Part shown: positions 1 through 64,000 of the stretch, piece by piece
Numbering within the stretch: position 1 is the stretch's first letter
How the letters are laid out: each line of letters opens with the position of its first letter
The notes under the pieces: model-generated
What the model was told of the DNA's origin: nothing
Database searches by the model: none
What the model saw: the letters and a program-made list of their open reading frames with translations, nothing else
Translations under genes and position numbers: made by a program
Origin: Narcine bancroftii
Taxonomy: Eukaryota
NCBI RefSeq assembly: GCF_036971445.1
Contig: NC_091480.1
Span: 65,968,001-66,032,000, forward strand
Direction: 5' to 3'
DNA length: 64,000 bases

Positions 1-894
1 GCCTTGAGTCACCAACAGCCCATGACTTTGTGTTCTTCAGCCCCAGAGCCCCTCACTAGTCTGCCGCCATGGTCACCGTCCCATCGGCCATCTCTTCTGC
101 TTCTCCTTCTCAGATGAAGGGGTGGTCTCCTTGTTTTCTGGTGCCCTGCACCAGTCCTCTGCTTCCCCAGAGTCTGTAACCCCCCCGGCTCCTGAATGGC
201 CTACTCCTGCTCATTGATCCTGACCTAGAAGGCTGGAGAGACAAAAACAAATTAAAACAGGGAGGAAGTAGCTTGGATCTGTAATTACGGATCTGTAATT
301 AATTTAGAACCAAAGTACATGAGGAACCAATCACAGACAGAGTTTGCATGACACATGAATGGCAAGAATTAGGAGAGATCTGTACTCTGTGTACAGAGAG
401 GAAGGTAATCTTTTGTAGCCTTAAAAGCCTTGGGGCTTGCAAGGAGATGGCGCTAATCTGAAGCCAATCGGTTTGGAGTATCGGTGAACCAAGGTTGCAG
501 TTCAGTGCAAGTTAGGGTTCAGAGAATCAGTGGGCCCACTCCCAGAGGCTTTTCAAAGAGCACTGGAAAACAGGAGGTATGGTCTTGAGATACTCCACCC
601 TCTCAGGTCACACCAGAGCGCATTCAGACCCGCGAGAACGCTCGCTGGTGCGTTGGTGACCCTTATGAAAGGGAAGTGCCTGCACTTCTTGCCCTTTTCT
701 ATCCCCTTGACACTGACCTTGCAGTCCCTGAATGTTCAGTCGGACAAAATTAGTGACTTATTGCCCCCCACCCCCCACAAAGGATTTGGCAAGTGAATGT
801 TCGAAACACAAGAACAAGAAGAAGACTGTTCCCAAAAAAAACCTCCTCTGCATTGTGTGAGATCATTGCTGATCTACCACCTTGTACCCACCTT

Positions 895-1040
895 TCTTAG
901 AATGTAGACCATAGAACACTACGGCCACAATGTTGTGCCGACCTATATATTCCTTCCAAAAAAAACCAAAACCCTTCCTCTATCTTTCTTTCATCCATGT
1001 TCCTGTCTGAGAGTCTCTTAAATGCCCCTAATGTTTCATA
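895..1040 (-). mobile_element. CR1/HER1-like LINE 3' tail fragment
   Basis: Minus-strand ETLGAFKRLSDRNMDERKIEE and the typical 3' tail (catagaacactac... on +). Confidence 0.6.
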
Positions 1041-1782
1041 CCTTTTGGATAGCCATAATCCATCAATCTCAGATCCAAAGTTAACTATTGACATGGCATC
1101 ATCTGCCATTGGCAGAAGAGGACTTCAAACATCTATTATCCTCCTAACCTCATGGTTGAGAAAGTGTGGGCAGTGATTTGAAGTCTACGACCCCCCCACC
1201 CCCCCGACCAAGATCTCAAAAATCCAAACTGAAAGGAAAGGCAGATTGTGAGACCCACGGACTTGCACGTTTACATCGTTTCCCACGCGCTGCTCTAACT
1301 GCCATGAATATTTATTGCTGGCCATGCCAAATGATTCAGCCGACAACTATCCTAAGAAGCAAATGGTAAATGTCTCATTGAATAAACTAGCCCAATGACT
1401 CTGAAATATTTCGATGCAATCAATAAAATCCTCGTTATCTGGAAGTCAAACAACCAGCAAAAAAATTAGGGAAAGTAAAAAATACGGAAGTTCAAAATAG
1501 GCACACCTCGCAGTTAGTTCTCCATTTGCGCAACACACAGTCTCAGGCAACTGGAACACTGGCTTATCTGGCATCTACCAATCCCCATTGGTGCCGGATA
1601 CCAGAGGTTTTACTGTACATGTTAAGAAAAACGTTTTCCCCATTCATCTTGTTTACACAATTCTTGCACAGTATAAATATCATCTACATTTATTATTTAT
1701 CTCTGTTTTAAGCAATAGCTGCAATTGCAAAGCAGGCCATGTGTTTTGCTGAGCTGAGGATCATCTTTGTTTTGCCACCCAG

Positions 1783-4700
1783 GAAATCCGTGATTTGCAA
1801 GCCCAGATCAAGAACACTGCTGTCACTCTGGAAGTTGATACCAGTCGTAACCTTGACCTGAGTAGCATCATCAATGATGTGCGGGCTCAGTATGAAGGAA
1901 TGGTGAAGAAAATGCGCCAAGAAAACATAAGTGTATGTGAGCTGAAGGTAAGACTTGTCCTGTCAATAGGCCATTGGTGAGGACATCTGCTGGAGACCTG
2001 GGATGATTTGGTGGGAATGATCTTGTCGGAAGCCCTGATAGAACCATAGAACAGTATAGCACAGAAACGGGCACCTTCAGACCATCTAGTCTGGCCCGAA
2101 CCATTTTTCTGCCTCGTCCCATTGACAAAGAAAAAGAAAATCGCCAAATTTTTGGATCCTACATAAACACAAATGTTGAATTCCCAAAATAGCTTGGCCT
2201 CTGGTGTAGGGAGGAGGCTCCAGAATATGAATTTGTGGGGTTTTTTTACTAAAAATGTGCAGTCCCATTTCACCCGAATAATTTATCACTAAATCTCACA
2301 AGACGAGAGGACATTCAGCCCATCAGACTTCCGCTAGTTTTAAACCACCTCCCCCCACCCAATCTGAAAAAGAAACATTTTTGGCACAGTTAGTGTAGCA
2401 GTTAGCGCAACACAGCGACCCAGGTTCGAATCCGACACTGTAATGAGTTTGTACGTTCTTCCCATGACCTGCATGGGTTTCCTCTGGGTGTTCTGGTTTC
2501 CTCCCACCCTTCAAAAATGTATGGAGCTTATAGGTCAAGTTGACAAAGATGAGGATGTTGTCTACCGTGATTTATCCTGCAGGACACCTACAACTTATTG
2601 GAGGAAGCCTGCAGTGTAAATCGTACTGGAAAAATCCACTGACGGTCATTCACTCAACTGCACATCCAACCCATGGGGCTGTTGCACTCAGGGACTTGCG
2701 ATCTAAAAAGGCGCCCAGCGTGAACGACCTCACGGGCAGTCATTATGTTAAGTTTTCCCACAATTTTCCCAACTTTGCCATCTAAAAAACATTAATGTTT
2801 CTGTCTCAGTTCAATGACATGAAGAAAAATTCTGGAAAATGTGCAGATGAAATCCGTGTGGTGAAGACTGAGATCTCAGAAATGCAAAGACAAAGTGGAA
2901 GACTGAATTCTGAAATCCAGGCTTTGAAGCAACAAGTAAGATCATTGGAAAATGCTTCTCTCTCTTTTTTGCTGTCTTCTCCTCTATTCACTCCTTAACT
3001 CCCACATGGACTCTCATGATCAGCAAATCCCAATTATCTGACTGCCTCTAATTTAACTGGTGATTTTGAAGGGAGGCCTTGTGATAATTTCAGCTGAGTC
3101 TTGAAATACTACAGCACAGAAACCAGTGGCGTAGCTAGGGGTGGTGCAAGGGGAGCGACTGCTCCCCTGGGCACATTCTTTGGAGGTGGCGCCTTTCTGA
3201 GCTGTGTGCTTGCGGGACTCCTGTGGGGCCCACCGGCGTGTCGCAGGGAAAGTGTTGTTTCCTGGGGGCGTCTTTATGCCATGGAACGCGAGTCATGGCG
3301 AAGCAGTCAGCGGCCCCAACCCAGGACACTCGTCAGGAGGAAAGTGGACACTCGTGCCATAAGTGCTGTTTCTTGGCCGGGATGTTTCAACACGTGAAAC
3401 CAAGACCCCGAAGAAACGTGTTTAATTAAGGTTTTATTCTATACTTTGAACTACATTATTTTAGGTAACTAATCTTTTGTGTGCAGATTAATTTTCTTTG
3501 TGTGCTGATTGGAAAACGTGTGTGTGCGCACACCACACACGGAATAATGGTCGAGGCACCTTTTTTATATGCTCGCTCCCCCTAACGTCAAAACCTGGCT
3601 ATGGCCTGACAGAAAATGATCCTCCTGCATAATTTGTCTGTGCTGACTAAAGTGCCTTCCTGATCCAGTCCCAATTGCCCGTGTTCAACCCTTTCCTATC
3701 CATGAACCAGTTCATATGTCTTTTAAATATGGTCGTACCTGCCTCCATCACTTCTTCTTAAGTATATCCACCACCCTCTTTGCAGAAACCTGCCTCTCCA
3801 TTCCACTTGAAATCTTTTCCCTGTCACTTTGAACCTATGCCCTCTCGTTTTGGGCTCTCCTACCCTGGAGGGAATAAAAGACTGTGGCCATCCACCTTAT
3901 CGATTTGCCTCGTGATTTTATAAACCTCTGGAACCCCCTTTTCTCCAGATAAAAAAGTTCCAGCCTACCCATTCTCTCTTTACAACTTGTGCTCTGCAGT
4001 CCCAGCAACATCCTTGTGAATCTTTTCTGCACCCTTTCTCGCTTACTCACATCCTACTTACTCACATAGTTTGTCAGCCAGAACATCACGCGATATTCCA
4101 GGTGAGTTCCCAGCAACATCTCTTACGTGACATCCCAACTCTGTGTTCAATGCTCCACCCAGTGGAGGCAAGCATGTCCTACAGTTCCTTTGCCACCTGT
4201 CCACCTGTGTCACCACTTCCAGGCAACTAAGTACCTATACCTTTCGGTTTCCTGTTCCACAGTGGTTAGAAGTAAAACACGAAAGTCTGCAGACATGGTG
4301 GTTGGAGTAAAAACATGACGCTGGAGAAACTCAGCAGGTCAAACCGTGTCCTTTATAATACAAAAATAAAGATACATCACCGAAGCTTTGGGCTTGAGCC
4401 CTTCATCGAGGTACTGAAATGTTGGTTATGTAAGACCTTGATAAAGGGCTTCTTCACTGAATTCCACTCCGGCATCTACAGACCAACCGTGCCTTTCTTA
4501 TTGAAATCGTTGATGTATGTGACAAACAATATGAACGGAAAGGATCACTTGGTGAGATGGGGGCAGATCTGTTACCCCTCTTTTCCCAGTTAACATTAAA
4601 ACAAATCAGGCCTGCAGTCTGTCCTGTAGCAAAGATAAAGATACAGAACCAACGTTTCGGGATTGAGCCTTTCATCAAGGTGTGGAAAAATGTTGGCAGG

Positions 4701-7539
4701 TGCCCGAACAAAAGGGTGGGGGTGTGGGAAGTGTGGTTGCAAAGGCAGGAGGTGATAGGTGGAGAAGGGAGGGAGGGGATAGCAACAAGCAAGGGGAGGT
4801 GGGGTGGCTGGGCGAATATAGAGGGAAGGGGGTGGAGAGCTGACGGGGAAGGGAAGAGAGAGGGAAAGATGTATTACTTCCTGCCTTTGCAACCAGGTGT
4901 TCCTCCCCTTTTTATTCAGACGCCTGCCGACATTTTTCCACACCTTGATGAAGGGTTCAAGCTTGAAACGTCGGTGATGTATCTTTATCTTTGCGACATA
5001 AAAAGGACATGTTTGACTTGCTGAGTCCCTCCAGCCTCATGTTTTTAACTGTCACGCTCTGATTTGAGATTCCTAACTGATCTTCATCCTTAACACTTTC
5101 CCAGAGAAATAATGTCGCTTTTCCCCACTGTCCTTTGTGTGAAGACTCGTTTCCTGATCTCGCCCCCTGAACACCTTGGTTCTGATTTTTATCTTGTTCT
5201 ACACTCACCAACCAAAGGAAGTAAGTTCTCCCTATCTCCCAGTTAATCCCCAAGTTGAGGTCTCAGTTCACTTGATACTAAATCACTGTCCGTGCATTGC
5301 AGAAGGAGCAGCTGGAGGCCTCAATTACCGAGGCAGAAGAACGTGGAGGATTGGCTGTCAGTGAAGCCAAGAACCGCATTGCTGAACTGCAGGGTGCCAT
5401 CGAAAAGGCGAACCAAGGAATAATCCGCCAAGTGCGAGAATACCAGGACTTGATGAACACCAAGTTGGCCCTGGACATTGAAATTGCCACTTACAAGAAA
5501 CTGCTTGAAGGGGAAGAGAGCAGGTTTGTACATTTGAGTGTCTCTCAGTGTGCTTTAGGGCAATGAATGAGTCAGTGACAGGTAAACGTATAGCATTAGG
5601 CAGGGGTGGCCAAACTACTGCCCCCCCCACCGGGCCAACTGTAGCCCGTTTCCCATTTTAAGTGGCTCAGTAGGTGAATTTTATAAACAAAGTGGAATAT
5701 GGGCCATTAGAACATTGCCTCTAACAACATCTAGTTTCAACACTAGATGTCTCTGCCATTTTGAACAACTACTAGACCAAATGTTGCAATGTTACTCATC
5801 AATGAAAACGTTTACCTCAGTTCAACATTTCATACAATACCAGAGGCCCCACTGCATAATTTTTATTCACCTGTATACGTCTCCTTTTCAGTAATACTTG
5901 ATCTCATCTTTGATTACAGATTGTCAAAGCCAGTGAATGTGACCCTTCATCAATCAAAAAAAAGTAAGAAAAAATACTCTGTATTTTCAATCAAAAATAA
6001 ATCCAATCTTTTTGTGTAGAAAAGGATCTATTTCAGGTTATGGAAGGCTTGAGGCCTCAACATTTTGTAATGTGGGCAGGGCTGAGCAGACTCGTAAGAA
6101 GGGTCTCTTGAAGTTGGGATGGTGGGTGGGTGTGGTGACAGCGAGATACAATCATTCAAACTTTGCTTCCACCTGCACATTCAGCAAGGTTTTGTTTCAC
6201 GTTCGGAAGATGAATGAGGCGCGGAGAGTAGCAGTGACATCCAGGAGGGAGATATTTCACACATCGATAGGACCAGGACATTATTGATGATCTTCATTTG
6301 TTGTCAACCCAAATAGTGCTTGATAAAAACAAAAGGCTGGATAAACTCGGCAGGTCAAACCATGTCCTTTATATAGCAAAGATAAAAATACTTCACCAAC
6401 GTTTCGGGCTTGAGCCTTTCATCAAGGTGAATAACCTTGATGACCATTCATTACCTTGATGAAGGGCTTAAACACAAAACATTGGTGGTTTCTTTTTTTT
6501 TGCTCCATAAAGAACACTGTTTGACCTGCTGAGTTTCTCCAGCATCGTGCTTTTACTTCAAATGCGGTGTCTGCAGACTTTCATGTTTTACTTCTGCCCT
6601 TGAGAAAGCGTTGGTTAATGACCACCTTGAACAGCTTCAGGTGTGTGGGAAAGCCAGCTCTAAAGTTCTTTTGATGGGACAAAGGCAGTTAAAAGCCCAG
6701 TCCCTATTGGTCGAAAGATTAAAGTCATGATATGCTCTCAAGGCCAGAACTGGAGGTATGCAGAAATCCCAGAGGGTAACGAGGATGGAGAAGATTGGAA
6801 TCTGGGATGGGGGTGAGGTATGTAGGGATTTGAATGCCATGATGAAAATTTTAATCTTGGATGAAATGCTATCCCAGCATCTGTTCAAGAGTCCTGAAAT
6901 TAAGTGGAATAGTTGGCCCTGGCTTTTGAGTATATAGGACCAGAAATCCAGTTCCTTCATCTGTTATACTATGAGTAAATGAATTATCAAAATTATGCTC
7001 CATAAATGAAAGTCACCAACACCAGCCAAATCTACTGAAATATGAAAATCTGCAGGTGCTGTGAATGTAGTGAACACACAGAAATGCTGGAGGAATTCAG
7101 CAGGTCTCACAGCAGACCTTGAAGAAGGCCTCAGGCCCAAAACTTTGGTTAAAGATCTTTACCTCCTATGGTTGCTGCGAGACCTGCTGAGTTCTTCCAG
7201 CATTTCTGTGTTTTAACCAAACAAATCTTAATAGATCCTACAAAGACTGGGCAATGTTTCTCTTTCTGGTATAATAGCAGATCATCAGTATTTGTTGTTG
7301 GCTCAAGGTTCAGTTAATAAATTGGTAGATGTGTGCTGTCCAAAGCAATTATCCATTAACTTTCAGTGATTAAAACATCCATTTGTTTGACAGGCTATTT
7401 GCATCCAGCAATGCAGCTTGAGACTGCGATCCATGGCGGGTTGGAACCAAGTAGTGTATCCAAGTCTCTTATCGTCAAGACAATTGAGACCAAGAATGGG
7501 AAGACACTCTCTGAGTCCTCTATTTTTCAAAGAAGATGA
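1783..7539 (+). CDS. Type II keratin, keratin-8-like, 3' part (exons 5-9; exons 1-4 lie upstream of the window)
   Basis: AG/GT-bounded exons at 1783-1947 (165 bp, [26 protein letters not shown]), 2810-2935 (126), 5303-5523 (221, [21 protein letters not shown]), 5920-5963 (44) and 7394-7539 (tail ...[26 protein letters not shown]). The 165/126/221 sizes are canonical for type II keratins, and the tail resembles the K8 VVKKIETRDGKLVSESS motif. Confidence 0.92.
2382..2537 (+). mobile_element. tRNA-derived V-SINE (HE1-like)
   Basis: A/B-box-like head (ggcacagttagtgtagc...ggttcgaatcc) followed by V-domain core gtttgtacgttcttccc...gggtttcctctgggtgttctggtttcctcccac. Confidence 0.75.
3124..3608. mobile_element. 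hAT-type non-autonomous DNA transposon (MITE)
   Basis: Imperfect TIRs CAGTGGCGTAGCTAGG...CCTGGCTATGGCCTG; 8-bp TSD acagaaac (3116-3123) / acagaaaa (3609-3616). Confidence 0.75.
3610..4262 (-). mobile_element. CR1-like LINE ORF2 3' fragment, degenerate
   Basis: Minus-strand [34 protein letters not shown], the CR1 C-terminal motif. Confidence 0.8.
4268..5050. mobile_element. Penelope-like pseudo-LTR-derived repeats in inverted arrangement
   Basis: gctggagaaactcagcaggtcaaac...gggcttgagcccttcatc and its reverse complement (ccttgatgaagggttcaagcttgaaacg...tttgacttgctgagtccctccagc); same family as the repeat that follows the PLE ORF end at 13518. Confidence 0.65.
4941..4976 (+). ncRNA. Putative minimal type I hammerhead ribozyme (variant core) in a Penelope-derived repeat
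   Basis: CACC-UUGAUGA-agggUUCAAgcuu-GAAACGUC^GGUG: stem I CACC/GGUG, core UGAUGA...GAAA, palindromic ACGU stem III, GUC triplet. Confidence 0.5.
6325..6595. mobile_element. Palindromic Penelope-derived element (two inverted pLTR halves)
   Basis: gctggataaactcggcaggtcaaac...cgggcttgagcctttcatcaagg / ccttgatgaagggctt...gtttgacctgctgagtttctccagc, centred near 6440. Confidence 0.65.
7045..7215. mobile_element. Short palindromic Penelope-derived repeat
   Basis: acacagaaatgctggaggaattcagcaggtctc...gagacctgctgagttcttccagcatttctgtgt inverted arms around ccttgaagaaggcctcaggcccaaaac. Confidence 0.6.
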
Positions 7540-7615
7540 AATACTTGAGTTTTACTAACAGTTGCGTCTAGTCATTTCAATCACTTTGAATGTTTTGCAT
7601 TTCAAGGCTTGTGTG

Positions 7616-7670
7616 AATAAAGGGTTTATGAAGGATTTTATCCCATTCGTGTGACCAAATGTGAAATAAA
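7616..7670 (+). terminator. Polyadenylation signals of the K8-like gene
   Basis: AATAAA at 7616-7621 and 7665-7670, followed by a GT/T-rich tract at ~7686-7710. Confidence 0.65.
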
Positions 7671-7752
7671 GCTCGATAAAACAAAGTGTGTTTGTTTTCT
7701 TGGTTATTTTACAATGAATTAATATCGAAGATTATGCATCTCACTGTCATTT

Positions 7753-7960
7753 GGGCGGTGCAGTTGGTGTAGTGCCATTACAGTGGCAGCAACCCGGGTT
7801 CGAATCCCACACTGTCTGCAAGAAGTTTGTACATTCTCTTCGTGTCTGCGTGGGTTTCCTCCGGGAGTTCCAGTTTCCTCCCACTGTTCCAAAGACTTAG
7901 AGGGTTAATTGGTCACATTGGGCAGCGCCAGCTTGTGGGCCTGTTACTGCGATGAGTCTC
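7753..7960 (+). mobile_element. V-SINE (HE1-like)
   Basis: tRNA-like head with ggttcgaatccc and V-domain gtgtctgcgtgggtttcctccggg...gtttcctcccac. Confidence 0.75.
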
Positions 7961-8319
7961 TATAAATTGCCTTTTTTTTTTAAAAAGGATTGCACATATT
8001 TCAGTCAGTATTTGTGGTGAAACCACTATTGTATATGTGCAATTGATCGTGCATCAATATTCTCTTGTGAACTCCCTGAAAGGAGTAGGTTTGATTCCCT
8101 GTCTGGAGAAGATGCAAAAATAGATTCAAAAAGACAATACAAGGATATAGTTATCAGGAAAAGTTGGATAAGATCTTTGCTCTCTGATGGAAAGTTTTAA
8201 AATGTTCAAAGGGGAGGAAATGGACAGAAATGGAAATATATTACCACTCATGCAGGAAATCAAAAGAGGGTCCTGAAAAGAAATTCTCAGGAAAATTTAT
8301 CCACAGAGTGGTTGGAATT

Positions 8320-8745
8320 AGATTTCGAATTCATTGTCAGATACATACATGACATCACATACAAGCCTGAGATTCTTTTTCCTGCGGGCGAGGTAGAATT
8401 ACCACTTACAGGTAGTGCAAAAAAAACTACACAACGTACACATTTAAATAAATCAAGAACTGTAAACAAACTGCAATACAGAGAGGGAAAAAAAGTGCAA
8501 AAGTGTGAGTCCTTAAATTAGTCCCTGATTGAGTTTGTGGTTGAGTCTGATGGTGGAGGGGGAGCAGCTGTTCCTGAACCTGGTGGGGGCGAGTCTTGTG
8601 GCCCCTAGACCTTTTTCCTGATGGCAGCAGCGTGAACAGCGCGTGTGCTGGGTGGTGTGGACTCAGTTGGCAGTGTTCCCCATAGATGTTCTCGATGGTG
8701 GGGAGGATTTTGCCTGTGATGACCCGGGCTGTATCCACTACGTTT
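8320..8745 (-). mobile_element. Rex1/Babar-like LINE 3' fragment (continues at ~9555-9620 beyond the RTE insertion)
   Basis: Minus-strand TARVITGKILPTIENIY...HPAHALFTLLPSGKRSR; LVGCITIWCG at ~9590-9618. Confidence 0.65.
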
Positions 8746-8753
8746 TGTGGGTT

Positions 8754-9552
8754 ACCAGTTTACCTATCTCGGCTGCACCATTTCATCAGATGCAAGGATC
8801 GACAATGAGATAGACAACAGACTCGCCAAGGCAAATAGCGCCTTTGGAAGACTACACAAAAGAGTCTGGAAAAACAACCAACTGAAAAACCTCACAAAGA
8901 TAAGCGTATACAGAGCCGTTGTCATACCCACACTCCTGTTCGGCTCCGAATCATGGGTCCTCTACCGGCACCACCTACGGCTCCTAGAACGCTTCCACCA
9001 GCGTTGTCTCCGCTCCATCCTCAACATCCATTGGAGCGCTCACACCCCTAACGTCGAGGTACTCGAGATGGCAGAGGTCGACAGCATCGAGTCCACGCTG
9101 CTGAAGATCCAGCTGCGCTGGATGGGTCACGTCTCCAGAATGGAGGACCATCGCCTTCCCAAGATCGTATTATATGGCGAGCTCTCCACTGGCCACCGTG
9201 ACAGAGGTGCACCAAAGAAAAGGTACAAGGACTGCCTAAAGAAATCTCTTGGTGCCTGCCACATTGACCACCGCCAGTGGGCTGATAACGCCTCAAACCG
9301 TGCATCTTGGCGCCTCACAGTTTGGCGGGCAGCAGCCTCCTTTGAAGAAGACCGCAGAGCCCACCTCACTGACAAAAGGCAAAGGAGGAAAAACCCAACA
9401 CCCAACCCCAACCAACCAATTTTCCCTTGCAACCGCTGCAATCGTGTCTGCCTGTCCCGCATCGGACTGGTCAGCCACAAACGAGCCTGCAGCTGACGTG
9501 GACTTTTTACCCCCTCCATAAATCTTCGTCCGCGAAGCCAAGCCAAAGAAAG
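8754..9552 (+). mobile_element. RTE-clade LINE, 5'-truncated, with open ORF C-terminus
   Basis: Uninterrupted ORF FTYLGCTIS...QLRWMGHVSRMEDHRLPK...CNRCNRVCLSRIGLVSHKRACS* (stop 9496); short 3' UTR ending gccaagccaaagaaaga. Confidence 0.9.
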
Positions 9553-9668
9553 ACACTTGGAGGGGGGGGGGGGAGTCTTGGTGTCCCCACACCAGATCGT
9601 GATGCAGCCGACCAGCATGAAGCAGAATGTGAAGACTCACTACAAGACTGAAGACTGTCATTGAAGTC

Positions 9669-9932
9669 TGGCACGGGGGAGCACGGTTAGCTTAGCGGCT
9701 AGTGCATCACCTTTACAGCGGGACTGGGGGTTCAAATCCCATGCTGCGGAGTTTGTACATTTTTTCCCAGTGACTGGGTGGGTTTTCCCTGGAGGCTTCG
9801 GTTTCCTCCCACTGTACAAAATGTACCGGGCTGTGTGGGGGGGGGGGTGGGGGGGTGTAGGTTAATGGGGTGTAAATTGGGCGGCACGGACTTGTGAGCC
9901 GAAAGGGCCTGTTACTGTGCTGTATGTCTACA
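9669..9932 (+). mobile_element. V-SINE (HE1-like)
   Basis: tRNA-like head, V-domain and ccgaaagggcctgttactgtgctgtat tail. Confidence 0.7.
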
Positions 9933-10149
9933 TTTAAAATTGATTTTCAAGTGTAGTTCAAAGCAATTGAAGGGGAACCTTGATAAACATTTGAAGAACG
10001 TGTTGATATGATGGGAGAACTGTCTTGTCACATTGTACCGAGATACAGTGGGAATAATTAGTTCTGTGTTGTATCCAGGCAAGTTAACCTCTATGCAATA
10101 CAAAAGGTAGTACAAGAATAATGTGTTACAATAAAACAAAAGTTAAAGG

Positions 10150-10400
10150 TATCCTCCACCATCAGACTCCTCAACAACAAACTTGATCAGGGATTTTTTT
10201 TAAGGACTCATACTTGTGCACTTTATTGATTTTTTTCCTCTCTGTATTGCACAGTTTGTTTACATTTGTTTACATGTGTATGTTGAGTCAGTTTTTTTGC
10301 ACGACTAATAAGTGGTAATTCTGCCGCGCCTGCAGGAAAAGGAATCTCAGGGTTGTATGTGACATCATGTATGTTCTCTGACAATAAATCTGAAATCTTA
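10150..10400 (+). mobile_element. Rex1-like 3' UTR fragment
   Basis: Reverse-complement similarity to 8320-8560 (cctgcaggaaaaggaatctcagggttgtatgtgac...caataaatctgaaatc). Confidence 0.55.
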
Positions 10401-10562
10401 TAGGGGATCTATTCAAGAGTCTGATGACAGAAGGACAAGAACTATCCTTGAACCTGGAAGTTTATGGGACGAAGGAGAAGAGAGTTTGACTGGGGTGGGA
10501 TGAATCCTTTAATATGTTGGCTGATCTCCTGAGGCAACAAGAGTTGAAGATGGAGTTGAGAG

Positions 10563-11620
10563 AGGTCCCACCTGGGAGGTTAGTCAGGAAGGTTCAGACA
10601 CTAGGTGTTTGTGGTGAAGTAGTGAACTGGATTTGACAATGGCTTGATGGGAGAAGCCAGAGAATAGTAGTGGATGATTGCTTCTCAAACTGGAGGCCTG
10701 TGACTAGTGGTGTGCCTCAGGGATCGGTGCTGGGACCATTGTTGTTTGTCATCTCCATCAATGCACATTTGCAGATGACACTAAGATTAAAGGTGTTGTG
10801 GACAGTGAAGGGTTTCAAAGCTTGTAGAGGAATTTGGACCAGCTGGAGAAATGGGCTGAAAAAATGACAGATGGAATTTAAAGTAGACAAGTGTGAGGTT
10901 TTGCATTTTGAAAGGACATACACGGTGAATGGTCAGGCACTGAAGAGTGCGGTAGAACAGAGGGATCTGGGAACACAGATACATAATTCCCTGAAAAGTG
11001 GCGTCACAAGTGGATAGGGTTGTAAAGAGAGCTTTTGGCGTATTGGCCTTCATAAATCAAAGTATTGAATATTGGAGTTGGGATGTTATGGTATAGACAT
11101 TGGTGAAGCCAAATTTGAAGTATTCCTAACTACAGGAAAGATATCAATAAGATAGAAAGAGAGCAGAAAAGATTTACTAGGAGGTTGCCCGGACTTCAGA
11201 AACTAAGTTACAGGGAAAGGTTAAACAGGTCAGGACTTTATCTCATAGAGCGTAGAAGAATGAGGGGAGATTTGATAGAGATATTTAAAATTATGAGGGG
11301 GGTAGATAGAGTAAATGTAGGTCAGCTTTTTCCACTGAGGGTAGATGATTCAAACCAGAGTACATGGGTTAAGTATGAAAGGGGAAAAGTTTAGGGGGAG
11401 CATGAGGCAGAAGTTCTTCACACAGAGTGGTGGGAGCGTGGAACGAGCTGCCAGCTGAAGTGGTGAATGTGGGCTCAATTTTAAAATTTACAAAGAATTT
11501 GGACAGGATGGGAGGGGTATGGAGGGCCATGGACTTGATGCAGGTCAGTGGGACTAGGGAGAAAAATTTTTCAGCACAGACTAGAAGGGCCGAAGGTGCT
11601 GTACTATTCCATGGTTCTCT
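10563..11620 (+). mobile_element. CR1/HER1-like LINE ORF2 (RT and C-terminus), degenerate
   Basis: [25 protein letters not shown] (tttgcagatgacactaag), LSYRERLNRSGLY...RRMRGDLIEIFKIM, VVGAWNELP. Confidence 0.9.
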
Positions 11621-11899
11621 GGGATGTTGGTTTGCTGTGATAACTTGAGCTGCATTCTTGTGGTCCTGGGCAGAACAGAACCTGCACCAAACTGTGATGC
11701 ATCCAGACACAATACTTTTGAGAATGCATCTGTAAAAATTGGTAAGGAAAGGTTCATGTACTGCATTGGCTTTGGACCTGGTGCTCTACTTAACCCTCAA
11801 TGGACACTGTGTTAAACATACAACAGAAAGGTTTGAGTCATAATTTGAGCTGCCATGAAGTGCTAATTATAGGGGAATTTTTAAACTGAAACTCCAGTT

Positions 11900-12735
11900 G
11901 CCTCGTCAGCAACAATGAGAGTCGCACTACAGAGAAGAGGTGAAAAATCTCATGAAATGGTGTGAGTGTAACAACTTGAGTCTCAATGTGGACAAGACGA
12001 AGGAGATGATCGTGGCCTTCAGGAGTACTGGGAACGCCCATCCTCCACTACACATCAACAACTCTGTGGTGGAGAGAGTGGAGAGCACCAAGTTCCTTGG
12101 AGTTCACTTAACCAGTGACCTATTGTGGATACTCAACATCTCCTCACTTGTCAGGAAGGTGCAACAGCGACTGCATTTCCTGAGAAGACTGAAGTGGGCA
12201 AGGCTACCAGCCACCATCATGTCAAACTTCTACAGGAACTCTATCAAGAGGGTCCTGGCTGGCTGCAGAAAAATGGATTAGAGGTCAAACCACAGGACCA
12301 TAAGGGTGGCAGAGAGGATCACTGGACTCTCCCTCTCCCCCATCGACGTGATCTACTGGGATTGTTGTCTGAAGAGGGCGCACAAAATCATGGAAGACCC
12401 CTTCCACCCCACACACAGTATCTTTCAGCTCCTCCCATCAGGGAAGAGATCCAGGAGGATCAGAGCCAGCACCACCAGGCTGAGGAACAGTTTCTTCCCA
12501 CGGGCAGTGAGAATGTGAACGACCAAAGGAACTGCTCACTCTAACCATCCCAGACTCGCAGTTGTACAAAACAATATTAATATACTTATATGAAATACTT
12601 GTTCTGCATATGTATTGTTTGTCTGTATGTATGTTACATCTGGTTGTGTGTCTGTGTGTTTTGTACCGAGGACCGGAAAACGCTGTTTTATCAGGTTGTA
12701 CTTGTACAATTGGATGACAATGAACTTGGCTTGAC
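11900..12735 (+). mobile_element. Rex1/Babar-like LINE 3' portion
   Basis: WCECNNLSLNVDKTKEMIV...KFLGVHL...QQRLHFLRRL; HPTHSIFQLLPSGKRSRRIRASTTRLRNSFFP; (cttga)n-type tail. Confidence 0.85.
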
Positions 12736-12779
12736 TATCTTCAGATAGCAACCACAACACGAATAAAAACAGGAATTTT

Positions 12780-12985
12780 CACGGTAACAGACCATTTGGC
12801 CCACGAGTCCATGATCCCCAATTGCACCCAATTGTCCTACAGCCCCCGGTATGTTTTGAATGGTGAGAGGAAACCGGAGCCCCTGGGGAAAACTCACGCA
12901 GACACGGGGAGTATAAATTCCTTACAGACAGCGCAGGATTTGAACCCTGGTCCCAATCACTAACCGCTACGCCAACCGTGCCACC
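12780..12985 (-). mobile_element. V-SINE (HE1-like)
   Basis: Reverse complement of the V-domain (gaggaaaccggagcccctggggaaaactcacgcagacacgggg) and the tRNA-like head. Confidence 0.7.
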
Positions 12986-13517
12986 TCATGATGTGGCACC
13001 TTCAACAGTGTCTGAACTACAAAGCGATCCACGGTGCATGTCCTTCCCATGTGTTTTTGAGACCATTTTTCTTTATTATATTTATTCAAGACATTTGAAC
13101 ATTGAACATTGGTTAATTTCCTGTTGGGCCATTTCTGATGCAGTTGAACACTTGGAACAACCTTTGAACCTTTGAGATAAGAACAACAAATTTCTGTCTC
13201 TGGAAGGCACTAGTGAACTAATGGGATTTGACAATTCCCCAGTAGTTTCATGGCCATCGCGACCAATTTATTAATCGAATTTAAATTCCCCAGGTCCTAT
13301 GGTAGGGCTTGAGGATGTAAGATTAATAATCCAGAATATTAACCAGTAAATTGACCATGATACTATTGTAAAAACTATACAAACTGTCCCATATAAACAT
13401 CATTATTTGAATAAACAAATCATTAATGGAACTAAAATCTAATGAATATAAAATATAGAAATCTACAGCACAGTACAGGTCCTTCAACCCACAGTTTTGT
13501 GCTAACCTAATAACCTT

Positions 13518-13856
13518 CACTTAATATTCTGTCTAGGTCCTCTCCAACTGGATGGCATTAACATCGACCTCTCCGGTTTCTACTAGCTCACTCTCCATTC
13601 TCCCTCCCTTCCCCATCCCTCTGTCTCCTTCCCGACAGCTCTCTACCCCCTTCCCCCCCATGTTTGCTGTTGTGCCCTCCCTCCCTTATCTACCTATTAC
13701 CTCCTGTCTTGTGGGACCGTGCTCCTCCCCCTGCCCACCCCATTCCCTTACCATTTTGTTCGGGCCCCTGCCGACATTTTTCCACACCTTGATGAAGGGC
13801 TCAAGCCTGATACGTTGGTTATGTATCTTTATAGGACTCTGTTTAACGTGCTGAGT
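13518..13856 (+). mobile_element. Penelope-like element: GIY-YIG ORF end plus pseudo-LTR
   Basis: 13518-13586 reads HLIFCLGPLQLDGINIDLSGFY*, like the PLE C-terminal LIFRLGTLQPxGxNIDF motif, followed by a CT-rich UTR and caccttgatgaagggctcaagcctgatacg. Confidence 0.7.
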
Positions 13857-13859
13857 TTA

Positions 13860-15686
13860 GAACATTACTGCACAGTACAAGCCCGTCGGCCCTTGATGCT
13901 GTGCTGTGCTGACCCATATATCCCTTCTTCAAAAAAATACTAAACCCCCCTACCCTGTAATCCTCTATTTTTCTTTTATTCATATGAATCTCTTAAATGC
14001 CCCCAATGTTTCAGAATCCACCATCCCCAGCGAGGCATTACCCCTGATGTCTCCCCTAAACTTTCCTCCCTTAACTTTGTACAGATGTTCTCTGCTGTTT
14101 GCTGATCCTGTCCTGGGAAACAGGTGCTGCCTATCCACCCTATCAATGCCTCTCATTATCTTTCAGACCTCTATCAAGCTTCCTCTCATCCTTCTATGTT
14201 CCAAAGAGAAAAGTCTGAGCTCTGCTAACCTTACCTCCTAAGACTAATTTTCCAATTCAACCACCAGCATTGTGTTTTTATTTTTAACCTACTATCTCAA
14301 CTGCCTTGAATTTCCCTACCTGCATAACCATCTATTTTTCTCAGTTCCATGTGCCCATCTAATACTGTCTTAAAAGACCCTATTGTCCCTGTCTCCACCA
14401 TTGTTGCCAGTAGCACATTCCATGCACCCACCACTCTCTGTGTGAAGAATATAAAGGTAAAGGGAAAGGTCCCATTATTGTAATGCAACACTGAATTTAG
14501 AATGTAGCATACATGAAATTCTTTACCTTTGTCCACCGTAAGGAAGGCAGAGAGTCACCACTTTATCCAGCGCCCCTCACAGAAATGAGGCCCCAGTGAG
14601 GAACAAGCTTTCGACCCTTGCTCTAACCGCTGATCTATCAGAGCCCCACTGCACTTACTCCCAAGCACCTTGAAACTCTGCCCCCTAGTGTTCATTATGT
14701 CAGCCCTGGGACAAAGTCTCTGGCTGTCCATTGGATCAATGCCTCTCATCATCTTATCCATCTCTATCAGGTCACCCCTCATCCCCTGTCACTCCAAGGA
14801 GAAAAGACCAGGTTCATTCAACCCATCCTCATAAGGCCTGCTCTCCAATCCAGGCAGCATCCTTGTAAATATCTGCACCCTCTCTACAGCAGCCACATTC
14901 TTCCTGTAGTCAGGTGACCAGAAGTGAACGTAATATTCCAAGTGAGGTCTTATATAGCTGCAACATTATCTCATGGCTCCTGAATTTGACCCCACAGTTA
15001 ATGAAAGCCAACACACCATTCGCCTTCTTCACAACACTAACAACCTGTGCAGAAGCTTTGAGCGTCCCGTGGATCTCTGAGTTTGTCCGCACTGTCCAGA
15101 GTCCTCCTGTTAACACTGTATTCTGCCTTCAAATTCTCAAATGAACCACCTCACACTTTTCTGGGTTAAACTCTATCTGCCACTTCGAGCCCAGCTCTGC
15201 ATCCTATCAATGTCCCTCTGTAACCTCTGGCCACCCTCCAGACCACATCACCACCCACTTACTAAACCACCCTTTCACTTCCTCATCCAGGTAATTTATA
15301 AATCACATAAGAGGTGGGAGGGGGGGTGGTCCCAAAACTGATCCATGTGGAACACCATCGGTCACCGACCTCCATGCAGAATACAAACCATCTACAATCA
15401 CTCTCTACCTTCTGTGAGCAAGCTAATTCTGCCTCCACAAACCAAGACCCCCTTGGATTCCAAGCCTCCTTACTCTCTGAATGACCAGTGCATTGGGAAC
15501 TTTGTCAAATGTCTTACTGAAATCCATATCCACTACATCTACCACTCTGCCTCCATCAATGTTCTTTGTTACATCCTCAAAGAATTCAATCAAGCCTCCC
15601 CTGATAAAGCAGACTCTCCATAATCAGATAATGCCTCCCTAAATGTTTGTAAATCCTGTCTCTCAAGATCTTCTCCAACAGCTTGT
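13860..15686 (-). mobile_element. CR1-like LINE fragments; the main copy resumes at 21471-21660, 22460-22735 and 23145-23290
   Basis: FTQRVVGAWNVL, MRGDLIEMDKMMRG, VVKKANGVLAFIN; at 22498-22716 IKENPKAFHKYVKNKR...LKEYFASVFT. Confidence 0.8.
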
Positions 15687-16237
15687 TGTGACAGAGTATA
15701 TAGATATGTTTTTGGGAGATAAATTGGAAAAGGCTGTTAGAGTAGGTAACATACAAACATTTTAAAAAAGATCTTATTTAAAATACTGGAGTTCTGCCCC
15801 ATGGTAGACGTATCGGCTCCAGAGTTTTTGCAAGAGCTTTGAAGAGTGTTCAAGAGACTTCACTAATGAATTGTTGTTTACAAAAGGCAACAGATGAAAG
15901 AGCATGTCAGAGCCGCTATGTCTGAAAGAGAACTTTCTGTTCTGAGAGGGTCCTGTGGTTTTTCAAGTAGAGAGAGTCAAAGAGGCTTTCTCTCAGAGAG
16001 TCAGAGGGAGAGATAGACATACACAGAGATCACTTGTACAGTGTTACAACCAGCAGACAGCAGCTGGGACTGGTACAGGACAAGCTGGAAAGCTTATGGA
16101 AAGCCCCCTATTTTGGAAGATGGCCTGGTCAAAGCCCTTGTGGTTCATGCAAGAGGAGAGGACTGGCTGTCTAATGTTTCACTTGGAATAAGCGAAACAA
16201 AAAGGAACTCTGTGGTGACCTGAAAGAAAGAGGTTAT

Positions 16238-16413
16238 TGTCATGATAATGAATATGTATGAGATGTACCGGAAGTCACGTGGTATGAGAGAGAGATAAGA
16301 ACACAAGCAAGAGAATAAAGGAAACTGGAGAATAAAGACAACGGAGAAGTTTACCTGATAAAACTTGTGTTTAATGTTTTATTAACTTCACATTTCGGGC
16401 CACAAATGTGACA
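16238..16413 (+). repeat. 5' LTR of the Gypsy element
   Basis: tgtcatgat...aaatgtgaca, direct repeat of 20818-20993. Confidence 0.95.
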
Positions 16414-16414
16414 T

Positions 16415-16429
16415 TGGCGACGAGGATGG
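16415..16429 (+). promoter_or_regulatory. Primer binding site, tRNA-Ser(GCU)
   Basis: TGGCGACGAGGATGG is complementary to ...CCATCCTCGTCG-CCA, the vertebrate tRNA-Ser(GCU) 3' end. Confidence 0.85.
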
Positions 16430-16542
16430 AAGAAGCTTGAAGAAAATTAAAGACTAAACAAGATTACAGAGGTTTACAGACAACTTCAAGGTGATAAGAA
16501 TTTTCTCTTTGTCTCAGTACTTTGGGGCTGAATTATTTCCTC

Positions 16543-19500
16543 ATGGCTGGTGCAAACAGTGAATTTCTAACACATAGTGGAATTGCTCATTTTGACCCAA
16601 CGGGTGATGCAAGCACTGTAAGTGTGAAGTGGAAGGCATGGCTGGAAGAATTTGAATCCTACGCCGACAGTCGTGGCCTATTTCTAGATACCGGTACAGT
16701 TGAACAAAGAGCGCAGAGAAGGGCGTTACTTCTTTTCACTGCTGGACCTGCAGTTCGGGAAACATTTAAGACACTTTTGAAAACTGGAAGAAAGGATGAG
16801 TACCGGAAAGCGGTAGATGCATTAAATGCACACTATGTAGTGACACCGAATGCTACATTTCAACGCCATTTGTTTCAGAGAACGAGACAAGAAGATGGCC
16901 AGACAATTGCTCAGTACGTGACGAGACTACGCCAGCTAGCTGTTGGATGCAATTACATGCCAGCTGATTTGGACAACCAATTATTGGATCAAGTCGTACA
17001 GCACTGTAGATCAGATAAACTCAGAAGACGTCTACTGGAAAGAGGGAGTGAGTTGGAACTCACCGATGCTTTAACCATTGCTGCTGCATTAGAGGCTGTT
17101 GAAGGGCAATTTCATACCATGTCTCTGAAAGACAACTCAAGCCAACAAATTAAGAGGCTCTCACATCGCCATAATCAGCCAAGATATACGTCGACACAGG
17201 ACGTGGAGTGTTATCGATGTGGAAACCGAGGTCACTTTGGAAAAGACCCATATTGCCCGGCCAAAGGCAAAGTTTGCGGAAAGTGTGGAGGTAAGGACCA
17301 CTTTGCAAAGAAGTGCAAAAGCAAGTCCAATGCAGACCAGAAGAGGAAGAGTACAACTTCCAAAGGCAAAGTCTGGGGGAAAGGAAAGTATCCTGGAAAG
17401 AAAGATACCATTCGCCAGATAGACGGTGACGATGATGATACCCAGGAGGAACAGAGTTGTTACCAATTTACGTTGAATGAAGTACATCATGAGAAGGTCC
17501 CAGTGATCATTGGTGGAGTGACAGTGCAGGTCATTGTAGACTCAGGCAGTGACAGTAATGTGATTGATCGACATTTATGGGAGAAGTTGAAAAGGAAAAA
17601 GATCATCTGTACCTCAAAGAAGTGTTCCAAGAAACTGTATCCATACACAGCAACCAAGCCATTGCAGACCATTGGATGTTTTACTGCAACTGTTGAAGCT
17701 GGAGATAAGTACACCGAAGCAGAGTTTATGGTCATAGAAGAGAGGGGAGAACCATTGCTGAGTAGAAGCACAGCGCAAGACCTGGCAATACTTCATATTG
17801 GAGCTTGTGTCAATTCAATTCAGTCATACGAGGATATGAAGCAAGAATTCCCCGCAGTCTTCCAAGGAGTAGGAAAGCTGAAAGGTCGACAATTGAAGCT
17901 AGCGGTAGATGAAACGGTCAAACCCAAGGCACAACCAATGCGCCGAACTCCGTTTGGACTTCGTGGGAAAGTCGAAGCCAAAATTAAAGAATTGATCGAA
18001 CAAGACATTATTGAACCTGTGGAACATTCGACACAATGGGTCAGCCCAGTAGTGATTGTGCCCAAACCAAAGGGTGACATAAGACTATGTGTTGACATGA
18101 GAATGACCAATGAAGCTATAGTTCGAGAACGACACCCTATACCAACAGTGGAGGAAATACTTCAAGAACTAACTACCAGCAAGGTATTCTCAAAAATTGA
18201 TCTGAAATGGGGCTATCATCAATTAGAGCTGGATCCAGGTTCCCGAGATGTAACAACATTTGTGACTCACTGTGGATTGTATCGTTACAAGAGACTATCA
18301 TTTGGAATTAATGCAGCTTCGGAGATCTACCAGTATGAAATCCATCGAGTGATTCAAGGCATTCCTGGAGTTGCCAACATTTCTGACGACATCATAGTCC
18401 ATGCACCAACGAAGGAAGAGCATGACAAACGGTTGAGGCGTGTACTATCTAGACTACAGGAAGCAGGCCTTACCGTGAATGGAAACAAGTGCCAGTTCGG
18501 TGTGTCAGAAATGGACTTCATGGGACACAGACTTACACGGAAAGGACTAAACCCTGCAGAGGCCAAGGTGAAAGCTATTGAAGATGCACGTGCACCTCAG
18601 AACGCAACAGAGGTGAGGAGTTTCCTAGGATTGGTCAATTTTTGTGCAAAGTTCATTCCTAATTCCGCTACAGTGGCAGAACCACTAAGGAAACTAACCA
18701 GGAAAGGTGTACCATTTCATTTTGGATCTGAGCAGAAGAAAGCGCTCACAACGCTGAAGCAAAGCCTGACAGATGCAAAAACTCTTGGATATTACAATCC
18801 GGCGGCATCAACCAAAGTCATAGCGGATGCCAGCCAGTTGGTTTAGGAGCCGTGTTGGTCCAGATGCATGATGGAGGACCAAGAATCATTGCCTATGCCA
18901 GCAGATCATTATCAGATGTGGAAAGAAGATACTCTCAGACAGAGAAAGAAGCACTCGGACTTGTATGGGCCTGTGAGAGGTTCCATGCATATTTATACGG
19001 CATTGAATTTGAACTCATCACAGATCATAAGCCATTAGAGGTGATCTATGCACCTAGATCCAAACCATGTGCCAGAATAGAGAGATGGGTACTCAGACTA
19101 CAACCCTACAAATATAAAGTAATCCACATTGCAGGGAAAGCAAACATTGCAGATCCGCTGTCCAGATTGGTGAAGGATGGAGGTCCACAATCCAAGTCAG
19201 AATTGGGAACAGAAACAGAGAGCTTTGTACGCTTCGTAGCTATTCAGTCGACACCGAATGCTGTGACTACGAAGGAGGTCGAGAGAGAATCCGAACATGA
19301 TCCAGAACTCATGGAAGTAAGAGAATACATACAGAGTGGACAATGGGACAAGTATACTCACAAGGCTTACATTCCCATTAGAGACGAACTTTGTTGCATC
19401 GGACAGTGTGTATTAAGAGGTTGCAGATTGGTGATACCACAAAGATTGAGACCGAAGATCGTATCCTTAGCGCATGAAGGACACCTAGGTATTGTTGGTA

Positions 19501-20639
19501 CCAAGCAAAACCTCAGGACCAAGGTATGATGGCCAAGTTGTAATAAGGACACAGAGAAATTTGTTAAAACTTGTCACGGATGTCAAATCACAAGTAGGAG
19601 TAATCCGCCAGAACCGATCCAGAGTACGCAACTTCCGACAGGACCATGGATCGACGTAGCTGTTGATTTTCTTGGACCTTTATCGACGGGTGAATCAATT
19701 ATGGTAGTGATAGATTACTACAGCAGATACTATGAGTACATGGTGTTGAAGTCCACAACCACTGAAAAAACAATACAAGCATTAGCAGAGATATTCGCAA
19801 GATATGGATTACCTGTTACATTATACTCTGACAATGGTCCACAATTCATTTCAGAGACATTTACGGAATACATGAGGACCACAGGTATCCACCATCATAA
19901 AGTAACTCCGAAATGGCCGCAAGCCAATGGAGAAGTAGAGAGACAAAATCAGTCCATTGAAAAACGATTGAGGATTGCACACGCTGAAGGACAAAATTGG
20001 CGAGAAGCATTGCTATCTTATGTGGCTGTCTATCGAGCAACGCCTCATGCAACGACTGGAAAAAGTCCTGCAGAAGCATTTTTTGGGAGAAAAATCCGCA
20101 CAAAAATGCCAGAAATAAAGGAAATCCGAGACGACCAGGAGATGAGGGACCACGATGCTGAAATGAAAGGTGCAGCAAAGCTGTACACAGATTCGAAACG
20201 TGGAGCCAAGTACTCAGACATCATGCCAGGAGATAATGTTCTAGTGAGGTATGAAACTGGTGGTAAGCTAGACACACCTTATTACCATCAACCCTATACT
20301 GTCGTATCCAGAAGTGGCAGTATGGTGACAGTCAAGTCTCCGACTGGAGTCCTGTATAAGAGAAATGTATCAGGTGTGAAAAGGTACCAGTCCAGAGATA
20401 CATCGAGCGAAGAGGTTGAAAGGCCAATACGAGATGCTGAAACTGAGAGACCTGATGATGTTCCAGAGGCAGTTACCAGCACTCCTGATGAAGTGACTAG
20501 AGCGCCAGAAACACCCGAAGCCGTGGCGAGCAGTATGTCCGACGCTGAGAGTGAACAACCGAGAAGCGGCGACAATATCGCAGGCAGGCCGAAACGAAAC
20601 CGGAAAGTGCCCAAACGATACGAAGACTTTGTGCCATAG
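16543..20639 (+). pseudogene. Gypsy gag-pol polyprotein, disrupted by one frameshift (~18836) and one nonsense codon (TGA 19527-19529)
   Basis: Two zinc knuckles (CYRCGNRGH..C, CGKCGGKDHFAKKC), protease VIVDSGS, RT WVSP..LCVD..NISDDII, RNase H DAS/YSQTEKEAL/TDHKPL, integrase HEGH..CHGC, SDNGPQF, NGEVER. DAS-PVGLG lacks 1 nt, and KV-W-WP has become KV*WP. Confidence 0.92.
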
Positions 20640-20807
20640 TTTTAATAAGAACTTTGGGACAGTATTTTAATCTTATATCATACAGTGCATGTATGAGTGC
20701 TGTAGGAAGTAAACTTTATGTAGTTGAGTTATAGTATTACCATTAGTTATGATGTTTGTATGTTTCCGAGGGATATTGGTAAGTGAAGGTAAAGTTTATT
20801 TCTGATT

Positions 20808-20817
20808 AAAGGAGGGA
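20808..20817 (+). other. Polypurine tract
   Basis: aaaggaggga immediately before the 3' LTR. Confidence 0.85.
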
Positions 20818-20993
20818 TGTCATGATAATAAATATGTATGAGATATACCGGAAGTCACGTGGTATGAGAGAGAGATAAGAACACAAGCAAGAGAATAAAG
20901 GAAACTGGAGAATAAAGACAACGGAGAAGTTTACCTGATAAAACTTGTGTTTAATGTTTTATTAACTTCACATTTCGGGCCACAAATGTGACA
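20818..20993 (+). repeat. 3' LTR of the Gypsy element
   Basis: Direct repeat of 16238-16413. Confidence 0.95.
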
Positions 20994-21662
20994 GTTATCA
21001 TCTGGAGAACCCTGAAGGGACAAGTTTCATCAGCAAGACACTGGAGTGGCTGATGGAAGTACATCAGTTGTGGATTTCCTGGAACAACAAATCTCTCTCT
21101 CTGAAAACCTCTCTGAGAACCTTCCTGAACAGTAACCATTTACCTTTCAAGCACCAAAGCCTGGTGAACTTTACAAATGTAAAATTATGTGCATAGTACA
21201 AGAATTGCCTGCAACCAGTGAACTTGGAGGAATGAGAAGTGAGATTGGACTGTGAACCAAAGAGCTTTTCTGAACTTACACACACATTACATACACGTGC
21301 GCTTAGAATTAGAAGGGGGTTGTTAGGCTAAGTAAGTCAATAGAGATGAGTTAAAGTTTGATTCTATTTTCATGTTTAAAGATAATTCAAAGTAACTTTT
21401 GTTTAAGTAACCATTTGTCTTGGTGAATATATGTTGCTGCTGGGTTTTGGGGTCCTCTGGCCTCGTAACATTGTCCACCACTGGAGTAAGGCTCACTGGT
21501 CTATAATTTCATGGGTTATCTCTAATACCATTCGTGAACAAGGGAAGAACATTTGCAACCCTCCAATCCTCTGGTGCTTCTCCTGTGCCCAGTGACAGTG
21601 CATCATCAATCTCCTCCCTAGCTTCCCACAGTAACCTTGGGTAAACCTTGTCTGTTCCTGGC

Positions 21663-22459
21663 TGTAAAGGTTAAAACCTTATGTTTTTGATTTTTGTTAA
21701 TGTTATGACTATCCCTTTAAGAAAGATTGTTGTATGTAGGGTTACCATAGTTACTATGAAGGTACAAGGACTGCCTAAAGAAATCTCTTGGTGCCTGCCA
21801 CATTGACCACCGCCAGTGGGCTGATAACGCCTCAAACCGTGCATCTTGGCGCCTCACAGTTTGGCGGGCAGCAACCTCCTTTGAAGAAGACCGCAGAGCC
21901 CACCTCACTGACAAAAGGCAAAGGAGGAAAAACCCAACACCCAACCCCAACCAACCAATTTTCCCTTGCAACCGCTGCAATCGTGTCTGCCTGTCCCGCA
22001 TCGGACTTGTGAGCCACAAACGAGCCTGCAGCTGACGTGGACTTTTTACCCCCTCCATAAATCTTCGTCCGCGAAGCCAAGCCAAAGAAGAAGATAGTTA
22101 CTATGACATCATATGTTGTAATATCCGGGCGAACGGGGAGCTTGCGTTCATCTTTGAAGAACCATGGAGGAGGCGTAATCATCTTATCATCTTATTAGTT
22201 TCTCTATTTATAACGTTATGTATTTAAATATAATTGAATGCTTTGTTAATTAATCGTTATGAAAATCTTGATGCAAAGTTATGCAAATATTATACTTTTA
22301 TATCAACTAATTAAAGGCTACATAAAGCTGCAATGAAGAAGTTTGGTTGATTAGAGTGTAATTCAGAATATCAAAGCTTACGTTTCTTAGAAGATGACAT
22401 GTTTTGAAATTGGGAAATAGGAAAGTTATGGAAAGTGTCATCTAACTTCATACTTTACA
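21663..22459. mobile_element. Probable second solo LTR (different family), interrupted by an RTE fragment
   Basis: AT-rich segment bounded by TGTAAAG...CTTTACA, splitting CR1 sequence; no TSD seen. Confidence 0.5.
21760..22093 (+). mobile_element. RTE LINE 3' fragment, recent insertion
   Basis: Almost identical to ~9221-9550; perfect 13-bp TSD atagttactatga at 21747-21759 and 22094-22106. Confidence 0.92.
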
Positions 22460-22747
22460 AAAACTCCAACACATCCTCTTTCTTAATGTCAATATCCTCA
22501 AGTCCACTTTAAGCCATCCTCACAATTGTCAAGAACCTTTGCTCTGGTGAATACTGAAGCAAAGTATTCCTTAAGGACCTCCACTACCTCCTCAGACTCC
22601 ATGCACACATATCCATGAAGAACCCAGATAGATCCTATCCCTACACAATGACTCATCCTCTTGTTCTTCACATATTTGTGGAATGCCTTGGGGTTTTCTT
22701 TAATCCTGGTCACCATGATTCTTTCACATGACCATCCTTTCCCTCCC

Positions 22748-23140
22748 TCAAGTCAAGTCAAGTTTATTGCCATCTGATTGTACAAGTACAACCCTATGAA
22801 ACAGCGTTCTCCAGTCCTCGGTGCAAAACACGCAGACACACACCAAACATAACACATACAGACACACAATACACATGCAGGACGTTTTCATATATACAAA
22901 GAAATAAATATTGTTTAATAAATATGAGAGTCTCAGAGGGTAAGTTTGAGCAGCTCCTTTGGTCACTCACGTTCTCACTGCCTGTGGGAAGAAGCTGTTC
23001 CTCAGCCTGGTGGTGCTGGCTCCGATCCTCCTGACGGGAGCAGCTGGAAGATGCTGTGAGGGGTGGAAGGAGTCCTCAGTGATTTTGCGAGCCCTCTTCA
23101 GACAACGATCCCGGTAGATCACGTTGATGGGTGGGGCGGG
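22748..23140 (-). mobile_element. Rex1/Babar-like 3' fragment
   Basis: (caagt)n tail on +; minus-strand IYRDRCLKRARKITED...STTRLRNSFFPQAVR; homologous to 12340-12735. Confidence 0.8.
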
Positions 23141-23983
23141 GGTCACACTTCTGCCATACATTTACCCCCGTATACCTGATCCTGATTTATGATCCCAAGC
23201 TTCTGCCTAATAGCACCATATTTTCCGCTTCCCCAATTAAATTTTTTCCTAAATTGTCCATTCCTGTCCTTTTCTGGCATTATGAGCACTTTTTTTTCAA
23301 AATCTAGATATATTAAAGCAGCACTGCCTCTTTGATCCAATGGGAAATGGTACATATTATTCAAAGTTTTTTTCCAGATTTCATTTGATGTGTTAACAAT
23401 GAATGTACATGTGCAAATTGGCTTTGTGACACTTTTGGGTTTTATAAATTAGGTGGGGATGTTTAGTGCAATCTTTTATTCTCCCCACATCCCATCAACT
23501 CCTCCGAGATTCTACCACTCACCGATCCACTTGACATAATTTGCAGCAACCTATTAACCACCAACTCACACGGCTTTAGGGCAATACGCAAAGATCTGGA
23601 GAAACTCGACAGGTTAACCAGCATCCATAGGAAGTAAAAAACCTTCAGTATGAGCAAAGAGCAGACAGGCTTCTGAATAAAAAGTTGAGGTAGGGGGTGG
23701 GGTGAGAGGAGAGGAGAGGAGGGAGGAAGGGGGCAGGGGGAAAAGTACAGACTAACAGGTAAAAGGTCATTGCACTACAATCACACTTCTGTAAAATTTC
23801 CTGTTGAAATCAACATGTCTTTAGGATTTGGTTGGAACCCCACCAGATCACAGAATGAATGTGCAAACTCCACACAGACAGCACAAGAATTGAACAAGTG
23901 TCTCCAGCACTGTGAGGCAGTGGATCTACTGTACTGTCCTAATGGTGAGGAATTAATACTGTATGAAAATATATGCATGTATT

Positions 23984-23984
<1 letters not shown>

Positions 23985-24059
<75 letters not shown>
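23985..24059. repeat. (GT)n microsatellite
   Basis: ~37 perfect GT units. Confidence 0.98.
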
Positions 24060-24061
<2 letters not shown>

Positions 24062-25904
24062 CATACATTTTCATGAATATTGAGCGTTAATTCATGTCCA
24101 TGTATTTGGATGTACAAATCTGTAAAAAATTAAATATGTGTTGGACTCTGTAGGTTGAAGAATTTTTAAAAATTCCATTAACTGCATGGACAACTCAAGC
24201 TGGAAACTAAGAGAGGGTATAAAGATGTCACAAGATGGTATGGAAAAACTAATCGAGAACAATACATCAAATTAAATTGTGAGGGTATACATATTCAAAA
24301 TGGGGAAATGTTATTCCCTGGACAGATACTAATTGTATAAGGATTTTAAAGCAGGGATTGTTGATTTTAAATCAACATTCAATTCTGCAGTGGGAAGATC
24401 AAATATGGACAAAATTGCCATCCTCAAACACATTTTTTAAAGGACAATACAAGGTCCACTATCGACTTTGCAACAGTTTTCCAATGGAAAAAAAACTGTG
24501 ACACTCTTTCAACCCATAAGAGAGCTTCCCCATTGACAGAAATGATCTGATAATATTCGAATATTCGTTCACTGCTTTATTATGAATTACGGAACTCCAC
24601 AAAGTTGCCAAAACAGTTTCAAGCCTGTAGATGGCAGGGTTTCACTTCAAATGAAAAGTAAGCTTTTGTGGGCGAACCACCAAATAATTCTGGCTGCGAT
24701 ATCGTAACATTCTGCCAGAATTAAAATGAATAGTCCTCTTTCTAGTTCCGAATGTTGTCACTTTGCACATATAGTGACTGGCTGGCTAACTAGTAGAAAT
24801 AAAAGATCATTTAATTCACTAATCTTAGACATCCACGGCCAATAAAGCAGTTTGAATCACCATTGTAATGCAAAAACTGCAGGTGCCAGAACCTTGAGTG
24901 AATAGGAGGGTCCGACAACATTCATGGAGAGGAACAGTCAGGCAACGTTTTGGGTTGGGGACCTTTATGGGAATTAAAGTGGGAAGGGGAGGCATTAAGC
25001 ATTAAATGATTGGGGGTGGGGTAGGGGTTAAGGCTAGGATCCTGGACAAATGAAGGAGGTGGAGAGGCACGAAAGAGAAAAGATCACGGTGGGTTGGGGG
25101 GGGAGGAGTGTGAGGGAGGGCTGTTGGAGAGAATAGTAAGAACGGCAGCAAGTAAAACACAGATGGAAACTGTGGAATGGGATGTGTTGTTCCTCTAGCA
25201 ATGTATGAGGCCAAGGATAGACAAGTCCATGTGGTTATGGTAAAGGATAGTAAAATATACTGGAGGATTTTGCCAAGGTAGAGTGGATGGTCCTTCTTCA
25301 GTGCTCTGGTTCCAGCTGGAGGCTGTCCATTTCTATTCATTATATGGGAAGGCAGGGATCATTGCTATTGCTCCATAGACAATAAACTTGCTGCTGGTTT
25401 GGAGGTCTTGTCTTTGTCTTAAGTCAAACGAACGATGTGCTGGTGTATTAGAAGACATGGCAAATTTGTTATTGATGTCTGCCTTCAGCAGAGGCGCTCC
25501 TCAAATTCAGATTATCCCTATTTTCCAAAGTCTTGTGATGGCTTTTGACCTTTCAAATTTGGGTGGATGAGGGGCAAATTAGTCAAGTGGGAACAGATTG
25601 ATGGAAGTCTTTGGGTATTTAGCTTTTGGCCATTCTCTTGGATGCATCATTGCGTCATCTCCGAACTTGCTGCCTTCAATGTTTTGGTTTTAAGATTCGT
25701 ATCTTTGTTTTCCAGGTTTCTTGCCATCTCTGAAACCCTTCCAGGCCATTTGAAGCATCTGTCTTGCTCCTTGGCTGGCCTCGTGCAACTGTTCTTCCAT
25801 TGGTAGGCCTGCCTTTGGCTGCTGAGATGTTTACCTCTGGCAGCACGCTTAGCATAGCAGTTAGTGCAATGCTATTCCAGTGGCAGCAATCCGTTAATTT
25901 AAAA

Positions 25905-26125
25905 CAGAGATACGGAAAAGTTTCTTTAGTCAGAAGGTTGTGAGTCTGTGGAGCTGGTTGCCACAGGTGGCTGTGGAAGAGAGGTCATTGGCAGAGATTG
26001 ACAGGCATTTGATGAGTCAGGGCATCAAGGGTCACAGGGAGTAGGCCTGAGTGGGAGGGTGGATCAGTTCATGATTAGAAAGGCGGGGAAGACCCAATGG
26101 GTTAACTTCTGCTCCTAGATCTTGT
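25905..26125 (+). mobile_element. CR1-like 3' fragment
   Basis: ttctttagtcagaaggttgtgagtctgtgg...ttgccacagg, the FxQRVVxLWNxLP-like 3' end. Confidence 0.6.
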
Positions 26126-26249
26126 GAATAAACCCATCTCTGTTTTGAATTCTAAAGGTTTGCCATTCTCTGAATGAAGAAATGGCTGACAGAAATACAC
26201 ACGATAATTGTGCTCTCAGTGGTAGACATACTCAGTAAAGACAGATGCT

Positions 26250-26975
26250 GAATGAAATACAAACACAGAGACGCTGGAGGGACTTACAGACGTTTCAGGC
26301 CTGAGCCCTCCCCTCAAAGTATGAATAAAAAGCAGGCTAGTGCCCGAATCAGGCCTGAGGAGAAGGGAAGGAGCACAGATCAACACACAAAAGGTGTTAA
26401 TTGGATATGGATACTGTCTCCTTTCCCCCAGCTCTGCATTCATAGAGCCACCCCAATCCTCTGATCAATTATTTCCAGTCCATCCATTCACACCTTTTGC
26501 CTGTTGGCCCATTCTCTCTTCCCTTCTTCCCACCCTTTTAATTCAGGCGTCCGTTACTTGCACCTTGAAGAAGGGCTCAGGGCCAAAACATACAGCCCCT
26601 TTCACACCTGCATCCCACTAAATCGGCTGTTCCGTATCCCGGGAGAGGAATGGGGGTTTGGCTTTTCACACTTGACCACTCCTAACTGGGACACTGAACG
26701 CTCACACTTACAAGGAGCCATCTCCGGGCTTAGGACTGTTCTACCTTCTACCAGTGCAATTATCCATTTCACACTTGTCTGATTTGCAACGCGACTTCGG
26801 GAATTGTACTTGGCACTTGAAAGGCCGATTGGTGTTTGATTCCAGGATCACTTGCAAGTGTGAAAGCAGCTTACCTTTACCACCAGTGGACGCTGTGTGA
26901 CCGGCTGAGATCCTCCAGCATTTACAGTGTGTTTTTACTACAATCACAGCGTCTGCCGACTTTTGTGTTTCACAG
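26250..26975. mobile_element. Penelope-derived inverted pLTR element split by a DNA transposon
   Basis: gacgtttcaggcctgagccc... / caccttgaagaagggctcagggccaaaac; resumes at ~26870-26975. Confidence 0.55.
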
Positions 26976-27290
26976 TAGCCCCTTTCACACTTGCTAGTGA
27001 CCCCAGGAATCGAACGCCAATCGACCTTTAAAGTGGCAAGCGTGAAAGCAAAATCTGCTCAACACCGGCGTCCGATGACCCTGCAGACGCCAGGCGTTGA
27101 GATCAGGCGAGTGTGAAACGGGCAGCAACACTGCAGGCACTTCCGATTAAAGGTAGAACAGACCAAACACCGGGATAGACCCTTGGAAGTGTGAAAGCGT
27201 GCAGTGTCCTGGTCTAGTGTGAAAGGCCAAACCTCCATTCCTATCCCGGGACACTGAACGGTCGATTTACTGGAACGTGTGAAAGGGGCT
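26594..27290. mobile_element. Harbinger-like non-autonomous transposon(s)
   Basis: 14-bp TIR AGCCCCTTTCACAC...GTGTGAAAGGGGCT; a second left end at ~26977; many internal TTTCACAC/GTGTGAAA motifs. Confidence 0.65.
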
Positions 27291-27422
27291 ACAGTAGCTG
27301 AAATATACCCTGATGTTCAAGATAAACAATTTGCAGCTTTTGCGAGATTTTGTATTTAACTGCGTCTCGCTTTTTTTTAAATCGAGAAAAAGTGCTCCAA
27401 TTCCATAAGATACTGATGAGTC

Positions 27423-27444
27423 TGAGTCACCACCCTGGGTGGGG
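27423..27444. promoter_or_regulatory. Candidate epithelial enhancer motif cluster (AP-1 + KLF/Sp CACCC boxes)
   Basis: TGAGTCA-C-CACCC-T-GGGTGGGG, ~1 kb upstream of the copy-1 ATG; motif evidence only. Confidence 0.35.
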
Positions 27445-28344
27445 TTGTTTTGCAGCGGTTGGTGATCCCATTGCCGCGGTCACAAACGAAAAATGATGAT
27501 AAAACATGTTAAACGAAATCAAACGCTACCTTTTCAAAGGGAGAGCTTTCCTTTAAATCTCGCCCAATGACTTCGGAACAGCTAAGAAATATCATGCAAT
27601 ATCATCCCCGAAAAGTGGATTAATCGTGTGAGCATTTGTGTAGACTCAGCTGTTCAAGCCAATCTTCTCAGCTGCTTTATTGCTAGACGCCCTTCCCCAG
27701 ATTTCAAATCGTTTCGTTCATGACCCAAGATTTACAATTAATTTCCAGCAAGTTCTCGAGCATGTACAAGATCCCACACACACATGATATAGATGATTTT
27801 TTTAATGCTTCTCTAGTAAATTCTACTCAAGACTTTTTTTTAATGAGGCGAATATCCGTGGAGAGTGAGAGAGGGGCTTCACACTCGTTTTCTCTGTTCT
27901 TGAACTCATTTTTCGAACCAGGCTCATTACATATTCAGAAAAACCCGGCGACCCCTTCTGATTGGAACAGTGGCGAAATTTCAAATTCATCATCGCTCTT
28001 TGAAGACCCAAACAAAGAGCTCTGCAATCAAATGAAGCCGGTGTTGTAATGAGGTGATATCTTGGGGGTAAGGGAATAGATATAGGCTTGAATGGACTGT
28101 GAATAAAATCCACGTCTACAGCCCGACACGGCCGTGCAGCTCTGGGCAGTCAGGAGCCTGCTTTTCTGGAGCCCATACATTTCTGCTGACGCCAGCGTTG
28201 CCCGCAGCGCCAAGGGCGGTGAGCAGCGCAGGGGAACAGGTTGGAACTCACGGCAGAAGGTGGCGGCCGACTCCTCCTCCCTCTCTCCATTGCTCCAACC
28301 CCATCCTTGTCACCTGATAAGCCGACCAAGCCCTCTGTACAGCT

Positions 28345-28351
28345 CATAAAA
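28345..28351 (+). promoter_or_regulatory. TATA-like box CATAAAA (also at 40072, 51770 and 63504)
   Basis: ~90 bp upstream of an ATG in good Kozak context (ttcaccATG). Confidence 0.55.
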
Positions 28352-28436
28352 GCAGCTCCAGCCTCTCTCGGCTGCACCGGGGACTTGCGATCGCCGGAGC
28401 AGCTTCGCCGCCACAGAGCCCACATCATCTTTCACC

Positions 28437-31400
28437 ATGTCCTTAACAGGGATCAAGATAACAAGAAGCTCCTCCAGCAGATCAGGAGGACAACGAAGCT
28501 CCGGATTGGGACAATGGGGCGGGAGCCGCATGTCTTCCATAGGTGGAGGATTCAGATCGTCTGGAGGATACCAGGGTGCCGGGCGGGCTCAAAGTCTCAT
28601 CCTGTCCAGTTCGAGAAGCTCGAGGTTGTCCCGCCCCTCCGGCATGGGGCTCGGTGTTGGTATGGGGCTCGGTGTTGGCATAGGGCTCGGTGTTGGCATG
28701 AAGACGGCTGTGGATCTGCACAGCCCCTTACCCAAAAATGACCTCAGTCAGCAAGCCATTCGTCTCCAGGAGACGCAGCAGATCACTGGGCTCAACGACC
28801 GGTTTGCCTCTTTCATTGAGCAGGTCAGTGCACCAGCTCTCCCCCGTCGCGCATGTTGGGAAGCCGGGGTTGCGTGTGTCTGGCCAAATGGCGCCTCCTT
28901 TCCTTGCCGGCTCCCTGTCAATCTAACCGTGGGCTCGCTTCCCATCCGCAGGTTTGCGCGCTGGAACTGAAAAATACTGAACTGAAGACCAAACTGGATC
29001 TCCTGCAAAAGCAGGGAACTTCCACATCGAACATCGAGAACATGTTCCAAATGTACATCGCCAACCTCAAGAGGCAACTGGAAGCTCTGGGGCAGGAGAA
29101 AGCGAAGTTCGAGTCGGACCTTGTGCAAATGCAGGCGCTGGTTGAGGACTTTAAGGGCAAGTAAGTGCGTGTGAGGCATTCCCCATTTCATCTGTTCTCG
29201 TCCCGGACGCGCTCACGGGGTCAGAGACATGGAGCAGAAGCCGGCAGATTGCGGCAAGGTTCAATGCATGAGGCACCCCGCTCTCTCCCACTCGGACACT
29301 TGGTTCTGGTGCGGCGGAGCAACAGCAGCGAGTGGGCGTCTGGGGCTTCTCTATGGGACCGGCAAGTGCGCCAAGAGGAGAGGCGCAGGCGAAGCCGAGC
29401 TCTGGAACGCGAGGAGCCTCCCAGAACTCTGAAAGCCAGCGAGATGGACCGGGAGATTCAGGGCAAGGAGGGCGCGCTGGTCTGGGGCGCGGCAGGGCCG
29501 ATACTTCCCACGGAGCAGGGAGGGAAGAGCACTCCCAATGAACCGGGCAGCGTGCGAGGCGTCAGCACAAAGCAGCAGGGTCCCCTCGCAGCAACGGGAC
29601 TCAATGCCTTCTTTGGAAGAGATTTTCCCTAAAGTCTAGATTCCTTTCAGGTACGAGGATGAAATTAACAAGCGGACTGAAATGGAGAACGAGTTTGTCA
29701 TCGTCAAGAAGGTGAGTATGACTGGCGAGCTGTCTGTCCAATATGTCAAGCGCATTTCCGAGCGAGCTTTTCAAAGGCGTGGGTCACGAACATCTGTGGA
29801 CACCGTGGTTGAAGTAAGCAACGACCTTTCACAGCCGTGTGTCCCTTTCCTCTTCAGGATGTCGATGAATCCTACATGAACAAGGTGGAACTGGAGGCGA
29901 GGCTGGAAGCCTTGACCGATGAACTCGAATTCCTCAAGAGTATCTTTGACGAGGTAAACAGGCGACATGGTCCGGCAATTGGTCCCTTGCCGATCCCTTC
30001 AATCTCCTTTCAGTTCTTTTCCTTCCGCCTGTTATGAGTCCAGAGGAGCCCAAAGCCCAGCAGCAAAAGATATTCACCACGACAAGTAGTTACTTCAACA
30101 AAAGTTGTTTTAAATTCTCTTTAAACATGGAAACAGGATCAAACTTTAACGTATCACTATTAACTTAACGCCCCGACTTAAGCCCCTTTTCATTCTGAGC
30201 GCACGTGTACGTAATGTGTGCGTAAATTTAAGAAATGTTCTTTGGAAAGGTAAATGTTTACCACCCAGGAAGGTTCTTGGAGGTTTGCAGAGAGACATGT
30301 GTTGTTCCAGGATTTGCACAATTCAGGTACCACCATTATTCACCTCAATGTCTTTTTGATGAAACTTGCCCCATGTGGGTTCTCTAGATGATAACCTCTT
30401 TCTTTCTGGCCAGCACAGAGTTCCTTTCTGTTCTTCCTATTCCAAAAGAAACATCAGACAGATAGCACTTCCAGCCATCTGCCACACTGGAGCTTCTGTT
30501 TCAGTTTGAACAACCTTCTCCTGGCTGACATTGTTCAGTTTCTCCCTCTCTCTGAGATTCAGAACAGCCAGCCACATGTCATTCTCTCTCTCTCTCTCTC
30601 TCTCTCACTTGCAAAAACCCCTCCTCCTTCTCCAGCAAACAATAGGAGTTCATCTTCTGCTCCCATCTGTTGTTTTAGGTAAACAAACGTCTCAATGACC
30701 TTTGAGTGAGCCCTTTGCAGAGAGGTCAGAAGGCTTGCAAAAATGTCCAACACCATTTCAATTAGCACCTAATTGTGCAATGTGCATTGCATTCTGCAAA
30801 GTTTCTGTAAAGCCACTGAATATGAATGCTTCAGAATTTCAAATAAGATCTGTTTTAAAATGTGTGTATGTATGTAACCTACTCTAATTCTACCAATTTA
30901 TCTCCCCAAAACATCTCCAAATATTCCATCACACCACCCACCTTTAGGAAATCCGCGAGCTACAGGCACAGATCCAGAACACTTCTGTCTGCGTGCAAGT
31001 GGACACTTCTCGTAAACTGGATATGAGTGGGATCATTGAACAGATCAAGAATCAATATAAAATATTGGCAGATGCTAACCGCAAGGAGGCTGAACAATGG
31101 AAAATGATGAAGGTAAGCGTTCGCATCCAAGTCGCCAGGTCCCACCTGCACTGGCAGCTCTGACCTCTGTGTTGGAGGGGGAAACCTTTTGCTGACCAGT
31201 TCTCGATGTGTCCTTGCAGATGCAAGAGCTGAGCATGTCAGGTGGAGGTTTGGAAGCAGACATGCGGGCAATAAAAACAGAATGTAATGATCTGAATCAA
31301 TCCATCCGGAGAATCAGCATGGACATCGAAAATCTTAAAGCCCAGGTAAGCCTCGGAGTGAAAGCATGCAGGATCTGGGTATCAACACCCGCAGTTTGGC

Positions 31401-33604
31401 AAAATACCCGCTTCTCCTCCCAGCCCAAAGCAAACGGCCAAGAGACAACTGAAATCTCCGATCAATTGGGTCGAATTTTGCCATTCCAGGACCCTCTCAC
31501 TCCTTCCGGGGAAAGGCTTAGGATGCTGATCCATTCTCAGCCAATCTACAACACAGCACGCTCAGCATGGTCCTTCTCAAGGAGGGGGTTTGGGTGGGGT
31601 GTGGCAGGTGAGGCAGCGCTCCACGTACAAGTCATCATGTTAACCTTTGTGCCACTTAGCGTTTGAAACTGGAGGCTGATATCAGAGAAGCGGAAGAACG
31701 TGGGGAAATGTCTCTCAAAGGCAGTAAAAGCAGAATTCAAGAACTGCAAGACGCCATCCAGAAAGCCAAGCAAGAGATGACCAAGCAAGTCCAGGAACTC
31801 GAGAATCTGATGCAAGTCAAGCTGGGTCTGGATATGGAGATTCTTGCCTACAGGAAGCTCCTAGAGGGAGAGGAAGCAAGGTAGGACATTGGGTAGTTCC
31901 ACCTTCCATGTGTGACACCTCTACACCAATTCTGTTTTCTTGTTCCAAAGGAGCATGGGTGCAGCAGCCACGTACCTTGTACCCATGTGCTCCGCGGTGT
32001 GCCCCATTTGAGGTTGTGGAGATCCCTGCCATGCTCAGAAAGATGACTGCTTTTTACTATCAGCACTCAGGCGTGAAGAATGAGCAGCTCGGGCAAGGGT
32101 CTGCAGGCTAGAAATCCCCACGGGGTTTCACCCAACCAAGTCAGTGTTCCTTCGAGACGGAAGCAATTTGTAAACCTGAGCAAAATATGCCTCGAAACGT
32201 CCTCAAAAGGCCTGTGGTAACACGAATATTTCTTCTCAACAGGATGGCTGAAGGGATAAGAACACTCAGCATCCAATCAGTGCAACAGCAAGGTAGGCAG
32301 ACGTGTCAAGATTTTACCCAGAGAACACAGCTATATGCATTGCTTTAATGATACTTGTTCATGAGTGTTACCTCACTGGCCTTCATGGTCTCCTGGCCAA
32401 GAGATGGTGTGAACTGAACTCCTCGCTTTTCCCTTCACATCCACCGTCCTTTCCTCAGAAAGCTCACAGTTGAAATCTCACCCCGAACTGAGACTCCACA
32501 TCACGGCCTTCTTCTGCGATCAGTCGTCGGATGGCACCCTGGCTCCCAGCCTGCTGCTTTAACGAGACTCCATGTGTCTGTCTCATGGGCAGCAATCCCT
32601 CCTCATCCTTACCCTACCCGTGTCTCTGCAACAATATACACCGTTGCATTCACCTTCATTCTCCAGTGTTTCTTCTGCCTTCTCTCATTGGGACGGGATG
32701 CCCTCGCCCCTTTTGATGCCTGACTACCATTTGGTCAGCCGTTCATTCCCTCTAATGTCTGCTCTTCCTGTTCTGACATCAAGCCAAGGCATTCATCAGA
32801 GACATAGTAGCAAGGCCATCCACCTCCATCGTCACCTCCTTCCTATAATCTAACTCAGTCCCTAAGTCAGGCTGACCTATTCATTTGTGCTTTTCCCTCT
32901 TCCACATTGAACTGTTGTGCTCCTCTCTTGGAGCCCTGTTCCAATTCTTGTTGGTACATCCATCTCCATCAAAGATCTCTTGTCCTCCTTGTAACTTATT
33001 CCAACTCCCACCACCCGCTTTGTTCCCTGATGTATATTTGTTCCGAACTTGGTAATGTCGCATCTTTCCGATCTCAGTGTCCAACTCTCTCCAGAGCCCT
33101 GTGACTGTCCTTACTTATCTCTGCACTCTACCGCCCTGTTATCTCGGTGCCTTGACTGACGGATACACCTCGAGCTCCCAAATGCTGACATTTCAATGAT
33201 CACCTTTCCAAATCTTACTTCATCTCGGGTTCTCTTTCCTTCTTTTCAAACACCGTCTCCCCGCCCGCCCCCCCCCCCCCCACCCCATGCTTTGATGTGT
33301 GCCGATGTAGCTTAGAGTGAAGCTTGTGTTCGATCGAGTCCTTTGGGGTGCATTGAAGTAGCAAAGTGTCTGCCTTGGTTGTTGCAGTTCTTTCCGAAAT
33401 TGCAGCGTCCTCATTTCAATGGCCTTTCTCCCCCTTCTCTCCCCCACTGCAGCTGATTATGGGCAATTTAATCAATCGAGTAGCAAAATGTCGGGATTTC
33501 TCCAAGGGGCCGGTGAGATGGAAAGCTCTTCCATACAACTCGGAACACCATTAATTACGAAATCGGTGCTGCAATCCAAAAGCCAAGTGCAGAGCACATT
33601 TTAA
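28437..33604 (+). CDS. Divergent type II keratin, array copy 1 (488 aa, 9 exons)
   Basis: Exons 28437-28823, 28952-29160 (209), 29651-29711 (61), 29858-29953 (96), 30948-31112 (165), 31220-31345 (126), 31660-31880 (221), 32243-32292 (50), 33453-33604; all GT-AG; 1467 nt open; [36 protein letters not shown]. Exons 8 and 9 are less certain. Confidence 0.92.
30030..30933 (-). mobile_element. Solo LTR in keratin intron 4 (also 41739-42642 and 53437-54340)
   Basis: TGTTATGAG...CATCACA; both ends match the reverse complement of the 15687/21470 solo-LTR ends; flanks ccgcc/ccacc. Confidence 0.8.
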
Positions 33605-33960
33605 ATCACAAGGGAGAACCTCCTGTCCGCTCTGTCGCTCGTGGCTTCCTTGCCAGGCGCAGCAATTCTTCCTTGTGGTGTTTTTCGTGAAGTGGGTTCA
33701 CTTGGTCACATTCCCTTTCTGCATGACCTTGGAATTCTGCTCAATGCAAGCCGTTGTGCAACATGACATTAACTTCGATCTTAATGAGGACAGAAATGAT
33801 ATTACATTAGTCTGCAGCTTGGGGTTGTGAGCAAATTGGGGAAGTCATCTTTATTTGTTGGTCGTTGTAAAACAAAAACTGACCCCATGTTTTACATGCT
33901 GTATCTGCTCTCTGGTTCTCTCTCTTTCTGTATCGGAATTTACCTTGTTCATCAACTTTG

Positions 33961-33966
33961 AATAAA
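33961..33966 (+). terminator. PolyA signal of the array keratin (also ~45673 and ~57374)
   Basis: AATAAA ~360 bp after the stop codon. Confidence 0.55.
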
Positions 33967-34429
33967 CTGGAATATTTCAATCTGCAACTCTGGATTTTAC
34001 TTTGCTCAAACACATGATGAAATGATCGAAAAGGGCAGGGTTCACATCTTCGTGTCAACATTGAATCATTCCATTAGTTCCTCTCAAGGAAAAAATAGAA
34101 CAGATAGAAGTCTCAAATCAAAATCACGCCCGACCAAGTCGAGCTGCAACAGAAGGGCTCCCTCACCAGAGATAGGCCAGTTTATTATCTGAAAGTACAT
34201 ACATTGACACTGTTCACAATGCAGCTCGATTATCATAAATACTGTGCAACTCGTCAGTGGTGCAGTGAGATACGCACCGTGCCAGAACAATCCCAGTGGG
34301 TCCTGCACACAGAACCAGTCCAAATTGAATGAGGAAAGGACTCTTCATCTCCGGGCTATAAGGGCCTTGCAGGAAATGGCACGGGGACGAATCCAATGCG
34401 TTCTGCAATCTCTAATTTACCAGAATGAC

Positions 34430-35070
34430 TGCAAATTCTCCCACCGCTCCCTGAAATGGCGGGTAAAGAAGTGGTAAGGCATGCTTGCCCTTATTGTTCA
34501 CTGGGTCTAAAATTTGGGAGGTCACGCTGTAGCTGTGTAGCAATATGCTGAGGCCACATTTGGAGAATGCTGTGAAGTTCTGGTCACTGCTGTCCAAGGA
34601 CATTTTCGAGAGGGTGCAGGACATTTTCAGCCGGGAGTTGCCTGCCTTCGAGAGTATGATCTCCAACGGGTTGGACACATTTGGATTGTTTTCATTTGAA
34701 TGTTGGAGGCTGAGGGGCGTCCTGACAGCACCATATCAAATCATAACGGTCATAGATAGGCGAGATGGTCAAAGCCTCCCCACCCCCACCCCCACCCCCA
34801 CCGTGGCAAGGTCCAATATTAGAGAACGCAGCTGTCAGGTGAGACAGGGAAAGGTTAAAAGAGATGTGCGAGGCATGTTCTCCACACAACACACTGAAGA
34901 GCTTTGCTCCGGGAGGCGGTGGAAGCAGGTAGCTGCAGCATTTGAAATAGAAGTGAGGCAGGTACAGGAATAGGACGAGATGGACAGAACAAGACCCACA
35001 TGCAGGCAGGTGGGATGATTGGAAAATTGGCCCGATGATTCCCACACACATCATGGGCTGAACAGCTTCT
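34430..35070 (+). mobile_element. CR1-like LINE 3' fragment (present in each unit)
   Basis: LRPHLENAVKFWS...ERVQ...LFSFECWRLRGVL. Confidence 0.75.
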
Positions 35071-35572
35071 GCTAACTGGTCGATGTACGGAGATTTAGAA
35101 AATCCAGAACAGTGAAGCGTTCAAAATTAAAACGTAGAATTCAATATACACGATCACAAGAACACGTCATTGAAAACGCAAATGAAATGCTTCACTTGCT
35201 TTCAGTTACCCGGGCCCAGTGCCGGGTGCACCGTCTGTACAAACAGTCCCAATACCTGCTCACAGTTCGGGGACTCCCCCTGAGAGTCGGGCCTTTGTAT
35301 TGGCCACATGGTGCCCAGGCAAAGACCTGCCCCCAGCCCACCACCCCATTGGGAAGCTGGATGTGCGCGGTTACTGGTGTGGGGCGAAAGTGGTTGGGAT
35401 TCATTCCCTTCCCAACACAGGACTATCAAAACCCACGGAGCAGGACAGTTCGCCGCAGAGTGACTGTTTTCAGTGCCGGCAGGGATCAGTGTCCGTGGTT
35501 TCCTTCAGTAGCATTCGAGTTGTTGGCTCTCTCGGCATATTCATCAGCCACGCGTCCAACTGACACTCAGTG

Positions 35573-35704
35573 NNNNNNNNNNNNNNNNNNNNNNNNNNNN
35601 NNNNNNNNNNNNNNNNNNNNNNNNNNNNNNNNNNNNNNNNNNNNNNNNNNNNNNNNNNNNNNNNNNNNNNNNNNNNNNNNNNNNNNNNNNNNNNNNNNNN
35701 NNNN
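35573..35704. other. N-run, 132 nt (homologous runs 47285-47414, 130 nt; 58986-59132, 147 nt)
   Basis: Same flanks ...gacactcagtg / ccatatctac... in all three full units. Confidence 0.95.
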
Positions 35705-36289
35705 CCATATCTACTCTTCATGCCACCCTTTGCATATTACGCTGTCCGGGGGCTTAAAACCTACCGCATTCTTGGGGTCCCTTGCTTGGCCAGGTGAATT
35801 GCCCCCTGTCTGACCAAGGGTCCCTCCACCTGACCACGGATCATTCCTCCTGACCACATCCACACACTTGCGCGCACACACACACGCATTCACAGACGCC
35901 CACACACACACACACACACACACGCACATAAGTTTTTCCAGTCCGTGTGTTCAATCCACCTTCTCAGAGCCCCTTTCCCAGCCAGGAGACTCGACGCCCC
36001 TCCACATCACCTCTCACTAAGGGTACACCACTGGATACACACAAACACCAAGGTGACTGCACCCATGTGATGTGCTGGGCAGGGCTGTCCGTGAGGTAGA
36101 CAGGCCATTCTGTGATTAGCGGGCATTGCGATCACAGTCGGGATAGTGGTATGGTTGGACTCATTGGTGAAGGTCAAATGGGCTTGAGGTCAGAGGTTAG
36201 TGTGGGGTCATTGGGGAAGTTTGTGCTTTGTGAGGTCACTGTCCAGGATTTGAACGATCTGTTGAGGGAGCTGACTGTGGTTTTAATTG

Positions 36290-36790
36290 ATGGTTCTGAT
36301 AGTTTTTCCTGATGGGAGCAGCTGGAAGATGTGAGGTGCATTGTGGTGGGGTCTTCCCTGATTTTGAGAGGCCGCTTTAAATACCCATCTCAGTAAATCA
36401 CATTAATGGGAGTGTGCTCCCAGTAATCCTCGCTGCTGCTTTTATGGTCCAGTGGATTTACCTCTGCCCTGTCGCCACGTAGGAACTGTCCGGCCCTGTG
36501 ATACAGCCGGCCTGGACATACTCCATAGAGCTTCTGCAGGAAGTTGACATGATGGTGGGTGATAGTCTTTCCCGTTTAAGCCTTCTAAAGGAGTGCGGTC
36601 GCTGTCGCACCTTCCTGACAAGTGAGGAGATATTGAGTACCCACGATAGGTCATGAGTCATGTGAGCTCCAAAAAACTTGGTGCTCTCCACTCTCGCCAC
36701 TCTCAAGCTATTAACATGCAGTGGAGGCTGATCGTTCCTGGTCCTCCCGAAGGCCACAATCATCTCCTTTGTCTTGATGTACGTTGACTT
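36290..36790 (-). mobile_element. Rex1/Babar-like LINE fragment (present in each unit)
   Basis: MIVAFGRT...VARVESTKFFGAHM...LVRKVRQRPHSFRRLK; homologous to 12000-12250. Confidence 0.75.
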
Positions 36791-36904
36791 AATGGTAAGA
36801 GTGTGGCAGTGGGGTGTAATGACTCAGATTAGAGGCCTGTGTCTAATGGTGCGCTGCAGGATTCAGCACTGGCCCCACTCTTGTCTCTTATCAATTTGAA
36901 TGCC

Positions 36905-38490
36905 TTCTTTTCTTTGAATATTTTATTTATTCAACATATATAATGTCAAGAAGTTAATATAATACCATAGTTACATAATAGTATCTTAACAAATATATGC
37001 TGAAACTATATAAAAAACTAAAATATAAAATAAAAAAGACTAACTACTACAAATAAAAACCGTACACCTACTAATCCATTCACCTGAACTAATCTAATCC
37101 CTAAACTGAAATATATGCCATTTCATTATAAAATGATTACAAATATTTAATTCGGATTGTATCAGTTGACAATCAGAGACCTCAAAAACACCATAAAATT
37201 ACACTTTCAGAGAAAACTTCACTGATCAGGAAAAATAAATTAATAAAATCATACTTTTAATTTCATTATTTTAGCATAGGGACCCCAAATTTTTTAAAAC
37301 AAGAAAAGTTATTCCTTAAATTAGAAGCAATTTTTTCTCATGGAATACAGCTTTGTATTTCAGCATGCCGTCTATCTAATGTTAATGAAACATCGGATTT
37401 CCATGTCACGGTAACACATTTCCTCGCTTTTACTAAAATCAACTTAACAAATTTTAATTGCAAATCTGACAGCGATAATGTAGGAGTGACACTTTCAAAA
37501 TGTCCCAACAAAAATAATTCACGATTTAAAGGAAAGTTCACTCCTGTGATCCGTGGCAAACCCCCAAAGGGTTGACCTTTGAACAAGACCACGTGGAATG
37601 AAGAAAGGTACCAATATCCGTTCCACATCTAAAACATTGATCCGATAAATCCAATCTCCATCGACTCAATTTCTGAGGAGTAAATATGCAGTTGATGTAA
37701 AACATTATAATGAAATCATCTATCTCTTCCATTAATAGGATTTGTCAGAACCTCTTGACACAAATTTTGCCGGTTTTTTAGATCCATAATCATGTCCAAA
37801 CCTCGTTCCCATCTTTCTTTTGATTTAAGCAATCCTAATTTAGGTGTCAGTTCTTGTAATAAAATATATGCAATTGAAATAAATTTTTAAATCATTCCAT
37901 CAACCATAATTTGTTCCAAATTTGAAAGATCTTTTGAATAGTTTCCGATCCTAGTTTCTCTCTTTAGAAAACCCTTCGATTGAAAATAACTAATTAATGT
38001 ATTTTAAGGTACATCATATTCAATCATTAATTGACCTTAACACCCCCTCCTCATTTCCCTTCTAATACCATCTATTTGAAAAAGGAATCTCTTTTGTAAA
38101 AATCAACAAGGGATTAATTAATGGCGTTTTCAATGAAAGAATATTTCCACCAGTTTCCAAGTTTATTTAATTCCAAATATTCAACCAATGTTTTAATATT
38201 GGGCCTTCCCTGTCTATTACACTAGATTTAGAAAGACATTTATAAATAAACTCGTCTCCTATCTTATTTAATTCGATATCCACCCATGATGGACTAATGT
38301 TAACGGACATAAAAACTAACAAGCTTAATTGTGCTGCTTTGTACCAATTCTTAAAATTGGGACGTTGTCTTCCTCCTTGATCATATTTCCATGTTAATTT
38401 TACAACGACTTTCTTACCATCCTCACTTTCCAAAGAAATCCCTGAACTTGCTTATTTAAATCTTGAAAAAATTTTGAGGTTAAAGTGTGA
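36905..38490 (-). mobile_element. L1/Tx1-clade LINE ORF2 3' relic (present in each unit)
   Basis: AT-rich; minus-strand QGFLWK, GGRQRPNFKNWYKAAQL, TPQKL...DQCFRCGTDIGTFLHSTWSC (CCHC), ARKCVTVTWKS; T-rich tail on +. Confidence 0.75.
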
Positions 38491-38499
38491 ACGTCTTCA

Positions 38500-39030
38500 A
38501 TGCCGACGATACCAAAAGTTCGTGCTATAACTGAGAGTGGAGAAGGTGATCCCGGATTACAACAGGATGCAGATGAACTGGACAAGCAGAGCAAGGAACG
38601 GCAGATGGGATTTCACTCGGAAAGTGCGAGGTGTTGCATTGAGGTGGATTAATTAATCCAGGGCAAGAATTACATGGTGAATGGAAGGGCGCTGGGGCGT
38701 GCTGCAGCACAAGGAGGCTTAGGACGACAGCCAGATATTTCCATGGAGGCAGTGACCCAAGAGGACAGGGTAGCGAAGAAGGTGTTTTCCACGCTTGCCT
38801 TCTTTGGTTAGGGAAGTAAGTCCAGGTGCAGGGATGTCATGTTCCGACTCCACAGGACGTTGGGGAGACCAGAGCTGGAGTGTGGTGTGCAATTCTGGCC
38901 ACCCAGCGATTGGAAAGATTGAATTGGAATGGGTGCAGAACATTCATGAGAATGTTACTGGAGCTGGCATGATAATGAGAGGATGGGTGGGCTGGGGCTT
39001 TCCCCTTGAAGTGCAGGGAACTTTTACAGT
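38500..39030 (+). mobile_element. CR1-like fragment (present in each unit)
   Basis: gccgacgataccaaa (ADDTK), tggtgtgcaattctggccacc, ttggaatgggtgcaga. Confidence 0.65.
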
Positions 39031-40163
39031 ATAGTCTTACTATTCTAATATTTCAACTTCTATTCTAACTTATATTTATATAAATATGCTCCTTGGTACT
39101 GGAGAAAAGCTATTTCGTCTTTACTGTGCGAACACGTGTTGAACGTTGATGAAGGTGACTTGACTTGACTTGACGAGAGGGGGAAGTGGAGGAGACGAGC
39201 TGAGGGGACTCTGCGGCCGAGGGACCAGGTCATGCGGCGGGCTGCTGGCGACCGAAGCGAGGAACCCGCGGAAGGGAACAGCGATTCAAAGAGGTGCCGA
39301 TGGCGCTGAAGGGTCCCTGACCATGTCGGAGATCTGGAGCTCGAAGTGCCAATGGCTTGGACTGGATTCTGTGTGGCTGCGGGGGCAGGGGAAGCGCCGG
39401 AAGCGAATCTAAGGGGATGGGGGGTGGGGTGGGGGTGATTCTCTCCCTATAACTGTAAGTCTGACTGTAAGATCTATCAGAGGCGCTTTGGCAATTACTG
39501 CCGGTGGCGAATCTGTCTGCCTTGCAGCAAGCAAAAGGACATTTCATGTAATAGGACACTCTTTTACCACCAGCATGATCAGTTGAAGATAGAATCTTGA
39601 AAGATTTAAAGGGGACCTGTGGGGCACAGTTGTCATACAAAGGGTGGTGGGGAAATAGAAGGAGCGTCCAGAGACAGGAAAATTGTAAGGTGCACGAACG
39701 TCCATGGACAGGAAAGGTTTGAAGGCACATGGCTAAAGGCAGGTCAATGGGAGGAGATTGGAGTGTGCTGGGGACATCTGTAACCCAACCGCGGGGCTGG
39801 ATAGGCTGAGAAGAATGGCCCCTTAACCCGTCTCTTCGTCGCCTCCAGCCCGACACGGCCGTGCAGCTCTGGGCAGTCAGGAGCCTGCTTTTCTGGAGCC
39901 CATACATTTCTGCTGACGCCAGCGTTGCCCGCAGCGCCAAGGGCGGTGAGCAGCGCAGGGGAACAGGTTGGAACTCACGGCAGAAGGTGGCGGCCGACTC
40001 CTCCTCTCTCTCTCCATTGCTCCAACCCCATCCTTGTCACCTGATAAGCCGACCAAGCCCTCTGTACAGCTCATAAAAGCAGCTCCAGCCTCTCTCGGCT
40101 GCACCGGGGACTTGCGATCGCCGGAGCAGCTTCGCCGCCACAGAGCCCACATCATCTTTCACC

Positions 40164-43100
40164 ATGTCCTTAACAGGGATCAAGATAACAAGAAGCTCCT
40201 CCAGCAGATCAGGAGGACAACGAAGCTCCGGATTGGGACAATGGGGCGGGAGCCGCATGTCTTCCATAGGTGGAGGATTCAGATCGTCTGGAGGATACCA
40301 GGGTGCCGGGCGGGCTCAAAGTCTCATCCTGTCCAGTTCGAGAAGCTCGAGGTTGTCCCGCCCCTCCGGCATGGGGCTCGGTGTTGGTATGGGGCTCGGT
40401 GTTGGCATGAAGACGGCTGTGGATCTGCACAGCCCCTTACCCAAAAATGACCTCAGTCAGCAAGCCATTCGTCTCCAGGAGACGCAGCAGATCACTGGGC
40501 TCAACGACCGGTTTGCCTCTTTCATTGAGCAGGTCAGTGCACCAGCTCTCCCCCGTCGCGCATGTTGGGAAGCCGGGGTTGCGTGTGTCTGGCCAAATGG
40601 CGCCTCCTTTCCTTGCCGGCTCCCTGTCAATCTAACCGTGGGCTCGCTTCCCATCCGCAGGTTTGCGCGCTGGAACTGAAAAATACTGAACTGAAGACCA
40701 AACTGGATCTCCTGCAAAAGCAGGGAACTTCCACATCGAACATCGAGAACATGTTCCAAATGTACATCGCCAACCTCAAGAGGCAACTGGAAGCTCTGGG
40801 GCAGGAAAAAGCGAAGTTCGAGTCGGACCTTGTGCAAATGCAGGCGCTGGTTGAGGACTTTAAGGGCAAGTAAGTGCGTGTGAGGCATTCCCCATTTCAT
40901 CTGTTCTCGTCCCGGACGCGCTCACGGGGTCAGAGACATGGAGCATAAGCCGGCAGATTGCGGCAAGGTTCAATGTATGAGGCACCCCGCTCTCTCCCAC
41001 TCGGACACTTGGTTCTGGTGCGGCGGAGCAACAGCAGCGAGTGGGCGTCTGGGGCTTCTCTATGGGACCGGCAAGTGCGCCAAGAGGAGAGGCGCAGGCG
41101 AAGCCGAGCTCTGGAACGCGAGGAGCCTCCCAGAACTCTGAAAGCCAGCGAGATGGACCGGGAGATTCAGGGCAAGGAGGGCGCGCTGGTCTGGGGCGCG
41201 GCAGGGCCGATACTTCCCACGGAGCAGGGAGGGAAGAGCACTCCCAATGAACTGGGCAGCGTGCGAGGCGTCAGCACAAAGCAGCAGGGTCCCCTCGCAG
41301 CAACGGGACTCAATGCCTTCTTTGGAAGAGATTTTCCCTAAAGTCTAGATTCCTTTCAGGTACGAGGATGAAATTAACAAGCGGACTGAAATGGAGAACG
41401 AGTTTGTCATCGTCAAGAAGGTGAGTATGACTGGCGAGCTGTCTGTCCAATATGTCAAGCGCATTTCCGAGCGAGCTTTTCAAAGGCGTGGGTCACGAAC
41501 ATCTGTGGACACCATGGTTGAAGTAAGCAACGACCTTTCACAGCCGTGTGTCCCTTTCCTCTTCAGGATGTCGATGAATCCTACATGAACAAGGTGGAAC
41601 TGGAGGCGAGGCTGGAAGCCTTGACCGATGAACTCGAATTCCTCAAGAGTATCTTTGACGAGGTAAACAGGCGACATGGTCCGGCAATTGGTCCCTTGCC
41701 GATCCCTTCAATCTCCTTTCAGTTCTTTTCCTTCCGCCTGTTATGAGTCCAGAGGAGCCCAAAGCCCAGCAGCAAAAGATATTCACCACGACAAGTAGTT
41801 ACTTCAACAAAAGTTGTTTTAAATTCTCTTTAAACATGGAAACAGGATCAAACTTTAACGTATCACTATTAACTTAACGCCCCGACTTAAGCCCCTTTTC
41901 ATTCTGAGCGCACGTGTACGTAATGTGTGCGTAAATTTAAGAAATGTTCTTTGGAAAGGTAAATGTTTACCACCCAGGAAGGTCCTTGGAGGTTTGCAGA
42001 GAGACATGTGTTGTTCCAGGATTTGCACAATTCAGGTACCACCATTATTCACCTCAATGTCTTTTTGATGAAACTTGCCCCATGTGGGTTATCTAAATGA
42101 TAACCTCTTTCTTTCTGGCCAGCACAGTGTTCCTTTCTGTTCTTCCTATTCCAAAAGAAACATCAGACAGATAGCACTTCCAGCCATCCGCCACACTGGA
42201 GCTTCTGTTTCAGTTTGAACAACCTTCTCCTGGCTGACATTGTTCAGTTTCTCCCTCTCTCTGAGATTCAGAACAGCCAGCCACATGTCCTTCTCTCTCT
42301 CTCTCTCTCTCTCTCACTTGCAAAAACCCCTCGTCCTTCTCCAGCAAACAATAGGAGTTCATCTTCTGCTCCCATCTGTTGTTTTAGGTAAACAAACGTC
42401 TCAATGACCTTTGAGTGAGCCCTTTGCAGAGAGGTCAGAAGGCTTGCAAAAATGTCCAACACCATTTCAATTAGCACCTAATTGTGCAATGTGCATTGCA
42501 TTCTGCAAAGTTTCTGTAAAGCCACTGAATATGAATGCTTCAGAATTTCAAATAAGATCTGTTTTAAAATGTGTGTATGTATGTAACCTACTCTAATTCT
42601 ACCAATTTATCTCCCCAAAACATCTCCAAATATTCCATCACACCACCCACCTTTAGGAAATCCGCGAGCTACAGGCACAGATCCAGAACACTTCTGTCTG
42701 CGTGCAAGTGGACACTTCTCGTAAACTGGATATGAGTGGGATCATTGAACAGATCAAGAATCAATATAAAATATTGGCAGATGCTAACCGCAAGGAGGCT
42801 GAACAATGGAAAATGATGAAGGTAAGCGTTCGCATCCAAGTCGCCAGGTCCCACCTGCACTGGCAGCTCTGACCTCTGTGTTGGAGGGGGAAACCTTTTG
42901 CTGACCAGTTCTCGATGTGTCCTTGCAGATGCAAGAGCTGAGCATGTCAGGTGGAGGTTTGGAAGCAGACATGCGGGCAATAAAAACAGAATGTAATGAT
43001 CTGAATCAATCCATCCGGAGAATCAGCATGGACATCGAAAATCTTAAAGCCCAGGTAAGCCTCGGAGTGAAAGCATGCAGGATCTGGGTATCAACACCCG

Positions 43101-45316
43101 CAGTTTGGCAAAATACCCGCTTCTCCTCCCAGCCCAAAGCAAACGGCCAAGAGACAACTGAAATCTCCGATCAATTGGGTCGAATTTTGCCATTCCAGGA
43201 CCCTCTCACTCCTTCCGGGGAAAGGCTTAGGATGCTGATCCATTCTCAGCCAATCTACAACACAGCACGCTCAGCATGGTCCTTCTCAAGGAGGGGGTTT
43301 GGGTGGGGTGTGGCAGGTGAGGCAGCGCTCCACGTACAAGTCATCATGTTAACCTTTGTGCCACTTAGCGTTTGAAACTGGAGGCTGATATCAGAGAAGC
43401 GGAAGAACGTGGGGAAATGTCTCTCAAAGGCAGTAAAAGCAGAATTCAAGAACTGCAAGACGCCATCCAGAAAGCCAAGCAAGAGATGACCAAGCAAGTC
43501 CAGGAACTCGAGAATCTGATGCAAGTCAAGCTGGGTCTGGATATGGAGATTCTTGCCTACAGGAAGCTCCTAGAGGGAGAGGAAGCAAGGTAGGACATTG
43601 GGTAGTTCCACCTTCCATGTGTGACACCTCTACACCAATTCTGTTTTCTTGTTCCAAAGGAGCATGGGTGCAGCAGCCACGTACCTTGTACCCATGTGCT
43701 CCGCGGTGTGCCCCATTTGAGGTTGTGGAGATCCCTGCCATGCTCAGAAAGATGACTGCTTTTTACTATCAGCACTCAGGCGTGAAGAATGAGCAGCTCG
43801 GGCAAGGGTCTGCAGGCTAGAAATCCCCACGGGGTTTCACCCAACCAAGTCAGTGTTCCTTCGAGACGGAAGCAATTTGTAAACCTGAGCAAAATATGCC
43901 TCGAAACGTCCTCAAAAGGCCTGTGGTAACACGAATATTTCTTCTCAACAGGATGGCTGAAGGGATAAGAACACTCAGCATCCAATCAGTGCAACAGCAA
44001 GGTAGGCAGACGTGTCAAGATTTTACCCAGAGGACACAGCTATATGCATTGCTTTAATGATACTTGTTCATGAGTGTTACCTCACTGGCCTTCATGGTCT
44101 CCTGGCCAAGAGATGGTGTGAACTGAACTCCTCGCTTTTCCCTTCACATCCACCGTCCTTTCCTCAGAAAGCTCACAGTTGAAATCTCACCCCGAACTGA
44201 GACTCCACATCACGGCCTTCTTCTGCGATCAGTCGTCGGATGGCACCCTGGCTCCCAGCCTGTTGCTTTAACGAGACTCCATGTGTCTGTCTCATGGGCA
44301 GCAATCCCTCCTCATCCTTACCCTACCCGTGTCTCTGCAACAATATACACCGTTGCATTCACCTTCATTCTCCAGTGTTTCTTCTGCCTTCTCTCATTGG
44401 GACGGGATGCCCTCGCCCCTTTTGATGCCTGACTACCATTTGGTCAGCCGTTCATTCCCTCTAATGTCTGCTCTTCCTGTTCTGACATCAAGCCAAGGCA
44501 TTCATCAGAGACATAGTAGCAAGGCCATTCACCTCCATCGTCACCTCCTTCCTATAATCTAACTCAGTCCCTAAGTCAGGCTGACCTATTCATTTGTGCT
44601 TTTCCCTCTTCCACATTGAACTGTTGTGCTCCTCTCTTGGAGCCCTGTTCCAATTCTTGTTGGTACATCCATCTCCATCAAAGATCTCTTGTCCTCCTTG
44701 TAACTTATTCCAACTCCCACCACCCGCTTTGTTCCCTGATGTATATTTGTTCCGAACTTGGTAATGTCGCATCTTTCCGATCTCAGTGTCCAACTCTCTC
44801 CAGAGCCCTGTGACTGTCCTTACTTATCTCTGCACTCTACCGCCCTGTTATCTCGGTGCCTTGACTGACGGATACACCTCGAGCTCCCAAATGCTGACAT
44901 TTCAATGATCACCTTTCCAAATCTTACTTCATCTCGGGTTCTCTTTCCTTCTTTTCAAACACCGTCTCCCCGCCCGCCCCCCCCCCCCCCCCCACCCCAT
45001 GCTTTGATGTGTGCCGATGTAGCTTAGAGTGAAGCTTGTGTTCGATCGAGTCCTTTGGGGTGCATTGAAGTAGCAAAGTGTCTGCCTTGGTTGTTGCAGT
45101 TCTTTCCGAAATTGCAGCGTCCTCATTTCAATGGCCTTTCTCCCCCTTCTCTCCCCCACTGCAGCTGATTATGGGCAATTTAATCAATCGAGTAGCAAAA
45201 TGTCGGGATTTCTCCAAGGGGCCGGTGAGATGGAAAGCTCTTCCATACAACTCGGAACACCATTAATTACGAAATCGGTGCTGCAATCCAAAAGCCAAGT
45301 GCAGAGCACATTTTAA
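40164..45316 (+). CDS. Divergent type II keratin, array copy 2 (482 aa)
   Basis: Exons 40164-40532, 40661-40869, 41360-41420, 41567-41662, 42657-42821, 42929-43054, 43369-43589, 43952-44001, 45165-45316; intact; one 18-bp head repeat fewer than copy 1. Confidence 0.92.
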
Positions 45317-48300
45317 ATCACAAGGGAGAACCTCCTGTCCGCTCTGTCGCTCGTGGCTTCCTTGCCAGGCGCAGCAATTCTTCCTTGTGGTGTTTTTCGT
45401 GAAGTGGGTTCACTTGGTCACATTCCCTTTCTGCATGACCTTGGAATTCTGCTCAATGCAAGCCGTTGTGCAACATGACATTAACTTCGATCTTAATGAG
45501 GACAGAAATGATATTACATTAGTCTGCAGCTTGGGGTTGTGAGCAAATTGGGGAAGTCATCTTTATTTGTTGGTCGTTGTAAAACAAAAACTGACCCCAT
45601 GTTTTACATGCTGTATCTGCTCTCTGGTTCTCTCTCTTTCTGTATCGGAATTTACCTTGTTCATCAACTTTGAATAAACTGGAATATTTCAATCTGCAAC
45701 TCTGGATTTTACTTTGCTCAAACACATGATGAAATGATCGAAAAGGGCAGGGTTCACATCTTCGTGTCAACATTGAATCATTCCATTAGTTCCTCTCAAG
45801 GAAAAAATAGAACAGATAGAAGTCTCAAATCAAAATCACGCCCGACCAAGTCGAGCTGCAACAGAAGGGCTCCCTCACCAGAGATAGGCCAGTTTATTAT
45901 CTGAAAGTACATACATTGACACTGTTCACAATGCAGCTCGATTATCATAAATACTGTGCAACTCGTCAGTGGTGCAGTGAGATACGCACCGTGCCAGAAC
46001 AATCCCAGTGGGTCCTGCACACAGAACCAGTCCAAATTGAATGAGGAAAGGACTCTTCATCTCCGGGCTATAAGGGCCTTGCAGGAAATGGCACGGGGAC
46101 GAATCCAATGCGTTCTGCAATCTCTAATTTACCAGAATGACTGCAAATTCTCCCACCGCTCCCTGAAATGGCGGGTAAAGAAGTGGTAAGGCATGCTTGC
46201 CCTTATTGTTCACTGGGTCTAAAATTTGGGAGGTCACGCTGTAGCTGTGTAGCAATATGCTGAGGCCACATTTGGAGAATGCTGTGAAGTTCTGGTCACT
46301 GCTGTCCAAGGACATTTTCGAGAGGGTGCAGGACATTTTCAGCCGGGAGTTGCCTGCCTTCGAGAGTATGATCTCCAACGGGTTGGACACATTTGGATTG
46401 TTTTCATTTGAATGTTGGAGGCTGAGGGGCGTCCTGACAGCACCATATCAAATCATAACGGTCATAGATAGGCGAGATGGTCAAAGCCTCCCCACCCCCA
46501 CCCCCACCCCCACCGTGGCAAGGTCCAATATTAGAGAACGCAGCTGTCAGGTGAGACAGGGAAAGGTTAAAAGAGATGTGCGAGGCATGTTCTCCACACA
46601 ACACACTGAAGAGCTTTGCTCCGGGAGGCGGTGGAAGCAGGTAGCTGCAGCATTTGAAATAGAAGTGAGGCAGGTACAGGAATAGGACGAGATGGACAGA
46701 ACAAGACCCACATGCAGGCAGGTGGGATGATTGGAAAATTGGCCCGATGATTCCCACACACATCATGGGCTGAACAGCTTCTGCTAACTGGTCGATGTAC
46801 GGAGATTTAGAAAATCCAGAACAGTGAAGCGTTCAAAATTAAAACGTAGAATTCAATATACACGATCACAAGAACACGTCATTGAAAACGCAAATGAAAT
46901 GCTTCACTTGCTTTCAGTTACCCGGGCCCAGTGCCGGGTGCACCGTCTGTACAAACAGTCCCAATACCTGCTCACAGTTCGGGGACTCCCCCTGAGAGTC
47001 GGGCCTTTGTATTGGCCACATGGTGCCCAGGCAAAGACCTGCCCCCAGCCCACCACCCCATTGGGAAGCTGGATGTGCGCGGTTACTGGTGTGGGGCGAA
47101 AGTGGTTGGGATTCATTCCCTTCCCAACACAGGACTATCAAAACCCACGGAGCAGGACAGTTCGCCGCAGAGTGACTGTTTTCAGTGCCGGCAGGGATCA
47201 GTGTCCGTGGTTTCCTTCAGTAGCATTCGAGTTGTTGGCTCTCTCGGCATATTCATCAGCCACGCGTCCAACTGACACTCAGTGNNNNNNNNNNNNNNNN
47301 NNNNNNNNNNNNNNNNNNNNNNNNNNNNNNNNNNNNNNNNNNNNNNNNNNNNNNNNNNNNNNNNNNNNNNNNNNNNNNNNNNNNNNNNNNNNNNNNNNNN
47401 NNNNNNNNNNNNNNCCATATCTACTCTTCATGCCACCCTTTGCATATTACGCTGTCCGGGGGCTTAAAACCTACCGCATTCTTGGGGTCCCTTGCTTGGC
47501 CAGGTGAATTGCCCCCTGTCTGACCAAGGGTCCCTCCACCTGACCACGGATCATTCCTCCTGACCACATCCACACACTTGCGCGCACACACACACGCATT
47601 CACAGACGCCCACACACACACACACACACACACGCACATAAGTTTTTCCAGTCCGTGTGTTCAATCCACCTTCTCAGAGCCCCTTTCCCAGCCAGGAGAC
47701 TCGACGCCCCTCCACATCACCTCTCACTAAGGGTACACCACTGGATACACACAAACACCAAGGTGACTGCACCCATGTGATGTGCTGGGCAGGGCTGTCC
47801 GTGAGGTAGACAGGCCATTCTGTGATTAGCGGGCATTGCGATCACAGTCGGGATAGTGGTATGGTTGGACTCATTGGTGAAGGTCAAATGGGCTTGAGGT
47901 CAGAGGTTAGTGTGGGGTCATTGGGGAAGTTTGTGCTTTGTGAGGTCACTGTCCAGGATTTGAACGATCTGTTGAGGGAGCTGACTGTGGTTTTAATTGA
48001 TGGTTCTGATAGTTTTTCCTGATGGGAGCAGCTGGAAGATGTGAGGTGCATTGTGGTGGGGTCTTCCCTGATTTTGAGAGGCCGCTTTAAATACCCATCT
48101 CAGTAAATCACATTAATGGGAGTGTGCTCCCAGTAATCCTCGCTGCTGCTTTTATGGTCCAGTGGATTTACCTCTGCCCTGTCGCCACGTAGGAACTGTC
48201 CGGCCCTGTGATACAGCCGGCCTGGACATACTCCATAGAGCTTCTGCAGGAAGTTGACATGATGGTGGGTGATAGTCTTTCCCGTTTAAGCCTTCTAAAG

Positions 48301-51300
48301 GAGTGCGGTCGCTGTCGCACCTTCCTGACAAGTGAGGAGATATTGAGTACCCACGATAGGTCATGAGTCATGTGAGCTCCAAAAAACTTGGTGCTCTCCA
48401 CTCTCGCCACTCTCAAGCTATTAACATGCAGTGGAGGCTGATCGTTCCTGGTCCTCCCGAAGGCCACAATCATCTCCTTTGTCTTGATGTACGTTGACTT
48501 AATGGTAAGAGTGTGGCAGTGGGGTGTAATGACTCAGATTAGAGGCCTGTGTCTAATGGTGCGCTGCAGGATTCAGCACTGGCCCCACTCTTGTCTCTTA
48601 TCAATTTGAATGCCTTCTTTTCTTTGAATATTTTATTTATTCAACATATATAATGTCAAGAAGTTAATATAATACCATAGTTACATAATAGTATCTTAAC
48701 AAATATATGCTGAAACTATATAAAAAACTAAAATATAAAATAAAAAAGACTAACTACTACAAATAAAAACCGTACACCTACTAATCCATTCACCTGAACT
48801 AATCTAATCCCTAAACTGAAATATATGCCATTTCATTATAAAATGATTACAAATATTTAATTCGGATTGTATCAGTTGACAATCAGAGACCTCAAAAACA
48901 CCATAAAATTACACTTTCAGAGAAAACTTCACTGATCAGGAAAAATAAATTAATAAAATCATACTTTTAATTTCATTATTTTAGCATAGGGACCCCAAAT
49001 TTTTTAAAACAAGAAAAGTTATTCCTTAAATTAGAAGCAATTTTTTCTCATGGAATACAGCTTTGTATTTCAGCATGCCGTCTATCTAATGTTAATGAAA
49101 CATCGGATTTCCATGTCACGGTAACACATTTCCTCGCTTTTACTAAAATCAACTTAACAAATTTTAATTGCAAATCTGACAGCGATAATGTAGGAGTGAC
49201 ACTTTCAAAATGTCCCAACAAAAATAATTCACGATTTAAAGGAAAGTTCACTCCTGTGAACCCCAAAGGGTTGACCTTTGAACAAGACCACGTGGAATGA
49301 AGAAAGGTACCAATATCCGTTCCACATCTAAAACATTGATCCGATAAATCCAATCTCCATCGACTCAATTTCTGAGGAGTAAATATGCAGCTGATGTAAA
49401 ACATTATAATGAAATCATCTATCTCTTCCATTAATAGGATTTGTCAGAACCTCTTGACACAAATTTTGCCGGTTTTGTAGATCCATAATCATGTCCAAAC
49501 CTCGTTCCCATCTTTCTTTTGATTTAAGCAATCCTAATTTAGGTGTCAGTTCTTGTAACAAAATATATGCAATTGAAATAAATTTTAAAATCATTCCATC
49601 AACCATAATTTGTTCCAAATTTGAAAGATCTTTTGAATAGTTTCCGATCCTAGTTTCTCTCTTTAGAAAACCCTTCGATTGAAAATAACTAATTAATGTA
49701 TTTTAAGGTACATCATATTCAATCATTAATTGACCTTAACACCCCCTCCTCATTTCCCTTCTAATACCATCTATTTGAAAAAGGAATCTCTTTTGTAAAA
49801 ATCAACAAGGGATTAATTAATGGCGTTTTCAATGAAAGAATATTTCCACCAGTTTCCAAGTTTATTTAATTCCAAATATTCAACCAATGTTTTAATATTG
49901 GGCCTTCCCTGTCTATTACACTAGATTTAGAAAGACATTTATAAATAAACTCGTCTCCTATCTTATTTAATTCGATATCCACCCATGATGGACTAATGTT
50001 AACGGACATAAAAACTAACAAGCTTAATTGTGCTGCTTTGTACCAATTCTTAAAATTGGGACGTTGTCTTCCTCCTTGATCATATTTCCATGTTAATTTT
50101 ACAACGACTTTCTTACCATCCTCACTTTCCAAAGAAATCCCTGAACTTGCTTATTTAAATCTTGAAAATATTTTGAGGTTAAAGTGTGAACGTCTTCAAT
50201 GCCGACGATACCAAAAGTTCGTGCTATACCTGAGAGTGGAGAAGGTGATCCCGGATTACAACAGGATGCAGATGAACTGGACAAGCAGAGCAAGGAACGG
50301 CAGATGGGATTTCACTCGGAAAGTGCGAGGTGTTGCATTGAGGTGGATTAATTAATCCAGGGCAAGAATTACATGGTGAATGGAAGGTCGCTGGGGCGTG
50401 CTGCAGCACAAGGAGGCTTGGGACACAGCCAGATATTTCCATGGAGGCAGTGACCCAAGAGGACAGGGTAGCGAAGAAGGTGTTTTCCACGCTTGCCTTC
50501 TTTGGTTAGGGAAGTAAGTCCAGGTGCAGGGATGTCATGTTCCGACTCCACAGGACGTTGGGGAGACCAGAGCTGGAGTGTGGTGTGCAATTCTGGCCAC
50601 CCAGCGATTGGAAAGATTGAATTGGAATGGGTGCAGAACATTCATGAGAATGTTACTGGAGCTGGCATGATAATGAGAGGATGGGTGGGCTGGGGCTTTC
50701 CCCTTGAAGTGCAGGGAACTTTTACAGTATAGTCTTACTATTCTAATATTTCAACTTCTATTCTAACTTATATTTATATAAATATGCTCCTTGGTACTGG
50801 AGAAAAGCTATTTCGTCTTTACTGTGCGAACACGTGTTGAACGTTGATGAAGGTGACTTGACTTGACTTGACGAGAGGGGGAAGTGGAGGAGACGAGCTG
50901 AGGGGACTCTGCGGCCGAGGGACCAGGTCATGCGGCGGGCTGCTGGCGACCGAAGCGAGGAACCCGCGGAAGGGAACGGCGATTCAAAGAGGTGCCGATG
51001 GCGCTGAAGGGTCCCTGACCATGTCGGAGATCTGGAGCTCGAAGTGCCAATGGCTTGGACTGGATTCTGTGTGGCTGCGGGGGCAGGGGAAGCGCCGGAA
51101 GCGAATCTAAGGGGATGGGGGGTGGGGTGGGGGTGATTCTCTCCCTATAACTGTAAGTCTGACTGTAAGATCTATCAGAGGCGCTTTGGCAATTACTGCC
51201 GGTGGCGAATCTGTCTGCCTTGCAGCAAGCAAAAGGACATTTCATGTAATAGGACACTCTTTTACCACCAGCATGATCAGTTGAAGATAGAATCTTGAAA

Positions 51301-51861
51301 GATTTAAAGGGGACCTGTGGGGCACAGTTGTCATACAAAGGGTGGTGGGGAAATAGAAGGAGCGTCCAGAGACAGGAAAATTGTAAGGTGCACGAACGTC
51401 CATGGACAGGAAAGGTTTGAAGGCACATGGCTAAAGGCAGGTCAATGGGAGGAGATTGGAGTGTGCTGGGGACATCTGTAACCCAACCGCGGGGCTGGAT
51501 AGGCTGAGAAGAATGGCCCCTTAACCCGTCTCTTCGTCGCCTCCAGCCCGACACGGCCGTGCAGCTCTGGGCAGTCAGGAGCCTGCTTTTCTGGAGCCCA
51601 TACATTTCTGCTGACGCCAGCGTTGCCCGCAGCGCCAAGGGCGGTGAGCAGCGCAGGGGAACAGGTTGGAACTCACGGCAGAAGGTGGCGGCCGACTCCT
51701 CCTCTCTCTCTCCATTGCTCCAACCCCATCCTTGTCACCTGATAAGCCGACCAAGCCCTCTGTACAGCTCATAAAAGCAGCTCCAGCCTCTCTCGGCTGC
51801 ACCGGGGACTTGCGATCGCCGGAGCAGCTTCGCCGCCACAGAGCCCACATCATCTTTCACC

Positions 51862-54800
51862 ATGTCCTTAACAGGGATCAAGATAACAAGAAGCTCCTCC
51901 AGCAGATCAGGAGGACAACGAAGCTCCGGATTGGGACAATGGGGCGGGAGCCGCATGTCTTCCATAGGTGGAGGATTCAGATCGTCTGGAGGATACCAGG
52001 GTGCCGGGCGGGCTCAAAGTCTCATCCTGTCCAGTTCGAGAAGCTCGAGGTTGTCCCGCCCCTCCGGCATGGGGCTCGGTGTTGGTATGGGGCTCGGTGT
52101 TGGCATGAAGACGGCTGTGGATCTGCACAGCCCCTTACCCAAAAATGACCTCAGTCAGCAAGCCATTCGTCTCCAGGAGACGCAGCAGATCACTGGGCTC
52201 AACGACCGGTTTGCCTCTTTCATTGAGCAGGTCAGTGCACCAGCTCTCCCCCGTCGCGCATGTTGGGAAGCCGGGGTTGCGTGTGTCTGGCCAAATGGCG
52301 CCTCCTTTCCTTGCCGGCTCCCTGTCAATCTAACCGTGGGCTCGCTTCCCATCCGCAGGTTTGCGCGCTGGAACTGAAAAATACTGAACTGAAGACCAAA
52401 CTGGATCTCCTGCAAAAGCAGGGAACTTCCACATCGAACATCGAGAACATGTTCCAAATGTACATCGCCAACCTCAAGAGGCAACTGGAAGCTCTGGGGC
52501 AGGAAAAAGCGAAGTTCGAGTCGGACCTTGTGCAAATGCAGGCGCTGGTTGAGGACTTTAAGGGCAAGTAAGTGCGTGTGAGGCATTCCCCATTTCATCT
52601 GTTCTCGTCCCGGACGCGCTCACGGGGTCAGAGACATGGAGCATAAGCCGGCAGATTGCGGCAAGGTTCAATGTATGAGGCACCCCGCTCTCTCCCACTC
52701 GGACACTTGGTTCTGGTGCGGCGGAGCAACAGCAGCGAGTGGGCGTCTGGGGCTTCTCTATGGGACCGGCAAGTGCGCCAAGAGGAGAGGCGCAGGCGAA
52801 GCCGAGCTCTGGAACGCGAGGAGCCTCCCAGAACTCTGAAAGCCAGCGAGATGGACCGGGAGATTCAGGACAAGGAGGGCGCGCTGGTCTGGGGCGCGGC
52901 AGGGCCGATACTTCCCACGGAGCAGGGAGGGAAGAGCACTCCCAATGAACTGGGCAGCGTGCGAGGCGTCAGCACAAAGCAGCAGGGTCCCCTCGCAGCA
53001 ACGGGACTCAATGCCTTCTTTGGAAGAGATTTTCCCTAAAGTCTAGATTCCTTTCAGGTACGAGGATGAAATTAACAAGCGGACTGAAATGGAGAACGAG
53101 TTTGTCATCGTCAAGAAGGTGAGTATGACTGGCGAGCTGTCTGTCCAATATGTCAAGCGCATTTCCGAGCGAGCTTTTCAAAGGCGTGGGTCACGAACAT
53201 CTGTGGACACCATGGTTGAAGTAAGCAACGACCTTTCACAGCCGTGTGTCCCTTTCCTCTTCAGGATGTCGATGAATCCTACATGAACAAGGTGGAACTG
53301 GAGGCGAGGCTGGAAGCCTTGACCGATGAACTCGAATTCCTCAAGAGTATCTTTGACGAGGTAAACAGGCGACATGGTCCGGCAATTGGTCCCTTGCCGA
53401 TCCCTTCAATCTCCTTTCAGTTCTTTTCCTTCCGCCTGTTATGAGTCCAGAGGAGCCCAAAGCCCAGCAGCAAAAGATATTCACCACGACAAGTAGTTAC
53501 TTCAACAAAAGTTGTTTTAAATTCTCTTTAAACATGGAAACAGGATCAAACTTTAACGTATCACTATTAACTTAACGCCCCGACTTAAGCCCCTTTTCAT
53601 TCTGAGCGCACGTGTACGTAATGTGTGCGTAAATTTAAGAAATGTTCTTTGGAAAGGTAAATGTTTACCACCCAGGAAGGTCCTTGGAGGTTTGCAGAGA
53701 GACATGTGTTGTTCCAGGATTTGCACAATTCAGGTACCACCATTATTCACCTCAATGTCTTTTTGATGAAACTTGCCCCATGTGGGTTATCTAAATGATA
53801 ACCTCTTTCTTTCTGGCCAGCACAGTGTTCCTTTCTGTTCTTCCTATTCCAAAAGAAACATCAGACAGATAGCACTTCCAGCCATCCGCCACACTGGAGC
53901 TTCTGTTTCAGTTTGAACAACCTTCTCCTGGCTGACATTGTTCAGTTTCTCCCTCTCTCTGAGATTCAGAACAGCCAGCCACATGTCCTTCTCTCTCTCT
54001 CTCTCTCTCTCTCACTTGCAAAAACCCCTCGTCCTTCTCCAGCAAACAATAGGAGTTCATCTTCTGCTCCCATCTGTTGTTTTAGGTAAACAAACGTCTC
54101 AATGACCTTTGAGTGAGCCCTTTGCAGAGAGGTCAGAAGGCTTGCAAAAATGTCCAACACCATTTCAATTAGCACCTAATTGTGCAATGTGCATTGCATT
54201 CTGCAAAGTTTCTGTAAAGCCACTGAATATGAATGCTTCAGAATTTCAAATAAGATCTGTTTTAAAATGTGTGTATGTATGTAACCTACTCTAATTCTAC
54301 CAATTTATCTCCCCAAAACATCTCCAAATATTCCATCACACCACCCACCTTTAGGAAATCCGCGAGCTACAGGCACAGATCCAGAACACTTCTGTCTGCG
54401 TGCAAGTGGACACTTCTCGTAAACTGGATATGAGTGGGATCATTGAACAGATCAAGAATCAATATAAAATATTGGCAGATGCTAACCGCAAGGAGGCTGA
54501 ACAATGGAAAATGATGAAGGTAAGCGTTCGCATCCAAGTCGCCAGGTCCCACCTGCACTGGCAGCTCTGACCTCTGTGTTGGAGGGGGAAACCTTTTGCT
54601 GACCAGTTCTCGATGTGTCCTTGCAGATGCAAGAGCTGAGCATGTCAGGTGGAGGTTTGGAAGCAGACATGCGGGCAATAAAAACAGAATGTAATGATCT
54701 GAATCAATCCATCCGGAGAATCAGCATGGACATCGAAAATCTTAAAGCCCAGGTAAGCCTCGGAGTGAAAGCATGCAGGATCTGGGTATCAACACCCGCA

Positions 54801-57016
54801 GTTTGGCAAAATACCCGCTTCTCCTCCCAGCCCAAAGCAAACGGCCAAGAGACGACTGAAATCTCCGATCAATTGGGTCGAATTCTGCCATTCCAGGACC
54901 CTCTCACTCCTTCCGGGGAAAGGCTTAGGATGCTGATCCATTCTCAGCCAATCTACAACACAGCACGCTCAGCATGGTCCTTCTCAAGGAGGGGGTTTGG
55001 GTGGAGTGTGGCAGGTGAGGCAGCGCTCCACGTACAAGTCATCATGTTAACCTTTGTGCCACTTAGCGTATGAAACTGGAGGCTGATATCAGAGAAGCGG
55101 AAGAACGTGGGGAAATGTCTCTCAAAGGCAGTAAAAGCAGAATTCAAGAACTGCAAGACGCCATCCAGAAAGCCAAGCAAGAGATGACCAAGCAAGTCCA
55201 GGAACTCGAGAATCTGATGCAAGTCAAGCTGGGTCTGGATATGGAGATTCTTGCCTACAGGAAGCTCCTAGAGGGAGAGGAAGCAAGGTAGGACATTGGG
55301 TAGTTCCACCTTCCATGTGTGACACCTCTACACCAATTCTGTTTTCTTGTTCCAAAGGAGCATGGGTGCAGCAGCCACGTACCTTGTACCCATGTGCTCC
55401 GCGGTGTGCCCCATTTGAGGTTGTGGAGATCCCTGCCATGCTCAGAAAGATGACTGCTTTTTACTATCAGCACTCAGGCGTGAAGAATGAGCAGCTCGGG
55501 CAAGGGTCTGCAGGCTAGAAATCCCCACGGGGTTTCACCCAACCAAGTCAGTGTTCCTTCGAGACGGAAGCAATTTGTAAACCTGAGCAAAATATGCCTC
55601 GAAACGTCCTCGAAAGGCCTGTGGTAACACGAATATTTCTTCTCAACAGGATGGCCGAAGGGATAAGAACACTCAGCATCCAATCAGTGCAACAGCAAGG
55701 TAGGCAGACGTGTCAAGATTTTACCCAGAGAACACAGCTATATGCATTGCTTTAATGATACTTGTTCATGAGTGTTACCTCACTGGCCTTCATGGTCTCC
55801 TGGCCAAGAGATGGTGTGAACTGAACTCCTCGCTTTTCCCTTCACATCCACTGTCCTTTCCTCAGAAAGCTCACAGTTGACATCTCACCCCTAACTGAGA
55901 CTCCACATCGCGGCCTTCTTCTGCGATCAGTCGTCGGATGGCACCCTGGCTCCCAGCCTGCTGCTTTAACGAGACTCCATGTGTCTGTCTCATGGGCAGC
56001 AATCCCTCCTCATCCTTACCCTACCCGTGTCTCTGCAACAATATACACCGTTGCATTCACCTTCATTCTCCAGTGTTTCTTCTGCCTTCTCTCATTGGGA
56101 CGGGATGCCCTCGCCCCTTTTGATGCCTGACTACCATTTGGTCAGCCGTTCATTCCCTCTAATGTCTGCTCTTCCTGTTCTGACATCAAGCCAAGGCATT
56201 CATCAGAGACATAGTAGCAAGGCCATCCACCTCCATCGTCACCTCCTTCCTATAATCTAACTCAGTCCCTAAGTCAGGCTGACCTATTCATTTGTGCTTT
56301 TCCCTCTTCCACATTGAACTGTTGTGCTCCTCTCTTGGAGCCCTGTCCCAATTCTTGTTGGTCCATCCATCTCCATCAAAGATCTCTTGTCCTCCTTGTA
56401 ACTTATTCCAACTCCCACCACCCGCTTTGTTCCCTGATGTATATTTGTTCCGAACTTGGTAATGTCGCATCTTTCCGATCTCAGTGTCCAACTCTCTCCA
56501 GAGCCCTGTGACCGTCCTTACTTATCTCTGCACTCTACCGCCCTGTTATCTCGGTGCCTTGACTGACGGATGCACCTCGAGCTCCCAAATGCTGACATTT
56601 CAGTGATCACCTTTCCAAATCTTACTTCATCTCGGGTTCCCTTTCCTTCTTTTCAAACACCGTCTCCCCGCCCGCCACCCACCCCCCACCCCCACCCCAT
56701 GCTTTGATGTGTGCGGATGTAGCTTAGAGTGAAGCTTGTGTTCGATCGAGTCCTTTGGGGTGCATTGAAGTAGCAAAGTGTCTGCCTTGGTTGTTGCAGT
56801 TCTTTCCGAAATTGCAGCGTCCTCATTTCAATGGCCTTTCTCCCCCTTCTCTCCCCCACTGCAGCTGATTATGGGCAATTTAATCAATCGAGTAGCAAAA
56901 TGTCGGGATTTCTCCAAGGGGCCGGTGAGATGGAAAGCTCTTCCATACAACTCGGAACACCATTAATTACGAAATCGGTGCTGCAATCCAAAAGCCAAGT
57001 GCAGAGCACATTTTAA
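51862..57016 (+). CDS. Divergent type II keratin, array copy 3 (482 aa)
   Basis: Exons 51862-52230, 52359-52567, 53058-53118, 53265-53360, 54355-54519, 54627-54752, 55067-55287, 55650-55699, 56865-57016; intact; L>M at 55070. Confidence 0.92.
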
Positions 57017-59328
57017 ATCACAAGGGAGAACCTCCTGTCCGCTCTGTCGCTCGTGGCTTCCTTGCCAGGCGCAGCAATTCTTCCTTGTGGTGTTTTTCGT
57101 GAAGTGGGTTCACTTGGTCACATTCCCTTTCTGCATGACCTTGGAATTCTGCTCAATGCACGCCGTTGTGCAACATGACATTAACTTCGATCTTAATGAG
57201 GGCAGAAATGATATTACATTAGTCTGCAGCTTGGGGTTGTGAGCAAATTGGGGAAGTCATCTTTATTTGTTGGTCGTTGTAAAACAGAAACTGACCCCAT
57301 GTTTTACATGCTGTATCTGCTCTCTGGTTCTCTCTCTTTCTGTATCGGGAATTTACCTTGTTCATCAACTTTGAATAAACTGGAATATTTCAATCTGCAA
57401 CTCTGCATTTTACTTTGATCAAACACATGATGAAATGATCGAAAAGGGCAGGGTTCACATCTTCGTGTCAACATTGAATCATTCCATTAGTTCCTCTCAA
57501 GGAAAAAATAGAACAGATAGAAGTCTCAAATCAAAATCACGCCCGACCAAGTCGAGCTGCAACAGAAGGGCTCCCTCACCAGAGATAGGCCAGTTTATTA
57601 TCTGAAAGTACATACATTGACACTGTTCACAATGCAGCTCGATTATCATAAATACTGTGCAGCTCGTCAGTGGTGCAGTGAGATACGCACCGGGCCAGAA
57701 CAATCCCAGTGGGTCCTGCACACAGAACCAGTCCAAATTGAATGAGGAAAGGACTCTTCATCTCCGGGCTATAAGGGCCTTGCAGGAAATGGCACGGGGA
57801 CGAATCCAATGCGTTCTGCAATCTCTAATTTACCAGAATGACTGCAAATTCTCCCACCGCTCCCTGAAATGGCGGGTAAAGAAGTGGTAAGGCATGCTTG
57901 CCCTTATTGTTCACTGGGTCTAAAATTTGGGAGGTCACGCTGTAGCTGTGTAGCAATATGCTGAGGCCACATTTGGAGAATGCTGTGAAGTTCTGGTCAC
58001 TGCTGTCCAAGGACATTTTCGAGAGGGTGCAGGACATTTTCAGCCGGGATTGCCTGCCTTCGAGAGTATGATCTCCAACGGGTTGGACACATTTGGATTG
58101 TTTTCATTTGAATGTTGGAGGCTGAGGGGCGTCCTGACAGCACCATATCAAATCATAACGGTCATAGATAGGCGAGATGGTCAAAGCCTCCCCACCCCCA
58201 CCCCCACCCCCACCGTGGCAAGGTCCAATATTAGAGAACGCAGCTGTCAGGTGAGACAGGGAAAGGTTAAAAGAGATGTGCGAGGCATGTTCTCCACACA
58301 ACACACTGAAGAGCTTTGCTCCGGGAGGCGGTGGAAGCAGGTAGCTGCAGCATTTGAAATAGAAGTGAGGCAGGTACAGGAATAGGACGAGATGGACAGA
58401 ACAAGACCCACATGCAGGCAGGTGGGATGATTGGAAAATTGGCCCGATGATTCCCACACACATCATGGGCTGAACAGCTTCTGCTAACTGGTCGATGTAC
58501 GGAGATTTAGAAAATCCAGAACAGTGAAGCGTTCAAAATTAAAACGTAGAATTCAATATACACGATCACAAGAACACGTCATTGAAAACGCAAATGAAAT
58601 GCTTCACTTGCTTTCAGTTACCCGGGCCCAGTGCCGGGTGCACCGTCTGTACAAACAGTCCCAATACCTGCTCACAGTTCGGGGACTCCCCCTGAGAGTC
58701 GGGCCTTTGTATTGGCCACATGGTGCCCAGGCAAAGACCTGCCCCCAGCCCACCACCCCATTGGGAAGCTGGATGTGCGCGGTTACTGGTGTGGGGCGAA
58801 AGTGGTTGGGATTCATTCCCTTCCCAACACAGGACTATCAAAACCCACGGAGCAGGACAGTTCGCCGCAGAGTGACTGTTTTCAGTGCCGGCAGGGATCA
58901 GTGTCCGTGGTTTCCTTCAGTAGCATTCGAGTTGTTGGCTCTCTCGGCATATTCATCAGCCCCGCGTCCAACTGACACTCAGTGCNNNNNNNNNNNNNNN
59001 NNNNNNNNNNNNNNNNNNNNNNNNNNNNNNNNNNNNNNNNNNNNNNNNNNNNNNNNNNNNNNNNNNNNNNNNNNNNNNNNNNNNNNNNNNNNNNNNNNNN
59101 NNNNNNNNNNNNNNNNNNNNNNNNNNNNNNNNCCATATCTACTCTTCATGCCACCCTTTGCATATTACGCTGTCCGGGGGCTTAAAACCCACCGCATTCT
59201 TGGGGTCCCTTGCTTGGCCAGGTGAATTGCCCCCTGTCTGACCAAGGGTCCCTCCACCTGACCACGGATCATTCCTCCTCACCACATCCACACACTTGCG
59301 CGCACACACACACGCATTCACAGACGCC

Positions 59329-59360
<32 letters not shown>

Positions 59361-62300
59361 TTAGTTTTTCCAGTCCGTGTGTTCAATCCACCTTCTCAGA
59401 GCCCCTTTCCCAGCCAGGAGACTCGACGCCCCTCCACATCACCTCTCACTAAGGGTACACCACTGGATACACACAAACACCAAGGTGACTGCACCCATGT
59501 GATGCGCTGGGCAGGGCTGTCCGTGAGGTAGACAGGCCATTCTGTGATTAGCGGGCATTGCGATCACAGTCGGGATAGTGGTATGGTTGGGCTCATTGGT
59601 GAAGGTCAAATGGGCTTGAGGTCAGAGGTTAGTGTGGGGTCATTGGGGAAGTTCGTGCTTTGTGAGGTCACTGTCCAGGATTTGAACGATCTGTTGAGGG
59701 AGCTGACTGTGGTTTTAATTGATGGTTCTGATAGTTTTTCCTGATGGGAGCAGCTGGAAGATGTGAGGTGCATTGTGGTGGGGTCTTCCCTGATTTTGAG
59801 AGGCCGCTTTAAATACCCATCTCAGTAAATCACATTAATGGGAGTGTGCTCCCAGTAATCCTCGCTGCTGCTTTTATGGTCCAGTGGATTTACCTCTGCC
59901 CTGTCGCCACGTAGCAACTGTCCGGCCCTGTGATACAGCCGGCCTGGACATACTCCATAGAGCTTCTGCAGGAAGTTGACATGATGGTGGGTGATAGTCT
60001 TTCCCGTTTAAGCCTTCTAAAGGAGTGCGGTCGCTGTCGCACCTTCCTGACAAGTGAGGAGATACTGAGTACCCACGATAGGTCATGAGTCATCTGAGCT
60101 CCAAAAAACTTGGTGCTCTCCACTCTCGCCACTCTCAAGCTATTAACATGCAGTGGAGGCTGATCGTTCCTGGTCCTCCCGAAGGCCACAATCATCTCCT
60201 TTTTCTTGATGTACGTTGACTTAATGGTAAGAGTGTGGCAGTGGGGTGTAATGACTCAGATTAGAGGCCTGTGTCTAATGGTGCGCTGCAGGATTCAGCA
60301 CTGGCCCCACTCTTGTCTCTTATCAATTTGAATGCCTTCTTTTCTTTGAATATTTTATTTATTCAACATATATAATGTCAAGAAGTTAATATAATACCAT
60401 AGTTACATAATAGTATCTTAACAAATATATGCTGAAACTATATAAAAAACTAAAATATAAAATAAAAAAGACTAACTACTACAAATAAAAACCGTACACC
60501 TACTAATCCATTCACCTGAACTAATCTAATCCCTAAACTGAAATATATGCCATTTCATTATAAAATGATTACAAATATTTAATTCGGATTGTATCAGTTG
60601 ACAATCAGAGACCTCAAAAACACCATAAAATTACACTTTCAGAGAAAACTTCACTGATCAGGAAAAATAAATTAATAAAATCATACTTTTAATTTCATTA
60701 TTTTAGCATAGGGACCCCAAATTTTTTAAAACAAGAAAAGTTATTCCTTAAATTAGAAGCAATTTTTTCTCATGGAATACAGCTTTGTATTTCAGCATGC
60801 CGTCTATCTAATGTTAATGAAACATCGGATTTCCATGTCACGGTAACACATTTCCTCGCTTTTACTAAAATCAACTTAACAAATTTTAATTGCAAATCTG
60901 ACAGCGATAATGTAGGAGTGACACTTTCAAAATGTCCCAACAAAAATAATTCACGATTTAAAGGAAAGTTCACTCCTGTGATCCGTGGCAAACCCCCAAA
61001 GGGTTGACCTTTGAACAAGACCACGTGGAATGAAGAAAGGTACCAATATCCGTTCCACATCTAAAACATTGATCCGATAAATCCAATCTCCATCGACTCA
61101 ATTTCTGAGGAGTAAATATGCAGCTGATGTAAAACATTATAATGAAATCATCTATCTCTTCCATTAATAGGATTTGTCAGAACCTCTTGACACAAATTTT
61201 GCCGGTTTTGTAGATCCATAATCATGTCCAAACCTCGTTCCCATCTTTCTTTTGATTTAAGCAATCCTAATTTAGGTGTCAGTTCTTGTAACAAAATATA
61301 TGCAATTGAAATAAATTTTTAAATCATTCCATCAACCATAATTTGTTCCAAATTTGAAAGATCTTTTGAATAGTTTCCGATCCTAGTTTCTCTCTTTAGA
61401 AAACCCTTCGATTGAAAATAACTAATTAATGTATTTTAAGGTACATCATATTCAATCATTAATTGACCTTAACACCCCCTCCTCATTTCCCTTCTAATAC
61501 CATCTATTTGAAAAAGGAATCTCTTTTGTAAAAATCAACAAGGGATTAATTAATGGCGTTTTCAATGAAAGAATATTTCCACCAGTTTCCAAGTTTATTT
61601 AATTCCAAATATTCAACCAATGTTTTAATATTGGGCCTTCCCTGTCTATTACACTAGATTTAGAAAGACATTTATAAATAAACTCGTCTCCTATCTTATT
61701 TAATTCGATATCCACCCATGATGGACTAATGTTAACGGACATAAAAACTAACAAGCTTAATTGTGCTGCTTTGTACCAATTCTTAAAATTGGGACGTTGT
61801 CTTCCTCCTTGATCATATTTCCATGTTAATTTTACAACGACTTTCTTACCATCCTCACTTTCCAAAGAAATCCCTGAACTTGCTTATTTAAATCTTGAAA
61901 AAATTTTGAGGTTAAAGTGTGAACGTCTTCAATGCCGACGATACCAAAAGTTCGTGCTATACCTGAGAGTGGAGAAGGTGATCCCGGATTACAACAGGAT
62001 GCAGATGAACTGGACAAGCAGAGCAAGGAACGGCAGATGGGATTTCACTCGGAAAGTGCGAGGTGTTGCATTGAGGTGGATTAATTAATCCAGGGCAAGA
62101 ATTACATGGTGAATGGAAGGTCGCTGGGGCGTGCTGCAGCACAAGGAGGCTTGGGACGACAGCCAGATATTTCCATGGAGGCAGTGACCCAAGAGGACAG
62201 GGTAGCGAAGAAGGTGTTTTCCACGCTTGCCTTCTTTGGTTAGGGAAGTAAGTCCAGGTGCAGGGATGTCATGTTCCGACTCCACAGGACGTTGGGGAGA

Positions 62301-63595
62301 CCAGAGCTGGAGTGTGGTGTGCAATTCTGGCCACCCAGCGATTGGAAAGATTGAATTGGAAATGGGTGCAGAACATTCATGAGAATGTTACTGGAGCTGG
62401 CATGATAATGAGAGGATGGGTGGGCTGGGGCTTTCCCCTTGAAGTGCAGGGAACTTTTACAGTATAGTCTTACTATTCTAATATTTCAACTTCTATTCTA
62501 ACTTATATTTATATCAATATGCTCCTTGGTCCTGGAGAAAAGCTATTTCGTCTTTACTGTGCGAACACGTGTTGAACGTTGATGAAGGTGACTTGACTTG
62601 ACTTGACGAGAGGGGCAAGTGGAGGAGACGAGCTGAGGGGACTCTGCGGCCGAGGGACCAGGTCATGCGGCGGGCTGCTGGCGACCGAGGCGAGGAACCC
62701 GCGGAAGGGAACGGCGATTCAAAGAGGTGCCGATGGCGCTGAAGGGTCCCTGACCATGTCGGAGATCTGGAGCTCGAAGTGCCAATGGCTTGGACTGGAT
62801 TCTGTGTGGCTGCGGGGGCAGGGGAAGCGCCGGAAGCGAATCTAAGGGGATGGGGGGTGGGGTGGGGGTGATTCTCTCCCTATAACTGTAAGTCTGACTG
62901 TAAGATCTATCAGAGGCGCTTTGGCAATTACTGCCGGTGGCGAATCTGTCTGCCTTGCAGCAAGCAAAAGGACATTTCATGTAATAGGACACTCTTTTAC
63001 CACCAGCATGATCAGTTGAAGCTAGAATCTTGAAAGATTTAAAGGGGACCTGTGGGGCACAGTTGTCATACAAAGGGTGGTGGGGAAATAGAAGGAGCGG
63101 CCAGAGACAGGAAAATTGTAAGGTGCACGAACGTCCATGGACAGGAAAGGTTTGAAGGCACATGGCTAAAGGCAGGTCAATGGGAGGAGATTGGAGTGTG
63201 CTGGGGACATCTGTAACCCAACCGCGGGGCTGGATGGGCTGAGAAGAATGGCCCCTTCCCCGTCTCTTCGTCGCCTCCAGCCCGACACGGCCGTGCAGCT
63301 CTGGGCAGTCAGGAGCCTGCTTTTCTGGAGCCCACACATTTCTGCTGACGCCAGCGTTGCCCGCAGCGCCAAGGGCGGTGAGCAGCGCAGGGGAACAGGT
63401 TGGAACTCACGGCAGAAGGTGGCGGCCGACTCCTCCTCCCTCTCTCCATTGCTCCAACCCCATCCTTGTCACCTGATAAGCCGACCAAGCCCTCTGTACA
63501 GCTCATAAAAGCAGCTCCAGCCTCTCTCGGCTGCACCGGGGACTTGCGATCGCCGGAGCAGCTTCGCCGCCACAGAGCCCACATCATCTTTCACC

Positions 63596-63982
63596 ATGTC
63601 CTTAACAGGGATCAAGATAACAAGAAGCTCCTCCAGCAGATCAGGAGGACAACGAAGCTCCGGATTGGGACAATGGGGCGGGAGCCGCATGTCTTCCATA
63701 GGTGGAGGATTCAGATCGTCTGGAGGATACCAGGGTGCCGGGCGGGCTCAAAGTCTCATCCTGTCCAGTTCGAGAAGCTCGAGGTTGTCCCGCCCCTCCG
63801 GCATGGGGCTCGGTGTTGGTATGGGGCTCGGTGTTGGCATAGGGCTCGGTGTTGGCATGAAGACGGCTGTGGATCTGCACAGCCCCTTACCCAAAAATGA
63901 CCTCAGTCAGCAAGCCATTCGTCTCCAGGAGACGCAGCAGATCACTGGGCTCAACGACCGGTTTGCCTCTTTCATTGAGCAG
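63596..63982 (+). CDS. Divergent type II keratin, array copy 4, exon 1 (rest beyond the window)
   Basis: ATG at 63596, donor GT at 63983; three head repeats as in copy 1. Confidence 0.88.
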
Positions 63983-64000
63983 GTCAGTGCACCAGCTCTC

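What the first reader, a model, noticed from the sequence alone, without database searches (positions are those of the whole stretch)
28119..64000. Ampliconic tandem array of an intact, atypical type II keratin gene (>=4 x 11.7 kb)
Seen: at least four head-to-tail units, near-identical even in introns and dead TE relics. The three complete copies keep all splice sites and an open 9-exon CDS. The only coding differences I found are an 18-bp head indel, one L>M and two synonymous changes. Known: keratin clusters grow by tandem duplication, but paralogs are normally well diverged. Inference: this is a very recent or actively homogenised dosage amplification of one specialised keratin, probably copy-number variable and possibly serving a lineage-specific tissue needing bulk filament protein.
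Basis: partly seen in the sequence, partly recalled or inferred. Interest (0 to 1): 0.8.

Follow-up and report, generated by a model that had tools for sequence, protein, structure and literature searches.

The report
Electric-ray keratin gene tandem array
An electric ray carries at least four nearly identical, intact, head-to-tail copies of one skin-type keratin gene that swap sequence with each other, a real but only moderately surprising way of raising the dose of a structural protein.

Summary
Confirmed: three complete 11.7-kb units and the start of a fourth. They are 99.4–99.8% identical, and each complete unit has an open 9-exon type II keratin gene. The coding differences are exactly as reported.

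The neighbouring keratin matches a Narcine bancroftii protein exactly in exons 5–9, so this is an electric ray. The arrayed gene belongs to a fast-evolving chondrichthyan lineage with a glycine-rich head and without the K8-type tail, present in every sampled shark and ray. It is not a Narcine novelty.

Three distinct junction spacers require at least three copies on one chromosome. The differences form mosaic tracts (15 runs against 37.5 expected), amino-acid changes are depleted (1 against about 8), and copy 3 is GC-biased (30:8). This fits concerted evolution under purifying selection better than one very recent burst. A 488/490-identical pair on one manta chromosome suggests the gene is also amplified elsewhere.

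Expression, tissue and true copy number are untested. Inner copies carry only 318 bp of the first copy's upstream sequence.

The parts
28119..39845 (+). Array unit 1 (edge copy): 318 bp 5' flank, keratin gene, 6.2-kb 3' spacer of degenerate LINE/SINE-like relics
39846..51543 (+). Array unit 2
51544..63277 (+). Array unit 3 (most divergent; 46 of 72 SNPs are private to it and GC-biased)
63278..64000 (+). Array unit 4, partial (5' flank, exon 1 at 63596-63982 with GT donor); same head type as unit 1
28437..33604 (+). Keratin copy 1 CDS, 488 aa: exons 28437-28823, 28952-29160, 29651-29711, 29858-29953, 30948-31112, 31220-31345, 31660-31880, 32243-32292, 33453-33604
   Evidence: Pfam Filament in exons 2, 5, 7; collinear 80%-identical spliced relative P0001
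40164..45316 (+). Keratin copy 2 CDS, 482 aa: exons 40164-40532, 40661-40869, 41360-41420, 41567-41662, 42657-42821, 42929-43054, 43369-43589, 43952-44001, 45165-45316
51862..57016 (+). Keratin copy 3 CDS, 482 aa (carries L>M): exons 51862-52230, 52359-52567, 53058-53118, 53265-53360, 54355-54519, 54627-54752, 55067-55287, 55650-55699, 56865-57016
28345..28352 (+). TATA-like CATAAAAG, 92 bp before the ATG; also at 40072, 51770, 63504
   Evidence: motif match only
33961..33966 (+). Candidate polyadenylation signal AATAAA about 357 bp after the stop; also at 45673, 57374
   Evidence: motif match only
28641..28700 (+). 18-bp head-domain tandem repeat (GMGLGV): 3.3 copies in units 1 and 4, 2.3 in units 2 and 3
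28118..28119 (.). Left breakpoint of the array; no significant homology between the 800 bp before it and the 800 bp before internal junctions
   Evidence: local score 29, shuffled max 35
1783..7539 (+). Upstream neighbour: exons 5-9 of a different type II keratin (short head, K8-type IETKNGK tail), identical to N. bancroftii protein P0138; not amplified in the window

Best explanation
A real tandem array of at least three, and as assembled at least four, whole-gene units of the fast-evolving, glycine-rich-head type II keratin in the keratin cluster of an electric ray (Narcine bancroftii or a very close relative). Mechanism: a first duplication by non-homologous joining placed 3' spacer next to a point 318 bp before the ATG (shown: breakpoint without flanking homology). 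Unequal crossing-over and gene conversion between units then expanded the array and keep it homogeneous, leaving kilobase-long mosaic tracts (shown) and probably GC-biased conversion in inner units (inferred). Purifying selection removes amino-acid changes from the copies (shown statistically on few sites). The copies therefore probably all make protein and raise the dose of one type II partner for keratin filaments (inferred). The most likely tissue is stratified epithelium or skin (inferred from the E-type anatomy). Step-wise estimates: array real 0.9; homogenised by exchange 0.85; several copies expressed 0.7; epidermal 0.55.
For: Three junction-bearing spacers differ from one another, which two haplotypes of a two-copy locus cannot supply. 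Only 9 indel events against 72 substitutions. Units 2 and 3 share 20 alleles against unit 1, and unit 4 shares the head indel with unit 1, so these are not random errors. The SNP pattern runs unchanged across the N run, 8 of 8 SNPs on each side. Mosaic: 15 runs against 37.5 expected, 0 of 100,000 shuffles as low; U1-U2 share a 4,149-bp identical tract and U2-U3 a 1,983-bp tract. Non-synonymous SNPs: 1 observed against 7.8 expected from the non-coding rate (Poisson P=0.004). Clustering-aware rotation test: 3 of 35 gene-span SNPs lie in CDS against a mean of 9.9, P=0.035. Unit 3 private alleles are G/C at 30 of 38 weak-strong sites (P=0.0005). Outside TE copies give unit 1's allele at 8 of the 9 SNPs they cover (1 gap; one site is in a microsatellite), so inner-copy alleles look derived. 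Unit CpG o/e is 0.54 against 0.41 in the left flank (P=0.01). The tree places the gene in a 23-row chondrichthyan orthogroup (89/87; 22 elasmobranch rows 100/99). A spliced 446-aa relative on a 1,859-nt contig (P0001, 80% identical) shows the orthologue is transcribed in a related ray.
Against: No reads, depth or expression data. Inner copies have only 318 bp of unit 1's upstream sequence and lack the CpG-rich 26.6-28.1 kb stretch with an AP-1 motif at 27423, so they might be weakly expressed; the right end of the array is outside the window, so which upstream region is ancestral is unknown. The selection test rests on 3 coding SNPs. No annotated protein for the array gene came back from the exon 1 search or the P0001 search (which scored 8,000 candidates and listed 120), although the neighbour's protein is in that database. 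All copies carry R131C at a coil-1A position that is R in 48 of 49 other keratins. Polarisation rests on two linked tracts. The tissue assignment has no direct test.
Confidence: 0.6

Rival explanations
1. A neutral or nearly neutral lineage-specific segmental amplification. One copy does the work. The inner copies, with truncated upstream regions, are silent or redundant and stay intact only because they are young or overwritten by conversion.
For: Only 318 bp of shared 5' flank. Divergence is as low as that of young TE copies in the same window (LTR pair 98.9%, LINE pair 99.1%). No annotated protein was retrieved.
Against: The deficit is specific to coding sites, which uniform overwriting would not give. 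Unit 3 has 44 private non-coding SNPs but 1 conservative amino-acid change. The TATA-like box, CpG-rich exon 1-intron 2 region and polyA motif lie inside every complete unit.
Confidence: 0.2
2. Assembly artefact: haplotypes of a one- or two-copy locus were concatenated (false duplication), with the N runs marking joins.
For: One N run per complete unit at the same place. Copy divergence of 0.2-0.6% is on the scale of allelic diversity (general knowledge).
Against: A single-copy locus has no tail-to-head junction, yet three distinct gap-free junctions are present. The N runs lie more than 4 kb from the junctions, end at the same homologous base, differ in length (132, 130, 147) and do not break SNP phase, which suggests masking inside contiguous sequence rather than scaffold joins. 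Inflation of the copy number above three is not excluded.
Confidence: 0.07
3. The amplification serves an electric-ray novelty, such as electrocyte cytoskeleton or electrosensory canal epithelium and gel, rather than general skin.
For: The host is an electric ray. A Torpedo paper says keratin dominates electrocyte architecture (PMC3156643, passage). Keratin peptides were reported in skate ampullary gel (cited in PMC9671328, passage).
Against: That statement cites Fox and Richardson 1978 and Zakon and Unguez 1999; I recall the latter as teleost electric-fish work. The table passage seen lists only K1C9 and K1H1 as keratins, no type II name. A non-electric manta also has near-identical copies.
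Confidence: 0.1

Closest known systems
[quoted passage not shown]
   Same: Same clade. Rod 56-70% identical.
   Different: Present here as at least four >99%-identical 11.7-kb units. Copy numbers in the other species could not be resolved. I recall Q9YH07 as the epidermal shark keratin SstK1 of Schaffeld 1998, but that paper was not held and UniRef labels it keratin 8, so this is unverified.
Vertebrate type II keratin cluster 2 and lineage-specific keratin expansions (reedfish krt48 x13; amphibian adult epidermal subclusters; horse Krt2 x3; opossum Krt10 x3; human KRT6A/B/C)
   Same: Tandem growth of one keratin gene inside a cluster (10.1101/2020.05.06.063123, parts 1-3 of 5 read; PMC6367960, passages).
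   Different: The reedfish and amphibian expansions were reported with relaxed selection and diversification. Here whole units, including introns and spacers, are >99% identical and amino-acid change is depleted, which points to dose rather than diversification.
Concertedly evolving tandem arrays (KRTAP1: 10.1101/282418, abstract; histone and rDNA arrays: recalled)
   Same: Within-genome copies are more alike than orthologues; conversion tracts; a GC-bias signal.
   Different: KRTAP1 homogenises coding regions only, with diverged flanks. Here the entire gene-plus-spacer unit is homogeneous, as in ampliconic or rDNA-like arrays.

Membership tests
Type II keratin gene | Intermediate-filament rod between non-helical head and tail | tested here: met
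   Pfam PF00038 above cut-off in exons 2, 5, 7; 312-aa rod aligns without gaps to type II keratins
Type II keratin gene | Closer to type II than to type I or III proteins | tested here: met
   Exon 7 vs PDB: K5 3.7e-17, K1 1.5e-16, vimentin 1.2e-12, K10 1.1e-5, K14 2.3e-4
Type II keratin gene | Nine exons with rod exon sizes 61/96/165/126/221 (pattern recalled) | tested here: met
   387 or 369/209/61/96/165/126/221/50/152; neighbour exons 5-7 are 165/126/221
Type II keratin gene | Obligate heterodimer and filament with a type I keratin | not testable with these tools
   No type I keratin found in 1-28400 by tblastn; partner unknown
Keratin 8 (simple-epithelial) orthologue | Conserved C-terminal motif (V/I)K(K/M/T)IET(K/R)DG(K/R)xxSE | tested here: not met
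   Array tail ends ...[19 protein letters not shown]; the motif is kept by the upstream neighbour and by teleost and snake K8
Keratin 8 (simple-epithelial) orthologue | Groups with bony-vertebrate K8 in a tree | tested here: inconclusive
   Both chondrichthyan orthogroups form one clade (100/99) apart from teleost and tetrapod K8; deeper nodes open; the head-to-head krt18 partner was not sampled
Keratin 8 (simple-epithelial) orthologue | Head-to-head with krt18 | tested here: not met
   Upstream gene is a same-strand type II keratin; no type I hit before the array
Epidermal (E-type) type II keratin | Long glycine-rich head, fast evolution | tested here: met
   Head 111 aa, 21% Gly against 65 aa, 4% in the neighbour; mean rod identity 63.9% against 80.8%, lower in 45 of 45 species pairs. 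The trait as an E-type marker is recalled
Epidermal (E-type) type II keratin | Expression in stratified epithelia | not testable with these tools
   No expression data
Concertedly evolving tandem gene array | Within-genome copies far more alike than orthologues | tested here: met
   481-482 of 482 residues between copies against 80% to the nearest outside protein
Concertedly evolving tandem gene array | Mosaic conversion or crossover tracts | tested here: met
   15 runs against 37.5 expected, 0 of 100,000 shuffles as low
Concertedly evolving tandem gene array | Array older than the divergence between copies (present in related species) | tested here: inconclusive
   Mobula birostris pair 488/490 on one chromosome; cluster members could not be listed; no genomic context for relatives
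Concertedly evolving tandem gene array | Copy-number variation among individuals | not testable with these tools
   Needs reads

The most novel reading that the evidence does not exclude
Sharks and rays have a long-lived, ampliconic epidermal keratin locus. One fast-evolving type II gene is kept in multiple copies whose head and rod exons are repeatedly homogenised within each lineage (with GC-biased conversion) while last exons vary. This would be a dose-based counterpart to the diversifying keratin 'blooms' of tetrapods, pushed to whole-unit amplification in the denticle-free electric rays (naked skin recalled). Hints: the manta pair; M. birostris and M. hypostoma rods are 310/312 identical while exon 9 is unrelated; cluster sizes of 12, 12, 7, 6 and 5 for this gene in Cetorhinus, Callorhinchus, Chiloscyllium, Stegostoma and Pristiophorus.
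Probability: 0.3. Interest if true: 0.62.

Novelty: new variant of a known kind. Interest (0 to 1): 0.42.

Why it matters
Published surveys treat fish keratin repertoires as small and stable and tie expansions to land adaptation and diversification (10.1101/2020.05.06.063123; PMC8733776, passages). A selected, homogenised multi-copy keratin array in a ray would be a counter-example in which dose, not diversity, is gained. Copy-diagnostic SNPs make the dosage question directly testable by RNA-seq. It also warns that gene counts and 'K8-like' labels for cartilaginous fish may hide arrays. The mechanism itself is textbook, so the surprise is moderate. None of my 10 literature searches listed a paper describing this array; subscription papers and bioRxiv supplements were not searchable.

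Tried and rejected
Second gene or structured RNA inside the unit: the stop-to-stop ORFs of the 3' spacer look like degenerate LINE fragments or noise (judged by eye), and Rfam found 0 matches in 26000-40000.

Homologous-repeat origin of the first duplication: no similarity between the left flank and the junction flank above shuffles.

gBGC at synonymous sites: GC3 of exons 5-7 is 0.524 in the array against 0.512 in the neighbour, so no signal. Introns 5-8 are GC-richer, 0.51 against 0.44. The weak/strong bias appears only in unit 3 (unit 1 9:9, unit 2 1:3).

Ancient paralogues defined by tail type: the rod tree rejects a 'tail B' clade (p-AU 7e-37), but the exon 9 tree does not recover it either (3 changes), so it stays unshown. 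Alternative last exons remain possible. No tail-B exon was found within unit 1.

Electric-organ link: literature support is weak.

Copy numbers in other species from cluster membership: the query could not be made, so this stays open.

The search of 50%-identity representatives gave unnamed hits and nothing closer; its rows were not used.

Trees left out unnamed hits other than P0001, fused or partial models (such as P0003, P0011, P0150) and most teleost rows: 49 of 233 fetched proteins were used.

No structure or complex prediction was run; it would not be decisive for a keratin rod. Prokaryotic and phage collections were not used, being irrelevant here.
Full report
Observation. Self-BLAST shows one long direct repeat family from about 28.1 kb to the window end. 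With the boundary set at 28119, the units are 11,727, 11,698 and 11,734 bp plus 723 bp of a fourth. Junctions are gap-free and share a spacer end that is unrelated to the unique flank left of unit 1. Pairwise differences are 26 of 11,565, 52 of 11,566 and 66 of 11,575 sites. The three complete units each give a 9-exon gene with 8 of 8 GT-AG introns and an open frame of 488, 482 and 482 aa. Not mentioned in the finding: each complete unit has one run of 130-147 N at the same place in the 3' spacer.

Organism and gene. Upstream, exons 5-9 of another type II keratin match a Narcine bancroftii protein (P0138) exactly within the exons, so the window is from this electric ray or a very close relative. 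The arrayed protein has a Pfam Filament rod and is closest to K5 and K1 among solved structures. Its only hit with exon 1 as query, among 4,290 candidates, was an unnamed 446-aa protein on a 1,859-nt contig. That protein is 80% identical and collinear through the tail, which confirms the exon model and shows the orthologue is transcribed in a related ray. A 51-row tree places both in a chondrichthyan orthogroup with members from sawfish, mantas, stingray, skates, many sharks and elephant shark, sister to the neighbour's orthogroup. This lineage evolves faster than the neighbour in 45 of 45 species pairs (rod 63.9% against 80.8%), has a longer glycine-rich head, and lacks the K8 tail motif that the neighbour keeps. 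It thus looks like an epidermal-type keratin rather than K8. I recall the Scyliorhinus member Q9YH07 as the epidermal SstK1, but that paper was not held and the database label says keratin 8. The protein is not abnormal for its group: 4 of 91 near-invariant positions differ, against 0-8 in orthologues.

Real or artefact. A single-copy locus has no tail-to-head junction; here three junction-bearing spacers differ from each other, so at least one chromosome of a diploid carries three or more copies. Differences are mostly substitutions (72 SNPs, 9 indel events) and are shared between copies in tracts, which errors would not produce. The N runs lie more than 4 kb from junctions, end at the same homologous base, and do not interrupt SNP phase (8 of 8 SNPs on each side). 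They look like masks in contiguous sequence. An inflated copy number cannot be excluded without reads.

How it evolves. SNP patterns come in tracts: 15 runs against 37.5 expected, none of 100,000 shuffles as low. Units 2 and 3 match over the 5' part of the gene, units 1 and 2 share 4,149 identical bases further on, and unit 4 has unit 1's head type. This is the signature of unequal crossing-over and gene conversion. Unit 3's private alleles are G/C in 30 of 38 weak-strong sites (P=0.0005), and outside TE copies give unit 1's allele at 8 of 9 covered SNPs. The unit's CpG o/e (0.54) exceeds the flank's (0.41). GC-biased conversion in inner units is plausible, but GC3 shows no excess and units 1 and 2 show no bias. 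At 7e-10 per base per generation (PMC10587355, abstract) the divergences equal 1.6-4.1 million generations, so near-identity need not mean very recent.

Function. One conservative amino-acid change was seen against 7.8 expected (P=0.004); a rotation test that respects clustering gives P=0.035. No frameshift or splice loss occurs. That supports selection on several copies and hence a dosage role, on few sites. Against it, each inner unit carries only 318 bp of unit 1's upstream sequence, though with the TATA-like box and the CpG-rich first exons, and no annotated protein for these copies was retrieved. The tissue is untested. Skin is the best guess from protein anatomy. An electric-organ role has weak support: the Torpedo paper's keratin statement rests on two cited works I could not read (PMC3156643, passages).

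Elsewhere. Mobula birostris has two 490-aa proteins of this orthogroup that differ by two substitutions and share one chromosome length. Same-length substitutions cannot be splice forms, so these are probably separate loci. M. hypostoma has a rod 310/312 identical to them but an unrelated exon 9 resembling skate and zebra-shark tails; the tail tree did not resolve this. Cluster sizes for this gene are larger than for the neighbour in Cetorhinus (12 against 1), Pristiophorus (5:1), Heptranchias (3:1), Rhinoraja (3:1) and Heterodontus (4:2). They are equal in Chiloscyllium (7:7) and Rhincodon (1:1), and smaller in Leucoraja (1:4), S. torazame (2:7) and M. hypostoma (1:4). Members may be isoforms or other species and could not be listed, so this is only a hint.

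Comparison with what is known. Cluster 2 with several type II genes is described for elephant shark, and a 13-gene krt48 expansion with relaxed selection for reedfish (10.1101/2020.05.06.063123, parts 1-3 of 5). Triplications of Krt2 in horse and Krt10 in opossum are reported (PMC6367960, passages). Concerted evolution of coding regions is known for KRTAP1 (10.1101/282418, abstract). PMC8733776 (passages) states that keratin blooms occur in land animals but not fishes. Passages of PMC1896152, PMC2174949, PMC10707392, PMC9671328, PMC11266302 and PMC11703226 were also seen and added little. None of 10 searches listed a paper on this array. bioRxiv supplements, which hold the elephant-shark gene table, were not visible.

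Verdict. This is a real, homogenised, selected tandem array of a chondrichthyan-wide epidermal-type keratin in an electric ray: a new variant of a known kind, interest 0.42. If arrays of this gene prove general in sharks and rays, it would merit about 0.6.

Noticed in passing
window 16238-20993: Near-full-length Gypsy-type LTR retrotransposon: 176-bp LTRs differing at 2 sites, gag-protease-RT-RNaseH-integrase ORFs in pieces (Pfam RVT_1, rve). A young insertion between the two keratin genes.
   Followed up: partly
window 28952-28957 (and 40661, 52359): All three complete copies encode Cys at coil-1A position 131, where 48 of 49 other type II keratins have Arg; a lineage-specific change spread through the array.
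   Followed up: partly
3' spacer of units 1-3: One run of 130-147 N per complete unit at the same homologous position, with phase-continuous flanks; looks like masking rather than scaffold gaps.
   Followed up: partly
window 1783-7539: Neighbouring short-head type II keratin with a K8-type tail forms its own conserved elasmobranch orthogroup (100/100) on a long stem branch; its tissue and partner are unknown.
   Followed up: partly
P0004/P0005/P0009 (Mobula): Near-identical rods with two unrelated last exons across Mobula species; either alternative terminal exons or paralogues with converted rods.
   Followed up: partly
window 8723-9550 and 21759-22089: Two 99%-identical copies of a LINE 3' end (RT tail-like ORF), pointing to recent LINE activity.
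   Followed up: no
window 26600-28118: CpG-rich stretch (o/e 0.73-0.84) with an AP-1 motif at 27423, just left of the breakpoint and present only before unit 1; a candidate distal promoter.
   Followed up: partly
window 28437-33604 against the protein database: The neighbour's N. bancroftii protein is in the database, but no protein for the arrayed gene was retrieved; the array may be unannotated, perhaps because of repeat masking (speculation).
   Followed up: no
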